Shown: in pieces, positions 1-64,000 of the stretch
Layout: each line of letters starts with the position of its first letter
Position numbering within the stretch: position 1 is the stretch's first letter
Notes under the pieces: generated by a model
Databases searched by the model: none
What the model saw: the letters and a program-made list of their open reading frames with translations, nothing else
Told to the model about the DNA's origin: nothing
Position numbers and translations under genes: made by a program
Assembly (NCBI GenBank): GCA_030018415.1
Contig: JASEGC010000001.1
Coordinates: 55,261-119,260 of the forward strand
From: Candidatus Aenigmatarchaeota archaeon
GTDB taxonomy: Archaea; Aenigmatarchaeota; Aenigmatarchaeia; CG10238-14
Direction: 5' to 3'
Length of the DNA stretch: 64,000 bases

Positions 1-104
1 TGAAGCTTAATGCACATATCCAACCCATGTCTCGTTTTTTATTATATCTTCCCAATTATTTGTGTTTTTATTCTAAGTATGTTAAAATAACATGAGGATG
101 CAAG

Positions 105-443
105 ATGAAAGTAAAATGTAGTTTTTGTGGAAGAGACCCATTCCTCTATCATATCTTTTCTCAGTGGTGTCTCACAAAAAAACCAGAAGAGTCGATAATC
201 GTTGAAAGTACTGTAGCTTCTCATCTGGCTAGAAAGTTTAACATAGGCTACTGGAAAAATAAGAGGGAAATCGATGTTGTAGTTTTTGGAAAAGAGTTAT
301 TCGGAGTTGAAGTCAAGTATAAAGAAAAAGCAGAATTTGCGAAAACTAGAGTTGGAAGAATAAGAAGTGTTATAACTTTGACAAAAAATGAATTTAACGA
401 AAAACCTTTGGCAATACCAGTAAAGTTTTTCTTTCTTGTCTAG
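105..443 (+). pseudogene. Fragment of AAA+ ATPase/DUF4143-type protein (C-terminal PD-(D/E)XK-like part only)
   Basis: DPFLY...VES.VA.HL...YWKNKREIDVV...GVEVKY is the typical C-terminus of DUF4143 ATPases. The ATPase part is absent and an unrelated MKVKCSFCG start precedes it. Confidence 0.55.
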
Positions 444-543
444 AGTGTTAGATAGTTGTAAAGAAATAAAAAGCAAATTTAAACATAAATAATTAAGAGT
501 AAAAAGCAATGAATCTTTAATTCAGGCTTAGTCATCTACAAAA

Positions 544-619
544 GCCTCAGTAGCTTCAGCCTGGTTAAAGCGCCACACTGGTAATGTGGAGACCGCGGGT
601 TCAAATCCCGCCTGAGGCT
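544..619 (+). tRNA. tRNA-Thr(GGT), no intron, CCA not encoded
   Basis: Acceptor GCCTCAG/CTGAGGC, anticodon arm CCACA-CTGGTAA-TGTGG, T arm GCGGG-TTCAAAT-CCCGC. Confidence 0.95.
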
Positions 620-645
620 TTTTAAAACATTAAATTCTAGAAGTT

Positions 646-1119
646 TCAGTAATACAACAGATGAACAAAACTTACTTGTTCCTTTTTTGGTAAATAGAAT
701 ATTTCCATCAAATAGATTCCCAAACCTTTTACTGTTTTATCTTCCCCCTCGTGAAATGTTTTTGATTCACCATCAATGCCCAACACAGCAGTATCATCAT
801 CTATGACTCCTAACAGAGTTATCATGTAAGTGACGTTCTCTTCTTCGACTTGAATGGATTGGCCCTCAAATAACCAGCATTTATGGTCTTCACAATAAGA
901 TCGTTTCATGATCGTTGGTACGGTTGTAGTAGTTATGATGATAGTCGTGGGAGGAATGGTGGTAGTGAGTAAAGTAGTAGTTGGGGTAACTGTTGTTGTG
1001 GTTGTGACTGTGACAACCTCTTTTGGTAAACTTATTAATTCAGTTAAAATTCCAAGAATTACAATCAAAATTATCAGTAATAAAATTAATCCAAACTTTA
1101 CAGGATTACTAACAGTCAT
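646..1119 (-). CDS. Membrane-anchored protein: TM helix, Thr-rich stalk, single S-layer-like beta domain
   Basis: N-terminal hydrophobic helix and poly-Thr linker. The C-terminal domain aligns by eye with an internal segment of the S-layer protein at 38669-41275. Confidence 0.75.
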   Translation of the reverse strand: MTVSNPVKFGLILLLIILIVILGILTELISLPKEVVTVTTTTTVTPTTTLLTTTIPPTTIIITTTTVPTIMKRSYCEDHKCWLFEGQSIQVEEENVTYMITLLGVIDDDTAVLGIDGESKTFHEGEDKTVKGLGIYLMEIFYLPKKEQVSFVHLLYY

Positions 1120-1163
1120 TAATCCTTAAAATAAGTTAAAAAAATTTATACTTGTACCCTAAG

Positions 1164-3191
1164 TCATCTAAGACCCATACAACCGTCATAGCAATCGAAC
1201 ATCGGTCTTCTTCTGCCGCTTGTGAATAACCAATATCCTCCAAACAAAAATACCAAGAATATTATTAACAAGATGAGTAGGATCCATGGTAACCATAGAA
1301 ATATTCCTGTTGGAAAGATGGGCCATCTCCAAGGTCTTATGACACGCATAGTTGAGGTAGCAGAATATTCAGTTGAATCTTTTGCAATTATAGTGAATTC
1401 ATAATAGCCTTCTTCTGCATCACAAGGAACCGAAACATAAGCAGTAACAGTTTTCCTTTCATCAGGATCTAGTGTAATCGTACTTGGTACACCAGTTACC
1501 CACTCAGCTCCGATACCAGTTAAACTGATCGTAAAAGTATCAGAAACTTTTCCTGTGTTTGTTACACCGAAAGTTATCCTCTCCTTCTGACAATTTTCTA
1601 GTATAAATTCTGGTTTTATTTCTACGTAAGGAATGCCAACTTGAACTTCAAAATCTTTAGTCCATGTATCAGAAGTATGAATATTCCAAACAGTCACTTT
1701 GAACGATTGTTTTCCGGAGACGTCTTCAGGTACGGTAATAGTTACAAAAACATCTTTGCTTCCCCTAGCTGGTATGTCAAACTCTCCAGTGTAGAACGTT
1801 TTTGAAAATGCCTCCAACTTCATCTTTACATTTTTCTCGTATTTCGTTCCACAACTCAAAACTCTAACGTAGACTTTGTTCCTTTCACCAGGCTTCAATT
1901 CTTCCTCAGTCCATATTTTTTCTACAGATAAACAATGCTCTGCCTCTCTCACATAATAACCAACAGGGCTTATCGAGAACGTTCTTGTAGAAGTATCTGT
2001 TTTAGTATCAACTTCTGCCTTCACTTTTATCGTATGCGGACCTGTCGTATACTTATCAGTATCGATGGTAAACTGGAATGTCTCTGTGCCCAATTTATAG
2101 AATCTAATGCTAGCTGAATGAACTAGATTATCATCCACATAACCTTTCACGTAAACTGTTTCAGGTAGACGAGCATAATTTAATGTTATAGGAGTCGAAA
2201 CAAGGACTATATCACCTAAATCTGGATATTCATTGTCCAAGCTTATAGAACCCACTACAACCCTGTATCTATAAGGAATACAATCTTTGACATCCAATTC
2301 AGAATAAACATTCTCGATTATTGTTCCAGTCTCTACTTTAGCTCTAACATCATGAATTCCTTCATCCGAAAAATAGGCAGAGTAATGATAATCCACGCTG
2401 AAGGTTTTGGTTTGACCTCTGTCTAGATATTTTTCATCTCTGTCAATATAATGCCAATTTCCCCTATCATCTTCAACGTAGAATTTGGTTGTTACAAAAG
2501 TGTTATCAGGACCCTGTTCTAGATTCACACGAATCGACATCTCAACAGTTTCATCCTGGCCCATACAAATCGTGTCTGGATTCACATCAAAATCCGATAT
2601 TCTGAGTTTAACACCTTCTTCTTTTTTTCTGAGTGTTAAATCTATTCTTTTAGTCTCAGTGCAAGCACATGTAACTGTGGCAGAATCTGAGTAATATCCA
2701 TCTCTTGTGACTTCAACCTTGTGAGTGCCTAGCTGAATGTCAATAGTCAAATGGTCATCATATCCTTTGTATGAGTTATCCACGTATATGTTACCATCTA
2801 TGGAATTGCCATTCTGGTCTTTCACGTAAATGTCAAGAGTACAGTATCGCGGCTGGACAATTCTTTTTAGGTATATTACTTCATTAATCGGGTCACAACA
2901 TGACCTACAATAAACCCAGATTGAGTCAGTTTCATAACCTTCAGCAGATGCTGTAATCTTGTTATTCGAGTATAGGATTGTGTTGAAAGTAACTTGTCCG
3001 TTCTCGTTTGTAGTAAGCTCTCCTCCGCTCCACGTCACCTTAGTTCCTCTCATGGGAACTCGCGTGTCTTCGTCTATGACAGTTATAGTCGTAGGACAAT
3101 ATTGTATTGCGTTAACATTAACAACAAAATTTAGGGTAAAGACTAATAGTAAAATGAACAAAATTAATATTGTATATTTACTCACAAACAT
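1164..3191 (-). CDS. Large cell-surface protein (PEGA/CARDB/Ig-like repeats, C-terminal TM anchor)
   Basis: Signal peptide, beta-rich repeats, VTNTGKVSDTFTI motif, C-terminal TM helix. Start moved to ATG at 3191. Confidence 0.75.
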   Translation of the reverse strand: MFVSKYTILILFILLLVFTLNFVVNVNAIQYCPTTITVIDEDTRVPMRGTKVTWSGGELTTNENGQVTFNTILYSNNKITASAEGYETDSIWVYCRSCCDPINEVIYLKRIVQPRYCTLDIYVKDQNGNSIDGNIYVDNSYKGYDDHLTIDIQLGTHKVEVTRDGYYSDSATVTCACTETKRIDLTLRKKEEGVKLRISDFDVNPDTICMGQDETVEMSIRVNLEQGPDNTFVTTKFYVEDDRGNWHYIDRDEKYLDRGQTKTFSVDYHYSAYFSDEGIHDVRAKVETGTIIENVYSELDVKDCIPYRYRVVVGSISLDNEYPDLGDIVLVSTPITLNYARLPETVYVKGYVDDNLVHSASIRFYKLGTETFQFTIDTDKYTTGPHTIKVKAEVDTKTDTSTRTFSISPVGYYVREAEHCLSVEKIWTEEELKPGERNKVYVRVLSCGTKYEKNVKMKLEAFSKTFYTGEFDIPARGSKDVFVTITVPEDVSGKQSFKVTVWNIHTSDTWTKDFEVQVGIPYVEIKPEFILENCQKERITFGVTNTGKVSDTFTISLTGIGAEWVTGVPSTITLDPDERKTVTAYVSVPCDAEEGYYEFTIIAKDSTEYSATSTMRVIRPWRWPIFPTGIFLWLPWILLILLIIFLVFLFGGYWLFTSGRRRPMFDCYDGCMGLR

Positions 3192-3258
3192 ACTGTTGAA
3201 TTTTACAGTAAAGTATTTAAAGTTTTCGCTACTCGATAGTAAAAACAAATGTGATAGA

Positions 3259-3582
3259 ATGAGAAAAAGAGTAAAAAAACCTTTTTCACAGACAAGAATA
3301 GCAAAGGAAAGGATAGAAAGGCTGTTTGATTTGGCTAAAGATGAGTTAAAAAATCATCCTGAAAGAAGCAAAAAATACGTAGAACTTGCCAGAAAAATAG
3401 GTAAAAGGTACAACGTTAGGTTCACAAAAGGACAAAAAAGAAATTTCTGTAAGAGATGTAACCAATTGTTGATGCCAAACAAAACTTCTCAAGTCAGAAT
3501 AGACTCAAAGAAAAAACTCATAATTATTAAGTGCATGGATTGCGGTTATATATACAGATATCCCTACGAGAGGAGGAAATAA
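3259..3582 (+). CDS. rnp4: Ribonuclease P protein component 4 (Rpp21)
   Basis: IAKERIERLF...YVELARKIG...CKRC...CMDCG zinc ribbon. True start is ATG 3259. Confidence 0.92.
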   Translation: MRKRVKKPFSQTRIAKERIERLFDLAKDELKNHPERSKKYVELARKIGKRYNVRFTKGQKRNFCKRCNQLLMPNKTSQVRIDSKKKLIIIKCMDCGYIYRYPYERRK

Positions 3583-3583
3583 C

Positions 3584-3832
3584 TTGCCGTTCGACTGGAA
3601 CCTTGTCAGCATCAGCTTAACAGTAGTTTTTATAGCAACATTCGTTTTGTTCTACATATTCGACAACCTTGCAAAAATATGGAGTTTATGCGAAAAAAAT
3701 AAAAGTTTTAAAGTATGTACATTAGGTTCATTACCAGTCATCGTACTCATGCTTTTGTTGATAGCTGGCGGGTTGATAATGGTAATAAACATAACTGCAT
3801 ACATAATGATATCTGGAAGTACACGTGTTTAG
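3584..3832 (+). CDS. Small two-TM membrane protein
   Basis: TTG start after GGAGG, two hydrophobic helices, operonic position. Confidence 0.65.
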   Translation: MPFDWNLVSISLTVVFIATFVLFYIFDNLAKIWSLCEKNKSFKVCTLGSLPVIVLMLLLIAGGLIMVINITAYIMISGSTRV

Positions 3833-4250
3833 TATGAAAGATGTGGATCCAAAGAGGTTCATCGAAGTTTGTAAAGAAGAATTGAAAAGGGTTGAAAAGA
3901 TTAAACCACCCAGTTGGGCAAAATTTGCAAAAACTGGAATGAGTAGAAAATTTCCTCCCAAACAAGAAGATTGGTGGTATACGAGAGCAGCATCAATACT
4001 GAGAAGAATTTATCTTGATGGTCCAGTCGGTGTTCAAAGATTAAGGACATATTATGGCGGAAGAAAAGATAGAGGACATAAACCAGAAAGATTTAAGAAA
4101 TCTGGAGGTAGTATAATTAGAAAATGCCTACAACAATTGGAATCAGCCGAACTGATACAAAAAAGTCAAAACACGAAAAAGAAAGGTAGAATAATCAGTG
4201 AAAAGGGAAAAAAATTTATAAGTAAAATATTATCCGAAGTGAAAAAATGA
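3825..4250 (+). CDS. rps19e: 30S ribosomal protein S19e
   Basis: PPSWAKFAKTG...WWYTRAASILRRIY...GPVGV.RLR..YGG motifs. Confidence 0.97.
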   Translation: MFSMKDVDPKRFIEVCKEELKRVEKIKPPSWAKFAKTGMSRKFPPKQEDWWYTRAASILRRIYLDGPVGVQRLRTYYGGRKDRGHKPERFKKSGGSIIRKCLQQLESAELIQKSQNTKKKGRIISEKGKKFISKILSEVKK

Positions 4251-4513
4251 ATTATTTGACGCCTGAACAACTGCAACAACTGCAAGAATTGGAAAAGTTG
4301 AAGAAAATTGTGATGAGAAAAGTACTGACAAAAGAGGCCGTAGAAAGGCTGGGAAGGATAAGGATGGTTAAACCAGAGTTGGCTACACAGTTAGAACTTT
4401 ATTTAGTGCAATTGTATCAGTCTGGTCAAATTAAGAGTGTGATCAATGATACTCAGTTGAAAAAAATATTGGACTCTATAACTCAGAGTCCAAAATTCAA
4501 GATAATCAAGTAA
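4247..4513 (+). CDS. PDCD5/TFAR19-like DNA-binding protein
   Basis: LTKEAVERLGRIRMVKPELA..LE.YL.QL.QSG motif; conserved neighbour of rps19e. Confidence 0.9.
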   Translation: MNYLTPEQLQQLQELEKLKKIVMRKVLTKEAVERLGRIRMVKPELATQLELYLVQLYQSGQIKSVINDTQLKKILDSITQSPKFKIIK

Positions 4514-4518
4514 TTCAA

Positions 4519-4743
4519 ATGACAAAAACTAAAAAAGTTGGCTTGACAGGAAAGTTTGGATCAAGATATGGGAGAGGAGTTAAAATTGTATATGAAAAAA
4601 TAGAAAGAAAGCAAAAACTAAAGTATACATGTCCAAATTGTAAAAGAACATCGGTCAAGAGAATTTCAGCTGGCATTTGGCAATGTATGAAATGTCATAC
4701 AAAATTTGCTGGTGGGGCGTATTCTCCAAAGACTGAATCATAA
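4519..4743 (+). CDS. rpl37ae: 50S ribosomal protein L37Ae (eL43)
   Basis: KKVG.TGKFG.RYG, CPNC, GIWQC.KC...AGGAY. Confidence 0.97.
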   Translation: MTKTKKVGLTGKFGSRYGRGVKIVYEKIERKQKLKYTCPNCKRTSVKRISAGIWQCMKCHTKFAGGAYSPKTES

Positions 4744-4752
4744 AGTGATGAA

Positions 4753-4915
4753 ATGGTTTTTAAATGTATAAAATGTAAGAGTGTGGTTGAGGAATTAGAA
4801 GAAAGAATCAGATGTCCTTATTGCGGGCATACTTGTTTGGTTTGAAGCCAGCAAGGCCCAGAGAATTTTCGTTAAAATGAGGCCCGAAGTAATTAAGAGA
4901 GTACAAGCTAGATAG
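4753..4915 (+). CDS. rpoP: RNA polymerase subunit P (Rpo12), interrupted by a 31-nt BHB intron at 4831-4861
   Basis: Exon 1 MVFKCIKC...IRCPYCGH plus exon 2 RIFVKMRPEVIKRVQAR* gives 43 aa. It lies in the conserved rpl37ae-rpoP-pcc1-pfdB order and is missed by the ORF track. Confidence 0.9.
4831..4861 (+). other. BHB-type mRNA intron in rpoP (31 nt)
   Basis: Central helix GGGC/GCCC, 3-nt bulges AT^A and AG^A, intron stem CTTG...CAAG. Removal restores the frame. Confidence 0.88.
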
Positions 4916-4992
4916 AATTATTTCTCGTAATCCTCTCTAATTCTTCTTTTTGATTTATATGAATGGGTTTCCTATTATATTATCGATAAAAA

Positions 4993-5220
4993 ATGCAAGC
5001 AACTTTAAAGATTGAATGCAAGAACCCTGAAATTATTAAAAAAAGTTTATTACCTGATATCAAAGAAAGAAAAGATTTAAAGATTAATTTGAAAACTGAT
5101 AAAAATAATTTAATCATAAAAATCGAATCTAAAAAGATAAGTTATTTAAAAGCTGTTATCAATACATATTTATCTCTTGTCAAGACTTTGAAAGAACTGG
5201 AGGAATTACATGATCACTAA
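4993..5220 (+). CDS. pcc1: KEOPS complex subunit Pcc1
   Basis: SLLPD...IES..ISYLKAVINTYL motif; position between rpoP and pfdB. Confidence 0.8.
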   Translation: MQATLKIECKNPEIIKKSLLPDIKERKDLKINLKTDKNNLIIKIESKKISYLKAVINTYLSLVKTLKELEELHDH

Positions 5221-5545
5221 AGAAGATAGAAAATTGCTTGACCAATTTCAATCGTACCAACAACAACTTCAAGCGATACTAATACAGAAAGAAAACTTAA
5301 GATTGCAGATACTTGAGGTCGATAAAGCTGTAGAAGAATTAGAATTAAGCAAGGAGAAAGAGGCTTATAAAATCGCTGGACCAATAATGATAAAGAAAAG
5401 TTCCGTTGACTTGAAGAACGAATTAAAAGAAAAGAAAGAGAATTACAATTTGAGGATAAAAACTCTGGAAAAAGCCGAAAATAGAATAACAAACAGTTTA
5501 AGAGAGATGGAACCCAAGTTAAAAGAAATAATAAAAGAAGGTTGA
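5210..5545 (+). CDS. pfdB: Prefoldin beta subunit
   Basis: Coiled coil with AYKIAGPIMIK hairpin. Confidence 0.92.
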   Translation: MITKEDRKLLDQFQSYQQQLQAILIQKENLRLQILEVDKAVEELELSKEKEAYKIAGPIMIKKSSVDLKNELKEKKENYNLRIKTLEKAENRITNSLREMEPKLKEIIKEG

Positions 5546-5549
5546 TTCT

Positions 5550-5807
5550 ATGAAAAACATAGAACCGATCATCAAGCTGTTGACAGTTATAATCGAAGAT
5601 AGAACTGTGCCGAGAAATATAAGGGCTGCCGCAGAAGAGGCAAAAAAAGAGTTAACTGAAAAAAGTGATAATACTTGGGATATAAGGTTGAGTTCAGCCA
5701 TATCAACACTCGATGATATAATCAACGATCCAAACATGCCCATTTATACAAGAACACAGATATGGAATGTTGTGAGTATGTTAGAGGCTGTTAAAAGAGA
5801 ATTATAA
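5550..5807 (+). CDS. UPF0147 family protein
   Basis: D.TVPRNIR.AA...DPNMP.YTRT.IW motif. Confidence 0.9.
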   Translation: MKNIEPIIKLLTVIIEDRTVPRNIRAAAEEAKKELTEKSDNTWDIRLSSAISTLDDIINDPNMPIYTRTQIWNVVSMLEAVKREL

Positions 5808-5849
5808 AGTATTTAAGTTTAAGTATCAAATGGAAATTAGGTGAAAATT

Positions 5850-6203
5850 ATGGTGTTTAAATCTATTTTTAGGAGAGAAGAACCCGAAGAAGAGAAGGAA
5901 GAATTCATCGAAATAGAGCCTGAAGGAGAAGATAAGAGAAAAATTAACGTAAGGATAGAAAACTTAAATGATTACAGAGATGTGGAAGGAATTCAAAAAC
6001 TTATGAGAGAAGGAAACATCGTATTCTTGAGGATGAGAAAACTTAGAGAAAGAGATCTAGGAGAATTAAAGAGGTCTGTCGAGAGGTTGAGAAGAACTTC
6101 CATCGCGATGAATGGAGATATAATCGGCATAGATGAAGATTATCTAGTCTTAACACCATCATTTGCAAAGATATACAGAGGAGAAGCACAACAAGCAAAA
6201 TAA
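5850..6203 (+). CDS. sepF: Cell division protein SepF
   Basis: REGNIVFL...ELKRSVERLRR...GDIIGI...LVLTP; SD GGTGA before ATG 5850. Confidence 0.85.
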   Translation: MVFKSIFRREEPEEEKEEFIEIEPEGEDKRKINVRIENLNDYRDVEGIQKLMREGNIVFLRMRKLRERDLGELKRSVERLRRTSIAMNGDIIGIDEDYLVLTPSFAKIYRGEAQQAK

Positions 6204-6276
6204 GATTTCAATGAATACCATATAATTATTGAACGTGAAAGCAAAAAATTTATTTCTAAGAATAAAGATTAAGATT

Positions 6277-6615
6277 ATGAGCAAAAAAATAATCTTTTTG
6301 TTGATGTTGGTAGGAATCGTTTTCTTTTCTGGTTGTATAGGTCAAGAAAAAATAGAGGTTCCTGACAAGGACAAAGCAGTATCAGCATGCGTAGAGGAAT
6401 GTAATTCTAAATTAAGAGAAGGTGTAGATTTAACTAATGGTCCATGTTTGTTGGATCCGATAAGTGATCTACCAGACTGGGTTTGCGATGTTGCCCATGA
6501 ACCTCGACAAGATGTTGATAACGATCCAAAAAATCAGTGTAGTACATACAGAGAGGGGAGGTCACATCATTTTGTTGAAGTAGACCCTAACTGCAATCTA
6601 ATCAAGACTTGGTAA
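6277..6615 (+). CDS. Cys-rich lipoprotein, hypothetical
   Basis: Lipobox FSGC; GPCL...WVCDVAH.PR...DN...NQC...HFVEVD..C. Confidence 0.75.
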   Translation: MSKKIIFLLMLVGIVFFSGCIGQEKIEVPDKDKAVSACVEECNSKLREGVDLTNGPCLLDPISDLPDWVCDVAHEPRQDVDNDPKNQCSTYREGRSHHFVEVDPNCNLIKTW

Positions 6616-6616
6616 A

Positions 6617-7057
6617 ATGACAGGCAAAAAAATGAAGACGATTGCCTTAGTGTTTATTTTATTGATGTTTGGTTCAACTTTTACTTACGCCTTGTTGAAC
6701 TCACTAAGAGGAAGTGGTAAAGAAATACAGATACCGCAAGATAGAATATTAAATTATGAGTTGAATGAAGAACAGAGAAGATACTTGTTAACAAGAGGTT
6801 TTACACTAATCGAATACTCTTATCCCACAGGATGTTTAGAATGCATAAATGTAAAAAACAATCTGGAAAGAATTACTCAAATTTCTGATGGTCAAATATT
6901 CTTGCAAGAATTGATCAAGGAAGGAACGCCTAAACTCACCATCACCAGTTGGAATGGAGGAAAAACACTCAATGACCCCAAGAGTAAAGAAGCAGAAACA
7001 TTAATCTGTGATTTACTGATCGAAAAACCACTTTGGTGTGTGAGCAGTAAGATTTAA
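6617..7057 (+). CDS. Hypothetical secreted/membrane protein (CxxC)
   Basis: N-terminal TM helix, CLEC motif. Confidence 0.7.
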   Translation: MTGKKMKTIALVFILLMFGSTFTYALLNSLRGSGKEIQIPQDRILNYELNEEQRRYLLTRGFTLIEYSYPTGCLECINVKNNLERITQISDGQIFLQELIKEGTPKLTITSWNGGKTLNDPKSKEAETLICDLLIEKPLWCVSSKI

Positions 7058-7221
7058 TTCTTATTCAAATTTTTTATTTTTTCATCAAATTCTTTTATTT
7101 CATCCAAAAATCTTTTAACAACTCTCGGTAAATCCACATCTTGAACCTTCAAAATTTCAGTAGCTTGTTTAAGCAACTTTTCTTTTTTCTTCAATTCCTT
7201 AAATTCTTGTTCTGGGATCAT
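7054..7221 (-). CDS. 55-aa coiled-coil protein paralogous to the AlaRS C-terminal helical (dimerisation) region
   Basis: MIPEQEFKELKKKEKLLKQATEILKVQDVDLPRVVKRFLDEIKEFDEKIKNLNKN*, starting 4 nt after the alaS stop. Not in the ORF track. Confidence 0.75.
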   Translation of the reverse strand: MIPEQEFKELKKKEKLLKQATEILKVQDVDLPRVVKRFLDEIKEFDEKIKNLNKN

Positions 7222-7225
7222 TCAT

Positions 7226-9577
7226 TCACTTTTTTTTCAATTTTCTTAATTCTTTTCTTCTTGTCTTCCATGTTTCAAATAATTCTTTTACAGCTTCTGG
7301 AACTTTTTCTTCGGTGACTTTAAGTAATCTTGCAGTTTCAGTGAGAATTCTTTCTTTTTCTCTGAGATATTTTAATGCCACGTCTCCGGTAGAAAACTCG
7401 ATACGATTAACTCCATCCTGAATGCGTTTTGTTTTTAAAATAATTATGAACCCCACATCCCTAGTCGAATTTCCGTGTGTCCCTCCGCAACACTCATGGT
7501 CGATATTACCAATAGAAACAATCCTCAACCTACCCTCTGGAACGGTTCCGCCTTGATATATCCTAAACCCATATTTTTTTTCTGCTTCATTCCTCGGTAA
7601 AACTTCGATCTTTATAGGAAGGTTCTTTTTTATAATCTCGTTTGCTTTTTCTTCTATTTTTTCGATCTGTTCATCAGTTAGACTCTCAAAATGTGTTATA
7701 TCTAATCTTGCTTTGTCTGTGGTTACCTCACTCCCAGCTTGCCATACCCATTGACCTATCACTTCTCTTGCTGATGCAAGCACTATATGCACGGCATCAT
7801 GATTTTTTGTTAAACTTTCTCTTCGGTAATTATTGATATTACAATTAACAACTTGTCCCTCTTTTAATTTACCAAGAATTCTATGAACAACAACATCACC
7901 AACTTTCTGAACATCTGATACGGGAAAATCTTCGATAAAACCAACGTCTGATAATTGTCCCCCCGACGTAGCGTAAAAGTAAGTCTTATCTAATACAACC
8001 CATTTATCGTCAATCATTCTCAAAACTTTAGCCTGAAATTCCGTTTTTTTTGGATCATCGTAGACCAATAATTCAGTAGGAGGCAAACCACTGACATCTA
8101 TTGGTTCTTGGATAGTTATTTTACTTTCTCTCATATGTTTTTCAGTAACTTTCACGTAGAAATCGACTGGAATTTTTAAATCTTGAATATAATCCTGAAC
8201 TAATTCTGGTGTAATACCTTCTGAATCATAGAGTTTAATCAGCCTTTCTTCATCGATTTTCTCGCCTTTTTGAATTATAGCCTCAACAATTCTCTTTGTT
8301 CTTAATTTAGTCTCATGAAATCTTTTTTTCTCTATTTCGAGAATCTTTTGAATCTCATTCAAATTTTCAGATAGCTCGGGACAAATTAATTTAAGATGTC
8401 TAGCATGTAACTCACAAACATCTATCAAATCGATATTCCATCTGAATTCATCGATAAAACTTAAAGCTCTTCTCAAGATGACACGAAGATTATAACCACC
8501 ACCAACATTCGAAGGTAATAACCCATCTGCGATTGCAAAGGTTAATCCCATCGTATGGTCTGAGATTGCATACAAAGCTTCTAATGGTTTGATTTTTTGA
8601 TCCAACAAATCTAGAGTTACTCCTAATTGATTAGCTATCTGTTCTCTCATTTTCCTTATATTTTTCACTTCATCTAGATTTAGAGAGCCAGCAAGCTTTG
8701 AGTATCGCAAGAAGAATTCAGCATCATATTTGATTCCAGTTTGCTTTTTCAAATATCTCAAAATTGGTTCGAATGTAACATCATAAGAAGTTGGTGTTCC
8801 TTGAGTAATCCAAGCAAATCTTTCCAGACCAGCACCCATATCTATTATTTTTTCTTTCATCTCAGTTATGTTAGAATTAATTGATTTGAATTGTGTAAAT
8901 ACAGCATTACCAATTTCTAACCCTCTGACAAAATATTCAAGAGATGGACCAAGCGCTCCAGGACCAACCCAAAGATTTTCCAAGAAAACTATCTCTTCTG
9001 GTTTAATCCCAAAAGGCCCTGATAAAAGTTTGAAATCTAATTCAATACATCTATCCTTCCAGTATCCTTGATGCCCATCGAAGAGTGAATGTTGGCCTAT
9101 CATGCAAAAACAACTGTAATGTCTACCAGTAACACCAACATTAGGGATATCGTTGAAGCGAAGACAAAACTGTGGGACAATCAACGGATTTTCGGGAAAC
9201 TGAAATATTACTTCATTCTTTTCTAAACGTTGAAAATCTATTATTGAAGCGATCGTAAAGAAAAGATCAGGTCTCCATCTACAAACAATCGGATATCTTC
9301 TAATACTTGCATGATCATGCTTTCTGAAGAAATCTTCAATCACCTTCCAAGTTTGAACGTAATCGAACCTTTTACTCGTGGGAGGATTGTCCAAAAATTC
9401 GTAGAATTGACAAGGCTGATCTGGACAATGTTCTCTATCTTCATCCAGAGTCCAATAACCTCTTCCACATTTAGGACAGACTTTCCTAATAAACCCTTGA
9501 TCGATTAAAAAATCGATTTTATAATGTTTTTCCCAGTCCTTTGTGAATTCCAAACGCAATTTTTCTTTAGTGAGCAT
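7226..9577 (-). CDS. alaS: Alanine--tRNA ligase (archaeal type, lacking C-terminal DHHA1 domain)
   Basis: TIASI.DFQ, VGVTGRH, DMGAGLER, editing HxxxH and CGGTH motifs. Confidence 0.97.
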   Translation of the reverse strand: MLTKEKLRLEFTKDWEKHYKIDFLIDQGFIRKVCPKCGRGYWTLDEDREHCPDQPCQFYEFLDNPPTSKRFDYVQTWKVIEDFFRKHDHASIRRYPIVCRWRPDLFFTIASIIDFQRLEKNEVIFQFPENPLIVPQFCLRFNDIPNVGVTGRHYSCFCMIGQHSLFDGHQGYWKDRCIELDFKLLSGPFGIKPEEIVFLENLWVGPGALGPSLEYFVRGLEIGNAVFTQFKSINSNITEMKEKIIDMGAGLERFAWITQGTPTSYDVTFEPILRYLKKQTGIKYDAEFFLRYSKLAGSLNLDEVKNIRKMREQIANQLGVTLDLLDQKIKPLEALYAISDHTMGLTFAIADGLLPSNVGGGYNLRVILRRALSFIDEFRWNIDLIDVCELHARHLKLICPELSENLNEIQKILEIEKKRFHETKLRTKRIVEAIIQKGEKIDEERLIKLYDSEGITPELVQDYIQDLKIPVDFYVKVTEKHMRESKITIQEPIDVSGLPPTELLVYDDPKKTEFQAKVLRMIDDKWVVLDKTYFYATSGGQLSDVGFIEDFPVSDVQKVGDVVVHRILGKLKEGQVVNCNINNYRRESLTKNHDAVHIVLASAREVIGQWVWQAGSEVTTDKARLDITHFESLTDEQIEKIEEKANEIIKKNLPIKIEVLPRNEAEKKYGFRIYQGGTVPEGRLRIVSIGNIDHECCGGTHGNSTRDVGFIIILKTKRIQDGVNRIEFSTGDVALKYLREKERILTETARLLKVTEEKVPEAVKELFETWKTRRKELRKLKKK

Positions 9578-9753
9578 ATAATCACCAAAAGAGAATATCT
9601 AGAAACAAGATTATAAGTTTAATTTTTTCGTCAAAAAATTTTGAAAAATTCTCAGTAAACATAGTTATTGTTAAACGATATCTTTAAATATTAGTGATAT
9701 ATTAATCAAATATTACTCGAGGTGTTTAAAAAACTTCCTTCAAGAGGTGTGGT

Positions 9754-9855
9754 ATGTCAGAGTGGGACGACGAAGATTGGGACGACGAAGAAGATGAGGA
9801 AGAATGGGAGGAAAGCAGTGAGGAAGAAGCCTGGGAAGAATCTGAAGATTGGTAA
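9754..9855 (+). CDS. 33-aa highly acidic, Trp-repeat peptide
   Basis: SD GAGGTG then MSEWDDEDWDDEEDEEEWEESSEEEAWEESEDW*, followed by a T tract. Confidence 0.7.
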   Translation: MSEWDDEDWDDEEDEEEWEESSEEEAWEESEDW

Positions 9856-9939
9856 TTTTTATTTGAATTGATAAACAACGAAAGAAAGAGAACGTCAGAA
9901 AATTCAAATAGTCTCTTCCTTTTTATTTTTTCTAAAAAA

Positions 9940-10410
9940 CTAATCTACTAAAGCTTTAATCAAATCCGCTCTAGCAACTATTCCTACAAGTTTTCCTCCA
10001 TCCACAACTGGTAATCTGTTAACATCATACTTTTCCATCATTTCGGCAACTTCTACTAATGTTGTAGAAGGAGATACAACTATCACATTCTTAGTCATCA
10101 CATCTTTCACTTTCGATTTTGATGCCTTCTCGAGTTCTCTTCTAACGTCAACACGTAATTTTTGCATTTGGATGAAAGCAAGCAATAACCATGAAAGACC
10201 TGGAAACTCTATCTTGGGCAATTTCCCCAATTTTATGTCGATGAATTTGATGATATCCGAGATGCTAATTATTCCAACAATCTTTCCATCCTTCACGACA
10301 GGAGCACCTGCAATGTTCAATTTAGCCAACAATTTTGCAGCATCGAATATTGTGTCATCAGGAGAGAGAATTATCACCTTCGTGTTCATGAAATCTTTTA
10401 CTTGTTTCAT
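9940..10410 (-). CDS. CBS domain pair protein
   Basis: VKDFM...APVV...VGIIS.SDI and VKDVMT...RLPVVD.GKLVGIV.R.DL. Confidence 0.92.
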   Translation of the reverse strand: MKQVKDFMNTKVIILSPDDTIFDAAKLLAKLNIAGAPVVKDGKIVGIISISDIIKFIDIKLGKLPKIEFPGLSWLLLAFIQMQKLRVDVRRELEKASKSKVKDVMTKNVIVVSPSTTLVEVAEMMEKYDVNRLPVVDGGKLVGIVARADLIKALVD

Positions 10411-10443
10411 GATAATATTGTGATTTATACGAATAAAAAATTG

Positions 10444-10764
10444 TCACTCGACAATTGCTCCATTACTTATTTCTTTCTCAGGTTTAATCAGAACAACCTT
10501 ATTCCCTTCTACAGCTGCCAAAATCATTATTTCTGACAGTTCTCCCATTAACTTTGCTGGCTCTAAGTTAGTGACGAAAATAAATTGCTTTCCTTCTAGT
10601 TCTTCTGGTTTATAATATCCTTTTATTCCAGCGATAGCTTGCTTTATACTTCCACCTATGTCAACTTGGAATTTCAACAAGTTTTTCGAATTAGGAATTT
10701 CCAAAACTTCCTCTACAGTCCCAACTCTCATCTCAATTTTCTTGAAATCTTTAAAACTTATCAT
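10444..10764 (-). CDS. tRNA-binding domain protein (Trbp111 / MetRS C-terminal OB domain)
   Basis: DFKKIEMRVG...NLEPAKLMG..SE.MILAA; directly follows metG. Confidence 0.9.
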   Translation of the reverse strand: MISFKDFKKIEMRVGTVEEVLEIPNSKNLLKFQVDIGGSIKQAIAGIKGYYKPEELEGKQFIFVTNLEPAKLMGELSEIMILAAVEGNKVVLIKPEKEISNGAIVE

Positions 10765-10773
10765 ACCATCTCC

Positions 10774-12438
10774 TTAACTCTTCAATTTATCTTTCTGTCT
10801 TTTAATATCTTCATATTCAATCTTCTTGAACAATATTTCTGGTTTGCTAATCCTGTGACCAGGTTTTATCATAAATTTTGAAATGGAATCCCAACCATGT
10901 TCATATACGCTTTCATGAATGTTTAATTGTTTCCATATTCTCTCCGCAGAAAAAGGTAAAAAAGGTTCGAGTAATATTGCTAGAGATCTTACTGCGTTTA
11001 TGGACAGATATAAACAATTTGTAGATCTTCTCTCGTTGGCCCAAGGTTCATTTTTCTGGAAATATTTGTTACAATGATCAGAAAACTCCAAGATCTTTTT
11101 TAATGCCTTATTCAACTCAATTTTTTCCATACAATTTCCAACATCTTCTTCGATGTCCCAAATCATCCTTTCAAATGATGTATCTAAATCATTATATTCT
11201 TCTTTCGCTTCTGGGACTATACCGTTAAACTTTGACCAAATAAAACTTAGAGTCCTGTAAATGAAGTTTCCAATGTTTGCGACCAATTCATTGTTTATTC
11301 TTGAATAGAATTCATCCCAATCAAAATTAACATCTGTCTGTTCATATGGTGTGATGATAGAAAGATAATATCTAAGGTAATCTGGTGGGAATTCATTAAG
11401 AAAATCCCTTAAACTCACATACCATCCCCGACTCTTCGAGAATTTCTGACCTTGCAAAATTAAATGGCCTCTGGTTGGGATAAAATCTGGCAGTTTGAAC
11501 TCCCCAACGCCCATCCTCATCGCTGTTAAGAATAGATAATGGTGGTAAACTATGTCCTTGCCTATGAAATGATATATCTTAGAAGAATTCCAAAAAATCT
11601 TCCCATCTACTTTTTTGCTGGATAGATGTTTCAACGCTGTTGAGATGTAACACAAGTGGTTGTCAAACCATCCATACAAAACTTTATCTCTTGCTTCTTT
11701 CAGCGGAACAGGAACACCCCATGGTATATCCCTGGTGATGTCCCAATCCTTCAGACCATCTTCGATCCATTTCAGGACATAATTCTTGACCTCTGGCTGT
11801 AAATTCTTGTTTAAATTTAACCATCTACTCAGCTCATCAGAGAAATGCGATAATTTCAGGAAGTAATGTTCGCTCTCTTTCGTTATTGGCTTCGATCCGC
11901 ACATCGCGCAGTGAGCATCTAAAATCTCGCCAAGCTGAAAAATTTTACCACAATTATCGCATCCATCTGAATACTGATCTATTGATTTACAATATGGACA
12001 CGTTCCCTTAATGTATCGATCTGGAAGGTAGCTTTTACATTTCTCACAAAAAGGCTGCATTATTGTTTGTTTAAAGATGTGACCTTTTTCAAGTAGTTTT
12101 AAGAAAAAATATTGTGTTAATTTGATGTTCTCTATAGAGCTGGTCTTATAAAAGATATCAAAAGATATACCAAAATCTTGGAAATCTTTTCTGTCAACCT
12201 CATTCCAATAATCAACTATTTCTTCAGGAGTTTTACCCTCTTGCTCTGCTTTTATCAGGATCGGGGTACCAAAATCATCTGTTGCACAAACATGAATGAC
12301 ATTGTTACCCTTTAACCTATGAAATCTTGTGAAGATATCGGCAGGTAGATAAGTTGATGTAACATGACCTAGATGGATCTCACCATTCGCATAAGGGAGA
12401 GCTGAAGTTATTATTATTCTTTTCTTTAATTTATTCAC
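10774..12438 (-). CDS. metG: Methionine--tRNA ligase (catalytic part)
   Basis: LPYANGEIHLGH (HIGH) and KFSKS (KMSKS) motifs, zinc knuckles. Confidence 0.97.
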   Translation of the reverse strand: MNKLKKRIIITSALPYANGEIHLGHVTSTYLPADIFTRFHRLKGNNVIHVCATDDFGTPILIKAEQEGKTPEEIVDYWNEVDRKDFQDFGISFDIFYKTSSIENIKLTQYFFLKLLEKGHIFKQTIMQPFCEKCKSYLPDRYIKGTCPYCKSIDQYSDGCDNCGKIFQLGEILDAHCAMCGSKPITKESEHYFLKLSHFSDELSRWLNLNKNLQPEVKNYVLKWIEDGLKDWDITRDIPWGVPVPLKEARDKVLYGWFDNHLCYISTALKHLSSKKVDGKIFWNSSKIYHFIGKDIVYHHYLFLTAMRMGVGEFKLPDFIPTRGHLILQGQKFSKSRGWYVSLRDFLNEFPPDYLRYYLSIITPYEQTDVNFDWDEFYSRINNELVANIGNFIYRTLSFIWSKFNGIVPEAKEEYNDLDTSFERMIWDIEEDVGNCMEKIELNKALKKILEFSDHCNKYFQKNEPWANERRSTNCLYLSINAVRSLAILLEPFLPFSAERIWKQLNIHESVYEHGWDSISKFMIKPGHRISKPEILFKKIEYEDIKRQKDKLKS

Positions 12439-12544
12439 CTCTAGTTTCAGGTTAACACTTATCTTATATGTTCTAAAAATTTTAATTTTTTCTTAAAGTA
12501 AGTCGCGATAAAAAATAGGATTAAGGAAGATCATGTTAAATTCA

Positions 12545-12703
12545 TCAACGAAATACTCCTTTAACTTTTTTCATTTGTTCTCCTCTAGTTACTGGCTTCG
12601 ATATCTCTTCTAATACTTTCCAACCACAATTTGGGCATTCGTTTCCGAGAAAAAATTTACCACACCTGGGACAAGTTTTACCTACTTCTCCGATTGCAAT
12701 CAC
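12545..12703 (-). CDS. Small zinc-ribbon protein (CPRC...CPNC)
   Basis: ...GEVGKTCPRCGKFFLGNECPNCGWKVLEEISKPVTRGEQMKKVKGVFR*. Start is GTG 12703, or ATC just after the GGTGAT SD. Confidence 0.6.
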   Translation of the reverse strand: MIAIGEVGKTCPRCGKFFLGNECPNCGWKVLEEISKPVTRGEQMKKVKGVFR

Positions 12704-12757
12704 CACAATTGAATTTGAGTTGATGATTAATAAATGTATTCATTCAAAATAAATTGT

Positions 12758-13861
12758 ATGGAAAATTTTCAAAAGAGACTCGATGAGATAATCGATAAAA
12801 TCAGCTATTTAGAAACGAGAAGAATTAAAATGGGTAATTTTTTGAAAGAGATAAACGATTCATTCAGGATAGGACCTAACGAAGAAATACCTGATGCTAA
12901 AATCATCAACAAAGTTCCTGCTAGAGAATTCAAGCGAATGAAGGTTTTGGGTATCGATGGAGGAATTGTTAAACACAGCTATCATGGCCTGGATATAATG
13001 CTCATGAGGTCTGTTGGGGTCAATTTTGAGTATGTGGATGGAAAATTAGGAAATGTTGATTATTATCCAAATTCAAACCCACTACCCAACCCAAAAATTA
13101 TTTTTGATTCTTTTTCCGATGTTGAATTGAACTCATGCTATAATTTTGAACGCCAGATTATGGAGATCTTAGCGGCAATAGAATCGATGAAGAAATTTAG
13201 TCCTGATATTACACTCTTAGATGGCTCGATAATCCCACATTATGTTCCGACTCCAGATAACCCTGTCCTAAAAGAGTACTACAAAAATCTCATAGATACT
13301 TACAAAGCAATGTTCGAAATTTCAAGAGAAAAAAATATCATCCTAGCTGGAATCATAGAAGATAGTCGAGGGATAAAATTTTGTGATATTGTGAACAGGA
13401 GAATTCTATCACAAGTTAAATTAGACATTGCAAAAGAATTGAAATTGATCCTTGAAAAAACAAAAGATACTAACTTATTATACTACGCTCTAGAAAGGGG
13501 AGAGAGAAGTTGCGTGTTCAACTATTCACAGAATCCGATGGTTCATCCAGTGCTTAAAGAATTTGAAAGTATGAACAACTTCTTCTACAGCTTCTACCTA
13601 AAAACAGTCGATTTTGATAGGCCTTTGAGGGTTGATCTTTTATGCTTTAAAGATGTTTTGGAGGTTGTGGATGAGCTCTCTTCTGTGTTGATGCAGATAA
13701 GTGGACATTCTGGCTATGGCATGCCATCTGTCTTGATAGAAGCAGATCAAAGAGCAAGATTATCAGAAAAAGATTTGGAAATGTTTTACTCTGATTTGAT
13801 AGTTAGAATGGGCAATGTATCAACCCTGTTCAAGATGAGAAGGGAGATGAGACCATTTTAA
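12758..13861 (+). CDS. nurA: NurA family nuclease
   Basis: GIDGG, LLDGS, GYGMPSVLIEADQRAR motifs. Confidence 0.85.
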   Translation: MENFQKRLDEIIDKISYLETRRIKMGNFLKEINDSFRIGPNEEIPDAKIINKVPAREFKRMKVLGIDGGIVKHSYHGLDIMLMRSVGVNFEYVDGKLGNVDYYPNSNPLPNPKIIFDSFSDVELNSCYNFERQIMEILAAIESMKKFSPDITLLDGSIIPHYVPTPDNPVLKEYYKNLIDTYKAMFEISREKNIILAGIIEDSRGIKFCDIVNRRILSQVKLDIAKELKLILEKTKDTNLLYYALERGERSCVFNYSQNPMVHPVLKEFESMNNFFYSFYLKTVDFDRPLRVDLLCFKDVLEVVDELSSVLMQISGHSGYGMPSVLIEADQRARLSEKDLEMFYSDLIVRMGNVSTLFKMRREMRPF

Positions 13862-14559
13862 GTTAAGCTCAAGATTAGATTAATACCATTCAAAGTTGCT
13901 TTCTCAATCTTGCCAGTCATTGTGAGTGAATCTTTATCCTGTTTTATTTCACCAAGAAAGTTCTTTAAACTCAAATTATCTTTTTCCAATGCGAGAGGTG
14001 GTAAATCTTTCAGTTTAAGCATTCCAGAAACCCCAGTAAAAACTAAATCTTCTTTGTAGACATTGCTCAACACGTATTCAACTGGTTTTCCTGTCACAGA
14101 AAAATCTACAACTTTTTCTCCATCCTTTGGAGAAAAAATTAAGCCATTTATTTCAACTAAAGCGGATTGACCAGAAATTCTCATGATATTGTTTGCATCG
14201 ATCGAGATAGTACCAACCATACCACTAGTCTTTAACACGATGTTTTTTCCATCCTTCACGCTTATTTTTTGGCCACTAACTGTGATAGAATCGTATTTCA
14301 AAGTTCCATCAAAATTTACCGCTTCAACATCAAAATTTTGACCATCCAAAATACTAGGATTTGTTGTTAAACTAAATTCAAAAGTATTATTTGGATATGG
14401 CTTACTAAACTTGCCGGTTATTCCCTTGAAAAAATTGCCCACACTCCTTACGTATTTATCCAAGTACTTCTCTCTAAAATCCCTTCCTTTATCTGAAAAA
14501 ATTAATAAACCTGTTATTGCAATTATGATGAATAATGCAAGCAATACTTTCCAGTTCAT
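13858..14559 (-). CDS. Hypothetical membrane-anchored beta-rich protein
   Basis: N-terminal TM helix, 233-aa ORF. Confidence 0.7.
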   Translation of the reverse strand: MNWKVLLALFIIIAITGLLIFSDKGRDFREKYLDKYVRSVGNFFKGITGKFSKPYPNNTFEFSLTTNPSILDGQNFDVEAVNFDGTLKYDSITVSGQKISVKDGKNIVLKTSGMVGTISIDANNIMRISGQSALVEINGLIFSPKDGEKVVDFSVTGKPVEYVLSNVYKEDLVFTGVSGMLKLKDLPPLALEKDNLSLKNFLGEIKQDKDSLTMTGKIEKATLNGINLILSLT

Positions 14560-14584
14560 ATAATACCTATATTTATAATGTTAG

Positions 14585-15799
14585 ATGATAAATTTAAGTA
14601 TAGGTGATTCTTTGAATGGTTTTGGAGAAGGCATTTGGGGGCAATTGATAAGCCTAATGCTTTTCTTGATATTCATATTCTTCTACCAAAGAATAATGGT
14701 CATGCAGATCTTATTTAAACTAGAAAGAAGTGCTGAATTGTTTGAAAGGATGTCTACCAAAGCAGAGATGACTGTCTTAAAGAAAATTAGCAAGAAACCA
14801 GATAAAAAACTGAAAAATAGCATCAAGAATTTCTTGGAATTCTTTGTTATTTCTCCAGTCGATCTTGATCCTTATGGTATCATCAAGAAATTAGAGCATA
14901 TTATCGATCTTGAAAAAGATCGCTTCAATTATTTTGTCGGGCAGGTAGCTCCCAAATTTGATCTTGAAGCAAGAGCAAACATAGTGATGGGCCTGTCTGG
15001 AGCTATGAGTCTCTATCAACTGTCAAAACTCGTGAGGCATTTCGTGGAATTGATCAAAAAAACGAAGAGTATAAACTTGGCGATGTTACTACAAATGCAA
15101 CTTCCTTTGATGGAGAGACTTGCAAAGGCATTAGTCAAAGGAACTGAGGCATTGACTAACGGCTGGCCTATCGGAGATACGATTGGAGCTTATGTCGCAG
15201 CGGATTTAATAGGCGACTCAAAGGTGATAGAGGCTGATGACGAGACAGTTGTTGCGAGAAAAAAATACAGAAAAAGAGACTTAATCATAATTAAAGCTAA
15301 AGGACCTGGGGGTAGGACAGGTAATCCTGGTAGAGTTTTAGACAAAATTTGCAAAAAAGAAAAGATCGCAAAAATAATCACGATCGATGCAGCTTTAAAG
15401 TTAGAAGGGGAGAAGACAGGAACGATAGCAGAAGGAGTAGGAGTAGCATTAGGAGGCATAGGTGTTGAGAGATCGTACATAGAAGAAGTCGCAGTAAAGA
15501 AAAAAATACCGCTTGACTCGATCATAATAAAGATGGGACAAGAAGAAGCCATAATGCCGATAAAAAAACCCATAGCAGATTCTCTGCCAAAAGTCATGCA
15601 TGTTTTAAACAAATGCATAGATAGGACGAGAGAAAAGGGGAAGATAATCGTCGTGGGTGTGGGTAATACTTCTGGTATCGGTAATAATAGAAGGGATTTG
15701 GAAAAAAGTAAAAAAGTAATAATGGATAACATAAAGAAAATGAAAGCCCTAGAAAAGAAGAGGAAGAAGAGATTTAAATTATTCTCAGAGTGGTCCTGA
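14585..15799 (+). CDS. DUF1512 family protein
   Basis: PVDLDPYGII, PIGD.IG, KAKGPGG, IDAALKLEGE.TG.IAEGVG, GVGNT.GIG. Confidence 0.85.
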   Translation: MINLSIGDSLNGFGEGIWGQLISLMLFLIFIFFYQRIMVMQILFKLERSAELFERMSTKAEMTVLKKISKKPDKKLKNSIKNFLEFFVISPVDLDPYGIIKKLEHIIDLEKDRFNYFVGQVAPKFDLEARANIVMGLSGAMSLYQLSKLVRHFVELIKKTKSINLAMLLQMQLPLMERLAKALVKGTEALTNGWPIGDTIGAYVAADLIGDSKVIEADDETVVARKKYRKRDLIIIKAKGPGGRTGNPGRVLDKICKKEKIAKIITIDAALKLEGEKTGTIAEGVGVALGGIGVERSYIEEVAVKKKIPLDSIIIKMGQEEAIMPIKKPIADSLPKVMHVLNKCIDRTREKGKIIVVGVGNTSGIGNNRRDLEKSKKVIMDNIKKMKALEKKRKKRFKLFSEWS

Positions 15800-16416
15800 T
15801 GAAAAGAGGACTTTTTTTGGTCATAGAAGGGCCTGACGCTTCTGGTCAATCGACCCAAACTGAACTGTTAGCGAAATGGTTCGAGAGAAGAGGATTAAAG
15901 GTCTTTGTGACGAAAGAACCTACAAACAGTTTGATCGGGGGGGTAATCAGAGCCGTCTTGAAAAAAGAGTGGAAAATTGATATGAGAACTCTACAATTAC
16001 TGTTCACAGCTGATAGAGCACATCACTTGCGAATGGAAATTAACCCAATGCTGGAAAGGGGTATAAATGTTGTGTGTGATCGTTATATTCTATCTACATT
16101 AGCCTTCGGTTCTACAGAAGAAGACTTAGAATGGTTGAAACAGATCAACTCAAAATTTCCTGAGCCTGATTTAACATTCATACTCAACGTTCCTGGCAAG
16201 ATATGCGCCGAAAGAATAGCTAAATCAAGGTTTGGGTTCGAATTCTTCGAGACTGCTGAAAAATTGGAAATTATCAGGAAGAATTATTTAGATTTAAAGG
16301 ATTTCTACAAGAACACTCACGTTATCAAAGGATACAATAGAAGTCCAGTAAAAGTACACAAAGATATAGTTGAAATAATAGAGAAGTTCTGTCTTGAGAA
16401 GGGAATTAAAATCTAA
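15799..16416 (+). CDS. tmk: Thymidylate kinase-like protein 1 (P-loop Lys replaced by Gln)
   Basis: EGPDASGQST, TKEP, LLFTADR, DRY..S.LAF, PDL motifs. Confidence 0.85.
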   Translation: MKRGLFLVIEGPDASGQSTQTELLAKWFERRGLKVFVTKEPTNSLIGGVIRAVLKKEWKIDMRTLQLLFTADRAHHLRMEINPMLERGINVVCDRYILSTLAFGSTEEDLEWLKQINSKFPEPDLTFILNVPGKICAERIAKSRFGFEFFETAEKLEIIRKNYLDLKDFYKNTHVIKGYNRSPVKVHKDIVEIIEKFCLEKGIKI

Positions 16417-16462
16417 ACTTAAATTTTAAATAAACAAATAACCTTCTTTAAAGAGGATTGTA

Positions 16463-17977
16463 ATGCCAAACTTTACTGACGATGAAATAGCTGTATTAAA
16501 AAAACATGTTTCTAACGTTGACAAAGACATTTATGTGATATATAACCTTCCTCCTGAAGTCACAGCGGTACTATTTGCTTACGTCAGCAGAAGTCCTTTA
16601 AGTTTCAGAGAAAATCTGTTGAAATTAATCAAAAGAAAGGATTTGGATATGGGAAGATTGATCGATCTGTTCGGAAGTCAAGGGTTTGATTATACAGAAG
16701 CCAAAGAAAAAGCTAGACAATTTCACGAGAAATGGATCATTGGTTATGGTCATTCTTCAGTTGCCGAACATGCTATTGCATCTGTCGCAATAGAGAATGT
16801 TTCGATTTTAGCTACTAAAGTCATCGAAGACAATCGATTGGCCTCTTACACTGAAAAATCGACGCGTTATCAGATATTCGATAAGACTAGATACTACAGA
16901 CCAAAAAAAATAATGAATTCTTCTCATGGTAAATTGTTCGAAAAAACTTGCAATTATTTTTTTGATACTTATAACGAAATTATCTCAAGGATGATAGATT
17001 TCATGAAACAAAAGTATCCAAAACCAAAGGATATGGATGAAAAGTTTTATGAGAGCGTGAGCAAAGCTAGAGCGTGTGACATCGTCAGGTATATCTTACC
17101 TGCTGCTACTCTGACGAACTTAGCGATGACGGCTAATGCCAGGACTTTGGAACATACCATCACCAAGCTCTTATCGCATCCGCTAGATGAGGTGAGAGAC
17201 ATCGGGGAGTTATTGAAAGAAGAAGTGTCAAAAATCATCCCAACCTTGGTTAAGTATGCTGATTACAACACGTACATCAGCGGAACAAATCAAGCAATGG
17301 AAGAGTTGACAGAAAAGATCGTAAAATTCGATCGTGTTGTTGGAAATCAGCCAGTAACTCTAGTAGATTATGATCCTGAAGCAGAAGATAAGCTTGTAAC
17401 AGCAATACTCTATCGTTATTCTAAGTATCCGTTCAATCAAATCAGAAAGTTAGTCAAAAAGATGGATCAAAAGAGTAAAGAAAAAATTGTTGATGAATTC
17501 CTCAATCGAATGAATGAACATGATTGGCCGATGCGAGAGTTGGAACACATCTACTATACTTTTGATATCATGATCGATTACGGTGCTTTTCGTGATATTC
17601 AAAGGCATAGGATCTGTACACAGACTAATCAGGACTTAACAGTAGAACACGGCTACGACATACCTCAAGAAATAATAGATTTGGGGTTCAAGAAAAAATT
17701 TGATGATTGTATGAAAATGGCGAAAGAAGCTTTCAATGAGATTTCTAAAGAATTTCCTAAGGAAGCTCAATACGTTGTTCCGTTGGCTTTCAAGAAGCGT
17801 ACATTATTCACTTGGAACTTGCGTGAACTCCATCATTTCATCAAGCTGAGGAGTGGTAAAGAAGGGCATATCTCTTACCGAAGAATTGCTCAGAAAGTTT
17901 TTGATGAGTTGGAAAAAGTTCATCCATTGTTAGCACGCTATATTAGAGTTGACAAATCTATTGGAACTTCAAGGTGA
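16463..17977 (+). CDS. thyX: Flavin-dependent thymidylate synthase, tandem double-domain type
   Basis: YGHSSVAEH, EKSTRY, RDIQRHR, LRELHHFIKLRS. Confidence 0.9.
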   Translation: MPNFTDDEIAVLKKHVSNVDKDIYVIYNLPPEVTAVLFAYVSRSPLSFRENLLKLIKRKDLDMGRLIDLFGSQGFDYTEAKEKARQFHEKWIIGYGHSSVAEHAIASVAIENVSILATKVIEDNRLASYTEKSTRYQIFDKTRYYRPKKIMNSSHGKLFEKTCNYFFDTYNEIISRMIDFMKQKYPKPKDMDEKFYESVSKARACDIVRYILPAATLTNLAMTANARTLEHTITKLLSHPLDEVRDIGELLKEEVSKIIPTLVKYADYNTYISGTNQAMEELTEKIVKFDRVVGNQPVTLVDYDPEAEDKLVTAILYRYSKYPFNQIRKLVKKMDQKSKEKIVDEFLNRMNEHDWPMRELEHIYYTFDIMIDYGAFRDIQRHRICTQTNQDLTVEHGYDIPQEIIDLGFKKKFDDCMKMAKEAFNEISKEFPKEAQYVVPLAFKKRTLFTWNLRELHHFIKLRSGKEGHISYRRIAQKVFDELEKVHPLLARYIRVDKSIGTSR

Positions 17978-17981
17978 TAAA

Positions 17982-18482
17982 GTGGTTGTTTTGGGTTATG
18001 AAGAAATAAAAGAATTAATAAAATCAAAAAAACTTCTAGAAAATGTCGATGGGAATAACATACAACCTGCTGGCGTTGATCTGAGAGTTAAATGTATCTA
18101 CAGGCTGAAGAATGGGGGTTACATAGGAACAAAAAAAGGACAAAACCCAGAGGTGGAGAATATTTGTAATAAACTTGGAAATAAATTTACACTTAAACCG
18201 AATGAATTCGTACTCGTAGAAACTATGGAAAAAGTGAACATGCCCAATGATCTTTTAGCGATAATATTGCCGAGGAGTAGCCTGTTTAGGTGTGGCGTTA
18301 GTTTACACACAGCTGTAGTAGATCCTGGTTTCATAGGCACGTTAACGTTCGGGATGAAAAACTTAAGTGAACATCCCTTTGAAATAGAAATAGGATCAAA
18401 GATAGGGCAAATCGTTTTTGAAGTAGTAAAAGGAAATACCAAACTCTATGATGGAAAATACCAAGGGGGGAAGGTGACTTAA
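17982..18482 (+). CDS. dUTPase / dCTP deaminase family (trimeric)
   Basis: QPAGVDLR, PRSSLFR, VDPGF.G, YDGKYQ; SD AGGTGA before GTG 17982. Confidence 0.88.
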   Translation: MVVLGYEEIKELIKSKKLLENVDGNNIQPAGVDLRVKCIYRLKNGGYIGTKKGQNPEVENICNKLGNKFTLKPNEFVLVETMEKVNMPNDLLAIILPRSSLFRCGVSLHTAVVDPGFIGTLTFGMKNLSEHPFEIEIGSKIGQIVFEVVKGNTKLYDGKYQGGKVT

Positions 18483-19090
18483 TGCCTCTTATAGTTTTAG
18501 ACGGACTCGATGGCTCTGGAGGTTCGACACAAACAAATCTTCTGAAAAAATTTTTTGAGAAGAAAAACATTCCATATCTTTTTGTCAAATCACCTGAGTA
18601 TGGAACAGAAACAGGCCACTCAATCCGTGATTACCTCGATGGTAAAATAAAGTTGAAGCCAAAACAAGCATTCGTATTGTTTGCCACAGATGTGTTGAAT
18701 TCAGTGCCGATTATTAAAAAAGGTTTGGAAGAGAATAAAGTCGTTATTGCCGACCGTTACATCACTTCTACGATCGCTTATCAGTGCGCAAACGGTTATT
18801 CTTTTGAGAGCGCTTTGAATTTTGTAAAATTGCATGAATATCCTGAAGCTGACCTCATAATTTTTATCGACATCAAGCCAGAAACGAGCATGAAGAGAAA
18901 GTTGAAAGAACATGGAAGGTTGGACAGGCATGAAAAGGATTTAAATTTTTTAAGAAAAGTTAGAGAATTTTATTCAAAAGAAATCAAAGGAAATATTCTG
19001 GGTAGATGGGTTGTTGTAGATGGTGAGAAAAGCATAGAAGAAGTCCACAAAGATATTATAAATTCAATAAAACCATTATATCAAGAGTGA
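18482..19090 (+). CDS. tmk: Thymidylate kinase-like protein 2 (P-loop Lys replaced by Gly)
   Basis: DGLDGSGGST, LFATD, DRYITSTIAYQ, DRHE. Confidence 0.85.
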   Translation: MPLIVLDGLDGSGGSTQTNLLKKFFEKKNIPYLFVKSPEYGTETGHSIRDYLDGKIKLKPKQAFVLFATDVLNSVPIIKKGLEENKVVIADRYITSTIAYQCANGYSFESALNFVKLHEYPEADLIIFIDIKPETSMKRKLKEHGRLDRHEKDLNFLRKVREFYSKEIKGNILGRWVVVDGEKSIEEVHKDIINSIKPLYQE

Positions 19091-19611
19091 AAAGCATGAT
19101 AAACCAAAGGATTTCCAAGGATGAATACTATCTCCAAATTGCTAGAACAGTAGCTCAGAGATCTCCATGTATAAGACGCCAGTTTGGAGCGATCATAGTA
19201 AAGGATGATGTGATAGTCTCAACAGGATACAATGGACCTGCAAGAGGAGTGATAAACTGTACCGAGATCGGATGCTTGAAAGACGAGATGAACCTACCAC
19301 ATTACAGTGGATATGAACATTGCCCTGCCGTCCACTCAGAGGAAAACTGCATATTAAATGCAGCCAGACATGGAGCAAATGTTCTGAATGGAACAATGTT
19401 CATCTGCGGTCAAAACTTCAAGGATAAATCTATAACTGAGTCTAAACCATGCGAAAGATGTAAAAGAGCCATCATAAATGCGGGCATAAGAGAAGTGTTG
19501 ACGATGGATAAAAATGGAAAGATAACAAGATATGAGGTTAAAGATTGGGTTGAAGAAGATAGTAAAACTTATATAGATAAGTTGAGGGAGATAAAGAAAT
19601 TAAAAAAGTGA
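19087..19611 (+). CDS. dCMP deaminase
   Basis: RSPC.RR.FGA, STGYNG, VHSEEN, PCERC. Confidence 0.9.
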   Translation: MKSMINQRISKDEYYLQIARTVAQRSPCIRRQFGAIIVKDDVIVSTGYNGPARGVINCTEIGCLKDEMNLPHYSGYEHCPAVHSEENCILNAARHGANVLNGTMFICGQNFKDKSITESKPCERCKRAIINAGIREVLTMDKNGKITRYEVKDWVEEDSKTYIDKLREIKKLKK

Positions 19612-19615
19612 TTTC

Positions 19616-20131
19616 ATGGCACTAAGACCTGGAAGAACTGTGAGAAAACTTGAAAGACCTTACACTAGAATATCGAAGAAAAAACCTAGAAAAAGTTATA
19701 TAGTCGGTGTTCCTTACTCTAGAATACACATTTTTGAGATGGGCAATAGAAACAAAGAATTCGATACCAACGTTTGGTTGGTAGCTGAAAAATCAGTTCA
19801 GATTAGAGATAATGCTTTAGAATCAGCAAGGGTTGTTTCAAACAAGTTTTTGGAAAGGGAACTCGGTTCAGACAACTATTTCATGAAAGTTCTTGTTTTT
19901 CCTCACCATGTTTTACGCGAGCATGCTCTTGCCACTGGAGCAGGAGCAGATAGGTTCTCCAGCGGAATGAGGCATTCTTTTGGGAAGCCGAGTGGAAGGG
20001 CTGTACAGATAAGGAAGGGTCAGGAAATATTCGTGTTGAAAGTTGATAAGAAGGATATAGCAGTCGCAAGAAAAGCATTGAAGAGAGCTGATTCAAAGTT
20101 GTCGACTACTTGTAGGATAAAGGTTGAATGA
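19616..20131 (+). CDS. rpl10e: 50S ribosomal protein L10e (uL16)
   Basis: QIRDNALESAR, GAGADR.SSGMR.SFGKP. Confidence 0.97.
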   Translation: MALRPGRTVRKLERPYTRISKKKPRKSYIVGVPYSRIHIFEMGNRNKEFDTNVWLVAEKSVQIRDNALESARVVSNKFLERELGSDNYFMKVLVFPHHVLREHALATGAGADRFSSGMRHSFGKPSGRAVQIRKGQEIFVLKVDKKDIAVARKALKRADSKLSTTCRIKVE

Positions 20132-20144
20132 TTATTGTAGTTAG

Positions 20145-21104
20145 TTAAACTTTATTCCATATGAACTTGAAGATTTTTACAATAATCTTAAACGCAACGA
20201 ATATTGGCACCAGAACTATAATCGCATATATTATCCATACGATTATCTTTACGAATATGACTATCGGTATAGTTATCAAGTCCGTCCCAGCGTTGGTGAC
20301 ATCTCTTACGCTATTCCTCAGCTTTGACCTTAATTCCCTACCTAGATCTTCAGGCATGAGCTCTATCTTCTTTTCTTGAGTGAGGGTTATACTTAAACTG
20401 GCGTGTTTTGCTTGTTTTTCGACTTGCTCAACGGAGTAACCGTGTTGTCTCAACATCCTCACCACATCTAATTTTCTTTGTGTGATTTTCATGGCAAGTT
20501 CAATGCTGGATTCAGTAACATTCATTGCCTCTGTTCTTTGTAAAAATTTATCGTATACACTCAATGCCATTTGCAATATCTGTATCTCATCTAGTTGTTG
20601 TTCTACAGTCACCCTGTAAAGTTCTAAGTTAGCGTTCTTGACATCGAAGTTTTTCATCAGCCAATCAGCGAATGAATCAAAGTTTTCAAACGGAATTTTC
20701 AAGTTTGTCGTTATAGATATCTGTCTGTAGTCTTCATTCCTACTTACAGTTTCAACCCAACCGTTAAATGATTCTGCTTTTTGACGTATTTTCTCGTAAT
20801 CTGAATTGGCATCGGTTGATTTTATGTTAGCTGAACCTTTCTTGACTTGATACTCAGTAGGTTTTGATAGTATTTCTCCAGTTTTTTGCTCTATTTGTTG
20901 CTCATAAGCAGTTTTACTTATACCTGTCAAAGGAGCATAAGCAGGAGCAGGAGCATATTCTGAGATACCCATACGAGCAGAATACAATCCTCCTATGAAA
21001 GTATAGGAAATTACACCAACAATGACTAGTATGACAAAAACAGTTAAGAATATGATTTTGTGCTTCTTTATCAAAGATACAATGCCTTCAATTTCTTTTT
21101 TCAA
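20145..21104 (-). CDS. DUF4349-like membrane protein
   Basis: N- and C-terminal TM helices, coiled coil, GWVE...LKIP..NF. Confidence 0.65.
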   Translation of the reverse strand: MKKEIEGIVSLIKKHKIIFLTVFVILVIVGVISYTFIGGLYSARMGISEYAPAPAYAPLTGISKTAYEQQIEQKTGEILSKPTEYQVKKGSANIKSTDANSDYEKIRQKAESFNGWVETVSRNEDYRQISITTNLKIPFENFDSFADWLMKNFDVKNANLELYRVTVEQQLDEIQILQMALSVYDKFLQRTEAMNVTESSIELAMKITQRKLDVVRMLRQHGYSVEQVEKQAKHASLSITLTQEKKIELMPEDLGRELRSKLRNSVRDVTNAGTDLITIPIVIFVKIIVWIIYAIIVLVPIFVAFKIIVKIFKFIWNKV

Positions 21105-21215
21105 TTTTTGTACCTCTAGTAATTAGTATTTCAAAAGCGGGTTAATAAATCTATCTAAAATTACTTAATCAGACTTCCAACTTTCCCAAATTCTTCTCCA
21201 TTTATGATATTTGAT

Positions 21216-22721
21216 TCATATAACTTTTCCCAGTGCATCTAATTTTTCTCCCTTTAAAAATCTCTTTAAAACATCGCTTAATTCTGAAATTTTAACTCTA
21301 ATTTGTTTCATCGTATCTCTTTCTCTCAGTGTAATCGTAGAATCTTCTAATGTTTGATAATCAATCGTAAGAGCCCCGAAAGTCCCTATCTCATCTGCTC
21401 TGGCGTATCTTCGTCCAATCGATCCAGAAAAATCAAAATAAACATCAAACTCTTTCTTAAGAATCTCATAAATTTCTTTAGCTTTTTCTAGCAACCCATC
21501 TTTGTTAACTAGTGAAAAAATTGCAAAATGATAAGGTGCGATTTTAGACGGAAATGCAAACCATGACCAACCTCGATCTTTTCCTTCTCGAAAACAATGT
21601 AATAATATACCTGCAATCGTTCTTTCAATACCGAAGGAGGGTTCCATTACATGACTAATAATTTTTCTTCCATCATCTGTTAAAACTGTCAAATCTTTTT
21701 TAGAAAACTTCATGTGTTTTTTCAGATCATAATCAGTTCTATATGCATTACCAACAGTTTCTTTCCAACCGAAGTCAAATTTTATCTCTAGATCGAAGTT
21801 GCCGCAACTGTAATGTGGCGTTTCTTCTGGCAACATATGCCTGAATCTTAACGCATCAGAAGGAATGCCCAAAGATTTGTAAAATTCAAATTCCTTCACC
21901 AAAAAATAAACCATCCATTCATTAGGAACAATTTTCTTTTTTATTGCTTCTTCGGCTGTAATGGTTATCGGTTCTTTCTTTTTCTTCTGTGCCTCTCTCG
22001 TGAATACCGTTATTTTCTTGTCCTTCACTTCATCAAACTTGAGACATTTTGGATGTTTAGGATCGATGAACATCTCTATTTCCATTTGATTGAATTCTCT
22101 TACTCTCACGACGAAATGTCTTGGCGATATCTCGTTCCTGAATGACCTTCCCACTTGAGCTACGCCAAAAGGCAACCTAGACCTAGCAACACGGAGAAGT
22201 CTTTGGAAAGAAGTGAAAATGTTCTGAGCAGTCTCTGGCCTTAGATAAGCGGGTTTGCCACCGACAGGACTTATCTCTGTCTTGAGCATTAAGTTGAACA
22301 ACCTAACGTCGCTCAATTCACCACCACAGTTAGGACATTTTACATTCTTCTCCTTGATTATTTTTGATAACTCATTAACAGGTTTTCCTTCGACAAACAT
22401 ACCAGTCTTTTCTTGTATAAGGTCATCTGCTCTGTGGATACTCTTACATTTTTTACATTGAGTGATAGGATCAACGAAACTTTTGAGATGTCCGGATGCG
22501 ATGAACACCTTCTCGGGTAAAACGGTACAACCATCCATCTCGAATATGTTATCCTCTGACTTAACGAAGAATTCCCTCCAATAATCTATGAGTTTTCTCT
22601 TCAGTAAAGTGCCAACAGGACCATAATCGAAAAACCCAGACATAATCGAGTAGATTTCTGCAGTTGGATAGATGATACCCCTGTTAAGACATATTCTTTG
22701 GATTTCTTCCATCTTTGACAT
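21216..22721 (-). CDS. glyS: Glycine--tRNA ligase (alpha2 type)
   Basis: LRPETAQ, FRNEISPR, REFNQMEIE, EPSFGIER, GSIGRRYARADEIG. Confidence 0.97.
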   Translation of the reverse strand: MSKMEEIQRICLNRGIIYPTAEIYSIMSGFFDYGPVGTLLKRKLIDYWREFFVKSEDNIFEMDGCTVLPEKVFIASGHLKSFVDPITQCKKCKSIHRADDLIQEKTGMFVEGKPVNELSKIIKEKNVKCPNCGGELSDVRLFNLMLKTEISPVGGKPAYLRPETAQNIFTSFQRLLRVARSRLPFGVAQVGRSFRNEISPRHFVVRVREFNQMEIEMFIDPKHPKCLKFDEVKDKKITVFTREAQKKKKEPITITAEEAIKKKIVPNEWMVYFLVKEFEFYKSLGIPSDALRFRHMLPEETPHYSCGNFDLEIKFDFGWKETVGNAYRTDYDLKKHMKFSKKDLTVLTDDGRKIISHVMEPSFGIERTIAGILLHCFREGKDRGWSWFAFPSKIAPYHFAIFSLVNKDGLLEKAKEIYEILKKEFDVYFDFSGSIGRRYARADEIGTFGALTIDYQTLEDSTITLRERDTMKQIRVKISELSDVLKRFLKGEKLDALGKVI

Positions 22722-22769
22722 GATATCAATTTTAGTTTATCAATAACAAAAATTTATCTTATTCAGATT

Positions 22770-22958
22770 TTATGAAAGGACCTTCAGTATCTTCGATTTA
22801 ATTATGCTCATTCCGCCGGTTGCCCTCGCTAGAATATTACCACAAACAAGGCATTTTACGTCAGCTGAAGCCTTATTGAATATTATCTGCTCGTTCTTAC
22901 ATGTGAAACATTGAACTTTAAGAAACTTACTTTTAGGTTGTTTTATTAGTTCTCTCAT
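22770..22958 (-). CDS. rps27e: 30S ribosomal protein S27e
   Basis: PKSKFLKVQC..C.NEQIIF...C..CG..LA..TGG. Confidence 0.95.
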   Translation of the reverse strand: MRELIKQPKSKFLKVQCFTCKNEQIIFNKASADVKCLVCGNILARATGGMSIIKSKILKVLS

Positions 22959-22975
22959 GAGATCAACTCCATAAA

Positions 22976-23257
22976 TCATGTTTTGACTAATTCAAATTTT
23001 TTTATTCTAAAACCTTGTCCTTTCGTGTGTTTTTTCCCACATTCTTTACATTTGTATCTTAAGTCGAGTTTTTTGGTCGCTTTCTCATACTCGGGCTTCG
23101 GTCTTGGGAAGCTACCATACCCCTTCAATTTTTTTCTGAATCTTCTCTCACCTTGTCTCATCTTACCTCTAGGTTTTTTCTTAACCTGTTCAACGGGATG
23201 TTCGGTATGCCGCTTGCAGTACTTGCAGTAAATTCTAACTTCCTTTGGGAACTTCAT
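22976..23257 (-). CDS. rpl44e: 50S ribosomal protein L44e (eL42)
   Basis: MKFPK...YC.YC.RHT.H...KATKK.DLRYKC.ECGK. Confidence 0.95.
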
Positions 23258-23310
23258 ATTAATACCTTTCAATGTTTCTTTCTTATATTAAGGGAATAGA
23301 TTTTTAAATT

Positions 23311-23530
23311 CTGCTTACTTGGTTGAATTTCCACCTTACCTTCTTTTTTTAGTTTACATAAATGTTCTCTTACTCTATGTCCTGGTTTTCTGTTTAATTT
23401 TTTGGCTAATTCACAAACACCTAAAGGTCCTTCTTATTCCGAGTAAATTGGCTAATTTTCTTTCACTACCTGCAAATTTTACAGAATATTCAAAAAGTTT
23501 TTATAACTGGGTTTTTAATTTTCACATAAA
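23311..23530 (-). pseudogene. Decayed remnant of HTH/LAGLIDADG-endonuclease-like gene
   Basis: Frameshifted pieces VYVKIKNPVI / KLFEYSVKFAGSERKLANLLGI and GPLGVCELAKKLNRKPGHRVREHLCKLKKEGKV (wHTH). Confidence 0.45.
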
Positions 23531-23656
23531 CTCTCCAGTTGAATAAATCCCACAATTCTATTTTCATTATCACTACATTTATTATCTACACAATGAATAT
23601 AATCAACTTTTTGGAGGAGTAAAGTTGGGATGAACAATAGAAAAACGGGTAAAATG

Positions 23657-24193
23657 CTATTTTTTATAACTCTTTACCTTTCCCACTTTTTTCAATAATT
23701 TAGCATTATCTTTCGGGATATCAGCCACGTCTCCTTTCTTGAACGGGCCATAACTCTTCATGTCAGCACCTATGAAATCCTCCACGTCTTCAATGAATTC
23801 AACTGACTCGAAATCTTCTTCTTTAGTTTTTTTCAACAACTTATTTAAAACCATCTCTCTTTGGGTTCTTAACATGTTGACTGCCGATTCAAAAAATTCT
23901 TTTTCTTCTTCTATAAGGTTTTGAGGTGGTATGCCAGTTCTGGCTGCTATTATAGCATGGTTGATGATCTTTGTCTCTCTCCTGTTGTAAACATCTTCCA
24001 AGAGCATTTCTACATTCTTAACTTCTAGTGAAGCAGCTCTGTCTCTTTGTTTTTCTGATAACTTTCTTTTCTGTTCTAGATAATCCTTGGCTTTCTTGTA
24101 GAAATCTTCTGGTATTTTTGAAAGCTTGGGCTCTCTCTGCTCATCCCTCTGCACTTTTCTTATAAACTCAAAAGTTATAGGTTCTTCTGGCAT
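23657..24193 (-). CDS. GINS complex subunit (Gins51/Gins15-like)
   Basis: LSKIPEDFY...RRETKII...NL..EE..FF; C-terminal FIGADMK.YGPFKKGD. Confidence 0.85.
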   Translation of the reverse strand: MPEEPITFEFIRKVQRDEQREPKLSKIPEDFYKKAKDYLEQKRKLSEKQRDRAASLEVKNVEMLLEDVYNRRETKIINHAIIAARTGIPPQNLIEEEKEFFESAVNMLRTQREMVLNKLLKKTKEEDFESVEFIEDVEDFIGADMKSYGPFKKGDVADIPKDNAKLLKKVGKVKSYKK

Positions 24194-24265
24194 ACAATAG
24201 AAAATAAGGATTAAAAATTAAAATACATTATGAAAATCGATTAAAAGTCTGCTTTAATTTAAGTA

Positions 24266-24290
24266 TGCGGAGGTGGGATTTGAACTCATG
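24266..24290 (-). repeat. Isolated tRNA 3'-end fragment (Leu-like T arm + acceptor strand); possible att remnant
   Basis: Minus strand reads CATGAGTTCAAATCCCACCTCCGCA. No 5' half or anticodon arm upstream. Confidence 0.65.
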
Positions 24291-24774
24291 TATCTTTTCT
24301 CTTCATCTCTAAAAGGATACTTTGACTTATTGGTTTTTCGAGATATTTATAAACTTGTTCTAAAGTTTTACCTTCAAAATCTAGCAACTTACCTGATTTA
24401 AAAATGCCTATACTAATCGATCCATTTTTTTCAAATATTTTTATATCTGTAATGGAAATAGCGCATTTTTTACTAGACTTATCTTTAAAACAAAATTCTG
24501 TATCACCATGGTATACTTTAGAACCATCAACAATCCCTTCATTTAATAAACGGGGTAATACTTCTGAATGAATGAACTTCCTAAGTTGGTATGGTTTATA
24601 TCTTTTGACTTCCGTGTTTGAAGCATATGATACAACTGATGTTAATTTAAAACCCATTTTTTCTAGTTGCTGGATTGCTGGTATTTTATTAAAATCTTTT
24701 GGCAAAAATGTCTCTAACTGGGAATACAATTGTTCTAAGAAATTATTTTTTCCCAAACTTAGTTGATATGCCAT
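24286..24774 (-). CDS. Hypothetical orphan protein
   Basis: 162-aa ORF, AT-rich; stop codon lies inside the tRNA fragment. Confidence 0.55.
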   Translation of the reverse strand: MAYQLSLGKNNFLEQLYSQLETFLPKDFNKIPAIQQLEKMGFKLTSVVSYASNTEVKRYKPYQLRKFIHSEVLPRLLNEGIVDGSKVYHGDTEFCFKDKSSKKCAISITDIKIFEKNGSISIGIFKSGKLLDFEGKTLEQVYKYLEKPISQSILLEMKRKDT

Positions 24775-24804
24775 TTAATACTTTAAGTTAAAACAATGAA
24801 AGAT

Positions 24805-26097
24805 TTATTGTTTTCTCTTCATCTTCCTGAAAGGATAATTCACAGGATTTTTTATCGTAATTTTTTCTGTTCCCCCCTTGCATACTTCATCCGGCAAACA
24901 AACATTAAAATCAAGATAAAAGTTCTGATTGTCACAGTTAGGAGGCAATAAGTTCCTTCTCTGTCTTACATGCCATCTAAGCTGAGTTCTTATGTATCTT
25001 TCAAGCAAAGGCGGTGTATTCTTCTTGTTCCATTCTATCATCTCTTTCTCGATCTTCTCCCATTTCCATCCCATGTTTCTCAGGAAATTTGGTAGTATAA
25101 AGACTGATCTCTTTCTTCCGTCTGAAAGTCCGTTCAAGCATTTCAAAATACAAGGTGGGAAGAATTTTTCACTTATTTCTCTAATAATCCTTTTCGGGCC
25201 GGTGTAAGGGACTTTCTCTTCTGTTATACCATGCCTTTCTGACCAGTCTAAAGCTTCAACAACCAATGAGTTAGCATCTTTTAAGTCTATTCTGCGATCT
25301 AAAAACTTATCCACCACTTTCACTCTTAGTGGATCAGCATCTTCTTTTTTTATCTTATCCAACTTTGAAAACTCGACGGGTAAACTGACCAACAAACTTT
25401 TTTCATGTAAGCTGTAAGGCAGGCGGAACATATGCCTAGAAGCAACCAGCATCGAATCTATCTGAACTATTTTAAGTGGATCTAGACCATCCTTGTCAGT
25501 TATCTCAGTTATCGATTTCTTTAATCTTTCTGCGATGGATAATGGGTTATCCAGGGCTAAAATATCTTCTTTCAACTGATCTCTGATGTAATCCTTTAAG
25601 TACTCTATTATTTTCTGTGGTAGGTCTGGGTAGAGCAGCTCAGTCTTCTGAAAATTTATTTTTTCTGGGAATGCCTCGAATGGAATGCCTACATGGAATG
25701 AATTTCCTCCAGTCAGTTTTATAGAATAGTTTTTGATGCCATGATCTCTCAACGCTTCAACCACCAATTTAGTTGCTAGCTTGGCAATCTCGAAATCAGG
25801 AACATCGATATCAATTATCAGATCCCAACCTATCCTCAATCTATCTAATTCTGGTTTTATCATACCTGATTGTAATGCCATCGGGTTGGACCATCTTTCG
25901 ACTGATCCATGAAAAGAAACGACCCCCTCCTTAACCATCTCAAGAATATCATTAGGATAAATTAACATATTCGGCCTCTTACCAAAATTTTCGTTAGAAA
26001 AAACTCCGACTACTTCTCTGTATTTAGCTACCTCCAGTAAAGCTTCCTGCACATCTTTTCTTGAGTAATAATTCCAAACCGGGGAGAAATTTTTCAT
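24805..26097 (-). CDS. Fused DNA primase (PriS-PriL, DPANN type)
   Basis: GWDLIIDID and TGGNSFH AEP motifs fused to FPPCI...PPNC...C.PD..C...KNPVNY Fe-S domain. Confidence 0.88.
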   Translation of the reverse strand: MKNFSPVWNYYSRKDVQEALLEVAKYREVVGVFSNENFGKRPNMLIYPNDILEMVKEGVVSFHGSVERWSNPMALQSGMIKPELDRLRIGWDLIIDIDVPDFEIAKLATKLVVEALRDHGIKNYSIKLTGGNSFHVGIPFEAFPEKINFQKTELLYPDLPQKIIEYLKDYIRDQLKEDILALDNPLSIAERLKKSITEITDKDGLDPLKIVQIDSMLVASRHMFRLPYSLHEKSLLVSLPVEFSKLDKIKKEDADPLRVKVVDKFLDRRIDLKDANSLVVEALDWSERHGITEEKVPYTGPKRIIREISEKFFPPCILKCLNGLSDGRKRSVFILPNFLRNMGWKWEKIEKEMIEWNKKNTPPLLERYIRTQLRWHVRQRRNLLPPNCDNQNFYLDFNVCLPDEVCKGGTEKITIKNPVNYPFRKMKRKQ

Positions 26098-26191
26098 AAG
26101 TCTATATTGTCCTTAAAAAAATTAATCTTTCCACAACAACGAAATAACGAAAATTTAAATTCTTGAAACCTTTAAGTTTGTAGGTGTATCA

Positions 26192-26449
26192 ATGGGACAG
26201 ATAAAAAACTTGACTATCAAGAACATGGCAAGGAATTTGATAGAGAAATATCCAGATAAATTCACGACTGATTATGAGAAGAATAAGGAAGAAATGGAAA
26301 AGTTAGTTATCCTGGAATCTAAAAAGATTAGAAACATGATTGCTGGTTATATCGTTCATATCATAAGAAAAAGAAGCAGGCCCCAAAAATTTGAGGTTTC
26401 TTATCAAGTTAAACAGGTTGATAGAAGAAGGAGACAAAGGAGACGTTAA
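26192..26449 (+). CDS. rps17e: 30S ribosomal protein S17e
   Basis: MG.IK...IK..A..L.EKY...FT.DYE.NK...SKKIRN.IAGY. Confidence 0.95.
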   Translation: MGQIKNLTIKNMARNLIEKYPDKFTTDYEKNKEEMEKLVILESKKIRNMIAGYIVHIIRKRSRPQKFEVSYQVKQVDRRRRQRRR

Positions 26450-26490
26450 TCCTTGAATAAAAATCAATTTAAATATCGTAATTTAATAAC

Positions 26491-26567
26491 AATTGGGATA
26501 GTGATGAATGCATCGTTCCAGCATGATTTAATGATTGCAGAGAGTAGCTCATGAGCTATCCCCAATT
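26491..26567 (+). ncRNA. Candidate box C/D guide sRNA
   Basis: Terminal stem AATTGGGATAG/CTATCCCCAATT; C box GTGATGA, D' ATGA, C' ATGATT, D ATGA; TATA TTTAAATA at 26468. Confidence 0.55.
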
Positions 26568-26731
26568 TTCTAAGATATCTTGTCGAGGAAGAGGTGTGAT
26601 AAATATCCTGACAAGATGAAGAAAAAGTAGACACTGAAGTTTAATAAAGAAGAACTAAACGTTATCCGTATTATAGTTGTTATCATGAACGATAAGAGGA
26701 TTGAAAACCAACTTTCCAGGAAGGCATGGGT

Positions 26732-27424
26732 TCACTCGATTATTATCCTTGCATCTACTGCTACTGCTCTATCAGGTAAGGCAAATATCGGGTTGATATC
26801 TAATTCTCTTATCTCTGGGTTTTCTTCCAACATCTTAGAAGTCTTCAACAAGATATCTACCAATGCCTTGAAATCAACAGGTTTTTGCCCTCTGTAGCCT
26901 TTTAAAATCTTGAAAGCCTTTATCTCCTTTATCATATCTATCGCATCTTCTTGTGTTATCGGAACTACACGAAAACTTACATCCTCAAAAATTTCAACAA
27001 ACACCCCTCCTAGACCAAAGGCAATAGTTTGACCGAAAGTAGGGTCATACTTGCCACCGACGATGACTTCACGATCGCTCGACAACATCTCTTGTATGAA
27101 GAAACCCTCTATGTTAGCTTTAGGTGCATTTTTTTCTATGTTCTTGATGATTTGATGATATGCTTGAAACAGCTCTTTCTCGTTCTTTATGTTGAGTATC
27201 ACACCGTTAACATCTGTTTTGTGAATAATCTGAGGAGAAACGACTTTTAAAACAACTGGAAAACCAATTCTTTCCACGAATTTTTTTGCTTCTTCTATGC
27301 TTTTAACTACCTCTCCTCTTACCAAAGGAATTCCATAGTAAGCTAGGACTTCTCTCGATTCTAATTCAGTTAAATTGTTTCTTTTGTTTATTTTAATTGT
27401 CTTAAAAATTTCTTTTGGGTTCAC
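26732..27424 (-). CDS. ADP-forming acetate--CoA ligase beta subunit (ATP-grasp)
   Basis: GFPVVLKVVSP.I.HKTD..GV, DPTFG, GLGG.FVE, ELDINP, AVDAR. Confidence 0.9.
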   Translation of the reverse strand: MNPKEIFKTIKINKRNNLTELESREVLAYYGIPLVRGEVVKSIEEAKKFVERIGFPVVLKVVSPQIIHKTDVNGVILNIKNEKELFQAYHQIIKNIEKNAPKANIEGFFIQEMLSSDREVIVGGKYDPTFGQTIAFGLGGVFVEIFEDVSFRVVPITQEDAIDMIKEIKAFKILKGYRGQKPVDFKALVDILLKTSKMLEENPEIRELDINPIFALPDRAVAVDARIIIE

Positions 27425-27546
27425 ACTATCCTAATTGTGAATCTTATTATAAATTTTTTGGAAATTCGTTTAAAATGATTCAAAAGCTTGAATATCGAGG
27501 TTTTAAGATATAAATATTTTTATTTTCAACATTCGGACTGGGGATT

Positions 27547-29181
27547 ATGCTAGAAAATGTAATTCTAAACACGACTGGAGGAACTATTCAATCTAAATAT
27601 TTTCCTGGAAAGGGTTGGAAACCTGTTAAATTAGATTATGATGTTTTGGGGATTAGAGGTTATGAAGTCCCAGTGCATAAAATTATGGATGAGGATAGTG
27701 GAAGATTTATAGCAGAATATGGCGATTATATCAGAAATTATAAAATAGGACCTACTATAGCAAAACAAGTAGCAGAAGGTTATAATCCAGTAATAACACA
27801 TGGAACAGATACATTAGCTAAAACTGCAGGTGTTGTGAATTACAATCTTTGTGGTAATAATAGAAGAGTGGTATTTACAGGCGCGTTGTACCCACCGGAA
27901 TTTCCTAATTTTGACGGTGAAGCAAACAGAGGCGATGCTGTAGTTTTTGCCAAGGAAGGTGATGAATTCTCTGGAACTTTTATTGTCATGGGAGGAAAAG
28001 TACTCTATCCTGATATTTGGGGCAAACATAAATACAGACTTCACGACCCTGCTATTGAAATGCTTCGCCTCGGTGAATTAAAGGGTTTTTTAAGAAAATT
28101 GGACTTCGAACTTCATGAACCATCGGATGCAATTGCAAATGTTAGTGGAAATAAAGTTTTCATTTGTCAACCTCAGAGACTAGAATACGATGAAACTACT
28201 TATCTTAAGGCGGATGGTTACTTTTCAGTCACTTATGGAGGAGATGGGATAGTTAGACATCTTGACTTTAGAGGAGATAACCCGCCTTACACAGGAAAAG
28301 TGGCTGAAATTAACGAGATTTTAAATGAATATGCCAGGTTGAAGGGTATGGCATGGAATTACCCCGAAAAAAAAGACGAAGCATTGAGCAAGGCTGAAGA
28401 TATCCTGAGAAGGTTAAGAATTGATAAAAGTATATTAGATAAGTTTACTGCATATTGGAAAAAAGATAAATTAAAACCACATTTTGATCCGACAACAAAT
28501 TTAGGACAAATTCTTATTGCGGATACAGCGAGCGACCCAGAAGGCTACATACCTGCTGTGAAGGATGAAGTGTGGAAAGGAATAGTGATAAGGGGATTAG
28601 GTTTTGGAAATGTGTATATAACTCATAAATGGAAAAAATTAATGAAAGAAGCGCAATCTCGTAATGTTCCTGTCGTTATAGTGACCGACGAAGGTATAAT
28701 AACATCGAAGGAATACGAAGTCTCTCGACCGTCTTATGATAAATACAGGGCAAATCATTCCGGTACCTTAAACGCAGAAGAAGCTCAAATCAGGGTAGCA
28801 ACAGGAATAGGCGATGAATTTAAAGTAAGACTCATATCAAAAGTAGCAGAGATTTTCAGAGTGAAGCCTTTGGATGTGTTCAGTGCATTTTACGTACCAG
28901 GGTCACTGTTTAAAGATGCTGAACAAAGGGCTGAGTGGGAAAGAGTACATAAATACTCAACTAATCCTGATATAGCAGTTTCCCCATTGTTTGAATATGA
29001 AGAGAAGATTATGCTATCGGCTTTAAATCACGCATACGTCTTAGGGACGATGAAGAAGTATAAAATAAAAAGAGTAAGAGAATTCGAACGTATTGTATTA
29101 AAGGAACAACTACCACGACCAAGTTTATGGGATTCGTTTAGAAATCGTTTGCCATTAATGATTAGGGATAAGGTCGTGTAA
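27547..29181 (+). CDS. Divergent L-asparaginase/glutaminase (GatD-like fold) protein
   Basis: TTGGTI and THGTDTL catalytic motifs, VVFTGA, GLGFGNV; large insertions. Confidence 0.75.
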   Translation: MLENVILNTTGGTIQSKYFPGKGWKPVKLDYDVLGIRGYEVPVHKIMDEDSGRFIAEYGDYIRNYKIGPTIAKQVAEGYNPVITHGTDTLAKTAGVVNYNLCGNNRRVVFTGALYPPEFPNFDGEANRGDAVVFAKEGDEFSGTFIVMGGKVLYPDIWGKHKYRLHDPAIEMLRLGELKGFLRKLDFELHEPSDAIANVSGNKVFICQPQRLEYDETTYLKADGYFSVTYGGDGIVRHLDFRGDNPPYTGKVAEINEILNEYARLKGMAWNYPEKKDEALSKAEDILRRLRIDKSILDKFTAYWKKDKLKPHFDPTTNLGQILIADTASDPEGYIPAVKDEVWKGIVIRGLGFGNVYITHKWKKLMKEAQSRNVPVVIVTDEGIITSKEYEVSRPSYDKYRANHSGTLNAEEAQIRVATGIGDEFKVRLISKVAEIFRVKPLDVFSAFYVPGSLFKDAEQRAEWERVHKYSTNPDIAVSPLFEYEEKIMLSALNHAYVLGTMKKYKIKRVREFERIVLKEQLPRPSLWDSFRNRLPLMIRDKVV

Positions 29182-30178
29182 AAGGAACCCTTGGAAATAG
29201 ACTTACTTTTGTAATATCTTCCAAACCGGTGACATACTGCAGAGCTCTTTCAATACCCATTCCAAAACCTGCATGTGGAATATCATAATTCCTTAGGTCC
29301 ACATACCATCTGTAAAAGTTAAAAGGTAAATGATGTTTTTCTATTCTCTCTGATAATAACTTCATGTCTGTAATCTTTTCAGTACCTGTAGCTACTTCTC
29401 CAGCGTATGGTGCAAACATATCATAAGATAACGTTATATCTTTTCTCTTTGGATCAGGTTGCGTGTAGAATGGTCTTATTTTTTCAGGCAAGTGAGTAAC
29501 AAAAAAAGGAGCTTCGTATTCTTTACATAATGTTTCTACTAACTCGTATGCCAAGCTTTCACCCCATTCGATTTTAATTTTTTTTCCTTCCTTACTCCTA
29601 TTTTTAGAAAATTCTACTACCTCATCATAACTTATTCTTTTAAGGGGGATTTTGAAATTAAGTTTTTCTACATCTCTTCCCAAAATATCTAATTCCTTAC
29701 GATTTTCTTCGATAACTCTCTGAACCCCTACAGAGAACATGCGCTCATTCAAACTCATTATGTCTTCTAAATCAGAATGTCCTTTCTCAACTTCAAGAGA
29801 GTAAAACTCTGCTAAATGTCTTTTGTCTTGTAATCTCTCCCTCCTATAAGTTGGAGTAAGGCTAAAAACTTTTTTAAATGAGGAAACAGAAACGAGTGCC
29901 TCAAGATATGGTTGTGCAGTTTGAGACAAATGCGCAAGATCTTCATAGTAGTGAAAAGTAAATAAAGTTGCAGTGTCTTCCCCAGCCATTAAAGTGATCG
30001 TGGGGGACCAAACTTCTCTGAATCCTTCACTTCTCAAATAATTACGCATGGCATTTATAGCGGTATCTGCGATGATTCTTATCGCTTCTTGTTCGGGTTC
30101 TCCTAGTTGCAAATGTCTGTGTTCAGGGAGAGAAGTATCTATCTTATATGGATAAGCAACAGTACTTTTTTCATTCAT
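29162..30178 (-). CDS. AsnRS/AspRS-like catalytic domain lacking anticodon domain (archaeal asparagine synthetase, AS-AR type)
   Basis: LSQTAQPYLE, YRRE...RHLAEF, PFY, WYVDLR...PHAGFGMGIER, FPR; no N-terminal OB fold. Confidence 0.75.
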   Translation of the reverse strand: MNEKSTVAYPYKIDTSLPEHRHLQLGEPEQEAIRIIADTAINAMRNYLRSEGFREVWSPTITLMAGEDTATLFTFHYYEDLAHLSQTAQPYLEALVSVSSFKKVFSLTPTYRRERLQDKRHLAEFYSLEVEKGHSDLEDIMSLNERMFSVGVQRVIEENRKELDILGRDVEKLNFKIPLKRISYDEVVEFSKNRSKEGKKIKIEWGESLAYELVETLCKEYEAPFFVTHLPEKIRPFYTQPDPKRKDITLSYDMFAPYAGEVATGTEKITDMKLLSERIEKHHLPFNFYRWYVDLRNYDIPHAGFGMGIERALQYVTGLEDITKVSLFPRVPFTRPYP

Positions 30179-30278
30179 AGATAACCACATTCTTTCCAGT
30201 AGAGTAAAGTTTTATTATGAAGTAAAGTATAAATGTTTTTTCCTCTGATTCTGATTTTTTTTCAATCAATAAAACGCA

Positions 30279-30758
30279 TTACACTGGTTTCCTCAGATAC
30301 ACATCTGGAGACTCTTTTGCCGTTACCCAAGCATCACAAGTCAAAGTCCTTCCAACTCCCCTTATCATCCTTAGTCTATCAATGACAAAGTTCCCTATGT
30401 CCTTTATGGTTTTTCCTCTAGCTTTTATGAGAATATCCCACTCTCCTGCGATTATATGAACTTCCATAACGCCTGGGATCTGCGATATCTTCTTGGCTAT
30501 TTCTCTTTGGGATAGAGGTTCGTAATCCGGGCCGTGAAAATATTCCATCCTGACTAGGATGAAAGCTATCGCCTCATTACCTGTCTTATCAGGATCGAGA
30601 ATAGCTTTATACCCTTTTATCACACCTTCTTTCTCCAGTTTTTTCATCCTATCATAAACTGTAGTTATCGACATACTCAATTTTCTAGCTAATTTCTTCA
30701 GACTCTGTCTACAATCCTTTTGAAGTTCTTCCAAGAGTAATATATCCTTTTCATCCAT
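30279..30758 (-). CDS. Lrp/AsnC family transcriptional regulator
   Basis: MDEKDILLL..LQ.D.R...LA...TV..R..KLE.EGVI.GY; GEWDI. Confidence 0.93.
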   Translation of the reverse strand: MDEKDILLLEELQKDCRQSLKKLARKLSMSITTVYDRMKKLEKEGVIKGYKAILDPDKTGNEAIAFILVRMEYFHGPDYEPLSQREIAKKISQIPGVMEVHIIAGEWDILIKARGKTIKDIGNFVIDRLRMIRGVGRTLTCDAWVTAKESPDVYLRKPV

Positions 30759-30882
30759 ATTTTAACCTCCACATAATTTTCCGAAAAATTTTCGGATTTA
30801 TCATAAATTATACTATAAAATTGATAAACTTTTCTTTATTTTCTGAAAAACATATTTATAAGGGAGAATTCATAAATCAAAG

Positions 30883-30945
30883 AAACTGGGAAAGGGACAA
30901 ACCCAGAGAGGTGTTCCGTTCCATCGCGTCCTCCTTTCCCAGTTT
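30883..30945 (+). promoter_or_regulatory. Strong hairpin, probable 5' leader of the downstream small gene
   Basis: 13-bp perfect stem AAACTGGGAAAGG/CCTTTCCCAGTTT about 23 nt downstream of TTTATA (30855). Confidence 0.5.
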
Positions 30946-30965
30946 TATCTTAAAAGGTGAAATTA

Positions 30966-31097
30966 TTGGACGGTACATGGTATCCAGCAAAGAAAACGAT
31001 AAACTATATAGTCTGTCCATCCTGCAAGCAATTAGTGAAGGGAGAAGATATAATCAAAGGAAAAAATGAAATTTGTCGGAGATGTGCAGAGATTTAA
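30966..31097 (+). CDS. 43-aa zinc-finger protein (CPSC...CRRC)
   Basis: SD AGGTGA, TTG start, MDGTWYPAKKTINYIVCPSCKQLVKGEDIIKGKNEICRRCAEI*. Confidence 0.65.
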   Translation: MDGTWYPAKKTINYIVCPSCKQLVKGEDIIKGKNEICRRCAEI

Positions 31098-31705
31098 TGT
31101 TTTGACTTCTTCTTCACAATTCTTCCGATTACTCTATCTTCGATAAAATCGAGATGTCTTTTTTTATCCAAGTAAGCTAAAACCAACAAGCCAAATATTC
31201 CCACGTAAAAGATCAATTCAATACCGATGCCTACCGAAGATAACATAGCCTTAGCTGTGCCCCCAACTATTGCCAACAGGAAAGTACGGGGAAATGCTCC
31301 GATGACAGTAGCTAAAAAATAGTTTTTAAATTTTAATCCTGTAATGCCGGATGTATAGCTTATTAAATCAAACGGCATGACTGGTATCAACCTCGTCAAG
31401 AGTATCGCCCACATCCCATTCCTTTCAATCCACCCATCCAAAGCATCAATCCATTTCTTCCTTACGAGTTTGGTGATGATAGGCTTGCCACCAACCCTTG
31501 CTATGTAAAATGCGATTACAGAACCTATGATCATACCAAGACTTCCAAAAATAACTATATCCAGAACTCTCATTCCTAACGCTCCAGAAAACATCAACAA
31601 TACCTCTGAGGATATTGGTGCTATGATCGTCTGAATGATCATCACTACCAACAAACCTAGAGATCCGTAGGATCGGATGAATGAGTTGAGAAATCCTTCA
31701 ATCAA
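31094..31705 (-). CDS. TVP38/DedA (VTT domain) membrane protein
   Basis: IQTIIAPI.SE, GS.IAFY.AR..G, RLIPVMPFDLISY..G. Confidence 0.88.
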   Translation of the reverse strand: MIEGFLNSFIRSYGSLGLLVVMIIQTIIAPISSEVLLMFSGALGMRVLDIVIFGSLGMIIGSVIAFYIARVGGKPIITKLVRKKWIDALDGWIERNGMWAILLTRLIPVMPFDLISYTSGITGLKFKNYFLATVIGAFPRTFLLAIVGGTAKAMLSSVGIGIELIFYVGIFGLLVLAYLDKKRHLDFIEDRVIGRIVKKKSKH

Positions 31706-31742
31706 TTTACCCCCCTTAATAAAGTCATTTTATTTTTTTAAA

Positions 31743-31861
31743 TAGCCCCGGCCAGATTCGAACTGACGTCTGAAGGTATCCCCCGTAGTGACCAGAGCCT
31801 TGTAGAAACTTTCTATGCTTGACCACTACATTCCGTGAAGGTTTATCTTCTCCACGGGGCT
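31743..31861 (-). tRNA. tRNA-Gln(CTG) with three introns (10/11: 31831-31851; 29/30: 31800-31810; 37/38: 31778-31791)
   Basis: Removing the three BHB-flanked segments gives a 73-nt cloverleaf: AGCCCCG/CGGGGCT, GAAGG-CTCTGGA-CCTTC, GTCAG-TTCGAAT-CTGGC. Confidence 0.85.
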
Positions 31862-31912
31862 GTCACGGGGCTATCGTTCCAATATATTGTTTAACTCTTT
31901 ATAAATCGTATG

Positions 31913-32149
31913 CTATCTACTTACTTCTTTCATCCCTTTCTGCGTGATCGCAAAAGTTGTTTCACACGCGTAAAGTGGTGTTATTAAGCCGTTCTGAGTC
32001 AACATTCTTGTTATGTTATCCACAACATCCCTTGGGTCTTCTGGGTTCACGTCACCCTTTATCAACTCGATTAGCTCACTCTTTCTAGCGACTAAAACTT
32101 CTCCCATTCTTTCTAGGATCTTTCTCATTATCTTTTCTCTTTCCATCAT
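31913..32149 (-). CDS. Small winged-helix-like protein
   Basis: L...GLI.....FAITQKG wing motif. Confidence 0.65.
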   Translation of the reverse strand: MMEREKIMRKILERMGEVLVARKSELIELIKGDVNPEDPRDVVDNITRMLTQNGLITPLYACETTFAITQKGMKEVSR

Positions 32150-32685
32150 GCTACCAACTCTTTCCTCAACTTCTGAGCCTTATCTGGACCTAAAAGTTTC
32201 TCGACGATTTTCAGGGCAAACTCCATCGCAGTTCCAGCAGCTTGCGATGTTATTATGCTTCCGTCGATGACAACAGGCTTATCCCTTGGATATGACAAAT
32301 ATTTCTCCATCCCTGGATAAATAGTTGCTCTCTTATTGTCCAACAATCCATGCTTCGATAATATCAAAGGAGCTGCACAGATCGCTCCTATGAGTTTATT
32401 CTGCGCGTTAAAACTCTTGAGTATTTCTATGAGTTTGGCACTCTTTCCCAAGTTTATGTAGCCAGGATCTCCTCCTGGAAGGATTACAACCTCGTATTCT
32501 TCGGGAAAAATCTGACTTAACCTCTTGTCGACTATAACTTTAATACCATGAGCCCCCTCGATCACTGAACCAACTATGCCAACAGTATCAACTTGGATAC
32601 CAGCCCTCCTCAAGACATCGACAACGGTAAAAGCTTCCACTTCCTCGAACCCTTGTGCCAAAGGAACCATAACTTTCATGTTCAT
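32146..32685 (-). CDS. DJ-1/PfpI (YajL/ThiJ) family protein
   Basis: GFEEVEA..VVDVLRRAG, LPGG, GAICAAP. Confidence 0.92.
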   Translation of the reverse strand: MNMKVMVPLAQGFEEVEAFTVVDVLRRAGIQVDTVGIVGSVIEGAHGIKVIVDKRLSQIFPEEYEVVILPGGDPGYINLGKSAKLIEILKSFNAQNKLIGAICAAPLILSKHGLLDNKRATIYPGMEKYLSYPRDKPVVIDGSIITSQAAGTAMEFALKIVEKLLGPDKAQKLRKELVA

Positions 32686-32761
32686 TCCTCCTTTTCGTTT
32701 TTTTTAAAAACAAAAAACATTAAAAATACAATAGTTATATTTTAACGTTTAAAGCTAATAA

Positions 32762-33193
32762 ATGATTGGTAAGATGATAGTTGGTTTCAGCATCAAAACA
32801 ATCTCCGCAGACAGGAAAGATTTACCTAGAGGTAGGATCGATATAAATTCCACTCCTAGAATAATCTCCGTCAATGAATCGAAGATGGATTTTTTAAACA
32901 AGAAACCATTAAACATAGAATTCGAATTCACCACAAAATATGAGCCCGAGATCGCTGAGATAAGAATCTTTGGTAGTGTTCTATACGTCGGGAAAGATAT
33001 AAAAAATGCGTTAAAGATTTGGAAAGAAAAAAAGATACTCTCAAAAGAGATAGACATAGAAGTGAAGAATTTCTTATTCAGAAAGTGTTTGAGTATAGGC
33101 ATGAGCCTATCTGAGAATATGCAGTTGCCGCCTCCTCTGATGTTCCCGAGGGTAGTCCCGAGACAGAAAGAGGAACTCACGTACATAGGGTAA
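32762..33193 (+). CDS. Conserved hypothetical protein
   Basis: 143-aa ORF with F.F..KYEP...I...G and LPPP..FP motifs; operonic with pth2. Confidence 0.7.
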   Translation: MIGKMIVGFSIKTISADRKDLPRGRIDINSTPRIISVNESKMDFLNKKPLNIEFEFTTKYEPEIAEIRIFGSVLYVGKDIKNALKIWKEKKILSKEIDIEVKNFLFRKCLSIGMSLSENMQLPPPLMFPRVVPRQKEELTYIG

Positions 33194-33196
33194 AGG

Positions 33197-33538
33197 ATGT
33201 ACAAACAAGTCATAATACTCCGATCAGACATTGAGATGGGTATAGGGAAAAAATGTGTTCAATGCTCACATGCTTCTTTGGGTGCTTACAAGAAGGCTGA
33301 TAAAAAAATAGTCAAAAAATGGGAATCTGAAGGACAGAAAAAAGTTGTTCTTAAGGTAAATTCAAAGAAAGATTTGTTGGAATATTTTAACAGGGTAAAA
33401 AAAGAGAAAATACCATGTTTTCTGGTCAAAGATGCTGGCTTGACAGAGTTAAGGCCTAGAACGATAACAGCTTTAGGCATAGGTCCAGAAGAAGAAGAAA
33501 AGTTAGACAAGATCACGGGAAAGTTAAAACTACTTTAA
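33197..33538 (+). CDS. pth2: Peptidyl-tRNA hydrolase Pth2
   Basis: KQVII.R.D..MG.GK...Q..HA, GQKKVVLK, DAGLTE, GIGP. Confidence 0.95.
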   Translation: MYKQVIILRSDIEMGIGKKCVQCSHASLGAYKKADKKIVKKWESEGQKKVVLKVNSKKDLLEYFNRVKKEKIPCFLVKDAGLTELRPRTITALGIGPEEEEKLDKITGKLKLL

Positions 33539-33563
33539 ATCATTATAAACAATATTGAGAATT

Positions 33564-34841
33564 ATGTTAGAAATCATAATAAACAATTTATTCTTGACAA
33601 TATTAGTAATACTCTCAATTATATACGCTTCTTGGCTGTTTCTGTTGTTCTGGCCAAAAAGGCAAAAAATTAAAACAGATTTCTATCCACCAATCTCGAT
33701 AATAATTCCTGCCCACAATGAAGAAGAGAACATAAAGGATGTTCTGGAAAGTTTAGTTGCTTCGGATTACGATAAAAAAGAGATAATAGTAGTGGATGAC
33801 GGTTCAATTGATAAAACATACGATATAGTGAAAAAATTCTCGAAAAAGTACCCTGTTAAACTGATAAAAGGTAAACATCAGGGAAAAGCAAAAGCAGTAA
33901 ACTTGGCAATGAAAGAGGCTAAGAATGATTATATAGTAGTTGTTGATGCCGATACGACGATCAAAGAGGATACTCTTAAAAACCTATTACAACCTTTTCA
34001 AGAAGATAAAGTCGCTGCTGTTGCATCAAATACTAGAATAAATTTGACAAGAAACATAATTACATGGTTTCAGAGTTTAGAATACTCAATTTCTACGTCC
34101 TGGAATTATATTTGTAGTAAAATTGGAGGTCTGTCTGTCATGTCACCTATCTGTGCATTCAGAAAAGATGTCATCGAAGAGATAGGAAGTTTTAGAGGAG
34201 ATACTGCAGCAGAAGATTATGACATCTGTATGAGAATAAAAAAGGCTGGCTATAAAATTAAAATGGCGCCATCTGCTATAGCTTACAACAAATCCCCACA
34301 AACTTTGTCTGGGTGGTTTAAGCAAAGAATGAGATGGGAAATAGGAACATTCCAAGTCATAAAAAAACATTTTGACATGATATTCAACAGAAAACATCTA
34401 GGCATTGGTTTCTACTCGACACCAACAAAAATATATTGGTACATACATTCTTTTATTTATTTGCCTGTAGTCTCCTATCAGATATTCTATGGATATTTCA
34501 AATATTTTTTTTTCAAAGGAATCTACCTCTCATTAGATGTCGTAAAATATTTTTTCTACTGGTTTACAGTTTTTGGAATGGCAGATTATACTCACAAGTT
34601 AATGATTGGCGTTTATCCTTTGGATATTATTGCTGCTCTGATAATTTTTGTCTTCATTTCAGTTACTAGTTTTATTTTTTATTCTCTGATAAAATTCTCA
34701 GATAGAATAACCATTTATCACTTAATTGCTTTTATCTTCTTCTTCCCTTACACACTAATCCTTATATTGGTAAGAATTCTTGCAATTTTCTATAGAATGA
34801 AGAGTTCAAAGAAGTATGTAAAATGGGAAAAGGAAAAATAA
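33564..34841 (+). CDS. Processive GT2 glycosyltransferase
   Basis: IPAHNEE, DDGS, DAD, ED, QRMRW. Confidence 0.9.
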   Translation: MLEIIINNLFLTILVILSIIYASWLFLLFWPKRQKIKTDFYPPISIIIPAHNEEENIKDVLESLVASDYDKKEIIVVDDGSIDKTYDIVKKFSKKYPVKLIKGKHQGKAKAVNLAMKEAKNDYIVVVDADTTIKEDTLKNLLQPFQEDKVAAVASNTRINLTRNIITWFQSLEYSISTSWNYICSKIGGLSVMSPICAFRKDVIEEIGSFRGDTAAEDYDICMRIKKAGYKIKMAPSAIAYNKSPQTLSGWFKQRMRWEIGTFQVIKKHFDMIFNRKHLGIGFYSTPTKIYWYIHSFIYLPVVSYQIFYGYFKYFFFKGIYLSLDVVKYFFYWFTVFGMADYTHKLMIGVYPLDIIAALIIFVFISVTSFIFYSLIKFSDRITIYHLIAFIFFFPYTLILILVRILAIFYRMKSSKKYVKWEKEK

Positions 34842-34844
34842 TGA

Positions 34845-36113
34845 TTAAAGTCTGAAGTATTTCTTGAATAATTCTATTATCTTGATACTACCAAATTTTG
34901 GCGTTCTGTACCAAATCATAGGCTGATTATAAATAGCACGTAGAAAAGCAACAGTATTAAATATCGAGAGTATGATCCCAAAAGTTAAACTTGAAAAGAA
35001 TGATGATTTGTATATGTTTGTTTTATTTTCTTTTTTAAGAGCGATAAAAGCAATAACGAAAAAACCACTAGTAATGGCAAAATTTTTAATCGTATCCAAT
35101 AAGTCCTGTACAGTGAGTGGGTGAGGAACACCTGTTACCATACCCAATAAACCAGCAACAGTCATCACAGCAACAAAAGGAAAAATTATGCCTCCAAACG
35201 TCAAATAAGTCATTAAAGCCTTCTGAGGAAGAGAAAAATGACCACCGAACCATATAGACCTAGCATTATCTATGAATGTTCTAGCCATTCCATAAGTCCA
35301 TCTCATTTGCTGTCTTATGAATGCTTCAAACGTGAACGGTAGTTCGCCCCTAACTTTTAAATTGGGTAGATATACACTCTTATAGCCTTTCTTGAATATT
35401 CTTATCGACAACTCAGCATCCTCAGTTAAGTTTTTTTCATCCCATCCACCAGCTTCTATAAGCACATCTTTTCTTATCGCTCCATGTGTTCCACAGAAAA
35501 ATGATATACCCAACTTACTGCTCAATGGACAGTAAAAGTTATGATATATCATCAAAAACGTTGAGGCCAATTTCGTTATAAAATTCTGACTATGATTTAT
35601 GTATCCCATCCTAGACTGAACTATGGCTATTTTTTCATCTTGGAAGAATGGTCTCACTATTTTTTTCAGAAAATTTTTTGGTGGAATGAAATCAGAATCA
35701 AAAATGACGATTATATCCCCATTTGAATACTTCAATATGTTGTTTAAAGCTCCGGATTTGAATCCCTTTCTTGTATTCCTTCTAAAAATTCTTATTTTTT
35801 CAGGGTGTTTCTTCACGAAGTCATCGATGACTTTTTTTGTACCATCTGTACTATCATCTGCGACTATTATTTCAAATTTGTCTCTTGGGTAATCGAGTTT
35901 CAAGCATGATTTCATACATCTTATTGCGACAGGATCATTATACACCGGAATCTGAATTGTAACAGAAGGTAAATGGGGTGAATTTGGGTATTTTTTATAC
36001 TTTTTCTTTGAAAATAGGTCGTATATTGCCACCATATAACATACTACTGAAAAGAAAACAACTGGTAATAGAGCTATCTCGTAAATAAGTATGCTCATTG
36101 AGTTTATGTTCAT
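34845..36113 (-). CDS. Processive GT2 glycosyltransferase
   Basis: QIPVYN, DDS, GFKSGALN, FDSD, TED, QQMRW. Confidence 0.9.
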   Translation of the reverse strand: MNINSMSILIYEIALLPVVFFSVVCYMVAIYDLFSKKKYKKYPNSPHLPSVTIQIPVYNDPVAIRCMKSCLKLDYPRDKFEIIVADDSTDGTKKVIDDFVKKHPEKIRIFRRNTRKGFKSGALNNILKYSNGDIIVIFDSDFIPPKNFLKKIVRPFFQDEKIAIVQSRMGYINHSQNFITKLASTFLMIYHNFYCPLSSKLGISFFCGTHGAIRKDVLIEAGGWDEKNLTEDAELSIRIFKKGYKSVYLPNLKVRGELPFTFEAFIRQQMRWTYGMARTFIDNARSIWFGGHFSLPQKALMTYLTFGGIIFPFVAVMTVAGLLGMVTGVPHPLTVQDLLDTIKNFAITSGFFVIAFIALKKENKTNIYKSSFFSSLTFGIILSIFNTVAFLRAIYNQPMIWYRTPKFGSIKIIELFKKYFRL

Positions 36114-36570
36114 AACTTAATTTTAGATTGTTTAAGTTATTTAAATTAATATATTGCTCACAATATTATTTTGAAATTTTAATTTATGTTGGGTTTAACA
36201 TACCTTTAGTAGTATTATCTAATTCATTAAAAATTTTAAGATGAATATTTAAGCGTTATTCTATAGGATTAGACGAATTATCACAACTGCTATTATATAA
36301 AAATAAGCATAATTCATGAGAAAAAATAAAAACAAGTAAAGGCGTGTTTTTGGCAAGTAATACCAATAAATGTAGTTCATCGGATAATTCATATAAAAAG
36401 TCAAGAAGAAGAAATCTTTCGTAGCTAAAAAGATTAACGTAAGTAGCAAATTCCATTTATTTGGTTTAAAGAATTCAATTATTTTATTTTTCTTTAGCTT
36501 TTTCATGAACAACCTTAAAGTATTAATGCATTCTATAATATGAATATTTAGAACATAAAGAGATGAGCCA

Positions 36571-37236
36571 ATGAAAAGAAAAAGATTGCTTATCATCGCG
36601 AGTATAACAACCATTATTCTTTACTTCATGGGTATTTTAACAGGTCATTTTATTCAAGTAAAAGTCTTATCAAGGACAGAGGAAGAATTAAAAAAAATTC
36701 AAGAAGAGTTCTACGATTATAAACGTAACCTTGAGAATATTCAACTGGAGCAATTGTACTTGACAACACACCAAGGAGAGCTTAGCTGTAAAATCTTGGT
36801 TTCCACGATCAACGAGATGCAAAACAGTCTAGCATACTTCTGGTCTAGGCTACCAACCAAATTAGAAGTATACGAAAAATACAGTGAGATTCAACCAGAA
36901 TACGTTAAACTGAAGAGAGATTACACTTTACTTTCGATAAGGGCTTGGTTACTTTCATCGGATGTAAAGAAGAGATGTGGTGAACAAATCATACCAGCTC
37001 TCTATTTTTATTCTAAAGATTGTAATAGCTGTATAAATCAAAGCTACGTTCTAGATAATCTTAAAAAACAAAACCCAAACTTCTCTGCCTTCATCGTAGA
37101 TTTTAACCTGGATGAACCAATAGTCAAAATCATCAAGGACGTCTACAACGTTACAGAAGTTCCATCGTTCATAATAAATGATAAATTGTACTCTGGGTAT
37201 CAAAGTTTAGATCGAATGGAAAAAATAATTTCATGA
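36571..37236 (+). CDS. Membrane-anchored protein with C-terminal thioredoxin-like CxxC domain
   Basis: TM helix, coiled coil, YFYS..C..C, VPS.IIN. Confidence 0.7.
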   Translation: MKRKRLLIIASITTIILYFMGILTGHFIQVKVLSRTEEELKKIQEEFYDYKRNLENIQLEQLYLTTHQGELSCKILVSTINEMQNSLAYFWSRLPTKLEVYEKYSEIQPEYVKLKRDYTLLSIRAWLLSSDVKKRCGEQIIPALYFYSKDCNSCINQSYVLDNLKKQNPNFSAFIVDFNLDEPIVKIIKDVYNVTEVPSFIINDKLYSGYQSLDRMEKIIS

Positions 37237-37249
37237 TTAAATATCTTGA

Positions 37250-38617
37250 GTGTTTGCTTTGTTTAAAGAAAAATTGGCCCTTGTTCTCGTAATCCTTCTG
37301 AATATTCTACCGATGCTGTATTTTCTCGGGATAAGGAGGTCTTTATGGTGGGATGAAGTAGTATACTTCTCATTGGGAAAAAGTATATTGAAAGGGAAGT
37401 ATGAAATAGCACCAGGAAGAGATGCCTTTAGGCCATTTCTTTTTCCCTTCCTTCTCAGTCTAGTATTATCTATGAACGGAGAATTTCTTGTCAGAATAAT
37501 GATCATGATCTTTACCGCGTTAAGCATCACGACAACATACTACATGGGAAAAAAACTATTCAACATGCAAGTTGGTTTTCTATCGATATTGACTTTATCC
37601 AGTTTCCCTTTCTTTATCTTTTTCAGCAATAAGATTTTAGCAGAGATGGTTTTTCTTACTTTCACATCATTAGCTGTAACAACATTCTATCTGGGTGTTG
37701 AAAAAAATAAAAAATTTCTTTATTTTTCGGCCATCTTAACTGCTTTGTCAATACTAACAAAATACTTTGGGTTCTTACTGTTGATAATTTACTTGGTGTA
37801 CATTTTATTTCGAAAAAAGATTCAAATCTTCAAGAGAGGTGAACTTTATATTTCCTTTCTTATTTTTGGCCTGATTCTAATACCATGGTTTATGATCAAC
37901 ATTCTTCACTACGGTAATTTATTAGGCGGAATTTTTGAGAATGCAGATATCTTTTTATCATTGCAAGAAAACCAACCTTTCTATTTTTTCCTAATCAATT
38001 CTTGGGAAATCTTTGGTTTGTCGATAATATTTATTCCACTAGGAATTTTCTTCACAATCAAAGACAGAAAAGCTAACAGTTTGCTAATTTTAATTTATGC
38101 TCTAATACCGTTCTTGTTTTTTTCTTCTATGCCTCATAAAGAAGCGAGATATTTAGTTTCTTTCTTCCCTGCATTCAGTTGTTTGATAGGCTTTGTAGTG
38201 CAAAGGATAGCAAAAAAATTTCGAGTTTTTACGTACGGGACAATGATACTCATACTCATACTCGGTTTATACCTTGGCTGTAAGGAAGTTTTGAAGGAAG
38301 AAGTCGATGTGGATGTCCTGATGGAAGGATCATTGTTTGTTAAACAGATAACGCGTGAAAATGAATATGTAATGTCCGAATCCTACCCTTACTTGAGTTA
38401 TTATGCTGGTAGGATGAGTATAAGACCTCCTATTGACAAAAAAAACTTTTACAGCTTGTTTGAAGAATACAACATAAGTTATGTTTTCATCGATCATCTC
38501 GAACTTGGCAACCCAAATTATCTACTCGAAGAACTAAGGACAAATAAATTCGAAGAAGTTAAGTCATTCACAAACCAGAAAGAAAGGATGGTCACGATAT
38601 ACAGAAAATTATTTTAG
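37250..38617 (+). CDS. GT-C fold (ArnT/PMT-like) glycosyltransferase
   Basis: WWDE..Y, RP, multiple TM helices, KEARY. Confidence 0.85.
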   Translation: MFALFKEKLALVLVILLNILPMLYFLGIRRSLWWDEVVYFSLGKSILKGKYEIAPGRDAFRPFLFPFLLSLVLSMNGEFLVRIMIMIFTALSITTTYYMGKKLFNMQVGFLSILTLSSFPFFIFFSNKILAEMVFLTFTSLAVTTFYLGVEKNKKFLYFSAILTALSILTKYFGFLLLIIYLVYILFRKKIQIFKRGELYISFLIFGLILIPWFMINILHYGNLLGGIFENADIFLSLQENQPFYFFLINSWEIFGLSIIFIPLGIFFTIKDRKANSLLILIYALIPFLFFSSMPHKEARYLVSFFPAFSCLIGFVVQRIAKKFRVFTYGTMILILILGLYLGCKEVLKEEVDVDVLMEGSLFVKQITRENEYVMSESYPYLSYYAGRMSIRPPIDKKNFYSLFEEYNISYVFIDHLELGNPNYLLEELRTNKFEEVKSFTNQKERMVTIYRKLF

Positions 38618-38668
38618 GAAAAAGAAAAGAAAAAAAGAACGGCAATGTCCTTATCCTATGGCAAGTAT

Positions 38669-41275
38669 CTAAAGTGCAGTTATTCCTGCACCAGATACGG
38701 CAGTTACTGCAACACTAGTTTGTCCAGCTAACTTGGCAGCAATCTCTGGGGTATCGAACTGTTGCATGACAGAGCATGCATTCCTTGTGTCTATTGCATC
38801 TGTACCAGCAATCACTATCACTGAGTATCCTGTTGCGAATGCATTCTCGATCAAGAATATGTATCCCTTACCCTTCTCCCATCCTTCGGCTGGCACTCCA
38901 CCCGGACAGCCGTACTTAGTGTCTAGCTTGCCATCGTCGACAAGCTTCTGTACGAGTGAGTTAGCACAAGATCCACCGATGAGAACAAGGTTCTTATTCA
39001 CTGTAGCTGGATCAGCTATCTCTGTATCCAGTTTAGCTACAGAGTAAGATATCGGGACTACTTTCTTGATCTTTTCTGCTGCAACTGCTGTTGTTGTAAC
39101 TTTTGCTGCTTCTGTCAAGAAGAATATGTTAGCGTATATCTGGTTGTCTGGATAGGTTACAGTCACTTTCCCTTGTTCATACGAGTCGTAGGTAGTGAGC
39201 GTACCATAGGCATCGTACGCTTTCTGTATGTAGGTATTGGTACCGAGCGTGACAAAATTACCAAGAGTTGCTGTAGTGAATACTGGAGTCGTCACAGCTA
39301 TCTTTAAAGATGTTGTTCCTGTGTAAGTGACTGGGATGTAAACAACATCCTGTGTGGTTCCATCAGCCTGTTTCTCTTCGAGTATTGCAATAGCTGCTCT
39401 GTAATCCTTTACAGGTGTCATCTGTATGTAAGCTGTAGCTGACACGTTGGTTACAGTGTAGTTGAACTTTCCTTTTAGGACTGTTGTTGGAGTTGCTGTA
39501 CAGTCTATATGGATTAAACCTGCCGTAGTTCCTGTCTGTGGTACTATCACGTCATCGCCGCACGAGAATGTAGTGTAGTTGTTTACTAAGTATATATATT
39601 CGCCATTCTTTGCCTTCAATCCTGGGAAGGCAGTAATCTTTCCTGCCACACCATAAGTTGCTCCTGAGTCAGCTGAATATGCGTTAGTGTCATCCCATGT
39701 CAGCTTTACATAGCTTTCTGCCTTTGTGGTACCATTGTAGATATTCAAATAGTATGTCTGACTACCTATCGTTATCGTGTCATTCAAATTAGTACCCGTT
39801 GTCTTCTCATATACCGTTCCTGTGAACACATCCTTTAACCTTACCTTATCCGTCGACCTCAATGTACCATAAGGCACGTCATCCAATTGCAACAGATGTG
39901 TTTCATCTCCCTGGTTGACGACCACATAATGGTCTTTGTAGATGGCATCTCCTTCCTTTATGTGGATGTGATATTGGTTGCTGTCCATCAAGTATATCGT
40001 TGGAGTGCTTGTTATGGCAGATACGTTGTTGTAAGCAAACTCTATCGTTTTTTCATTCTTGAAGTAATCCTTGAACTTGACTGTCATCGTCCTGTCTCCA
40101 CTGTAAACCACAACAATCTCATCATTGTTTGGGTCGTCCAAGGCTGGAGTTGTACTGGAGAACTCCAACCTGAAAGTCTTCCAGACAGGATCGGTGTATG
40201 ACTTTCCTATTTGCACGTCGTCATAGTCTGAATCCTGTGCAGCCACGTAAACTTCAATCTTGCTTATTCCTTGTCCTGGTGTTCCTGTTATATCTACCAA
40301 AGTATTCTCAACCCAGTTCTCTGTTCCGAAGAGAACTTCGCTACCATCCTCCAAAGTCAACTTCTGTGAACCTAGACTCAATTTCATGGAACTTACTTGT
40401 GCCTCTTTCGGATAGTAGTATACATCACTGATGTATACATCTAAGCCGCTGATCTTGTAAGTTGATCCTTTTGTGACTGATTGGGTTTTTCCATTGACGC
40501 TGATAACTCCTGTCGTAGTACCACTAACACCCTCAACTTTTACTGTGTATTCAACTCCGCCAACTGTAACCTTTTGTTCTTCAAGTTCTTTCAGAGTTAC
40601 TACGTTGGCTCCACCGTACAATATCAACTTATTATAGTCAGAGCCAGTTCCAATCGTCCATTCACTGCCGAATAACGTTATCACGTTATCCACTACTGCA
40701 GTAGAAGAGACGTTTATTGTCTTAGAGAATGTTACCCTTGTCTTGTAGATGTAGTTTGCCGTGGTGACAGCACTGCTTGGCAAAGCTATGTGGATTACAG
40801 GATCTCTTAGATCCCCACCGCTAGTACTAAAAGTAAGTTCTGCTGCATCGTCCAGATAAATATCTTGCACGTACGGGTATGAGTTTCCTTGATCGTCTAA
40901 TACTTCTCCCTTCTTCAACAATGTTGGCAAGTCAGTTGAAGTTATACCAGTCCTTGCGTTGTTGATCTTTTCACCGAGTAAAATTCTGTTGCTTGCTGTG
41001 TCTATCCTTGCACCTTCACCTATTAGGGTTACTTCTTCTCCAGCAGCTACAGCAGTCTCTACGTAGTTTTCACTAGCTAACCTGGCTGTCACGTCAGATC
41101 CACCGACCAAGTCATCTGCCTTGGCGTTGGAACCGTAGACCACATAGAAATTACATACACCACCTTTACAGAAAGGTGCTGGATAATCTCCTAGAGTGAT
41201 TGCTCCCAAAACTGGAACTGAAGTCATTACTGCCATAATTGCCGTTAACAACAAGGCAATTATTTTGTCTTTCAT
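38669..41275 (-). CDS. S-layer protein
   Basis: Signal peptide, L.DYP.PF...VVYG..A...D; C-terminal NLVLIGG.CANSL and VIAG....DTR.A. Strong SD AGGAGG. Confidence 0.88.
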   Translation of the reverse strand: MKDKIIALLLTAIMAVMTSVPVLGAITLGDYPAPFCKGGVCNFYVVYGSNAKADDLVGGSDVTARLASENYVETAVAAGEEVTLIGEGARIDTASNRILLGEKINNARTGITSTDLPTLLKKGEVLDDQGNSYPYVQDIYLDDAAELTFSTSGGDLRDPVIHIALPSSAVTTANYIYKTRVTFSKTINVSSTAVVDNVITLFGSEWTIGTGSDYNKLILYGGANVVTLKELEEQKVTVGGVEYTVKVEGVSGTTTGVISVNGKTQSVTKGSTYKISGLDVYISDVYYYPKEAQVSSMKLSLGSQKLTLEDGSEVLFGTENWVENTLVDITGTPGQGISKIEVYVAAQDSDYDDVQIGKSYTDPVWKTFRLEFSSTTPALDDPNNDEIVVVYSGDRTMTVKFKDYFKNEKTIEFAYNNVSAITSTPTIYLMDSNQYHIHIKEGDAIYKDHYVVVNQGDETHLLQLDDVPYGTLRSTDKVRLKDVFTGTVYEKTTGTNLNDTITIGSQTYYLNIYNGTTKAESYVKLTWDDTNAYSADSGATYGVAGKITAFPGLKAKNGEYIYLVNNYTTFSCGDDVIVPQTGTTAGLIHIDCTATPTTVLKGKFNYTVTNVSATAYIQMTPVKDYRAAIAILEEKQADGTTQDVVYIPVTYTGTTSLKIAVTTPVFTTATLGNFVTLGTNTYIQKAYDAYGTLTTYDSYEQGKVTVTYPDNQIYANIFFLTEAAKVTTTAVAAEKIKKVVPISYSVAKLDTEIADPATVNKNLVLIGGSCANSLVQKLVDDGKLDTKYGCPGGVPAEGWEKGKGYIFLIENAFATGYSVIVIAGTDAIDTRNACSVMQQFDTPEIAAKLAGQTSVAVTAVSGAGITAL

Positions 41276-41537
41276 TTTTTATCCTCCTTATATTTACCAC
41301 TTCATATTTAATCGTGGCTCATAGGTATTAATATCGTAATAGAAATTACCCTGATAGGTATATATACCTTACATGAAATGGTTTTAATTGTTTCACTGAT
41401 TATTGAAAATTATGTTATTTTAATTAAAATATAATAAAATAAGTCTATTAATTGTTTCATCGAATAAAATAAAGATTTTTAGAAAAAAATAAAGTAAATA
41501 AAGATTTTTAGAAAATTTATACGTTTCACAAGAAATT

Positions 41538-42431
41538 TTACTCTTTTAACATCATTTTTCTTAGACTCACTCTGTTCTTTCTTCCCACTCTCTCTACGTC
41601 AACAACCCCTCTACTTTGTAGGCTGTGTATAATCCTACTGACTTTAGCTTTTGAAAACCCAGAAGAGCTGACAATCTTCCTCTGATCCACTCTTTCCTTT
41701 CCTTCTTTCCTGATTATATCAACAATCATTCTTTCGCCTTCATTCAATACGGATAAAACTAGTTCTGTTTTTTTGGGTAATTTTTTGTAGATGATGATCA
41801 GACCTATGATCAATATAAAAATTGGGGCAAATAACCATCTGTAATCAAAGTATTCTATCTGTGGTTGTGGGAATATGGACTCATAATATATTCTTATCGG
41901 AATTACGTCCCCTGGGTTTTTATTCGCGAATGACCATGAAGTTATAATATTCTTTCCTTCAATTTTCTTTTCAGCCCCAGAGGGTGATATAGGCAGTAAA
42001 ACTCTATCTGAGAGAAACATACCATCCGGTAGTTTTACTGTAACAAAGATTCTGTCAGTCTTCCATAAGATGGGAATATCAAAGGAAAAATGAGTTGTGT
42101 TCCCTTGTCTTTCTACTAAACCAGTTCCTTTAAACCATACAAAAAGCGTTATATCACCAACCATGAATGGAGAAGGGGGTTCACAATGTAGAATATTCTC
42201 TGTATCTTTCTTTACTTCACATTTTCCCTTTTCAAAATTCAAATCACTGATTTTACCACGAAATGGAAAGTCAATTTTTTTGATTTCCTCAGTGAATCTG
42301 TACGAAATATTAAGATTACTGGAACTATCTTCTTTTAAATCTACACTAACATTTAACTGACGCATGATCTGTGCTGAGACTGCAGGGTATAAAAAAAGGG
42401 TGAAAATTACGAATGTAATGAAACGTTTCAT
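41538..42431 (-). CDS. Membrane-bound HTH regulator (extracellular domain, TM, C-terminal wHTH)
   Basis: L.EGER.IV..I...Q..IV...GFSKAKVSRI...L..RG.V...R.GR.N. Confidence 0.8.
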   Translation of the reverse strand: MKRFITFVIFTLFLYPAVSAQIMRQLNVSVDLKEDSSSNLNISYRFTEEIKKIDFPFRGKISDLNFEKGKCEVKKDTENILHCEPPSPFMVGDITLFVWFKGTGLVERQGNTTHFSFDIPILWKTDRIFVTVKLPDGMFLSDRVLLPISPSGAEKKIEGKNIITSWSFANKNPGDVIPIRIYYESIFPQPQIEYFDYRWLFAPIFILIIGLIIIYKKLPKKTELVLSVLNEGERMIVDIIRKEGKERVDQRKIVSSSGFSKAKVSRIIHSLQSRGVVDVERVGRKNRVSLRKMMLKE

Positions 42432-42459
42432 ATATCAATTTTATACTTATAAAAATAAA

Positions 42460-43464
42460 TTAATCTCTTACTACATTAATCGCAAACCCACAATTAGGAC
42501 ATCTGTTTCCTTCCAAATTTATCGCGTTGACAAAAATACCAGTTCTCTCTATCACTGATTGACCACAATTATAACAATAAGTATTCTCAAACCTACTTCC
42601 CCAGATGTTACCAACGTAGGAGTACCGTAAACCAACATCAAGAGCATCGGTTACAAAATCTTCTAGAATCTCGAGTGAGGTTGGTGGTACATTTGTCATA
42701 TGATAACAAGGCGTGAAACCTAATAGATGGTAAGGCACACTAGAATCGAGATTTTCTATTATCCACTCAGCTAGCTTATGGTTGTCTTCGGGTTTGTCGC
42801 CGATTCCAGGAACGATAAGGTTCGATATTTCTATAAAAACTCTATGCTTGTTAAAACTTTTCAAAGCATCGAATATTGGCCGGACATCAGGAACTGCCAT
42901 GTACTTTTTATAAAATTCTGGATTTCCTGAGGCTTTGAAATCAACAGTCACAGCATCCAAATATTTAGCTATCTTCTTTATGGCCCCAGAAGTTATGTAC
43001 CCGTTCGTCACAAATACATTCTTTATATTATATCTTTTAGCAATCCTTGAAACTCTGTAAGCAAACTCAAAAGAGATGGTTGGTTCTGTGTAAGTATAAG
43101 CTATTATCTTGATGCCCTTATCGTTCGCGATCTTCACTATATCCTCCGGCGAATAGGTCTTTCCCGTTATCTTGTCAGTCTGGCTTATCTCCCAGTTTAT
43201 ACAGAATTGACATTTGAAGTTACAGCCAATTGAAGAGATAGAAAGTGTCTGTGAACCAGGGTAAAAATGAAACAAAGGTTTCTTCTCGATTGGGTCGATG
43301 TCCATGGAAACTATCTTTCCGTAATTTTTTGTGTACAACGTGTTATTCTTGTTTATCCTAACCTTACAGAAACCTTCCTTACCTTCGGGTATTAAACATC
43401 TTCTCGCACATAGTTCACATCTTATCTTGTCTCCTTCTTTTAGCCACAACATTGCTTCCTGCAT
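42460..43464 (-). CDS. AmmeMemoRadiSam radical SAM enzyme
   Basis: DPIEKKPLFHFYPG, CNFKCQFC, YTYTEPT. Confidence 0.92.
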   Translation of the reverse strand: MQEAMLWLKEGDKIRCELCARRCLIPEGKEGFCKVRINKNNTLYTKNYGKIVSMDIDPIEKKPLFHFYPGSQTLSISSIGCNFKCQFCINWEISQTDKITGKTYSPEDIVKIANDKGIKIIAYTYTEPTISFEFAYRVSRIAKRYNIKNVFVTNGYITSGAIKKIAKYLDAVTVDFKASGNPEFYKKYMAVPDVRPIFDALKSFNKHRVFIEISNLIVPGIGDKPEDNHKLAEWIIENLDSSVPYHLLGFTPCYHMTNVPPTSLEILEDFVTDALDVGLRYSYVGNIWGSRFENTYCYNCGQSVIERTGIFVNAINLEGNRCPNCGFAINVVRD

Positions 43465-43559
43465 GTTATATATATGGTGAAATCGAGTAATAAACTTGTT
43501 TTAACAACAAATTTAAAGATTTCACTCTGAAAGAAATACTAAACATAGGTTGTGAATCA

Positions 43560-43641
43560 GCCCCGATAGCATAGTGGTAATGCATCCGCCTCGTAAACCC
43601 AAGAAAGCGGAAGATCGAGGGTTCAAATCCCTCTCGGGGCT
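43560..43641 (+). tRNA. tRNA-Thr(CGT) with 10-nt intron at 37/38 (43596-43605)
   Basis: GCCCCGA/TCGGGGC acceptor, TCCGC-CTCGTA^A-GCGGA anticodon arm, GAGGG-TTCAAAT-CCCTC. Confidence 0.88.
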
Positions 43642-43703
43642 CAAAAAGAAAAGTATAAAAAAGTAAATTCATAGATTTGTTAAAAATCGTAGGATGTGAT
43701 AAC

Positions 43704-44000
43704 ATGGAAATCGTGCTGAAGACTAAAAAAGAGAACTTACAGAAAGTGAAAGATATCATATTAAAAGATGATACTGTCTCAAGAGCCAGTGTAATTTTCA
43801 AAGAAGCAAAAAGCATTGGTTTAAAGGGCAATGAATACTTCTGCTACATTTCTGGATTAGAGGAAGCTTGTAATAAAGCAAAAGAATTGACAAAAAATTC
43901 AGCAGAAATTGCCAACAAAAAGGAAGAAGAAGAAATCATAAAGAAGATAAAGGAAGAAGAAGAAACAGCGCTATCTGGTTTCGGAAGCATCTTCAGATGA
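43704..44000 (+). CDS. Conserved hypothetical protein
   Basis: DD.VSRAS..F...SIG...IKEEEE.A..GFG.IF. Confidence 0.75.
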   Translation: MEIVLKTKKENLQKVKDIILKDDTVSRASVIFKEAKSIGLKGNEYFCYISGLEEACNKAKELTKNSAEIANKKEEEEIIKKIKEEEETALSGFGSIFR

Positions 44001-44235
44001 GCGATCTTATAGGCTTATTTAAACATACATAACACGGGAAAAGATATTGTTTTTAAGATGCACAGATAAAAAAGGATAAACTATAAATAACTCATTTTTT
44101 GGAGTCATCTCCATAAAATTTTACCAAATTTTGCGATTCATCACAACATAATTCCCGAAAAACTATTAAAAATGATTAGCGATAATTAAATATTACTGTT
44201 ACGTTAAATCAATAAAATTGTTATCAGGTAAAGTC

Positions 44236-44400
44236 ATGAATAAGAATAATGTTGATGACTTCTCTTTCATTTTAGGACTTTTTGCATCAGATGGAAATTC
44301 AGATGATTACCGAGTCAGGTTTTTCTGTTCAGAAGAAGAAATAAGTTTCTTTAAACTAATTGTGATGCATGGGTATTTATCTCCATGGACTACTTATAAA
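44236..44400 (+). pseudogene. Truncated LAGLIDADG endonuclease fragment
   Basis: FSFILGLFASDG motif followed by RVRF, then cut off at the tRNA-Gly promoter. Confidence 0.5.
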
Positions 44401-44412
44401 GAAATGTTAGAT

Positions 44413-44500
44413 GCGACAGTGGTCCAGCCTGGTTAAGATCCAAATGAAAAAGGATAAGCTTGCCAAGCTTGTGACCCGGGTTCAAATCCCGGCTGTCGCA
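44413..44500 (+). tRNA. tRNA-Gly(GCC) with 14-nt intron at 29/30 (44444-44457)
   Basis: GCGACAG/CTGTCGC acceptor; BHB ATCC/GGAT with bulges AA^A and AA^G; mature CAAGC-TTGCCAA-GCTTG. Confidence 0.9.
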
Positions 44501-44613
44501 TATTTTTAAATCTGAAAACTCCTTTATGTAAAGAGAAATTCGCCGACCGCATTCATTTTTCAACAAAACATAACTTTATTATAAAAAAAATAGATATTTA
44601 CCATGGGGATTTA

Positions 44614-45138
44614 ATGGTATTTTTCAAGAAAAGAAGAGAAGAAAATGTCGAAGAGATTAAAAACATAGTCGAAAGTAGAAAAATTCCTGACGAATTATTG
44701 GAAAAACCAATGGAAGAGGAAGTACCTATGGAGCTTCCAGAAAGTACAGAATTGACTATACCAAAAAGAGAGAAACCTGCTCTGACAACTGAAGAAAAGA
44801 AACCTGCCTTTGCACCCTTGTTCGTTAAAATCGAAAAGTACAGGTCTGTGTTGAACGCTATAGCTGATCTTAAAACAACAGTCGTCATGATAAAGAACGC
44901 TTTAGAACTTCAAAAACAGATCGAAAGTTTAAGAGATGAAAATAGAAAATTATTGGAGGTTGCTATAACCAAGATCGATAAAAAGATCGTGATGCTCGAC
45001 TCAGAATTCCTGCGACCGAAGGGATATGAAGAAGAATTTCCATCACCCATCTATGAAACAGAAAGTTTAGAAGGAGCCGTTATGGATTTAAAGAAACAAG
45101 TAGAAAGTCTTAAGTCTGAGTTACAAACTATAACTTAA
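44614..45138 (+). CDS. Conserved coiled-coil hypothetical protein
   Basis: APLFVKIEKY motif followed by coiled coils. Confidence 0.75.
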   Translation: MVFFKKRREENVEEIKNIVESRKIPDELLEKPMEEEVPMELPESTELTIPKREKPALTTEEKKPAFAPLFVKIEKYRSVLNAIADLKTTVVMIKNALELQKQIESLRDENRKLLEVAITKIDKKIVMLDSEFLRPKGYEEEFPSPIYETESLEGAVMDLKKQVESLKSELQTIT

Positions 45139-45239
45139 AGATTTGCTTTCATCTGACTTGGCAGAATAAAGACATACAAAATTTTTTAAACTTAGTCTTG
45201 AATCACTTACATAAAGAATAAGATCATAAAAAAATTGAT

Positions 45240-45366
45240 GCAGGGGTTGCCAAGTCAGGTCAAAGGCGGTAGAATCATTGAGCACTGATAAATGATGCCG
45301 ATGCTCAAGATCATTGGGAAACCTACTCCCTTAGTGGGTTCGAGAGTTCAAATCTCTCCCCCTGCA
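45240..45366 (+). tRNA. tRNA-Leu(CAA) with two introns (30/31: 45273-45302; 37/38: 45310-45320)
   Basis: GCAGGGG/CCCCTGC acceptor, long variable arm, mature GTAGG-CTCAAGA-CCTAC; both introns BHB-flanked. Confidence 0.9.
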
Positions 45367-45550
45367 CATATTCCCTGAAGTAGCTTTCAATGACACAAAA
45401 TCCTCAAACGATGACATATTAATAAATAATTTTTTATATCAATTATTTGTATGGAACCTTGTCAACTTCTAGCGATTGGTGCAGCAGAGTTTTTAATCCT
45501 TCACACCTTATTAGGATATCATAAAGTTAAAAAGCGATTTTTTTCCGCAT

Positions 45551-46213
45551 GTGAGATACGAAATACATATTATTGTTGACTATGATGCATGTTGCAATAA
45601 AGTAGTGCCAGGAATGATGAAATACAACGTTATTGTTGATAATATTCCTTTCGACAGAAAATCAAGAACAAGAGTGTTGGATTTAGGTGTAGGAACAGGT
45701 TTAGGTGCTCTAAAAATCCTGAATGAATTTCCTAACTCACGATTGACAGACATTGATTTTCTTCAAAGATGATATCTTAAGCTAGAGAAAGGTTGAAGAT
45801 TTTTGGCAACAGAGTTAAACTGATAGAAGCCGGTTTCAATAAGATAGATTTCCCAGAAAAATACGATGTGATAGTATCAGTAGTAACAATACACAATTCC
45901 AATGAAACCGATCAAAAAAATTGATGAGAAAGATATTCAATTATTTGAACGATCGTGGTTGTTTTTTTGAACGGTGATTTTGCCAAGACCAAATCAAAAT
46001 TTTTGAACAAAAAAATTAGATAAATCCTACAAAGAATATTTGAGAGATAATCTAAGGGGAGAAGAACTTAAAATCTGGCTTCGTCATGCTTTCAAAGAAG
46101 ATAAACCCGTCGCCTTAGAAGATCAACTGTTATGGATGAAAGAAGCAGGTTTTAGAGAGATAGAATGCGTGTGGAGATATCAAAATTTGGCGGTCTACTA
46201 TGGGTTGAAATAA
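45551..46213 (+). pseudogene. Class I SAM methyltransferase pseudogene (CmoA-like)
   Basis: VLDLGVGTG, YDVIVS..TIH, EDQL.WMKEAGF pieces in different frames, with stops and small indels. Confidence 0.8.
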
Positions 46214-46264
46214 CCCTGATATTTATTTAAGTTTCTGTACAAGACATAATTAAGGTGGTTTAAT

Positions 46265-47041
46265 CTGGTAAAGAAGAAAGGCTTCCCATCAGTCGGTGAG
46301 ATTGTTATAGTTACAGTCACAAACCTCACTCCTTATTCTGCTCTCTGTCGATTAGAAGAATATCCTGGAAAAGAAGGAATGATCCACGTTTCAGAAGTCT
46401 CTGGGAAATGGGTAAGGGATATAAGAAAATTCGTGAAGATGAATAAAACTTACATAGCAAAAGTCTTGCACGTGGATGAAGGAAAAGGTCACATTGCACT
46501 GAGCTTGAAGAGAGTTGCTAAGGTAGACAAAACAAGAAAGATACAAGAGTTCAAGTATGAACAAAAGGCAGAGAAAATACTCAGGAAGATAGCAAGGGAA
46601 AAAAACATAACTTTGGAAAAGGCATACGAATTGATCGGTTATGAGCTACAAGAAAAATTCGATGATATGTTCGAGGCGTTTGAACTCGCTTCTGAGTCAC
46701 CAGAACCACTCATCAACAAAGGAATAGAAAAAAAATGGGCTGAAATCATACACAAAGTTGCGAAAGAGAGCATCGTTAAAAAAAGAGTTAAGATAAGGGC
46801 AGAGTTGAACGTGAAGTTTTACACTGGTGATGGAATAGAAAAGATAAAAGAATTTATGGACAACCTAATCAATAAATATGGATTAAACATAAAATATATT
46901 AGTGCCCCAAAGTACAATGTGGAGATAGAGAGTGACAACCCAAAATTAGCACAAAAAGAATTGATAAAAAGATTGACTAATGCTGTATCAAGCATAAAGG
47001 ATGGTGATGCTGAATTTAAGATTATTGGTGAAAAAAGATGA
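46265..47041 (+). CDS. eif2a: Translation initiation factor aIF2 alpha, probable CTG start
   Basis: S1 domain FPSVGEIV...LEEYPGKEGMIHVSEVS..WVRDI, YISAPKY. In-frame stop at 46247, SD AGGTGG, then CTG 46265. Confidence 0.9.
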   Translation: MVKKKGFPSVGEIVIVTVTNLTPYSALCRLEEYPGKEGMIHVSEVSGKWVRDIRKFVKMNKTYIAKVLHVDEGKGHIALSLKRVAKVDKTRKIQEFKYEQKAEKILRKIAREKNITLEKAYELIGYELQEKFDDMFEAFELASESPEPLINKGIEKKWAEIIHKVAKESIVKKRVKIRAELNVKFYTGDGIEKIKEFMDNLINKYGLNIKYISAPKYNVEIESDNPKLAQKELIKRLTNAVSSIKDGDAEFKIIGEKR

Positions 47042-47844
47042 TTGAAACTAAAATTAGAGTCCATAAAAAGATACCAAAGTTGGACAACCCGATATTCATA
47101 GAGGGATTACCAGGAGTTGGTAACGTCGGTAGGATTGCCGCAGGCTATCTTGCAGAGCAGTTGAAAGCTGAAGAGTTCGCTGAATTATTCTCACCGCATT
47201 TTCTACCGTTCGTTCTTTTGCATCAGAGTTCAGCTGTTCATATTCTCAAGAATGAATTCTTCTACTGGAAAGCTAAAAAAAGTGACCAAAGAGATTTGAT
47301 AATCCTGATCGGAGATAGTCAGAGCATAGACCCCTTAGGACATTATGAAATTGTTGAGACTGTTCTGGATTTTTTGGAAGGTTTAGGCGTTAAAGAAATG
47401 ATAACCATAGCAGGTTTGAACGTCGGAATGTTAGAAAGAGAACCAAGAGTGATCGGAGCAGTGAGTGATCCTGAGATTATCAAGAACTATAAGAACTATG
47501 GCATAGATTTTGATGCAGGTGCTAAAGTCGGGACAATTGTAGGAGCATCTGGCTTATTCTTGGGGTTAGGGAAATATAGGGGAATGAAAGGAGTTTGTCT
47601 GCTAGGCGAGACTTCAGGATTTCCGATAATTCCGGATCCCAAGAGTGCCGAAGCTGTGTTGAAAACTTTGATGAGAATACTCAACATAAAGATTGACATG
47701 TCCAAATTACAAGATAAAGTCAAAGAGATGGAGAATTTCATGAAGAAGATTGAGAAGGTTCAGCACAGAGCGATAAGACAATTAGCGCAACAGATGAGAG
47801 AACCAAGTGAAGAAAAGGAAGAGGAACTGAAGTACATAGGATAA
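47038..47844 (+). CDS. PAC2 family proteasome assembly chaperone
   Basis: EGLPGVGNVG, GDSQ, IVGASGL.LG, CLLGET.G...DPKSA. Confidence 0.9.
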   Translation: MIETKIRVHKKIPKLDNPIFIEGLPGVGNVGRIAAGYLAEQLKAEEFAELFSPHFLPFVLLHQSSAVHILKNEFFYWKAKKSDQRDLIILIGDSQSIDPLGHYEIVETVLDFLEGLGVKEMITIAGLNVGMLEREPRVIGAVSDPEIIKNYKNYGIDFDAGAKVGTIVGASGLFLGLGKYRGMKGVCLLGETSGFPIIPDPKSAEAVLKTLMRILNIKIDMSKLQDKVKEMENFMKKIEKVQHRAIRQLAQQMREPSEEKEEELKYIG

Positions 47845-47877
47845 ACTTAAGAATCTTCGTTTGGATAATGTGAGTTT

Positions 47878-48471
47878 ATGGCAGAGGGATTGTTACTCCC
47901 AAAACAAGATTATCTATCCGCTGGAATACACATAGGAATGAAATCTAGGACAGCAGACATGAAAAAATTCATCTATAAAGTCAGAGAAGATGGTTTAGCT
48001 GTTTTAGATTTGAAGATGCTGGATGAGAGGATAGCGATCGCGGCAAAATTCTTATCGAGTATGAAAAAAATCGTTGTTGTCGGAAGGAAGTTGAATTCAC
48101 ATACTCCCGTGAAAAAATTTTCTGAGGTTGTCGGATGTGATTGTGTGATAGGAAGGTTCATGCCAGGGACTTTGACGAATCCTAGCTACAAAAAATTCAT
48201 TGAGCCTGATGTTGTTCTGTTGACAGATCCTCTATCAGATTATCAAGCGTTGAAAGAGGCCGTAGATTGCAGGGTTTCCGTTGTTGCTCTTTGCGATACT
48301 TTCAACGAGACTAGAAACATCGATTTAGTCATACCATGTAACAACAAAGGAAAGAAGTCTCTTGCTTTAATCTACTGGCTCTTGGCTAGAGAGATATTGA
48401 AGAACAAAGGAGAAAAGGAATTCAAGTATAAAGTTGAAGATTTCATGGGACCTGAGGAAGAGGAAAAATAG
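47878..48471 (+). CDS. rps2: 30S ribosomal protein S2
   Basis: YL.AG.HIG, GRFMPGTLTNP, IPCNNKG..SLALIYWLLARE. Confidence 0.97.
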   Translation: MAEGLLLPKQDYLSAGIHIGMKSRTADMKKFIYKVREDGLAVLDLKMLDERIAIAAKFLSSMKKIVVVGRKLNSHTPVKKFSEVVGCDCVIGRFMPGTLTNPSYKKFIEPDVVLLTDPLSDYQALKEAVDCRVSVVALCDTFNETRNIDLVIPCNNKGKKSLALIYWLLAREILKNKGEKEFKYKVEDFMGPEEEEK

Positions 48472-48474
48472 TTA

Positions 48475-48741
48475 TTACATTTTCCATAACTTTGTACCTT
48501 CATGTAATATTTTGGAGGCATGCTTTAAACCCAGTTTAACGAGCTTGTAGCTTGCTTCTGTAGGATGTTTTTCTAACAACCCATCCCTAGACAACCTTCT
48601 AAGATAAGATCTAACGATTGGTCTCTGGCGTTTCGTGAATTTAGAAGCGATAAAATCTTCCTGTAAATATTTATCGACTGAACCCTTAGTAAAAACCAGG
48701 AATACTAATAGAATCGTCTTTTCTAATTCTGTTAATTTCAT
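48475..48741 (-). CDS. Small winged-helix-like protein
   Basis: L.RL...GLL.KHPT...Y.L...G motif. Confidence 0.6.
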   Translation of the reverse strand: MKLTELEKTILLVFLVFTKGSVDKYLQEDFIASKFTKRQRPIVRSYLRRLSRDGLLEKHPTEASYKLVKLGLKHASKILHEGTKLWKM

Positions 48742-48874
48742 GCAACATATGTTATATTAATTTAAATAAATAATTATGTCTTAAATTAAGAAAAAAAATA
48801 AATTTATATGCGTTAAATATTTATGTAATGAATTTTGAATAGTTAATCATAAATCAATCTAAGAATGTGACATA

Positions 48875-49159
48875 ATGCCTAAAGAAAGTTACACGGAAGA
48901 TGTAGTTTATGCTTTTGTTTGCAGACATCCAGGAATGTGCACTTATTTCATATCAAAGAAACTTGGCATGACTGGTGGAAGAGTTCGGTATGCTCTCTCT
49001 AAATTGAAAGAAAAAGGTTTAGTCAAGTTCAAGTTCGAGAGAAGAAGCACAAGGATTAAAAAATTGACTTATCCTGTCGATGCTTGGTCTTTGTTGCCTA
49101 AAGTGTTGAGAGAAGAATTAAAAGGAATGATGAAGCAAAAGTCTAGCTTCAGAGAGTAA
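48875..49159 (+). CDS. wHTH DNA-binding protein
   Basis: HPG..TY.ISKKLGMTGGRVR.AL..L...GLV. Confidence 0.75.
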   Translation: MPKESYTEDVVYAFVCRHPGMCTYFISKKLGMTGGRVRYALSKLKEKGLVKFKFERRSTRIKKLTYPVDAWSLLPKVLREELKGMMKQKSSFRE

Positions 49160-49190
49160 CATTTATAAATTCTAACTCTCTAAATAATTT

Positions 49191-49451
49191 GGCTGGTAAG
49201 TTGGGAAGACGGCTTCGCTTTTCTTTAAAAGGAAAGGTGAGGAAGTTCCATCCACCATGAGGATGCTGAAAAGCGGACTGAGAAGTTCGTGAACGATATC
49301 AGAAACGATACCACCCTATCTCAATGGGATGATGCAAAGACGTCGGATAGAAGTGGATGAAACGGATTGATCACTCCGATGAGGTGCAAAGTTAAACTGC
49401 TCAGACGAATGCCGTCAAAACAGAAGATGGGCTATTCTCAGCATACCAGCC
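49191..49451 (+). ncRNA. rnpB: RNase P RNA (compact, type-M-like)
   Basis: P1 ends GGCTGGTA/TACCAGCC, CR-I GAGGAAGTTCCATCC, AGAAAC and TGAAACGG elements, CR-V AACAGAAGATGGGCTAT. Confidence 0.88.
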
Positions 49452-49486
49452 TTTTATATTTTTAACACCAATAATTAAGTGAGAAT

Positions 49487-49645
49487 ATGGCAAAGAAGGA
49501 TAGGTTCAGAATGCCTATGGGTATGGCAGGAATAACTAGGTACGGTGAAGAGACAAAAGAACAGATAAAAATTAAACCAAAGTATGTTATTGCTTTCTGC
49601 GTCGCTATAGTAATACTGGAACTCATTCTTAAGTTCTTTGGCTAA
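49487..49645 (+). CDS. secG: Preprotein translocase Sec61beta/SecG
   Basis: MP.GMAGITRY.EE....IKI.PK.VI plus TM helix. Not in the ORF track. Confidence 0.88.
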   Translation: MAKKDRFRMPMGMAGITRYGEETKEQIKIKPKYVIAFCVAIVILELILKFFG

Positions 49646-49686
49646 ATTTTAAATTCTCATGATTTATTCTATTCTTCGGTGGTTTC

Positions 49687-50526
49687 TTGAAAATCTGGAT
49701 AGGTACGGCAGGAGTCCCTGAATCTTCGAAAGACAGATCTACTTTAGGTGGACTTAAAACTGTTTCAGCTCTTAAGCTAAATTCGATGGAAATCGAGTTT
49801 GTGCGTGGGGTCAAGATGAGCAATGAAATTGCAAAAGAAGTTGGAAAGCTTGCTGATGATTTAAAAATAAGGTTATCGATTCATGCCCCTTACTTCATCA
49901 ATCTCTGTTCTTTAGAAAAGGATAAGCTTGAAGCGAGTAAGCAAAGAATTCTTGATTCGGCCGAGAGAGCTCATTTTATGCACGCTGACATAATAGTCTT
50001 TCATCCAGCTTATTATGGAAAATTATCAGAAAAAGAAGCATTCCAAAAAGTTAAAGAAGCCTGTGAAGATCTTCTGGATAGGATGAAAGATCGTGGCTTC
50101 AGCGATGTAAGATTGGGTTTGGAAACTACTGGAAAAGTTTCACAGTTCGGAACTTTAGATGAGATAATCGAAATATGTAAAGAGGTCAAAGGTTGTACTC
50201 CTGTAATCGATTTTGCACATCTCTATGCCCGAGCTGCAGGAAGAATAGATTTTTCTGAGATATTCGATAAAATTCTTGTCATTAAACTGAAGCACTTACA
50301 CACTCATTTCAGCGGGATGGAATTCAGTCCTGTGAGGATGACTGGTATGGGAAATGAAAGGAGACATCTGAATCTTAAAGATGGTGCTCCTCCAGATTAT
50401 AAACCTTTAGTAAAAGAAATTTTGAATAGAAAGGTAGACATAACACTTATCTCCGAGAGTCCGAACTTAGAAGGAGATGCTCTATTCTTGAAAGGTGTGT
50501 TTGAAAAAGAAGGATATAAGTTTTAA
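49687..50526 (+). CDS. Endonuclease IV-like TIM-barrel protein
   Basis: MEIEFVRGV, HAPYFINL, FHPAYY, ETTGK.SQFG, DFAHL.AR, ISESP.LE.DA. Confidence 0.88.
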   Translation: MKIWIGTAGVPESSKDRSTLGGLKTVSALKLNSMEIEFVRGVKMSNEIAKEVGKLADDLKIRLSIHAPYFINLCSLEKDKLEASKQRILDSAERAHFMHADIIVFHPAYYGKLSEKEAFQKVKEACEDLLDRMKDRGFSDVRLGLETTGKVSQFGTLDEIIEICKEVKGCTPVIDFAHLYARAAGRIDFSEIFDKILVIKLKHLHTHFSGMEFSPVRMTGMGNERRHLNLKDGAPPDYKPLVKEILNRKVDITLISESPNLEGDALFLKGVFEKEGYKF

Positions 50527-50557
50527 TTATTTTTAACTTGAAATTCATCTTAATACC

Positions 50558-51214
50558 ATGGAACAAAAAAATAGAAGTGTAAAATTACTTTTGAAAGAAT
50601 TTCCGAAGACTTATTCTGAAGAATTGGGAATCGATTTAATGAGTAAAAAACCAAGGGAAATATTCAAATGGTTTCTAGCTTCGATACTGTTTGGCCATAG
50701 GATTTCTGAGACGATTGCAAAGAGAACTTACAGAGAGTTTGAGAAAGAAAAACTATTATCTCCTGAAGCTATTCTTGATGCCGGTTGGGATGAATTAGTC
50801 AGAGTGTTGGATAATGGTGGGTATGTAAGGTATGATTTTTCGACTGCTTCCGCTTTACTCGATATAATGAGAAATTTAAAAGAAAAATACGGGTCTTTGG
50901 AGAAGCTATATGAAGAATCTAAAGATTCAAAGAATTTGGAATTAAGACTGCAAGAATTTAAGAGAGTAGGACCGACTACAGTAAACATCTTCTTGCGTGA
51001 GCTGAGAAGCATATGGCCTAAGGCTGATCCTAAAATTTCAAAATTCGTTAAGCTTGCTGCAAAAAACCTTAATATTGATCTAAAGATGTCTAACGAGAAA
51101 TCTGAAAAATTCGTCCATATAGAGTCTGCACTACTGAGACTTGGAAAAGATTACTGTAATAAGAAAAAATGTAATGTTTGTGTTTTTCCATGCAAGAAAG
51201 GTTTAAAAATTTAA
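50558..51214 (+). CDS. HhH-GPD superfamily protein
   Basis: FKWFLASILFG.RISE.IA, GGYVRYD, FK.VGP.T.NIFLRE. Confidence 0.8.
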   Translation: MEQKNRSVKLLLKEFPKTYSEELGIDLMSKKPREIFKWFLASILFGHRISETIAKRTYREFEKEKLLSPEAILDAGWDELVRVLDNGGYVRYDFSTASALLDIMRNLKEKYGSLEKLYEESKDSKNLELRLQEFKRVGPTTVNIFLRELRSIWPKADPKISKFVKLAAKNLNIDLKMSNEKSEKFVHIESALLRLGKDYCNKKKCNVCVFPCKKGLKI

Positions 51215-51232
51215 CATTTCAAAGAGAGTTAT

Positions 51233-51997
51233 ATGTTTAGTCCACAAAACACTGAAATACAACTCTACATAAAAGAATTACGTACATACGGTAGAAATGT
51301 AGAAGAAATAAGTTGTAAAGACAATAAATGGGTTCTCCGCATAGATCCTCCCTACAATGGAAATAACACGATAGAGATCGAATGCATGCATAACCCCAAA
51401 AAAGAACTCGAAAATGCCATAAAATACATAAGATCAATACCAGAATTTGAAAAAATTCGAGATAAAAATCTGGAGATTAAGTCAAGGATTATAAGTAAAT
51501 TCAAACAGGCTTATGTTGGACCTACAAAACCCAGATCGGGAATTTTAAGGAAGTTTTATCATGGCAAACCGATAAAAACACCTGAAGATTTTTACCAATT
51601 TTTCGAAGATCTTATAGATTTAGCTACATCTAATTTTGTTCTGCCAAAACAATTGAAACAAATCATAAACATGTATAAAAAGAAAAAACCTCACGAAAAA
51701 ATTATATTGCCTCCTGTCGGTAAGTACGGGTGGGTCAATCTTGATGATGTAAAAGTCGTTCAGCAACCATACACTATACCAAAAGAACCAACTCCAAAAT
51801 TACCTAGAGAAATATTTATCAGAAAAAAACTTATGATGGATGTTGCGATTGAAGATGCCAACCGGGAGAAATCAATAGAACAAGATGAGAAAATGATAGC
51901 AAGTGATATTTTTTACCGTGATCTAATCGCAAATTTAGAGAAAGAATTAACCTATACCGAGCAATGTAATTCTGATAGTTCAAAAGATTCAGAGTAA
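51233..51997 (+). CDS. Hypothetical orphan protein
   Basis: 254-aa ORF, no recognised motif. Confidence 0.55.
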   Translation: MFSPQNTEIQLYIKELRTYGRNVEEISCKDNKWVLRIDPPYNGNNTIEIECMHNPKKELENAIKYIRSIPEFEKIRDKNLEIKSRIISKFKQAYVGPTKPRSGILRKFYHGKPIKTPEDFYQFFEDLIDLATSNFVLPKQLKQIINMYKKKKPHEKIILPPVGKYGWVNLDDVKVVQQPYTIPKEPTPKLPREIFIRKKLMMDVAIEDANREKSIEQDEKMIASDIFYRDLIANLEKELTYTEQCNSDSSKDSE

Positions 51998-52492
51998 TTT
52001 TGCTATTTCTCTTCCAAAGTTTCTTGCTGAACTCGGGCCATCAGCTGTTATTATTTTTCCATCTTTTTCGACTGAGTTTCCAGTGTAGATTGCACCTTTT
52101 GCTCTAAGATTACCTCTTTCGCTAGACCAACACGTTGCTCTTTTCCCCTTTAATATACCAGCATTAGCTAAAGTACTCGGTGCTATACAGATTGCTCCGA
52201 TTACTTTTCCTTTTCTGTGGGCATTTTTAGCGATTTCATGAGCTTTTGAATTATTAAAGTATATCGAAGAACCAGAACCCCCGACGAATACTATTGCATC
52301 GTAATCATCCACGTTAACTTCATCTATTGTCATTTCAGGGGTCACAGTTCCGCCCAGCATTCCAGTCGCTGTATTTGTAGCAGTCGAGGCAATGGTAACA
52401 TCGTTTCCAGAAGATTCCAACTCTTCTTTTGTGTTAAATAATTCCTCGTCCCTGAAATTCTTTGGTGCGATTATCATCAATACTTTTCCCAT
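51989..52492 (-). CDS. DJ-1/PfpI family protein
   Basis: FRDEE, FVGG.G, GAICIAP..LA.AG.L.GK.AT. Confidence 0.92.
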   Translation of the reverse strand: MGKVLMIIAPKNFRDEELFNTKEELESSGNDVTIASTATNTATGMLGGTVTPEMTIDEVNVDDYDAIVFVGGSGSSIYFNNSKAHEIAKNAHRKGKVIGAICIAPSTLANAGILKGKRATCWSSERGNLRAKGAIYTGNSVEKDGKIITADGPSSARNFGREIAKLL

Positions 52493-52536
52493 AAATTCAC
52501 CTCCTATCTTTAATTTTAAACTACAAATAAATAATT

Positions 52537-52956
52537 ATGAAAAAGTTTGAGTTTGTCGATATTACTACAGCAGATGTTGCTTTTAAAGCTTATGGCAAAA
52601 ACTTGAACGAACTTTTTGCCAATTCTGCTCTAGCAATGTTTGAAGTTATGATAAACACAAAGCAAGTAAAACCAAGGATTATAAGGGGACTGAAAGTAAA
52701 AGGAAATGATTTACAATCTTTAATGTTCAGTTGGCTCAATGAGCTATTGGTTTTTGTTGATTCAGAGAATCTGGCATTTTCTAGTTTTAAAACAGAAGTT
52801 GATGAGAAAAATTTTACTTTGAACGCAGTTTGTAAAGGAGAGAAGATCGATCCTAAAAAACATGAGATAAGAACTGCCGTGAAAGCATGCACATACCATC
52901 AAATGAAAATTGAGAAAAATAAAATTTGGAAAATTCAGGTTATTTTAGATATTTAA
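52537..52956 (+). CDS. Archease (RtcB cofactor)
   Basis: TADV.F.AYG...ELF.N.A, WLNEL, VKACTYH, C-terminal DI. Confidence 0.92.
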   Translation: MKKFEFVDITTADVAFKAYGKNLNELFANSALAMFEVMINTKQVKPRIIRGLKVKGNDLQSLMFSWLNELLVFVDSENLAFSSFKTEVDEKNFTLNAVCKGEKIDPKKHEIRTAVKACTYHQMKIEKNKIWKIQVILDI

Positions 52957-52993
52957 GCAAGATTTCTAAAAAAATAATATTTTAGTGAAAAAA

Positions 52994-53110
52994 ATGAAAA
53001 AATGCCCAAACTGTGGAGCAAGTTTAAAGTTTATTCTCGATGAATGGGTTTGTTTAGAATGCGAGTACCATAGTGAAAAACCGAAAGAAGTGGAAAAATC
53101 TTTCAGATGA
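52994..53110 (+). CDS. 38-aa zinc-ribbon protein
   Basis: MKKCPNCGASLKFILDEWVCLECEYHSEKPKEVEKSFR*. Confidence 0.6.
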   Translation: MKKCPNCGASLKFILDEWVCLECEYHSEKPKEVEKSFR

Positions 53111-53135
53111 TGCTTAAGTTGAGTATCAAAGATTA

Positions 53136-54623
53136 TTAACCCTTTACAACTCCTAAAGGAACTAATCTAGCCACGCGCTTACTTATTCCAGCTTCTTCGG
53201 TTATCCTTGCTACTTCATCTATGTCCTTGTAAGCCTCTGGTGCTTCTTCTGCCATAACTCTCCAACTAGCAGCCCTTGATAAAATTCCTTTCTGGACAAG
53301 CCTTCTTGCTACTTCTTCCCCCCTCAAACCCCTTAACATTTTAGCTCTTGAGGCAACTCTTCCTGCCCCATGTGCGGTTGAATAGAAAGTTTCTTTTGCT
53401 GTATCTGATGCAACTAAAACGTAACTTGCACTACCCATACTCCCTGGAATAATCACTGGCTGCGCTGTATTTCTATAATCCTTTGGTATTTCTGGATGTC
53501 CTGCAGGAAAGGCTCTAGTGGCCCCTTTTCTATGAACATAAACCTTGACTTTTTTCCCATCGATCTCATGTTCTTCAATTTTTCCAATGTTGTGAGCGAC
53601 GTCATAAACAACTTCAAGACCCATGTCCTCCATTTTCATCCCTAAAACTTTTACAAAACTTTCTCTTACCCAATGATTTATGATTTGTCTGTTGGTCCAA
53701 GCATAGTTAGCTGCGCAAGCCATCGCAGAAAAATAATCTTCACACTCTTTTGTGCCAGAGGAGGCATAAACTAGTTCTCTATCTGGGAGTTTCCTTATTT
53801 CGTCTCTAAACCTTGATTCCAAAATTCTTAGGTAATCTGTACAAACTTGATGTCCAAAACCTCTTGAGCCTGTATGGATCATAACTGCTATTTGTCCTAT
53901 CTTTTCAATACCGAAAACTTTGGCAACTTCTGGGAGGAATATTTTATCTACAAGTTGAACCTCAAGAAAATGATTACCTGCCCCTAAAGTTCCAAGCTGA
54001 GGAGCACCTCTTTTCTTAGCTTCATTAGAAACTTTTTGTGGGTTTGCACCTTTCATGCAACCATTTTCTTCCAGATGATCTAAATCTTTTTCAGTGCCGT
54101 AACCTTTCTCAACAGCCCATCTAGCCCCATTTACTAAAACTTCATCCAACTCAGAAAAACTTAACCTTATTTTGCCTATTTCTCCCACTCCAGAAGGTAC
54201 ATTCCTAAAGATTGATTCTAACAATTCTCTTAATTTTGGTCTTATTTGATCTACAGTTAAATTCGTTCTAAGTAAGCGGACACCACAGTTGATGTCAATT
54301 TCGGGGATTTATACAGTCCAATCCGATGCCACCAGGTGAGAGTCCGCCACTGTTGTAATCCAGCGCTGCAACCCCTCCGATAGGAAATCCTTGGTCGCTT
54401 TCTAGCTGTAACCGAAATGCATATCGGGGAGTGCAATGCTATGTTTGTAGATGCCAGGCAGAAAAGCTACGTTTGCAGCTTGTTCAATTGCTTCTTCTTC
54501 AACTTCTCTAAGAAGTCTATCAGATAGGAATAATAAGACTGGTACTTTCATTCCTGGTTTTGCTTCTTTAGGCAGTTCCCACCTACAATTCGCAATCTTC
54601 TTTAATCTTTCCTTTAAGTTCAT
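53136..54623 (-). CDS. rtcB: tRNA-splicing ligase RtcB, interrupted by two BHB introns (54391-54407 and 54299-54320); 482 aa after splicing
   Basis: Spliced frame reads PDMHFGY^GFPIGGVAA...SPGGIG^FDINCGVR and continues to GNHF, HTGSRG, HRKGAT, HGAGR, EEAP.AYK, VVKG. Confidence 0.93.
54299..54320 (-). other. BHB-type mRNA intron 2 in rtcB (22 nt)
   Basis: Central helix TCGG/CCGA, bulges AT^T and AA^T, intron stem GGA/TCC, exon stem GGTGGCA/TGACATC. Confidence 0.9.
54391..54407 (-). other. BHB-type mRNA intron 1 in rtcB (17 nt)
   Basis: Central helix GGTT/GACC, bulges AC^A and AA^G, intron stem GCT/AGC; contains an in-frame TAG. Confidence 0.88.
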
Positions 54624-54775
54624 TCAATCACCGAATTAGATCTAAGCACGTACAGAATTAACTGTACGCACTCATTTCTGACTTTGCAGTAAGTACGCAC
54701 TAATTTACTTTATCGAGAAAGTACTTAAAACTTTACTCCAAAGAAAATAAATTTGTTCGAGTCCAATTAAGAGTT

Positions 54776-55852
54776 ATGAGCGTTAACCCAGAAGACTATT
54801 TACTCCTCATGTTTTCGATGAAGGGTGTAGGTAAGAGAGTCGATTTTGCTCATGTAAAAGAGAAAATAACTCGCGATGTATCAAAATTATCAGATGATGA
54901 AATAAGAAAGATTCTTTCGAGTTTAACCCAAAAGAACCATCTTGAAGAAGTGAAAGGAACGTTTGGGATAACAAAAGGAGGTAAGGAATTCTTTGCTCAA
55001 AGAATCAAAGAAATAGAAGAAGATTTGAGAAAAGTTAACGAGCCTTGGGTTATCGTTTATAAGTCAAAGCAGTATTATCCTGTTGTTGCCGATACTGTGT
55101 TAGAATTCTGCAAGAATAGATATACTGGGTTCTACTGTTTATTCACAGAACAAAGATTTTTTAGAAGGGATTTCAGAGGAAAGAAGATTGTATTGAACTC
55201 TGTAAAAGATTTACTCTTTTTCATCAACATCCATTACATAGATGTCATACCCTGCGTGCATCGCATTGGAATGGAAAGACCAGACTGGCTTGTGGTTGAC
55301 ATTGATCCTGGACCGAAAGTTGATTTCGAGCAGACAAAACAAGTTGCAAAAATAACTTATAAGATATTTGACGAATTAAAATTAAACCCCATGACGAAGT
55401 TCTCTGGCTCTCGCGGCTTCCAGGTTTGGTCATTGATCGGGGGGTTCGAGATACCTGAAAAATATCAACCTTTAGCCTTGAGAGGCGAGAGCAAAAGAGA
55501 GAGGAATTACTTTTCTTTATTTGCTGACTTTGTAAGAATAATTCAAAAAGAAGTGGATAAGGAAGTTCCGGGATTAACAACTTCTGAAACCTTGGGAAAA
55601 AAAGAAAGAGAAGACAAAATTTTACTCGATTCAGCGAGCATGAAGCCGATGGGTCTAGTACGCTCACCTTATTCAGTACATTCAAAGACTGGCCTTGTTT
55701 CTCTACCTCTGTCTATAAGTGAACTGGAAAAATTTGAAGTAAAAGACGCTACAACTGAAGAAACGATCGAAAGATACAAAAAAAGAGGAAACGAATTTGT
55801 CTTAAAAGAATCTAATCCGTCAAGACTTCTAAATCTATTCAAATTTTCTTGA
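54776..55852 (+). CDS. wHTH fused to LigD-PolDom-like primase-polymerase (AEP)
   Basis: N-terminal wHTH (GITKGG wing), PDWLVVDIDPG, KFSGSRGFQ, ILLD, RSPYS...TGLVS.P. Confidence 0.8.
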   Translation: MSVNPEDYLLLMFSMKGVGKRVDFAHVKEKITRDVSKLSDDEIRKILSSLTQKNHLEEVKGTFGITKGGKEFFAQRIKEIEEDLRKVNEPWVIVYKSKQYYPVVADTVLEFCKNRYTGFYCLFTEQRFFRRDFRGKKIVLNSVKDLLFFINIHYIDVIPCVHRIGMERPDWLVVDIDPGPKVDFEQTKQVAKITYKIFDELKLNPMTKFSGSRGFQVWSLIGGFEIPEKYQPLALRGESKRERNYFSLFADFVRIIQKEVDKEVPGLTTSETLGKKEREDKILLDSASMKPMGLVRSPYSVHSKTGLVSLPLSISELEKFEVKDATTEETIERYKKRGNEFVLKESNPSRLLNLFKFS

Positions 55853-55914
55853 AAATGTTCTATTGATTTAACTTTTTAACGACAAAAGAGAATATATTCT
55901 TAGAAGGTGATTTT

Positions 55915-56199
55915 TTGCCGATATCTACAGCACCATATAGAAGAAAATACCAGCATACACGTCAACGTGGATCAGAAGCGACAATCAGATGTGATAAATG
56001 CGGAAAATTAGTGCCAAGATGGAAGACTTTCATATCTTACAAAAGTTTCAGGATAAACGACCCGATTATACTTAAACAAATGGATAGAAGATTCCTACAT
56101 TTTATGAGAGAAAAACAGAGAGTATGCCCTAAGTGTGCAAGATTCTATCATGTCGTTCAAAGGGGAAAATCTGTTAGGAAAAAACATTTGTTCAAATGA
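55915..56199 (+). CDS. rps26e: 30S ribosomal protein S26e
   Basis: RG....IRCDKCGKLVPR.K...C.KCA....VV; SD AGGTGA, TTG start. Confidence 0.75.
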   Translation: MPISTAPYRRKYQHTRQRGSEATIRCDKCGKLVPRWKTFISYKSFRINDPIILKQMDRRFLHFMREKQRVCPKCARFYHVVQRGKSVRKKHLFK

Positions 56200-56203
56200 T
56201 AGA

Positions 56204-57970
56204 ATGGCTCTTCAAAAGATAAAAGAACTTAAGGGAATTTTATGGAGGAGAATTGTTCAGCCAAAGGAAAAAGAAGAAGAAATAATCTTACCCAAATTTC
56301 AGGTTGAAAGCCCTAAAACTTTTGTTGAATTACCCTCTGCTGAATACATAACTAAGATTGATGTTAGGTATCCCTTGATACTGCCTTTTGCCTATGCTCA
56401 CATAAAATGGGAACCAAGAGAAAAACAATTGAAGTATTTTCTAGAAGAACCTGCTTTATCCGAGAAAGAAAAGGTTTTTTTAGATAAAATATCCCAAGCG
56501 TTGATAGACCTCATAGAAGTTGGTCTCACATCCATTAAATCCACTCCACAAGCCATGCAATACCTAGAAGAACAGATCAAAAGAGTGATGAAAGAACTCT
56601 CTATCTCGATAAGTCCCGATCAATACATCAGGACCATGTATTACATCTTTAGAAACTTTGTAGGTTTAAATGAAATAGAACCACTTTTGCGAGATCCTTG
56701 GCTTGAGGATATAGGTTGTGATGGAGTAGGAGTTCCGATTTACGTCGTACATAGAAAGTATGGCTCCATCAAGACGAGCGTAGTCTTCGAAAGTGTAGAA
56801 AAACTGCGTGAATTTGTAATAAAATTGTCTGAAAGATGTGGAAGATACGTGAGTTACGCCGAGCCGATCCTAGATGGAACATTACCGGACGGAAGCAGAG
56901 TGAATGCTACCCTAGCAGGAGATATAGCAACAAGAGGACCAACATTCTCCATAAGAAAATTCACTGAGAGACCTTTTTCTCCCGTGGATCAAATAGAACT
57001 TGGTACGATTTCTCCCTTGGCTATGGCATATTTTTGGTATCTGGTCGAGAATGGCGCATCTTTGTTGATCGCGGGTGGTGTGGCAACTGGAAAGACGAGT
57101 TTTCTCAACTCTATATGCATGTTCATCCCTCCTGAAGCGAAGATTGTAAGCATCGAAGATACACGCGAATTGAGGATACCACATGAACACTGGATACCGA
57201 CTGTTACTCGCTTAGGCTTTGGCATACCGATGCTGACAGGAGAGAAATACGGTGAAATAACTCTGTTCGACCTTTTAAAAGGTTCATTCAGGCAGAATCC
57301 AGATTATGTGATCGTCGGGGAAGTGAGGGGTAAGGAAGCATACGTCATGTTCCAGGGGATGAGCTCTGGACACCCTTGTTTGGCCACTTTCCATGCTGGT
57401 TCAGTCGATACAGTCATCAAAAGATTAACTACGCCGCCAATAGAATTATCGGCAAGCCTAGTAGAAAGCTTGGATGTAATCGCCATAATGGTTTATGCAA
57501 AAGAGAGAGGGAAGTCTGCAAGAAGAATAAAAGAAGTGGATGAGATCGTATCTGTTTCTCATGAAACTCACGATGCAGAGGTTTTTCGTTCAGTCGAATG
57601 GGACCCAAAAGAAGACACCTTCACTTTTAACAAAAGTAGCTATCTTCTCCAAAAAATAGCGCATAATAGAGGGATTACTGTGGAAGAAGCAATAGAGGAA
57701 ATCACAAGAAGGAACGCTATTCTTGAATGGATGCTTAAGAATGGGATTAAAGATTATGTTAAAGTATGTCAAATCATCAACGAATACTATAAGAGCCCGG
57801 AAAAGATACTGAAGCAAGTCGGGGCCATAAAGGCGATCGAAGAAGTAAAGTCATTAAAAAGGGGAGAAGTTCCAAAGGAAAAAGAAAAAATAGAGAAGGA
57901 AGGGGAAGTTAAGCCCAAAAAAGTACCTATCAGTGAAATATTCAAGTTCAAGATAATCTCGGAAAAATAA
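56204..57970 (+). CDS. Type IV pilus/archaellum-type secretion ATPase
   Basis: LPDGSR, GGVATGKTS, SIEDTREL, RQNPDY.IVGEVRG, TFHA. Confidence 0.93.
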   Translation: MALQKIKELKGILWRRIVQPKEKEEEIILPKFQVESPKTFVELPSAEYITKIDVRYPLILPFAYAHIKWEPREKQLKYFLEEPALSEKEKVFLDKISQALIDLIEVGLTSIKSTPQAMQYLEEQIKRVMKELSISISPDQYIRTMYYIFRNFVGLNEIEPLLRDPWLEDIGCDGVGVPIYVVHRKYGSIKTSVVFESVEKLREFVIKLSERCGRYVSYAEPILDGTLPDGSRVNATLAGDIATRGPTFSIRKFTERPFSPVDQIELGTISPLAMAYFWYLVENGASLLIAGGVATGKTSFLNSICMFIPPEAKIVSIEDTRELRIPHEHWIPTVTRLGFGIPMLTGEKYGEITLFDLLKGSFRQNPDYVIVGEVRGKEAYVMFQGMSSGHPCLATFHAGSVDTVIKRLTTPPIELSASLVESLDVIAIMVYAKERGKSARRIKEVDEIVSVSHETHDAEVFRSVEWDPKEDTFTFNKSSYLLQKIAHNRGITVEEAIEEITRRNAILEWMLKNGIKDYVKVCQIINEYYKSPEKILKQVGAIKAIEEVKSLKRGEVPKEKEKIEKEGEVKPKKVPISEIFKFKIISEK

Positions 57971-57999
57971 AATACTAGGAAAACTAATTCTATTATTGT

Positions 58000-58878
58000 A
58001 TGTTAACGAAATACAGGAATTTTGCAGTTAGGTTGCTGGGTTGGGTTCCTGATAAATATCCGGATATACTCAGGCCTGTTGCATCCACGCTTCCAAAATC
58101 CGGCATCAGGATTCCGCCAAAAAACTACGTGAGTGCCGTTTGTTTAACGGCCTTTATCGGCTACATCGTCACTTTGATCACGTTATCTGCACTCGTCTTA
58201 ACTGTATTGAAGCTGAACATCTTTTTGACAACTTTCTTCATAGTATTCATTCCCTTACTTGTCGCCGTTATAATCTTCATAGTTGGGATGTTCTATCCCT
58301 ACCAGATGGTTCTGTCGCGCAGAAAAAGTATCGAGACAAACCTACCTTTCGCTATCTCACACATGGGGTCCATCGCTTCTTCTGGCATACCTCCTCAGGC
58401 TATCTTCAAGTTACTCAGTGAATTCAAGGAATACGATGTTCTGGCAGATGAGATGCAAAAAATAACAAGAAATATAGAGGTATTTGGTTTAGATCCGATG
58501 TCTGCCTTGAAAGAGGTATCCAAAAGGACACCATCAGATAAGTTTAAACAATTGTTGCAAGGCTTGATAACGACGATGGAAGGAGGAGGAGATCTCAAGA
58601 CATACTTGAAGAATGCTGGAGAACAATCTCTGTTTACTTGGAGGATGAAGAGGCAAAAATACTTGCAGCAGTTATCGACGTATGCTGAATTCTACACTGG
58701 AATCCTGATAGCATCACCGCTATTCTTGATTTCTTTGTTTTCAATCATGAACATGATTCAACCTCAGCTGGGAGGATTCGATATATTACAACTGATGAAG
58801 ATAAGCGTATACTTGATAATACCAACACTCAACCTCGGTTTCTTGTTATTCTTACACATGACACAAGTTGAGATGTAG
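58000..58878 (+). CDS. Type II secretion F-family platform protein (PilC/TadC-like)
   Basis: LPFA..HM..IASSG, RTPS, GGDL..YL. Confidence 0.88.
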   Translation: MLTKYRNFAVRLLGWVPDKYPDILRPVASTLPKSGIRIPPKNYVSAVCLTAFIGYIVTLITLSALVLTVLKLNIFLTTFFIVFIPLLVAVIIFIVGMFYPYQMVLSRRKSIETNLPFAISHMGSIASSGIPPQAIFKLLSEFKEYDVLADEMQKITRNIEVFGLDPMSALKEVSKRTPSDKFKQLLQGLITTMEGGGDLKTYLKNAGEQSLFTWRMKRQKYLQQLSTYAEFYTGILIASPLFLISLFSIMNMIQPQLGGFDILQLMKISVYLIIPTLNLGFLLFLHMTQVEM

Positions 58879-59700
58879 ATGAAAAAGATAAAAGCGATAA
58901 TGATAATCAATGGAATAATAGTGGCATCGATTGTATTACTAGACTTTCTGTTCTTTAAAGAGGTCTCCAGCCTATTCTCTTCCATCATCATCATCGCCAT
59001 CGTCATGTTTTTCGTTCCCATAGCCTTGGTTCGTTGCTATGAAGCGTGGAAGGTAAGAACGTTGGAAGATTTCTTCCCTCAGTTCATGCGTGATTTAGTA
59101 GAATCCGTAAGGTCTGGAATGACCCTACCTCAAGCGATCGAATCAGTTTCTGAGAATGATTATGGTCCCTTGAGTTCACACATAAAAAGAGTGAATGCGC
59201 AGTTGAACTGGGGTATACCTTTTGAAAACGCACTCTTGAAATTCTCTAGAGGTACAAGATCTAAGTTGATCGGAAGAATAGCCACGACGATAATAGAAAG
59301 CCATAGATTTGGCGGAAACTTAACGGATATATTTGATGCCATAAGCACGACTTCAGTGGAAGTGGAGAGGTTAAGGGAAGAGAGAAAACTCTACATAAAT
59401 TCTCAATTGATAACTGGCTACATAATATTCTTTGTATTTTTAGTAGTTATAATCGGTCTGGAGAAATACTTAGTTCCCACATTATCACAACCTCTGGCTG
59501 GTGAATTGTCTGCACAGGCTTCTCCTCAGGATATGAGTGGAGAGTACAAGGCGATGTTCAGGAACCTTATCATGTTACAAGGATTATTTGCAGGTTTAGT
59601 CATAGGTAAGATGGCTGAAGGAGCAGTGACAGGAGGAATAAAGCATAGCCTCTTCCTTTTTATAGCAGGTTTGCTGATATATACGATAACGACTGGATGA
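58879..59700 (+). CDS. Type II secretion F-family platform protein (PilC/TadB-like)
   Basis: FP.F.RDL.E..RSGMTL..A, GG....IF, GL..GK..EG....G.KHS. Confidence 0.88.
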   Translation: MKKIKAIMIINGIIVASIVLLDFLFFKEVSSLFSSIIIIAIVMFFVPIALVRCYEAWKVRTLEDFFPQFMRDLVESVRSGMTLPQAIESVSENDYGPLSSHIKRVNAQLNWGIPFENALLKFSRGTRSKLIGRIATTIIESHRFGGNLTDIFDAISTTSVEVERLREERKLYINSQLITGYIIFFVFLVVIIGLEKYLVPTLSQPLAGELSAQASPQDMSGEYKAMFRNLIMLQGLFAGLVIGKMAEGAVTGGIKHSLFLFIAGLLIYTITTG

Positions 59701-59712
59701 TCAGTAGCTCGA

Positions 59713-60150
59713 TCATGTAATCGTTATCACGTCGTTAAAGGAAATTTCGTCGTTGACATTAGAGCAATTGGTTATAACTCTGATTTTGTCATAATTGCTC
59801 GTATTCACTATCGTGAAAGGTTTTCTTTCTCCTGGTTCCAAAGTCATGTTTTGATCCGATTTTTCTCTTGTTCCGTTCGTATAAAAAATCTCAAAGTCTA
59901 TGTTTCCCAAGTCAATTATATCTGTGTTCTCAACGAATCCTTCCGTCAAATTTCCAGCAGTTTGATTGTATTTTACGTCATCGAGAGCAATACCACCATA
60001 CGTGCAAGTTACTCTTTTTTCTGAACGTTCCCCCACCTCTTCAGTAGTCCTTTTCGTGAAAGAGGTTATCCATCCGCTGTACAAGGCAGCAACAGCTATC
60101 GTAAAAGCGATGAGTAGGACAGAGGCAATCACGGGGGATATCCCCTTCAT
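59713..60150 (-). CDS. Archaeal type IV pilin
   Basis: Class III signal peptide KG|ISPVIASVLLIAFTIAVA. Confidence 0.88.
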   Translation of the reverse strand: MKGISPVIASVLLIAFTIAVAALYSGWITSFTKRTTEEVGERSEKRVTCTYGGIALDDVKYNQTAGNLTEGFVENTDIIDLGNIDFEIFYTNGTREKSDQNMTLEPGERKPFTIVNTSNYDKIRVITNCSNVNDEISFNDVITIT

Positions 60151-60154
60151 TCTT

Positions 60155-60583
60155 TCACCTGATTACTCCCTCAGAATAAGTGAAGTCGAGAAAGACTGTA
60201 GGACAATGAGTCTTGATCTTTCCGCCAGTAAAGCCATCAGTAATGTTTGTTAGAGTGAGTTGTTTTATCTCATTACCCTTTAACACAACATTTAATGGAA
60301 CTGTTTCCATACTGTTGTCTGGATAGAATAAGTACAAATTCTCTAAAGTTAGGTCAACAGTCCTACGGTTATCGAGAAATAAGACAAGAGTACCATTAGC
60401 GAAGTTTGCAGAATGTATCTTAAATTCTGCACCGAGACAAGCAGTTTCATCCGTCACATTTCCTGATTCAGATAGTCTTTTTTGAACGAAGCCTGAGGTC
60501 CAATAAATGAGAATACCGGCTATGCTCATCGTCGCAGCTATCAATATGACTGCCCCAACAATTATGGACAAACCTTTGCTCAT
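60155..60583 (-). CDS. Archaeal type IV pilin
   Basis: KG|LSIIVGAVILIA signal peptide. Confidence 0.85.
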   Translation of the reverse strand: MSKGLSIIVGAVILIAATMSIAGILIYWTSGFVQKRLSESGNVTDETACLGAEFKIHSANFANGTLVLFLDNRRTVDLTLENLYLFYPDNSMETVPLNVVLKGNEIKQLTLTNITDGFTGGKIKTHCPTVFLDFTYSEGVIR

Positions 60584-60655
60584 AATGATTAATTGATTTT
60601 TTTCGGTAATAAAACTTTCGTTAAATATTTAGGTACACAAACTCTAATCTTATGC

Positions 60656-61231
60656 ATGAAAGGAGTATCAAAATTCATAAGTTATGCGATAACAATCTTG
60701 TTTGGTTTCACCATCTTGATATTTCTTTCCACACTCATCTACAACTATTACGATGAAATAATACAAAATACGATAAAAGCCGAACTGAAACAAATCTGCA
60801 TACAAACGGCAAACAGCATAATTCAGCTTCATAATCTAGCGAAGGAATTTGATGCTTATCCTGAAACTAATTCTTCAATCATCATTTCGAGTATAGATCT
60901 AGACTATCCGAATAAAGTGGGGGGAAAGAATTTTGAAGTTGAACTCTTGTCTTCTCCTGGCATATGGAATTTGGTCACTAACATTACCATCGAAGGAAAA
61001 AACGTGACGATAGTGAAAGAAACTAGCTCCTCTTCTAAGATAGTCGCCAAAACAACTCAAAAACCTATCGTTGTCTATGAATATGATATCCCGAATATAC
61101 CCATAGTTTTGCAAGGAAAGTTTAGATCTGGAGAAAGCGATACTCTCAGGCTCGTCAGATACAACTATAACGAAGATAGGATTATCCTTGGCGAATCTGA
61201 GATTATAGTTGGAATAACCAGCATAAGCTGA
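60656..61231 (+). CDS. Pilin-like protein
   Basis: KG|VSKFISYAITI class III-like signal peptide. Confidence 0.7.
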   Translation: MKGVSKFISYAITILFGFTILIFLSTLIYNYYDEIIQNTIKAELKQICIQTANSIIQLHNLAKEFDAYPETNSSIIISSIDLDYPNKVGGKNFEVELLSSPGIWNLVTNITIEGKNVTIVKETSSSSKIVAKTTQKPIVVYEYDIPNIPIVLQGKFRSGESDTLRLVRYNYNEDRIILGESEIIVGITSIS

Positions 61232-61267
61232 AGTTAGAAATTTACTCTTAAAAAACAAGTATCATTT

Positions 61268-62563
61268 ATGAACTACGTTGACTTCACGATAGCAGCTTCA
61301 TTCTTTTTGATTTTTTTCGCACTCGCTATAATGTTTACCACCAACTATTTTTCCAATCTATCTAGTTTGACAAAAACCACTGAATTCAGGTCTACTTCGG
61401 AGGATTTTTTTAGACTGTTTTTTGAGAGTAAAGGAGTTCCGAAGGATTGGAATAAGAATTACACCATCGTCCCAGTAAAGATAGGTCTAGCAGAAGATCT
61501 GTACTTAACGCGTGTTTTAGTCAGAGAGAATGCCGGTTTGAACAGGACTAATGAACCTGTTTCTGCACACATAATCTTCGATGAAAATTGTCAGAATAAG
61601 TCGCGGAACAATACCATTCGCCTGTATGATGAAGACTGGAATGAGTTGAACATAGAGATAGCAAACACAACAAATTGCAGTAACACTTACTTGAATCAAA
61701 CTGATATTTCATGGGAATTGAACATCTCTGCAAATCAAACGAAGAAATATTGGGTTTATTATTCTCCTGATGAAACTATTACAGCAAAAGTCTATTCACC
61801 GTTACAGTACAACACTTCAAGCTGGATACCGAGCGATGGGGATAACTGGACAGAATCTTCAAACAACTGGATCGATGGTAGTTGGGGCAATTCTTCTGTT
61901 TCGAGTATAACGACTGATACAGACAGGAAAAAAGGAAGTTACAGCATCAACATAAAGGGAATTTCAGTCGATGATTGGTTGCGTGCAAAATATAATGAAT
62001 CAGGAGCTTGGAATATTTCTGAGTTTAAAAATATCGTCTTCTGGTTTAAGGTCAACAACACACAGAATAACCGATTCATGGTTTGGTTAGAAAGTGGAAG
62101 CGGTGGCTACAACAAGAGCTTTGAGAGCTATGTATTGGCCCCTGAATGGTACAAGATTACCTTACCTTTATCAGAATTCCTCACTTATGGCTCAGGTTAT
62201 AGCCTTGAGAACATTGATAATATAACCATCGGATGCTTTAACGATTCTAACAATGTGTCATTCGAGTTTAAGGTCGATAACCTCCATTTCGAAAAAGAAC
62301 CTCTTGAAGTAAAAGTTTTCCCAGAAGAGCATATCCTCGCAGTTTCATCGAGTAAGTTTGATGTCCTACAAAACATAAGTTATGATGAAGCAAGGAAGAG
62401 CGTGGGAGAAAATTATAAGTTCAGGATGGAAGTTGGGAACGAAACTTATGGTGGGGATTTCAACAAATCAGCCAATGTTGGATGCTGTGAATACCCGAAG
62501 GTTATGGTGAGCAAAAACGGCACGATAAGCAAGAGTTTAGTAAGGATGTGTGTTTGGAAGTGA
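61268..62563 (+). CDS. Pilus-associated protein with carbohydrate-binding-like domain
   Basis: N-terminal D-F hydrophobic helix, G.P.DW motif, W..ITLPLSEF...F.VDNL.F jelly-roll features. Confidence 0.65.
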   Translation: MNYVDFTIAASFFLIFFALAIMFTTNYFSNLSSLTKTTEFRSTSEDFFRLFFESKGVPKDWNKNYTIVPVKIGLAEDLYLTRVLVRENAGLNRTNEPVSAHIIFDENCQNKSRNNTIRLYDEDWNELNIEIANTTNCSNTYLNQTDISWELNISANQTKKYWVYYSPDETITAKVYSPLQYNTSSWIPSDGDNWTESSNNWIDGSWGNSSVSSITTDTDRKKGSYSINIKGISVDDWLRAKYNESGAWNISEFKNIVFWFKVNNTQNNRFMVWLESGSGGYNKSFESYVLAPEWYKITLPLSEFLTYGSGYSLENIDNITIGCFNDSNNVSFEFKVDNLHFEKEPLEVKVFPEEHILAVSSSKFDVLQNISYDEARKSVGENYKFRMEVGNETYGGDFNKSANVGCCEYPKVMVSKNGTISKSLVRMCVWK

Positions 62564-62567
62564 AATC

Positions 62568-62984
62568 ATGAAAGGTCAGTTGTTTACTCTGGAATCGCTC
62601 ATATCAATCTTGATGTTACTTTTTATAGTGGTATACTTGTTTCAAAACCCTCCCACGTCTCCAGAATTTAGAAGAATCAATTATAAATTAAAAGCATACA
62701 ACGGACTAAAAATTCTTGAAGAAACAGGCGAATTGAGGAAAGATGCTGTAGACGATAACTCAACCCGTGCCTGTGAATCGATCAAAACTAAGTTGGACCC
62801 ATTCATACCAGATTTTTTGAATGAAACTTACAGGGTTGTGTTATTCGATGAAACTGGTAATATCACTGAGATACCATCGTTAGCTAGCGAGAACAACATG
62901 CTGTCAGTCAGCTATCTATTAGTTGGAGATATAGGTGATTACAAGCCGAGGGAAGTGAGAGTTTACATATGGGGATTCGAATGA
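62568..62984 (+). CDS. Minor pilin-like protein
   Basis: KG|QLFTLE signal peptide. Confidence 0.75.
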   Translation: MKGQLFTLESLISILMLLFIVVYLFQNPPTSPEFRRINYKLKAYNGLKILEETGELRKDAVDDNSTRACESIKTKLDPFIPDFLNETYRVVLFDETGNITEIPSLASENNMLSVSYLLVGDIGDYKPREVRVYIWGFE

Positions 62985-63604
62985 GTAAAGGGCAAGTATT
63001 CTTGATCACGGCTATAATTATGATAGTAATTTTGGTTATACTTAGAGTGGGAGTTAATCTTCCTGAAACTATGCAAAGAGGTAGAAAATTGGAAGAAAAA
63101 TTTGAAAAAGATTTTTTTGTTGACATCGTTGACGAGTTAGTAAAAGTTATAGAAATATCTTATCATCAACCAAGCAACATAACGAATAATGTTTACGATT
63201 TTGGTAACTTTACAAGAAAAAAGATGACTGAAAAATTGAAAGAGTTTGAATTCATCTACGTTGGATGTATAACTCCTAAATCGAGTGGAATTGCTACGAT
63301 GAATGTTTCAGCGATCAATTTATTGAATAAACCCATCAATCTAACTTTGATCCTGAATGACACACCACCACAAACTCGTAATAATGACAACATGATAGAT
63401 TACAGCATTTATGATACTTCTTTTGATATTAACCAAGGGACTCATTACATTCTTACTGTGAGATACAACGGGACATACGAAGAGAACATAACTATAAAAA
63501 CAAAATCTTGGAAAAGCATATACATTGGATTTTTTGATGTTACTTTAAATGGCTCTAAAACGACATATAAAGATAAGTTCCAGAAGTCATATACTTTACT
63601 TTGA
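62981..63604 (+). CDS. Minor pilin-like protein
   Basis: KG|QVFLITA signal peptide. Confidence 0.75.
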   Translation: MSKGQVFLITAIIMIVILVILRVGVNLPETMQRGRKLEEKFEKDFFVDIVDELVKVIEISYHQPSNITNNVYDFGNFTRKKMTEKLKEFEFIYVGCITPKSSGIATMNVSAINLLNKPINLTLILNDTPPQTRNNDNMIDYSIYDTSFDINQGTHYILTVRYNGTYEENITIKTKSWKSIYIGFFDVTLNGSKTTYKDKFQKSYTLL

Positions 63605-64000
63605 TGAGAACTAAAGCTTTGAGTCCTTACATCGCCTCAGCCCTCTTAATCCTCATGGGGATAACTGCCATTTATTTAACTTTGACAGTGTTGACTCCTG
63701 CCATAGACAAGGCAAGGGATTCTGCCGTTATAAACGAGGCCTTGCAAAACCTAAAGTTGATAGACGACAACATAAGAGAAGTGGCATCGGAAGGAGAAAA
63801 TTCTAAGAGGACATTCTCCCTAAAAGTCACTGAAGGTACTTACAAGGTTGACTCTAACGTTAATCACATAAACTTCACTTACAATATGAAGACTAATTTA
63901 GATGTAGGTGGACAAAGAGATAACATCAACATAACTCGCTCAAAGAATGATATCAACCTCTTCATAAGTTACACAAGACTACAGATTCAAGGTTCTGATC
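63604..64000 (+). CDS. Pilin-like protein (runs off the window end)
   Basis: MRTKA|LSPYIASALLI signal peptide; frame open to the end. Confidence 0.7.
   Translation, partial: MRTKALSPYIASALLILMGITAIYLTLTVLTPAIDKARDSAVINEALQNLKLIDDNIREVASEGENSKRTFSLKVTEGTYKVDSNVNHINFTYNMKTNLDVGGQRDNINITRSKNDINLFISYTRLQIQGSD

What the first reader, a model, noticed from the sequence alone, without database searches (positions are those of the whole stretch)
4753..4915. Cryptic RNA polymerase subunit P gene with a 31-nt BHB mRNA intron
Seen: between rpl37ae and pcc1, where rpoP normally lies, the frame MVFKCIKC...IRCPYCGH hits TGA and resumes in another frame as RIFVKMRPEVIKRVQAR*. The 31-nt insert (4831-4861) folds as a BHB: GGGC/GCCC helix, bulges AT^A and AG^A, inner stem CTTGTTTGGTT/AGCCAGCAAG. 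Cleavage at the standard sites yields CPYCGH-RIFVK, matching the Rpo12 consensus. Inference: an RNA polymerase subunit inside a ribosomal-protein operon needs EndA/RtcB splicing, and standard annotation would report rpoP as missing.
Basis: partly seen in the sequence, partly recalled or inferred. Interest (0 to 1): 0.85.

Follow-up and report, generated by a model that had tools for sequence, protein, structure and literature searches.

The report
Spliced RNA polymerase gene in archaeon
A small RNA polymerase subunit gene of an ultrasmall archaeon is broken by a 31-base insert shaped like the introns of transfer RNAs, and the same genome carries ten more such inserts in other essential genes, which is very unusual for a prokaryote.

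Summary
At window 4753-4915 the rpoP (Rpo12) reading frame is cut by a 31-nt insert (4831-4861). Removing it gives a 43-aa protein that lines up without gaps with the intact RpoP of 28 relatives. The two same-genus genomes lack exactly these 31 bases.

The insert has the bulge-helix-bulge (BHB) core: a 4-bp helix GGGC/GCCC and 3-nt bulges AUA and AGA. The textbook cut sites give one of the two best joins among 4826 deletions tested without regard to structure. No second rpoP was found in the 89%-complete genome. EndA and RtcB are both encoded.

The wider result is new. A homology scan of 500 genes found ten more BHB inserts of 14-40 nt:
- rtcB, two
- EF-2, four
- aIF2-gamma, proteasome alpha, RNase HII and UPP synthase, one each

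All lie inside catalytic or signature motifs. The same pipeline on a family-level relative found none among 12 interruptions.

Splicing itself is not shown, because no RNA data exist. The outer helix at the rpoP 3' site is only 1 bp.

Verdict: a real EndA/RtcB-type mRNA intron, confidence about 0.85, in a Micrarchaeota-like DPANN genome with an intron burst.

The parts
4753..4830 (+). rpoP exon 1 (26 codons: first CxxC, second CxxC, G, H)
   Evidence: ORF list. PF03604 positions 2-25 of 32. All 28 relatives' RpoP hit it by tblastn.
4831..4861 (+). 31-nt BHB-type intron, phase 0, 52% G+C
   Evidence: Absent from same-genus G001 and G002 as a clean 31-nt gap. A relative's metagenome contig also lacks 31 nt here. 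One of the 2 best joins among 4826 deletions tested. Length, phase and G+C.
4862..4915 (+). rpoP exon 2 (17 codons plus TAG), starting R-I-F-V-K
   Evidence: 27 of 28 relatives' RpoP hit it; the best hit has 94% identity over 17 aa. Translation.
4825..4828 (+). H helix, 5' strand (GGGC, exon 1 bases)
   Evidence: Pairs with 4856-4859 in the minimum-free-energy and centroid folds. H=4.
4829..4831 (+). 5' bulge AUA; predicted cut between 4830 and 4831
   Evidence: Unpaired in the fold. The cut after the second bulge base is the textbook BHB rule, recalled from memory. It reproduces a best-scoring join.
4832..4855 (+). Inner stem-loop h' (6 contiguous pairs, then one bulged U and 4 more pairs in the fold)
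4856..4859 (+). H helix, 3' strand (GCCC, intron bases)
4860..4862 (+). 3' splice-site triplet AGA; predicted cut between 4861 and 4862. Closed by only one outer pair, C4824-G4863.
   Evidence: h=1. No adjacent outer helix appears in constrained folds of three context sizes.
4519..4743 (+). rpl37ae, the upstream neighbour
   Evidence: PF01780, 96.4 bits.
4993..5220 (+). pcc1, the downstream neighbour
   Evidence: PF09341, 42.9 bits.
53136..54623 (-). rtcB, the RNA ligase expected to join the exons; itself interrupted twice
   Evidence: PF01139, 518 bits, with 1 TAG and 1 TAA inside the match. Three frame segments.
54391..54407 (-). rtcB intron 1, 17 nt. H GGUU/GACC, bulges ACA and AAG. Joins HFGY|GFPIGG.
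   Evidence: The only near-best join among 170 tested, and it is a canonical BHB. Junction peptide.
54299..54320 (-). rtcB intron 2, 22 nt. H UCGG/CCGA, bulges AUU and AAU. Joins GGIG|FDINCG, with the F codon spanning the junction.
   Evidence: One of 2 near-best joins among 161 tested, and it is a canonical BHB. Junction peptide.

Best explanation
rpoP (Rpo12, the roughly 7-kDa zinc-ribbon subunit of archaeal RNA polymerase) is an interrupted but functional gene.

Proposed mechanism, with each step marked:
- The operon transcript folds locally so that four exon bases (GGGC) pair with four intron bases (GCCC). This sets a 3-nt bulge on each side. Shown in silico.
- The single alpha-type splicing endonuclease EndA cuts after the second base of each bulge, at 4830|4831 and 4861|4862. 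Inferred.
- RtcB joins the exons and probably circularises the 31-nt intron. Inferred.
- The spliced mRNA encodes a 43-aa RpoP with the junction ...CPYCGH|RIFVK.... Shown in silico.

The intron is young. It is absent from both congeners and from every other relative examined.

It is one of at least eleven such mini-introns (14-40 nt) in eight core genes of this genome. Each lies inside a catalytic or signature motif. Two of them interrupt rtcB, so the ligase is needed to make its own mRNA.
For: 1. Homology fixes the join.
- The spliced product is colinear with relatives.
- The 31-nt gap is clean against same-genus G001 and G002.
- Of 4826 deletions tested, the best are L=31 at 4831 or 4832.

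2. The canonical BHB register falls exactly on that join.
- H has 4 of 4 pairs, the bulges are 3 nt and the inner stem has 6 contiguous pairs.
- Only 1 of the 6 near-best joins has this.
- The chance rate is about 8.5e-4 per join.

3. No other rpoP was found.
- PF03604 gives nothing over its cut-off in the genome.
- tblastn with 28 RpoP sequences finds only the two exons plus generic zinc ribbons.

4. The machinery is present.
- EndA: one 180-aa gene with both Pfam domains.
- RtcB: one gene.

5. The same architecture recurs in this genome.
- Of 17 homology-supported interruptions, 10 have a 4-pair H with 3-nt bulges exactly at a homology-best join.
- These are rtcB x2, EF-2 x4, aIF2-gamma, uppS, rnhB and psmA.
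- A parallel-pairing decoy gave 0 hits at the 12 sites scored.
- All ten restore conserved motifs, such as G|HVDHGK, DEAG|RG, DG|NRRWA and GGDV|TRAMR.

6. Negative control. The same pipeline run against relative G010 covered 510 genes and found 12 interruptions. None had a canonical H at a near-best join, though 1 of the 12 gave no open join.

7. Related introns elsewhere in the order. Seven genomes carry a 30-36-nt insert in rtcB at PDGH|SGYG. RNAalifold predicts 18 pairs, 7 of them with compensatory changes.

8. tRNA genes look heavily disrupted. ARAGORN finds only 15, and 11 of those have introns.
Against: - There is no RNA evidence of any kind. The single public run that holds part of the region is DNA from a relative.
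- For rpoP, the outer helix that should close the 3' bulge is only one C-G pair. Strictly this is a relaxed (HBh'-like) motif.
- According to passages read in PMC5829648, alpha4-type enzymes were thought to cut only strict BHB motifs. The same paper notes that DPANN alpha4 enzymes carrying an extra loop go together with disrupted tRNA genes.
- The fold energy is unremarkable (z = -0.79). In longer contexts a competing fold is 0.2-0.8 kcal/mol better.
- There is no covariation for the rpoP intron itself, because it occurs in this genome only.
- The genome is 89% complete, so a second rpoP in the missing part cannot be excluded.
- The assembly has three 1-2-nt frameshifts among the 500 genes tested, so it is not error-free.
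Confidence: 0.85

Rival explanations
1. rpoP is a pseudogene. A 31-nt hairpin-forming insertion disrupted it, and the cell either does without Rpo12 or has a copy in the unassembled 11% of the genome.
For: - The insert is unique to this genome.
- The genome is 89% complete.
- DPANN genomes are reduced. This last point is general knowledge, not tested here.
Against: - Both exons stay open and conserved; exon 2 is 94% identical to a congener's.
- The insert pairs with exon bases in the exact BHB register.
- Ten further inserts of the same architecture sit in EF-2, aIF2-gamma, rtcB, the proteasome alpha subunit and other genes. Those genes cannot all be dead in a 1.19-Mb genome.
- No second copy was found.
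Confidence: 0.06
2. The insert is an assembly or sequencing artefact.
For: - Three 1-2-nt frameshifts elsewhere show the assembly has some errors.
- No independent assembly with the insert was found. An exact 50-nt pattern gave 0 hits in metagenome contigs, though records of the window's own genome may be left out of that scan.
Against: - Known error modes do not produce 14-40-nt inserts that each pair with upstream exon bases, leave two 3-nt bulges, and restore the frame when cut at the BHB sites. That happened 11 times here, against 0 of 12 in the control genome.
- The insert is not a repeat of any other sequence in the genome.
Confidence: 0.03
3. The gap is crossed during translation rather than by RNA splicing, through ribosomal bypassing (as in phage T4 gene 60) or another recoding event.
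For: - A stop codon (TGA 4843-4845) follows the break within a hairpin. This loosely resembles a take-off site.
- The take-off codon CAU and the candidate landing triplet CAG differ only at the third base, as read from the sequence.
Against: - There are no matched take-off and landing codons.
- Bypassing would have to work at 11 sites with different codons and gaps of 14-40 nt.
- The feature shared by all 11 sites is the BHB register, not codon identity.
- I know of no archaeal precedent; this is from recall.
Confidence: 0.03
4. A split gene: the two halves are made as separate peptides and assemble without being joined.
For: Split protein genes are known in Nanoarchaeum (recalled from memory). 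An in-frame ATG lies inside exon 2 at 4877.
Against: - Exon 2 has no start codon at its beginning.
- The internal ATG would give only 12 residues and lose the conserved R-I-F-x-K segment.
- The halves are only 31 nt apart and the BHB lies on the junction.
Confidence: 0.02

Closest known systems
cbf5 pre-mRNA intron of Crenarchaeota (Watanabe 2002; Yokobori 2009, PMC2738675, passages read)
   Same: A BHB intron inside a protein-coding gene, removed by the tRNA splicing endonuclease. Its presence and absence are lineage-specific, and gene callers miss the gene.
   Different: - A different gene (rpoP) in a different superphylum (Micrarchaeota-like DPANN).
- cbf5 is a single intron in a single gene per genome. 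This genome has at least 11 in 8 genes, up to four in one gene, and some as short as 14-15 nt.
- The endonuclease here is a single alpha-type gene. From a paper title seen only in reference lists (Yoshinari 2006), cbf5 splicing was linked to hetero-oligomeric enzymes.
Archaeal pre-tRNA and pre-rRNA BHB introns
   Same: The same motif (a 4-bp helix flanked by two 3-nt bulges), the same predicted cut positions, and the same enzymes, EndA and RtcB.
   Different: The host RNA is an mRNA. The position is set by a reading frame rather than by tRNA architecture, and the outer helix is weak: h is 2 bp or less in 8 of the 11 introns.
HVO_1309 5'-UTR BHB intron of Haloferax volcanii (PMC7714728, passages read)
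   Same: An EndA substrate in an mRNA. That paper states that cbf5 was the only other mRNA case reported up to 2020.
   Different: That intron lies in the untranslated leader and interrupts no codon.
HAC1/XBP1 unconventional mRNA splicing in eukaryotes (IRE1 plus RtcB)
   Same: A protein endonuclease cuts at structured sites in an mRNA, RtcB-type ligation follows, and the splice shifts the frame to change the protein's C-terminus.
   Different: The nuclease is different (IRE1 rather than EndA), the motif is a pair of stem-loops rather than a BHB, and the event is a regulated stress response. This comparison is from recall and was not tested.
Inteins and homing introns in conserved motifs
   Same: Insertion inside the most conserved catalytic motifs of essential genes, such as P-loops and active sites, with a patchy distribution among close relatives.
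   Different: These inserts are 14-40 nt and encode no endonuclease or other protein. No mobility mechanism is known for them.

Membership tests
Archaeal BHB intron (EndA substrate) | Central 4-bp helix H | tested here: met
   GGGC 4825-4828 pairs with GCCC 4856-4859, four Watson-Crick pairs.
Archaeal BHB intron (EndA substrate) | Two 3-nt bulges on opposite strands, one at the 3' end of each H strand | tested here: inconclusive
   The 5' bulge AUA is closed on both sides. The 3' triplet AGA has H on one side and only one C-G pair on the other. That makes it a relaxed, HBh'-like form.
Archaeal BHB intron (EndA substrate) | Inner helix h' within the intron | tested here: met
   6 contiguous pairs, then 4 more after one bulged U.
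Archaeal BHB intron (EndA substrate) | Cutting after the second base of each bulge yields a functional RNA | tested here: met
   That join is one of the 2 best among 4826 deletions scored against three relatives' RpoP.
Archaeal BHB intron (EndA substrate) | The genome encodes EndA and an RtcB-type ligase | tested here: met
   EndA scores 83.4 bits in an intact 180-aa ORF. RtcB scores 518 bits but needs two such splices itself.
Archaeal BHB intron (EndA substrate) | Spliced RNA or a circular intron observed | not testable with these tools
   No RNA run is listed for this sequence.
Archaeal BHB intron (EndA substrate) | Structure kept through compensatory changes among homologues | not testable with these tools
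   The rpoP intron occurs in this genome only. Covariation was seen only for a different, conserved rtcB intron in 7 other genomes: 7 of 18 pairs are compensatory.
Rpo12/RpoP (Pfam PF03604) | Four-cysteine zinc ribbon, CxxC...CxxC | tested here: met
   Exon 1 holds both CxxC pairs.
Rpo12/RpoP (Pfam PF03604) | Basic C-terminal tail R-[IV]-[FL]-x-K-x-R directly after CG-x | tested here: met
   Present only after the join, and colinear with 28 relatives.
Rpo12/RpoP (Pfam PF03604) | Score over the Pfam gathering cut-off (24 bits) | tested here: not met
   Exon 1 alone scores 11.8-12.8 bits. The joined protein could not be sent to the tool. Many intact relatives also score below 24: only 9 of 41 genomes are over the cut-off.
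Rpo12/RpoP (Pfam PF03604) | Conserved position between rpl37ae and pcc1/prefoldin beta | tested here: met
   Pfam on the neighbours. G010 has the same order.

The most novel reading that the evidence does not exclude
This Micrarchaeota-like genome records a recent burst of mobile mini-introns.

- They are 14-40-nt BHB elements that encode nothing.
- They insert into, or survive only in, the codons of catalytic motifs of essential genes: P-loops of EF-2 and aIF2-gamma, the RNase HII DEAGRG motif, the RtcB active-site motifs and the RpoP zinc ribbon.
- They depend on host EndA and RtcB for removal. Because rtcB is itself invaded, the ligase becomes self-dependent.
- Related but non-identical introns at nearly the same rtcB sites in other families of the order would then reflect repeated gain or lateral spread.

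That would make this lineage a natural prokaryotic model for how protein-spliced introns colonise coding genes.
Probability: 0.45. Interest if true: 0.92.

Novelty: new variant of a known kind. Interest (0 to 1): 0.82.

Why it matters
In the papers I could read, endonuclease-spliced introns in archaeal coding sequence are known from one gene, cbf5. One further case lies in a 5' UTR (PMC7714728 and PMC2738675, passages read).

This genome has at least 11 such introns in 8 core genes, including four in EF-2 and two in the ligase that must splice them. If that holds:
- mRNA splicing by the tRNA machinery can be a genome-wide feature of a prokaryote.
- Gene callers will report essential genes such as rpoP, rtcB and EF-2 as missing or broken in DPANN genomes, which distorts completeness and metabolic inferences.
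- The placement in catalytic motifs and the absence from congeners make intron gain directly testable.
- The rtcB self-dependence is an unusual heritable loop.

Tried and rejected
- **Naive genome scan.** I scanned for BHB motifs that join two open frames. Real and decoy counts were equal (for example 4273 against 4266 at 60 codons), because ordinary neighbouring genes swamp the signal. I replaced it with the homology-anchored pipeline.
- **First tblastn pass.** Looking for frame-switching HSP pairs missed rtcB, because exons 1 and 3 share a frame. I replaced it with my own protein-to-genome alignment.
- **Penalty too low.** With a jump penalty of 14 the alignment gave 636 raw jumps, mostly noise. 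I kept only the 15 with both flanking exon scores of 40 or more, and added two short-exon EF-2 jumps by hand.
- **Interruptions that are not BHB.** Three are 1-2-nt frameshifts. Three are long gaps of 214, 125 and 53 nt. One 10-nt jump gave no open join.
- **RNA evidence.** No RNA holder is listed. The one DNA run (X1) held 6% of the sampled words, and its contig over the site is a relative without the insert.
- **Independent assembly.** An exact 50-nt pattern gave 0 matches in metagenome contigs.
- **Rfam.** Nothing relevant on 3500-6500.
- **Partial PF03604 hits in G003, G009, G026 and G031.** These were unrelated zinc ribbons or an RNA gene, not split rpoP genes.
- **Copies of the insert.** None elsewhere in the genome.
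- **Supplementary files** of the papers were not consulted. They might list predicted mRNA introns that I did not see.
- **Papers.** Six literature searches found no report of BHB introns in coding genes of DPANN or Micrarchaeota. For PMC2738675, PMC7714728, PMC13149111, PMC12397907 and PMC5829648 I read only the passages that 'find' returned. All other papers were seen only as search listings.

Full report
**What is there**

The window is G000 contig C8:55261-119260, from a 1.19-Mb, 16-contig, 36% G+C genome that is 89% complete. Its AlaRS is 41-52% identical to MAGs titled Micrarchaeota, Micrarchaeia, Anstonellales or Aenigmatarchaeota. I therefore call it a Micrarchaeota-like DPANN archaeon.

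The + strand between 3825 and 5807 carries these genes:

| Gene | Pfam | Bits |
|---|---|---|
| S19e | PF01090 | 178.6 |
| dsDNA-binding protein | PF01984 | 80.1 |
| L37ae | PF01780 | 96.4 |
| 30-codon zinc-ribbon ORF | – | – |
| Pcc1 | PF09341 | 42.9 |
| prefoldin beta | PF01920 | 59.1 |
| UPF0147 | PF03685 | 103.5 |

The gaps between these genes are short. Relative G010 has the same order, with an intact rpoP after L37ae.

**The break**

- The ORF from ATG 4753 ends at TGA 4843-4845.
- The frame starting at AGA 4862 reads the RpoP C-terminal tail up to TAG 4913-4915.
- Joining 4830 to 4862 in a script gives 43 residues that line up without gaps with the RpoP found in relatives' loci.
- In a DNA alignment with the two same-genus genomes, G001 and G002, the only long gap is exactly 4831-4861.
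- A relative's contig in a groundwater metagenome run has 38 letters where the window has 69, which is 31 fewer.
- tblastn with 28 relatives' RpoP hits exon 1 (28 of 28) and exon 2 (27 of 28). Elsewhere it hits only generic zinc ribbons.
- PF03604 finds nothing over its cut-off in the genome.

**The structure**

In a BHB, each strand reads outer helix, 4-nt H strand, 3-nt bulge, inner helix. The cut falls after the second bulge base. This is a textbook rule that I recalled from memory.

Here H is GGGC 4825-4828 paired with GCCC 4856-4859. The bulges are AUA (4829-4831) and AGA (4860-4862). The inner stem-loop occupies 4832-4855.

The predicted cuts, 4830|4831 and 4861|4862, are the ones homology demands:
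- Of 4826 deletions scored against three relatives without regard to structure, the two best are L=31 at 4831 or 4832.
- Among the 6 near-best joins, only 4831-4861 has four H pairs.
- The chance rate of such a core is 277,381 in about 3.3e8 position-length pairs, or 8.5e-4. About 0.005 is therefore expected over six joins.

The weak points are these:
- The fold energy is ordinary (z = -0.79).
- A competing fold is 0.2-0.8 kcal/mol better in longer contexts.
- The outer helix that should close the 3' bulge is a single C-G pair.

**The machinery**

EndA is a single 180-aa gene with both endonuclease domains, and no second copy appears even at E = 10. RtcB is a single gene in this same window, and the search flagged two stops inside it. 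Reading it showed two short inserts:
- 17 nt between HFGY and GFPIGG
- 22 nt inside GGIG-F-DINCG

Each forms a textbook mini-BHB.

**Genome-wide test**

A naive motif scan was uninformative, with real counts equal to decoy counts. I then did the following:
- Fetched the whole family-level relative G010, 960 kb.
- Took 1071 non-overlapping ORFs from it.
- Found 504 with a hit of at least 60 bits in G000.
- Aligned 500 of these to the G000 DNA with a frame-aware dynamic programme.

Fifteen interruptions had both flanking exons scoring 40 or more. I added two short-exon jumps in EF-2. For each of the 17, I listed the joins that score best against the homologue and only then asked whether a BHB fits.

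Ten of the 17 do fit:

| Gene | Intron length (nt) |
|---|---|
| rtcB | 17, 22 |
| EF-2 | 32, 20, 14, 15 |
| aIF2-gamma | 30 (in frame, with a TGA) |
| uppS | 20 |
| rnhB | 40 |
| psmA | 30 |

A parallel-pairing decoy gave no hit at the 12 sites scored. The other seven are three 1-2-nt frameshifts, three long gaps without a BHB, and one unresolved 10-nt jump.

Every BHB join restores a signature motif: G|HVDHGK, SS|HVHHGKT, GGDV|TRAMR, DEAG|RG, DG|NRRWA, YDRT|IAVFSPDGR, HFGY|GFPIGG and GGIG|FDINCG.

As a control I ran the pipeline in reverse, with 510 G000 ORFs against G010. It found 12 interruptions. None had a canonical H at a near-best join, though one gave no open join.

**Distribution**

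- The same-genus genomes have uninterrupted rpoP (both), EF-2 and aIF2-gamma (both) and rtcB (G002).
- Across the order, 102 of 118 genomes have an RtcB match and 8 of these have stops inside it.
- Of 16 rtcB loci that I fetched and aligned, 12 had one or two qualifying interruptions near residues 75-106.
- Three of these interruptions met the strict H test. One of the three also had a decoy hit.
- Seven genomes from four genera share a 30-36-nt insert at PDGH|SGYG. Its H has three pairs plus a G-A mismatch.
- RNAalifold predicts 18 pairs on those seven sequences, 7 of them with compensatory changes.

So structured mini-introns in coding genes recur in this order, and G000 carries an unusually large, species-specific set.

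**Mechanism and confidence**

- Shown in silico: the sequence, the fold register, the homology-optimal join, the presence of the enzymes, and the recurrence with controls.
- Inferred: that EndA cuts and RtcB ligates these mRNAs in the cell.

Pseudogene, artefact, translational bypass and split-gene readings each fail to explain one thing. Eleven inserts in essential genes all pair with upstream exon bases in the BHB register and restore the frame. I put the intron reading at about 0.85.

**Comparison with what is known**

From the passages I read:
- cbf5 of Crenarchaeota was the only coding-sequence BHB intron reported, and a Haloferax 5'-UTR intron was added in 2020 (PMC7714728, PMC2738675).
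- Alpha4 enzymes were held to cut only strict BHB motifs, yet DPANN alpha4 enzymes with an extra loop accompany disrupted tRNA genes (PMC5829648).

That fits this genome: ARAGORN finds only 15 tRNA genes, 11 of them with introns.

Six literature searches found no report for DPANN or Micrarchaeota. The rpoP intron is a new member of the cbf5 kind. The multiplicity, the minimal sizes, the placement in catalytic motifs and the self-dependent ligase make the whole a new variant.

**Limits**

- No RNA data exist.
- There is no covariation for the rpoP intron itself.
- Only one reference genome was used for the scan, so the count is a lower bound.
- The genome is incomplete.
- Supplementary files of the papers were not seen.

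Noticed in passing
window 53136-54623 (-), introns 54391-54407 and 54299-54320: rtcB, the ligase needed for BHB splicing, is itself interrupted by two mini-BHB introns (17 and 22 nt) in its active-site motifs. Making the ligase would therefore require ligase that already exists.
   Followed up: yes
G000 C8:420277-420595 (outside the window): EF-2 carries four BHB mini-introns (32, 20, 14 and 15 nt) within its first ~110 codons. One is at the P-loop and one is in GGDV|TRAMR.
   Followed up: yes
G000 C11:79256-79285; C8:137860-137899; C8:143818-143847; C8:243768-243787: BHB introns in aIF2-gamma (30 nt, in frame, with a TGA), RNase HII (40 nt), proteasome alpha (30 nt) and UPP synthase (20 nt). 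Each is inside a signature motif.
   Followed up: yes
G000 C10:~76231; C8:~375702; C8:~384833: Three simple 1-2-nt frameshifts in otherwise conserved genes. They could be assembly errors, real pseudogenes or programmed frameshifts.
   Followed up: no
whole genome G000: ARAGORN finds only 15 tRNA genes in 1.19 Mb, 11 of them with introns. This suggests many tRNA genes are disrupted in ways the program cannot read.
   Followed up: no
L106, L129-L132, L137, L138 (rtcB of G037, G076, G074, G073, G056, G077, G068): A conserved 30-36-nt insert at PDGH|SGYG has a 6-bp exon-exon outer helix, a 3-bp H plus a G-A mismatch, and a covarying inner stem (7 of 18 pairs compensatory).
   Followed up: partly
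rtcB of G007, G028, G040, G017, G014, G107, G069, G101, G111, G115 and others: These RtcB matches start near model position 28-49, or are split in two, inside ORFs of 870-1470 aa. That looks like inteins in the same N-terminal region where the mini-introns sit.
   Followed up: no
G000 C8:450557-450928: Two G010 proteins align on either side of about 331 extra nt with a frame change. No BHB was sought there. It may be a larger insertion or an intein-like element.
   Followed up: no
G008 C8:13587-14825; G037 C5:207900-210005: The aIF2-gamma match of G008 has one TAA inside it. The EF-2 match of G037 starts only at residue 31, next to the P-loop site that is interrupted in G000. These are possible further introns.
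   Followed up: no
window 4822-4830 compared with G001 and G002: Three of the nine exon bases just upstream of the insert differ from both congeners (TGC GGG CAT against TGT GGT TAT). The changes create the GGGC that pairs with the intron. This looks like co-adaptation or co-conversion at the insertion site.
   Followed up: no

Follow-up and report, generated by a model that had tools for sequence, protein, structure and literature searches.

The insertions that interrupt protein-coding genes as well as tRNA genes in this small-genome archaeon are very probably true archaeal BHB introns, and they are predicted from the sequence to be cleaved and ligated at the RNA level. We analyzed a stretch of 64,000 nt (the window) from the draft assembly of this genome (G000). 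The ten short introns that a sequence-only reading had proposed in the window, seven in tRNA genes and three in protein-coding genes, were all recovered, with lengths of 10-30 nt in the tRNAs and 17-31 nt in the mRNAs. Extending the analysis to the whole genome gave a total of 11 mRNA introns of 14-40 nt in seven genes, with up to four introns per gene. The tRNA and mRNA introns have one common BHB geometry, as that reading had claimed.

Introns in the tRNA genes of the window

Five tRNA genes are located in the window, four of which are interrupted by together seven introns, found at the proposed positions 10/11, 29/30 (twice), 30/31 and 37/38 (three times):

543-620, + strand: tRNA-Thr(GGT), the sole tRNA of the window without an intron
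31861-31743, - strand: tRNA-Gln(CUG), with introns 31851-31831 (21 nt, 10/11), 31810-31800 (11 nt, 29/30) and 31791-31778 (14 nt, 37/38)
43560-43641, + strand: tRNA-Thr(CGT), with intron 43596-43605 (10 nt, 37/38)
44413-44500, + strand: tRNA-Gly(GCC), with intron 44444-44457 (14 nt, 29/30)
45240-45366, + strand: tRNA-Leu(CAA), with introns 45273-45302 (30 nt, 30/31) and 45310-45320 (11 nt, 37/38)

The central 4-bp helix is paired at 4/4 positions in five of the seven introns, including that of tRNA-Gly(GCC) (ATCC/GGAT, with an outer helix of 4 bp) and both of those in tRNA-Leu(CAA), the first of which has a 6-bp inner helix. It is paired at 3/4 positions in the other two, namely, the intron of tRNA-Thr(CGT), where the anticodon stem of 5 bp serves as the outer helix, and the second intron of tRNA-Gln(CUG), where the three helices are 4/4, 3/4 and 4/4 paired in intron order. 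After removal of the introns in silico, ARAGORN recognized all four genes as tRNAs lacking introns, each with its expected anticodon. In the window as it stands, one of the five tRNAs was detected by ARAGORN with default settings and two by Rfam at the gathering score; ARAGORN with introns allowed detected four, with the introns misplaced, and the fifth was found by a T-arm motif search.

Introns in rpoP and rtcB

The three proposed mRNA introns, one in rpoP and two in rtcB, each contain a BHB core and restore the reading frame when removed:

4753-4830, + strand: exon 1 of rpoP (RNA polymerase subunit P), 26 codons up to the second zinc-ribbon CxxC, from three-frame translation
4831-4861, + strand: BHB intron of rpoP, 31 nt; central helix GGGC/GCCC (4/4), inner helix 6 bp, outer helix 1 bp
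4862-4915, + strand: exon 2 of rpoP, 17 codons and stop, in frame +2 relative to exon 1
52537-52956, + strand: archease (RtcB activator); Pfam Archease 1-136/136, E 3.4e-45
54408-54623, - strand: exon 1 of rtcB, 72 codons; Pfam RtcB profile positions 1-25 at residues 48-72
54407-54391, - strand: BHB intron 1 of rtcB, 17 nt; central helix GGTT/GACC (4/4), inner helix 3 bp, outer helix 2 bp
54321-54390, - strand: exon 2 of rtcB, 23 codons and 1 nt, with a frame shift; aligned with the RtcB of relatives by spliced alignment
54320-54299, - strand: BHB intron 2 of rtcB, 22 nt; central helix TCGG/CCGA (4/4), inner helix 3 bp, outer helix 2 bp
53136-54298, - strand: exon 3 of rtcB, 2 nt, 386 codons and stop; Pfam RtcB 48-426, E 1.7e-148

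The inner helices of these introns are 3-6 bp long, and cutting at the canonical sites restores the frame exactly. Exon 1 of rpoP has a weak zinc-ribbon match in Pfam, and the central helix of the rpoP intron was recovered by an unconstrained MFE fold. The RpoP Pfam model detects intact genes in the same-genus relatives G001 and G002 and in most relatives, and misses the split rpoP in a profile search of the genome under study. Intron 1 of rtcB separates the metal-binding His motif from the GFPIGG motif, and intron 2 interrupts the GxGFDINCG motif; exon 2, at 23 aa, is too short to be scored in Pfam and fills the gap between the profile matches. As the sequence-only reading had noted, archease adjoins rtcB; both genes have Pfam matches, and their orientation is convergent. 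Since rtcB is interrupted twice, synthesis of new ligase would depend on pre-existing ligase, a self-dependence that would amount to a simple natural feedback circuit.

Further mRNA introns in the genome

Homology-guided spliced alignment against one whole relative genome, using 769 homologous ORF queries, identified a further eight BHB introns beyond the window, in five additional genes, namely, EF-2 (four introns), aIF2-gamma, RNase HII (rnhB), proteasome alpha (psmA) and UppS (uppS). Such a whole-genome scan for BHB-spanned breaks had been suggested as a check on the idea that many apparent pseudogenes or missing genes of this lineage are spliced genes. That idea holds in kind, as additional introns exist and the split rpoP looks absent, but the scale is modest, at 11 introns in seven genes among 769 queries. 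Gene callers split or lose such genes, and default tRNA finders missed three to four of the five tRNAs of the window, which biases both the estimated completeness and the reconstructed metabolism of small archaeal genomes.

The intron-bearing protein genes are essential and single-copy, rtcB and EF-2 included. All 11 mRNA introns are located within approximately the first 115 codons, in catalytic or nucleotide-binding motifs, a bias that may partly reflect detection, since the scan requires conserved flanks. Eight of them have lengths that are not divisible by 3 (31, 17, 22, 40, 20, 32, 20 and 14 nt), and the remaining three (30, 30 and 15 nt) contain in-frame stops. Their removal in silico fuses the frames without a stop, and the junctions recreate the motifs of intact homologues. 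The exon after the intron begins mid-domain in Pfam (GTP_EFTU 12/188, RNase_HII 9/199, Proteasome_A_N 7/23, Prenyltransf 6/219, EF-2 GTP_EFTU 87/188 and RtcB 48/426).

A strict filter returned seven real matches versus none under the control, a parallel-pairing geometry, and none of the 26 in-frame, stop-free insertions contained a BHB. By a hand estimate, the chance of seven consecutive pairs at one fixed coordinate pair is ~0.375^7, or ~1e-3. A scan for the motif plus ORFs that dispensed with homology gave no excess above controls. No break was flagged in a cbf5 homologue by the genome-wide scan, whose homologous ORF queries were general rather than directed at cbf5.

The central helix is paired at 4/4 positions in the canonical register in all 11 mRNA introns; in unconstrained MFE folds of the intron with 14 nt on each side, it formed in eight, and another fold was preferred in three. 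Both flanking helices are at least 2 bp long (strict hBHBh') in three introns, rtcB-1, rtcB-2 and EF2-2, and the other eight have relaxed forms, six with the inner helix only (HBh') and two with the outer helix only (hBH). Such relaxed forms are known substrates of broad-specificity EndAs, as described by Kaneta 2018 (PMC5829648). The tRNA and mRNA introns also have a sequence habit in common: A predominates as the first base of both the bulge and the intron, and the intron 3' ends are mostly AA or AT.

The splicing endonuclease and the proposed mechanism

The sole EndA gene that we detected is located outside the window:

G000:C8:371813-372352: EndA, 180 aa

The protein has N- and C-terminal domains in Pfam and aligns over its full length to M. 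jannaschii 1a79 (E 1.5e-33), relative to which six additional residues separate its catalytic Tyr from the catalytic His; this insertion aligns gap-free with N. equitans alpha (3iey_A). A search for a second EndA gene gave no match at E<=10 in the genome, which is 89% complete. Judged by sequence, this single ~180-aa gene with both domains and no second subunit gene is probably of the alpha4 type, and its product is an alpha-type EndA with the DPANN L3 loop, the L3 label following the description in Kaneta 2018. In that account, L3-bearing alpha-type EndA is linked to disrupted tRNA genes in DPANN, by correlation only, and a C-terminal insertion near the catalytic His is common to the N. equitans and ARMAN-2 EndAs (PMC5829648). 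Determination of the EndA architecture, another check that had been suggested, thus yielded a single alpha-type gene with an L3 insertion. This agrees with the relaxed-specificity endonuclease that had been postulated outside the window, but its cutting of the mRNA sites stays a prediction.

In the proposed mechanism, four exon bases directly 5' of the 5' junction of the pre-mRNA would pair with four bases near the intron 3' end, giving a central helix bordered by two 3-nt bulges. EndA would cut within both bulges, and RtcB with archease would then ligate the exons, thereby restoring the reading frame; EndA, RtcB and archease are all encoded in the genome. The introns are presumably for the most part selfish or neutral passengers that are constitutively removed.

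Distribution of the introns among relatives

The rtcB gene of G028 contains BHB micro-introns at both of the sites interrupted in G000, of 26 nt at site 1, where the helix has a compensatory change, and of 18 nt at site 2, while those in rtcB of G014 and G037 are displaced by ~2 codons from the G000 sites. Micro-introns were found in EF-2 of five of the 35 genomes examined; the P-loop site is common to G000 and G037, and two other sites to G000 and G029. Between genomes, the helices are kept by paired changes, e.g., GGTT/GACC versus GGCT/GGCC. The rtcB, EF-2 and rpoP genes of the same-genus relatives have no micro-introns, and the identical spliced-alignment scan of a same-family genome returned zero introns, so that rapid gain or loss must be accepted.

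The mRNA introns had been likened to mobile introns. Their patchy distribution fits this, but no co-conversion was detected when the exon flanks were tested for it. It is conceivable, though we hold it as a tentative idea, that the micro-introns are selfish RNA elements, mobile and without an ORF ('RNA-level inteins'), which spread between lineages of this archaeal order. They would invade invariant motifs of essential genes, perhaps via reverse EndA/RtcB reactions followed by recombination, and would persist there because only precise deletion is viable. If so, many of the marker genes scored as 'missing' from small archaeal genomes would have been misannotated owing to such introns, and the invasion of rtcB would make the supply of host ligase self-dependent.

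Alternative explanations

Splicing might also serve as a regulated layer, in line with the global control suggested by the sequence-only reading; its efficiency, set by the levels of EndA, RtcB and archease, would gate the synthesis of RNA polymerase, translation factors, the ligase itself and the proteasome. This conjecture would refine rather than exclude the main explanation, and we regard it as rather unlikely. The hosts are core expression genes, rtcB is self-dependent, all 11 introns are close to the 5' ends of their genes, and removal of a BHB intron in the 5'UTR of Haloferax HVO_1309 is described as important for expression (PMC7714728); however, close relatives do without the introns, which argues against a conserved regulatory role, and the conserved-motif bias may be in part one of detection.

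Two further explanations would dispense with splicing altogether, and we consider each of them highly improbable. The insertions might be lesions, either because the genes are pseudogenes or because errors arose in sequencing or assembling this genome from a metagenome, given that the draft consists of 16 contigs and is 89% complete, that plain 1-2-nt frame breaks are also present in the genome, and that the window contains an apparently decayed methyltransferase-like region (~45,450-46,210). However, lesions would kill seven single-copy essential genes, and they do not account for the presence in each insertion of a BHB in precisely the register that restores the frame, for homologous insertions with compensatory changes in independently assembled genomes, or for the lack of the motif in all 26 in-frame insertions. 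Alternatively, the ribosome might skip the gaps by programmed bypassing during translation, as happens in gene 60 of phage T4 and the byp elements of yeast mitochondria, which would suit the gap sizes of 14-40 nt, the frame break or stop codon located at the gap or beyond it, and the hairpin inside it. However, by eye, the take-off codon is matched by a landing codon in none of the three gaps in the window, and the structure uses exon bases in the same BHB register as the tRNA introns, for which bypassing is impossible.

Comparison with known systems

The cbf5 pre-mRNA intron of Crenarchaeota was reportedly described by Watanabe in 2002. It is a BHB intron with patchy gain and loss among relatives (as outlined by Yokobori 2009, PMC2738675), and cbf5 is the sole intron-bearing coding sequence named in the searched literature on archaea, going by the account in PMC7714728. 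The introns described here are similar to it in being BHB introns in archaeal coding sequences, in their presumed cutting by EndA and religation, and in their patchy distribution. However, the cbf5 case concerns one gene of thermophilic Crenarchaeota with an (alpha-beta)2 EndA, whereas here 11 introns, down to 14 nt and up to four per gene, occur in seven other genes alongside an L3 alpha-type EndA, and the ligase gene itself is interrupted. A cbf5-type mRNA intron was rejected on the basis of the host genes, which are rpoP, rtcB, EF-2, aIF2-gamma, rnhB, psmA and uppS. Should splicing take place as predicted, mRNA splicing of the endonuclease type would not be a one-gene curiosity in archaea, and a set of core genes would be affected. 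It would then become testable whether mRNA splicing by protein enzymes is older than the spliceosome, and how cells cope with it under coupled transcription and translation.

Multiple or non-canonical tRNA introns accompany broad-specificity EndAs in Thermoproteales, ARMAN and DPANN, and those described have the same motif classes (hBHBh', HBh' and hBH), positions (10/11, 29/30 and 30/31) and EndA class as ours; these reports deal with tRNA genes, however, and mRNA targets in DPANN are not mentioned in their consulted portions (PMC5829648, PMC12397907). The unconventional IRE1/RtcB splicing of eukaryotes likewise involves a very short coding-sequence intron, a protein endonuclease, joining by RtcB and a frame change, but its endonuclease is IRE1, its motif is a stem-loop, and it has one regulated target rather than many constitutive ones. 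The XBP1/HAC1-type intron is 26 nt in size. Accounts of this splicing of XBP1/HAC1 mRNA are given in PMC8718801 and PMC13586215.

Inteins resemble the micro-introns in their location, since elements of either type lie within invariant motifs of genes that are essential. However, an intein spans hundreds of codons in the reading frame and is excised from the protein, whereas the micro-introns are 14-40 nt long, break the frame or bear stops, and have an RNA structure. The insertions in G000 were rejected as inteins because their lengths are not multiples of 3 or they contain in-frame stops. Large in-frame insertions are present in relatives, at the RtcB intron sites or no more than a few codons away (G007, G017, G040 and G028) and likewise at or close to the EF-2 P-loop site (G006, G024, G030, G032, G036 and G040).

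Frame-breaking insertions in rpoP and rtcB

Two protein genes of the window are interrupted by short insertions that shift the reading frame, which the sequence-only reading had taken for three mRNA introns of the bulge-helix-bulge (BHB) type, the archaeal intron motif cut by the splicing endonuclease EndA. Our analysis bears this out, with one such intron in rpoP and two in rtcB, the gene of the RNA ligase RtcB. The genes, their insertions and neighbouring or nearby features of the window are as follows.

4753: start of rpoP, 26 codons of which precede the break
4831-4861: rpoP insertion, 31 nt, frame-breaking; the last 17 codons lie in a different frame
54623-53136, minus strand: rtcB, with two frame-breaking insertions
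54407-54391, minus strand: rtcB insertion 1 (rtcB-1), 17 nt
54320-54299, minus strand: rtcB insertion 2 (rtcB-2), 22 nt
54776-55849, plus strand: LigD_Prim-Pol primase-polymerase gene, divergent from rtcB
51989-52492, minus strand: DJ-1/PfpI gene, adjoining the gene of archease, the RtcB activator
49196-49446: archaeal RNase P RNA

We used the canonical BHB register, in which, on both strands, a 3-nt bulge comes after four paired bases and is cut between its second and third bases. At this register rpoP, rtcB-1 and rtcB-2 each have all four central pairs, with inner helices of 6, 3 and 3 bp, respectively, and in all three, cutting at the predicted places brings the frames together exactly. In the match to the Pfam RtcB profile, exon 1 stops at position 25 and exon 3 begins at 48, a gap filled by the 23-residue exon 2. 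Archease adjoins rtcB, as had also been claimed.

Introns in the tRNA genes of the window

The window holds five tRNAs, one of which was detected by ARAGORN at its default settings, two by Rfam at the gathering score, and four by ARAGORN when introns were permitted, though with wrong intron placement; a T-arm motif search uncovered the last one, which lies near 31,800 on the minus strand. The introns were delimited by manual parsing and then by script, and they agree exactly with the seven introns in four tRNAs listed by the sequence-only reading, at 10/11, 29/30 (twice), 30/31 and 37/38 (three times). Five of the seven introns form every pair of the 4-bp central helix, and the other two form three of the four. 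With the introns taken out in silico, ARAGORN recognised each of the four as an intronless tRNA (Thr-CGT, Gly-GCC, Leu-CAA and Gln-CTG), and genome-wide it assigned an intron to 25 of the 34 tRNAs that it detected. We also observed a direct repeat of the first 9 bases of tRNA-Gln at 31872-31862 on the minus strand, abutting the tRNA 5' end upstream.

Genome-wide search for introns in protein genes

The genome under study (G000) is an archaeal draft of 1.19 Mb in 16 contigs, 89% complete and with about 36% G+C; the window spans C8:55261-119260 of it. A homology-free scan of the whole genome for the motif plus an ORF gave 3400 candidates with the real geometry and 3374-3567 in five control geometries, and since there is no excess over the controls, such a scan is uninformative at this intron density. 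We therefore turned to homology, aligning 769 ORFs of the same-family relative G010 (960,002 bases) that have a G000 homologue to the G000 DNA with a custom protein-to-DNA alignment that permits jumps. A jump penalty of 12 was too permissive (2340 jumps, with a BHB score of at least 8 in 299 real versus 233 control cases), and was thus raised to 30, at which 528 jumps remained, 39 of them frame-breaking or stop-carrying and 28 of these at least 9 nt long. Jumps of this kind with strongly conserved flanks revealed BHB introns in five further genes:

aIF2-gamma: one intron, 30 nt, at the P-loop
RNase HII: one intron, 40 nt
proteasome alpha: one intron, 30 nt
UppS: one intron, 20 nt
EF-2: four introns (EF2-1 to EF2-4), 32, 20, 14 and 15 nt

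BHB-spanned breaks, for which the sequence-only reading had proposed a genome-wide search, are thus present beyond the window, as eight introns in five genes, and every downstream exon of these genes starts in the middle of a Pfam domain. Including rpoP and rtcB, the genome has 11 introns in seven genes, all inside approximately the first 115 codons; since the scan depends on conserved flanks, this count is a lower bound, and the occurrence of introns in conserved motifs is partly a detection bias. Seven real matches, versus none in a parallel-pairing control, passed a strict filter that required A-first bulges and a junction peptide score of at least 45, and a BHB was absent from all 26 in-frame, stop-free insertions. 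Unconstrained folds recovered the central helix for 8 of the 11 protein-gene introns. The observation of micro-introns in both tRNAs and mRNAs is confirmed, and extended to further genes.

Distribution of the introns among relatives

In a search of 41 genomes of the order with the RtcB profile PF01139, the match is uninterrupted over positions 1-426 in 27, including the same-genus G002, and in the other same-genus relative, G001, it is uninterrupted over positions 1-91. The rtcB of G028 has BHB introns of 26 and 18 nt at both G000 sites, with paired changes in the helices; in that of G014, a BHB intron of 32 nt lies two codons upstream; and that of G037 has a BHB intron at the G014 position and another, of 31 nt, that lies downstream of site 2 by two codons. 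Four genomes (G007, G017, G028 and G040) carry intein-sized in-frame insertions at the two RtcB motifs, where other genomes bear micro-introns. Most relatives, G001 and G002 among them, have an unbroken RpoP gene, and the split G000 gene was missed by the RpoP model.

Of the 41 genomes, 35 were examined for EF-2, and five of these have micro-introns in the gene: four in G000, three in G029, two in G039, and one each in G037 and G011, where the 26-nt insertion forms a weak BHB (score 7) and its status as a BHB intron is unclear. G000 shares two sites with G029, and the P-loop site with G037, where about two-thirds of the intron is identical and a compensatory change is seen. The P-loop also holds intein-sized in-frame insertions in G006, G024, G030, G032, G036 and G040, and is a micro-intron site in other genomes. 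Across the order, the N-terminal G domain of EF-2 comes in two sequence types, irrespective of family label, with the P-loop AH-x-DHGKT (the usual form) in the first and SSHVHHGKT in the second. Of the five genomes that have micro-introns in EF-2, all but G011, with its weak BHB, are of the SSHVHHGKT type. We looked in G000 EF-2 for exon co-conversion, a sign of homing, and found no imported flanks: in both parts of the protein the nearest sequences are those of the intronless G001 and G002 (77-78% in the N-terminal part and 80-81% in the remainder).

A reciprocal scan of G010 with 758 G000 ORFs gave 29 frame-breaking jumps, eight of them with good flanks, and no convincing protein-gene intron. 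In the rRNA region of G010 (C3, near 7819), 124 nt are inserted compared with G000; the insertion has an inner helix of 11 bp and 4/4 central pairs and resembles a BHB intron of the large rRNA.

Splicing enzymes and previous reports

One EndA gene was found in G000; its 180-aa product has an N-terminal and a C-terminal domain, and a search of this 89%-complete genome returned no second EndA match at E ≤ 10. The alignment to the subunit of the M. jannaschii homotetramer (1a79; E-value 1.5e-33) covers the whole protein. Between the catalytic Tyr and His lies a Lys-rich insertion of 6 residues, for which the alignment to the N. equitans catalytic subunit is free of gaps. According to the available excerpts of Kaneta et al. 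2018 (PMC5829648), an insertion at this place is the L3 loop, found in the alpha4-type EndAs of several DPANN lineages, and accompanies increased tRNA gene disruption in DPANN. The 180-aa form is present in most genomes of the order, and a three-unit EndA of about 400 aa replaces it or stands beside it in some, including G028. Open frames resembling EndA, about 246-412 aa long and containing two or three stretches similar to it, were seen in G024, G026, G028, G030, G031, G034, G036, G038 and G040, in some of them next to the 180-aa form, and are reminiscent of the ARMAN-2 epsilon2 type. On structural and comparative grounds, the most likely course is that EndA would cut relaxed BHB motifs in pre-mRNAs, and that RtcB and archease would ligate the resulting exons. 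A look-up of sequencing runs containing this sequence returned two DNA runs, with small shares of 0.09 and 0.07, and no RNA run. The introns may be mobile, and their splicing may serve regulation.

According to PMC7714728, the intron of cbf5 is, apart from the paper's own 5'UTR example, the only additional BHB intron that has been reported; the available portions of PMC12397907 cite the cbf5 papers only, and those of the 2026 review PMC13149111 have nothing on BHB introns in archaeal mRNAs. In the literature searched, which left subscription journals mostly outside, we found neither a coding-sequence BHB intron in archaea besides cbf5 nor any account of archaeal mRNAs with BHB micro-introns in multiple genes.

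Other interrupted genes and larger insertions

Plain frame breaks of 1-2 nt with no room for an intron occur in otherwise conserved G000 genes at C8:122483, C8:375701, C8:384831 and C10:76232; sequencing errors, recoding or decay could account for them. At 45,450-46,210 on the plus strand of the window, a region resembling a SAM-dependent methyltransferase by eye (GxGxG motif) is interrupted by several stop codons and changes of frame and has no called ORF of at least 80 aa; it may be a decayed gene.

Outside the window, at C8:448494-450126 and 450564-450894, PolB has one LAGLIDADG intein, before the SLYP motif, and, after the DTDS motif, a frame-changing insertion of 331 nt that holds an ORF of its own, some 105 codons long and hydrophobic in appearance. 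A search of this insertion found no convincing BHB; PolB may be a split gene, or the insertion a larger intron. Against their G010 homologues, C8:490007-492826 and C8:178322-175566 show two further insertions that keep the frame; at 1077 and 1371 nt, they are of a size that suggests inteins.

What the first reader, a model, noticed from the sequence alone, without database searches (positions are those of the whole stretch)
53136..54623. The tRNA-splicing ligase gene rtcB contains two BHB introns, so the ligase must splice its own mRNA
Seen: the ORF track splits rtcB, but both interruptions form bulge-helix-bulge motifs. Intron 1 (54407-54391, AGCTAGAAAGCGACCAA) has helix GGTT/GACC, bulges AC^A and AA^G, and an in-frame TAG. 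Intron 2 (54320-54299, TGGACTGTATAAATCCCCGAAA) has helix TCGG/CCGA and bulges AT^T and AA^T; retaining it gives a TGA. Cutting after the second bulge nucleotide restores PDMHFGY-GFPIGG and GGIG-FDINCG exactly, giving 482 aa. Known: archaeal EndA cuts BHBs at that position, RtcB with archease ligates the ends, and these motifs carry RtcB catalytic/metal residues (Asp65, Asp95, Cys98 in Pyrococcus numbering). BHB mRNA introns are established for crenarchaeal cbf5 and have been proposed in some DPANN genomes. Inference: RtcB synthesis depends on RtcB activity (positive feedback or a ligation-capacity checkpoint), and EndA cutting without ligation would destroy the message. I cannot check whether this exact case has been described.
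Basis: partly seen in the sequence, partly recalled or inferred. Interest (0 to 1): 0.95.

Follow-up and report, generated by a model that had tools for sequence, protein, structure and literature searches.

The report
RNA ligase gene with mini-introns
The only gene for the RNA-joining enzyme RtcB in this small archaeon is broken by two tiny inserts shaped like tRNA-type introns, so making the enzyme most likely needs the enzyme itself, and similar inserts sit in other essential genes.

Summary
rtcB (window 54623-53136, minus strand) has a 17-nt and a 22-nt insert. Removing them gives an intact 482-aa RtcB. Both fold as bulge-helix-bulge (BHB) motifs, and the canonical cut positions restore the reading frame and the conserved motifs.

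The inserts are not chance, artefact or gene decay:
- I resolved 30 such inserts at 7 positions within about 30 codons, in 21 of the 106 rtcB-bearing genomes of the same order (relatives are labelled Aenigmatarchaeota) plus one Hadesarchaea genome.
- Helix pairing is kept in 179 of 194 cells (35-54% when the partner strand is slid), with compensatory changes.
- dN/dS is 0.04-0.13, and spliced frames stay open.
- rtcB is single-copy. EndA and archease are present. No other RNA ligase passed its family threshold.

So the claim that the ligase must splice its own mRNA is well supported by inference, but no RNA data could be obtained.

rtcB is not unique. The same genome has BHB inserts in the aIF2-gamma P-loop and in a ferredoxin-oxidoreductase alpha subunit, and relatives have them at the cbf5 catalytic Asp codon. 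That favours a family of mini-introns at conserved motifs over a dedicated rtcB feedback device.

Nine literature searches found no prior report.

The parts
54408..54623 (-). rtcB exon 1 (72 codons, ATG at 54623; ends after the Tyr of the PDMHFGY motif)
   Evidence: Pfam RtcB profile positions 1-25. Aligns to P. horikoshii RtcB residues 5-70.
54391..54407 (-). BHB mini-intron 1, 17 nt, with an in-frame TAG. It starts with the third base of the 5' bulge and ends with the second base of the 3' bulge.
   Evidence: An insert at the same site occurs in 8 other genomes (7 distinct sequences of 9 in all) with compensatory changes.
54410..54413 (-). 5' strand of central helix H of motif 1 (exonic, GGTT). 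It pairs with 54396-54393 (intronic, GACC).
   Evidence: The third pair is U-A here and C-G in 6 other distinct sequences.
54321..54390 (-). rtcB exon 2, 70 nt (23 codons plus one base of the Phe codon)
   Evidence: There is no Pfam hit on its own because it is too short.
54299..54320 (-). BHB mini-intron 2, 22 nt. It shifts the frame, and keeping it leads to a TGA.
   Evidence: (the MFE fold is a full hBHBh'). An insert at the same site occurs in 4 other genomes. Recovered blind by the genome-wide scans.
54323..54326 (-). 5' strand of central helix H of motif 2 (exonic, TCGG). It pairs with 54304-54301 (intronic, CCGA).
53136..54298 (-). rtcB exon 3 (two bases of the Phe codon, 386 codons, and the stop)
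   Evidence: Pfam RtcB profile 48-426, E = 1.7e-148. Aligns to P. horikoshii RtcB residues 95-481, with the stretches [21 protein letters not shown] and HGAGR identical in both sequences.
52537..52956 (+). archease gene, convergent with rtcB (the known RtcB activation factor)
   Evidence: Pfam Archease, E = 3.4e-45, full length.

Best explanation
The two inserts are archaeal bulge-helix-bulge introns in the rtcB pre-mRNA. The splicing endonuclease EndA is encoded elsewhere on the same contig. It is a 180-aa enzyme closest to the alpha4 type. EndA would cut after the second base of each 3-nt bulge, leaving a 2',3'-cyclic phosphate and a 5'-OH. RtcB, helped by the archease encoded next door, would then join exon 1 to exon 2 and exon 2 to exon 3, giving an mRNA for a 482-aa ligase.

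This is the only rtcB found, and no other RNA ligase was detected. New RtcB can therefore be made only where RtcB already exists, so the loop is autocatalytic and passed on through the cytoplasm.

The inserts belong to a wider family of 12-36-nt mini-introns that sit in the codons of highly conserved, often catalytic, motifs of essential genes in this lineage. These include rtcB, aIF2-gamma, a POR alpha subunit and cbf5. I think they are most likely tolerated or selfish elements. The conserved exon sequence supplies one strand of the recognition helix. I see no evidence that they are a regulator evolved for rtcB.

Shown here: the sequence anatomy, its conservation and covariation, purifying selection, and the gene inventory. 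Inferred: cleavage by EndA, ligation by RtcB, and the feedback consequence.
For: Anatomy and exact restoration.

Chance: 4 of 16,755 position pairs are as good for each window insert. Across 30 inserts the per-insert values are 0.0001-0.007. Related genomes are not independent.

Distribution: 118 genomes of the order were searched and 106 have rtcB. I fetched the N-terminal DNA of 26 genomes whose matches were split or held stops. With G000, 21 genomes hold 28 short inserts at 6 positions. A Hadesarchaea genome (L103) holds 2 more, one of them at a seventh position.

Structure conservation: H plus the first three h' pairs are standard pairs in 179 of 194 cells, against 68-104 of 194 when the partner is slid by 1-2 bases. 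Double compensatory changes occur in H and h' at four sites.

Selection: dN/dS is 0.036-0.134 in 7 of 10 pairs of insert-bearing genes (3 pairs had saturated dS). After the cuts, every frame is open to the gene end or locus end.

Machinery: one rtcB match in the genome; EndA with both Pfam domains; archease adjacent; no RNA_ligase hit above its cut-off and no 2'-5' ligase hit.

Same-genome substrates: of 28 tRNA matches tested, ARAGORN did not recognise 18 as they stand. Twelve of those 18 became recognisable after one BHB-defined insert of 14-63 nt was removed, several of 14-21 nt with the same geometry.

Other host genes: aIF2-gamma and POR alpha in G000, aIF2-gamma in 3 resolved relatives, and cbf5 in 7 fetched relatives.
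Against: There is no RNA-level evidence of any kind: no run could be listed.

The outer helix h is only 2 bp at both window inserts and 0 bp at the PDGH^S site in relatives. Several central helices have one mismatch, and one (G068) has two.

The closest solved EndA is the alpha4 enzyme of M. jannaschii. That type is described as strict for canonical motifs. The passages I read in PMC5829648 do report alpha4 enzymes with an extra 'L3' loop in DPANN lineages that have many disrupted tRNA genes, but I could not show that the 6-residue insertion seen is that loop.

The genome is 89% complete, so a second, intact rtcB or another ligase cannot be excluded.

The two same-genus genomes have uninterrupted rtcB, so the inserts are dispensable on short evolutionary time.

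Four genome-wide scans for frame-restoring BHB motifs never exceeded their controls, so the size of the intron family is unknown.
Confidence: 0.85

Rival explanations
1. The splicing chemistry is the same, but the rtcB introns are an evolved control device. RtcB output is tied to spare EndA/RtcB capacity, as a positive-feedback switch or a ligation checkpoint.
For: The logic follows from a single-copy gene with no other ligase found. rtcB is hit far more often than chance: 21 of 106 genomes, often twice per gene. The sites flank metal-binding residues, so unspliced products would be inactive.
Against: The same kind of insert sits in aIF2-gamma, POR alpha and cbf5, which have no obvious need for such a loop. 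Same-genus relatives lack the inserts. Positions vary (7 sites) and inteins occupy the same spots in other genomes, which is a pattern typical of selfish elements. Pure positive feedback on an essential enzyme offers no evident homeostatic gain.
Confidence: 0.2
2. The inserts stay in the mRNA, and the ribosome skips them by programmed bypassing or frameshifting.
For: Without RNA data this cannot be formally excluded. Short structured inserts can promote recoding in other systems (recalled, not tested here).
Against: It does not explain why the exact BHB register, and only that register, restores the protein in 30 of 30 inserts. It does not explain why helices covary. It does not explain how in-frame 18-, 24-, 30- and 36-nt inserts with stop codons would be handled by the same means as 17-, 22- and 31-nt frame-shifting ones.
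Confidence: 0.03
3. This rtcB is a decaying pseudogene, and the function is supplied by an unassembled copy or by a host.
For: The genome is 89% complete, and the relatives are labelled as a DPANN phylum. That such organisms are often host-dependent is recalled, not tested here.
Against: The only lesions are the two BHB inserts, and the rest of the 482 codons is open. dN/dS is 0.04-0.13 between insert-bearing genes. The stretches [21 protein letters not shown] and HGAGR are identical to P. horikoshii RtcB. Many tRNA genes of this genome need splicing.
Confidence: 0.02
4. The inserts are assembly or sequencing errors.
For: None found. Raw reads could not be inspected.
Against: Structured inserts at the same codons occur in 21 further genomes. 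The seven of them that also appear among the named records come under several different isolate naming schemes. Their loop sequences differ.
Confidence: 0.01

Closest known systems
BHB intron in crenarchaeal cbf5 pre-mRNA (Watanabe 2002, seen only in reference lists; Yokobori 2009, PMC2738675, passages read)
   Same: It is a short BHB intron inside a protein-coding gene for an RNA-processing enzyme. It disrupts a catalytic codon, comes in in-frame and frame-shifting lengths, and has a patchy gain-and-loss distribution. In this order cbf5 carries a 12-15-nt insert in the same codon. [quoted passage not shown]
   Different: The host gene here is the ligase that must finish the reaction. There are two introns per gene, the lineages differ (Aenigmatarchaeota-labelled relatives and one Hadesarchaeon), and the EndA is alpha4-like rather than hetero-oligomeric.
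BHB intron in the 5' UTR of Haloferax volcanii HVO_1309 mRNA (PMC7714728, passages read)
   Same: It is an mRNA substrate of the archaeal splicing endonuclease outside tRNA and rRNA.
   Different: It lies in an untranslated region, is not needed to restore a reading frame, and is a single case in one species. That paper states that only the cbf5 case had been reported before.
Unconventional XBP1/HAC1 mRNA splicing in eukaryotes (IRE1 cut, RtcB ligation in metazoa). Recalled, and mentioned in abstracts listed.
   Same: A very short intron (26 nt in XBP1) inside a coding region changes the frame when removed. The exons carry cyclic-phosphate and hydroxyl ends that RtcB joins.
   Different: The endonuclease is IRE1 acting on two stem-loops, not EndA on a BHB. 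It is stress-regulated, and the spliced mRNA encodes a transcription factor, not the ligase.
Inteins in archaeal RtcB at the metal-binding Cys
   Same: They interrupt the same two motifs. Profile positions about 28 and about 49 show large in-frame insertions in other genomes of the order. Intein_splicing plus LAGLIDADG domains were verified in G028 and G017. They also target conserved catalytic sites.
   Different: They are removed at the protein level and are 130 to more than 500 residues long, with a homing endonuclease. G028 carries two mini-introns and an intein together.
Non-canonical and mini tRNA introns of DPANN archaea (PMC5829648, passages read)
   Same: The motif, size range (14-21 nt in this genome) and presumed enzymes are the same.
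   Different: The substrate is an mRNA, so each cut must also preserve a reading frame.
12-bp putative introns in protein genes of rudivirus SIRV1 (Peng 2004, known to me only through the passage in PMC2738675)
   Same: These are very short inserts in archaeal protein-coding sequence of about the size of the cbf5 inserts seen here.
   Different: Splicing was not shown there, and the inserts may be translated. No BHB analysis was available to me.

Membership tests
Archaeal bulge-helix-bulge (BHB) intron | A central 4-bp helix flanked by two 3-nt bulges on opposite strands | tested here: met
   Insert 1 has GGTT/GACC with bulges ACA and AAG. Insert 2 has TCGG/CCGA with bulges ATT and AAT.
Archaeal bulge-helix-bulge (BHB) intron | Cuts after the second base of each bulge give the functional exon junction | tested here: met
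   In silico only. These cuts restore a 482-codon frame and the conserved motifs. The same rule works for all 30 inserts and for aIF2-gamma, POR alpha and cbf5.
Archaeal bulge-helix-bulge (BHB) intron | Flanking helices h (exon-exon) and h' (within the intron) of the canonical hBHBh' form | tested here: inconclusive
   h' has 3 bp and h has 2 bp at both window inserts. The MFE fold of insert 2 extends h to 7 pairs with one unpaired base. In relatives h is 0-5 bp, so many are relaxed forms.
Archaeal bulge-helix-bulge (BHB) intron | The structure is conserved through compensatory change | tested here: met
   179 of 194 cells are paired, against 35-54% in slid controls. Examples include U-A/C-G in H at the GY^G site and C-G, U-G, U-A and A-U at the third h' pair of the PDGH^S site.
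Archaeal bulge-helix-bulge (BHB) intron | Cleavage by EndA and ligation by RtcB are observed (junction reads, excised or circular intron) | not testable with these tools
   No sequencing run could be listed.
RtcB 3'-phosphate RNA ligase (Pfam PF01139) | A full-length profile match with the metal- and GMP-binding motifs | tested here: met
   Whole-genome match to profile 1-426, E = 5.1e-156. Exon 3 aligns to P. horikoshii RtcB residues 95-481, with DINCG and the stretches [21 protein letters not shown] and HGAGR identical in both sequences. Asp95 and Cys98 are named as Mn ligands in PMC10630183. The role of Asp65 is recalled, not found in that review.
alpha4-type splicing endonuclease EndA | A single subunit of about 180 aa with N- and C-terminal EndA domains and no second subunit gene | tested here: inconclusive
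   A 180-aa ORF with both Pfam domains. The best solved relative is 1a79, M. jannaschii. Only one catalytic-domain match was found in the genome. The oligomeric state and the meaning of the 6-residue insertion were not tested.
Intein | An in-frame insertion encoding Hint/intein splicing domains | tested here: not met
   The window's inserts are 17 and 22 nt. One has a stop and one shifts the frame. True inteins occur in relatives.

The most novel reading that the evidence does not exclude
The mini-introns are a mobile family that spreads at the RNA level. Excised BHB introns would be re-inserted by the EndA/RtcB pair into other RNAs that offer a short matching exon sequence, and then fixed in DNA. 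They would survive only in codons so conserved that the exon half of the helix cannot drift. The same helix (TCGG with CCGA) occurs in exon-intron pairs of two unrelated genes, rtcB and aIF2-gamma. rtcB would be the favoured host because its own product handles the RNA. The resulting autocatalytic RtcB loop would act as a heritable, all-or-none state of the cell.
Probability: 0.12. Interest if true: 0.92.

Novelty: new member of a known kind. Interest (0 to 1): 0.82.

Why it matters
According to the passages I read, archaeal mRNA splicing rests on one confirmed coding-region case, crenarchaeal cbf5 (first reported in 2002), plus one 5'-UTR case (PMC7714728, PMC2738675). Here the same mechanism appears to interrupt the ligase that completes it. 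It also appears to interrupt a translation initiation factor, a central metabolic enzyme and cbf5, across about twenty genomes of one order and one genome of a second phylum.

If the inserts are spliced, three things follow:
- Gene callers mis-annotate essential genes as broken in these genomes.
- Production of RtcB becomes self-dependent, a rare kind of non-genetic inheritance requirement.
- The shared preference of mini-introns and inteins for the same catalytic codons offers a direct way to ask how BHB introns are gained.

The predicted junctions are exact, so the claim can be tested with one RT-PCR or one in-vitro cleavage assay.

Tried and rejected
Genome-wide census. Four scans of the 1.19-Mb genome looked for BHB motifs whose removal fuses open frames. 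None exceeded its control:
- loose geometry: 3,889 against 3,661-4,045 with the 3' cut shifted;
- strict geometry: 123 against 112-141;
- bulge-signature filter: 135 against 134 with decoy bulges;
- GC-rich-helix filter: 59 against 51-65.

The method is swamped by neighbouring same-strand genes and is blind to short exons. It cannot count the family. Real cases (rtcB insert 2, aIF2-gamma, POR alpha) were picked from the lists by their junction peptides, which is a subjective step. Other listed candidates were not followed. One at contig C13 19995-19952 looked wrong by its junction peptide.

RNA or read evidence. The look-up of sequencing runs listed no run (none was listed, and no RNA holder was listed).

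ARAGORN with its intron option gave an unreliable list and missed the window's own tRNA-Thr. I replaced it with the Rfam tRNA model.

Unresolved cases. The first insert of G037 looked non-canonical by hand. It resolved once one mismatch was allowed in H. The greedy search on L103 failed, so I worked the two inserts out by hand and then scored them. The site-1 disruption in G102 and the aIF2-gamma disruption in G029 remain unresolved. Six over-long tRNA matches of G000, including the one in the window, were not resolved by removing a single BHB insert.

Not done. No RtcB tree mapping gains and losses. No survey at class or phylum level. No check of POR alpha in relatives. No structure or complex prediction.

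Literature. Nine searches of the held library found no report of BHB introns in rtcB, aIF2-gamma or POR genes. The library lacks most subscription journals, and supplements were closed, so a report elsewhere is possible.
Full report
WHAT IS THERE

On the minus strand of the window, an RtcB reading frame starts at 54623 and is broken twice. The 17 nt at 54407-54391 carry an in-frame TAG. The 22 nt at 54320-54299 shift the frame. A script removed both using window coordinates, which left one open frame of 482 codons.

Pfam places the first piece at RtcB profile positions 1-25 and the last at 48-426. The 23-codon middle piece is too short to score. Against solved structures, exon 1 ends at the residue aligned to P. 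horikoshii Tyr70. The first whole codon of exon 3 aligns to Asp95, followed by Cys98. A review names Asp95 and Cys98 as Mn ligands (PMC10630183, passages read).

IS IT A BHB MOTIF, AND IS IT MORE THAN CHANCE?

In the canonical motif, a 4-bp helix H is flanked by two 3-nt bulges on opposite strands, and EndA cuts after the second bulge base (the geometry is recalled).

- Insert 1 has H = GGTT/GACC with bulges AC^A and AA^G, a 3-bp inner helix and a 2-bp outer helix.
- Insert 2 has H = TCGG/CCGA with bulges AT^T and AA^T, a 3-bp inner helix and a 2-bp outer helix. Its unconstrained minimum-energy fold is a complete hBHBh'.

I wrote a finder that knows only this geometry. Taking the junction as fixed by the protein alignment, only 4 of 16,755 position pairs in the region have geometry as good, for each insert.

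COMPARATIVE EVIDENCE

The genome (1.19 Mb, 16 contigs, 89% complete) has one rtcB match. In the same order, 106 of 118 genomes have rtcB. Most are uninterrupted, including the two same-genus genomes.

I fetched the N-terminal DNA of 26 genomes whose matches were split or held stops. Counting the window's genome, 21 genomes hold 28 short inserts. The rest are contig breaks or large in-frame insertions. Split matches with very long open frames in about nine further genomes were not fetched.

A scan of named species genomes showed that the closest relatives are labelled Candidatus Aenigmatarchaeota. It also turned up one Hadesarchaea genome with two more inserts.

The 30 inserts (13-36 nt) occupy seven positions within about 30 codons:
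- after PDGH (9 genomes);
- after GY (9);
- after GYG (2);
- inside SPGG^IG (1);
- inside GIG^FD (5);
- inside FDI^NCG (3), and two bases further on in the Hadesarchaeon (1).

In every case the BHB rule alone restores the conserved motif. Per-insert chance values are 0.0001-0.007. These genomes are related, so the values cannot simply be multiplied.

Bulges are biased: ATA in 20 of 30 on the 5' side, and AAT or AAG in 21 of 30 on the 3' side.

I counted pairs at positions fixed relative to the protein-defined cuts, so no alignment fitting was involved. H plus the first three inner-helix pairs are standard pairs in 179 of 194 cells. With the partner strand slid by 1-2 bases, the figure is 68-104 of 194. 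Double compensatory changes occur at four sites, for example:
- U-A in the window against C-G in six other sequences in H of the GY^G site;
- C-G, U-G, U-A and A-U at the third inner pair of the PDGH^S site;
- an exon-exon pair, A-U against G-C, at the GIG^FD site.

NOT A PSEUDOGENE OR AN ARTEFACT

After the BHB-defined cuts, every gene is open to its end or to the end of the fetched DNA. That is 482 codons here, 498 in G037, 496 in the Hadesarchaeon, and 935 in G028, which also holds an intein.

dN/dS between insert-bearing genes is 0.036-0.134 in 7 of 10 pairs. The other 3 pairs had saturated synonymous change. Structured inserts at the same codons occur in 21 further genomes. The seven of them that also appear among the named records come under several different isolate naming schemes, which rules out an assembly error peculiar to this contig.

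THE MACHINERY AND ITS OTHER SUBSTRATES

EndA is a 180-aa protein with both Pfam domains. It is closest to the M. jannaschii alpha4 enzyme and has a 6-residue insertion in the catalytic domain. Passages of PMC5829648 report alpha4 enzymes with an extra loop in DPANN lineages that have many disrupted tRNA genes. I could not test whether this insertion is that loop.

Archease lies next to rtcB. No ATP-dependent RNA ligase hit passed its cut-off, and no 2'-5' ligase hit was found.

Of the 32 tRNA-model matches, I tested 28. ARAGORN recognised 10 as they stand. Twelve became recognisable after one BHB-defined insert of 14-63 nt was removed (three of these with doubtful anticodon calls). Six stayed unresolved. 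Several of these tRNA introns are 14-21 nt with 2-4-bp inner helices. That is the same class as the rtcB inserts, so the cell must already process such substrates.

rtcB IS NOT ALONE

cbf5. An order-wide search with the Cbf5 family flagged nine genes with a single in-frame stop. All seven that I fetched have a 12-15-nt insert in the catalytic GTL-D-P motif. They fold as a long exon-exon helix, a 3-nt bulge and a short capped helix. For L062 I worked out by hand that the same cutting rule removes 12 nt and rebuilds the Asp codon between its first and second letters. That is the boundary used for crenarchaeal cbf5 (PMC2738675).

aIF2-gamma. In the window's own genome, a 30-nt insert with an in-frame TGA splits the His codon of the P-loop. 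The downstream exon matches GTP_EFTU from profile position 12 and also matches eIF2_C. Of 29 relatives' loci listed, 24 are intact and 5 are interrupted there. Four resolve to the same H (TCGG/CCGA) with inner helices of different sequence and insert lengths of 20-33 nt.

POR alpha. A 31-nt insert (H = CCGC/GCGG) splits the YPITPQ^T motif of a pyruvate/2-oxoacid:ferredoxin oxidoreductase alpha subunit. The downstream exon matches POR_N from profile position 20.

Inteins. Large in-frame insertions sit at the same two RtcB motifs in other genomes. Two were verified as inteins with LAGLIDADG domains, and G028 combines one with two mini-introns.

HOW IT MOST LIKELY WORKS

EndA cuts the rtcB pre-mRNA at four bonds, and RtcB with archease joins the three exons. 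Only then can RtcB be translated. This is the only ligase found, and many tRNAs and at least two other essential mRNAs need the same pathway. The cell must therefore inherit RtcB protein to make more. That much follows from the inventory, but it is inference, not observation.

Is the arrangement a purpose-built control? I rate that lower (about 0.2), for these reasons:
- the insert family extends to unrelated genes;
- the sites vary;
- same-genus relatives lack the inserts;
- inteins favour the same codons.

All of that fits elements that persist where the exon half of the helix is frozen by protein constraint.

COMPARISON AND NOVELTY

The closest known case is the cbf5 intron. PMC7714728 states that cbf5 was the only reported mRNA BHB intron before its own 5'-UTR case. 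PMC2738675 states that splicing had been confirmed for no other gene. Nine searches of the held library found no report for rtcB, aIF2-gamma or POR. Subscription journals and supplements were not visible.

I therefore file this as a new member of a known kind. The mechanism is ordinary. The surprises are the host gene, the number of sites, the spread to other essential genes, and the self-dependence.

LIMITS

- No RNA or read data were available.
- The genome-wide census failed to beat its controls.
- The outer helices are short.
- EndA specificity is untested.
- No gain-and-loss tree was built.

Noticed in passing
Own genome, outside the window: contig C11 79256-79285 (+); locus L150 357-386: A 30-nt BHB insert with an in-frame TGA splits the His codon of the P-loop (GH^VDHGKS) of aIF2-gamma. 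Its H is TCGG/CCGA, the same helix as rtcB insert 2. The same site is interrupted in G022, G024, G032 (resolved, 20-33 nt, different inner helices) and G029 (unresolved). 24 of 29 loci are intact.
   Followed up: yes
Own genome, outside the window: contig C11 36124-36154 (+); locus L151 225-255: A 31-nt BHB insert (H = CCGC/GCGG, 5-bp inner helix) in a pyruvate/2-oxoacid:ferredoxin oxidoreductase alpha subunit restores YPITPQ^THIVEEL. Unspliced, the frame hits TGA. Relatives were not checked.
   Followed up: partly
Loci L062-L067 and L069 (cbf5 of G096, G088, G082, G027, G100, G097, G095); G098 and G099 were flagged but not fetched: 12-15-nt inserts with one in-frame stop sit at the catalytic Asp codon of Cbf5. 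A long exon-exon helix flanks the site and there is almost no inner helix. [quoted passage not shown] G000's own cbf5 reads through intact (ILDP).
   Followed up: partly
L103 630-681 and 738-791 (a Hadesarchaea-labelled genome): rtcB of a second phylum has a 29-nt insert at the GY^G site, with the same H and bulges as the Aenigmatarchaeota-labelled genomes, and a 31-nt insert in DI^NCG.
   Followed up: partly
L034 (G028) and L040 (G017); other genomes listed: Inteins with LAGLIDADG domains sit at the RtcB Cys, and in other genomes large insertions sit near profile position 28. These are the same two motifs the mini-introns use. G028 has two mini-introns plus an intein within about 30 codons.
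   Followed up: partly
window 43560-43641 (+): An 82-nt tRNA was found by the Rfam model (64.8 bits) but not by ARAGORN. It probably holds an intron. Removing a single BHB insert did not resolve it.
   Followed up: partly
Loci L002-L061: Two RtcB sequence types coexist in the order: PDMHFGY-type (55-80% identical to the window's) and PDGHSGY-type (about 43-49%). They do not follow the genome families. For example, G014 in the window's family has the second type. Insert sites track the RtcB type, which hints at transfer of rtcB.
   Followed up: no
L032, L033 and L017 (G001, G002, same genus); L154 and L155: Both same-genus genomes lack the rtcB inserts and the aIF2-gamma insert, so the window's genome is unusually insert-rich for its genus.
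   Followed up: no
L041 1474-2016 (-), own genome contig C8 near 371.8 kb: EndA is 180 aa and closest to the M. jannaschii alpha4 enzyme. It has a 6-residue insertion between the YERG and EH(S/T) segments of the catalytic domain.
   Followed up: partly
window 49196-49446 (+), 54776-55852 (+), 52985-53110 (+): The neighbourhood holds an archaeal RNase P RNA (109 bits), a primase-polymerase (LigD Prim-Pol) gene diverging from rtcB, and a 41-aa zinc-ribbon ORF between archease and rtcB.
   Followed up: no
L056 (G102) near the PDGHSGY motif: G102's rtcB has a further disruption at the first motif that my BHB search could not resolve. It also has the resolved 18-nt insert and, two large insertions.
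   Followed up: no
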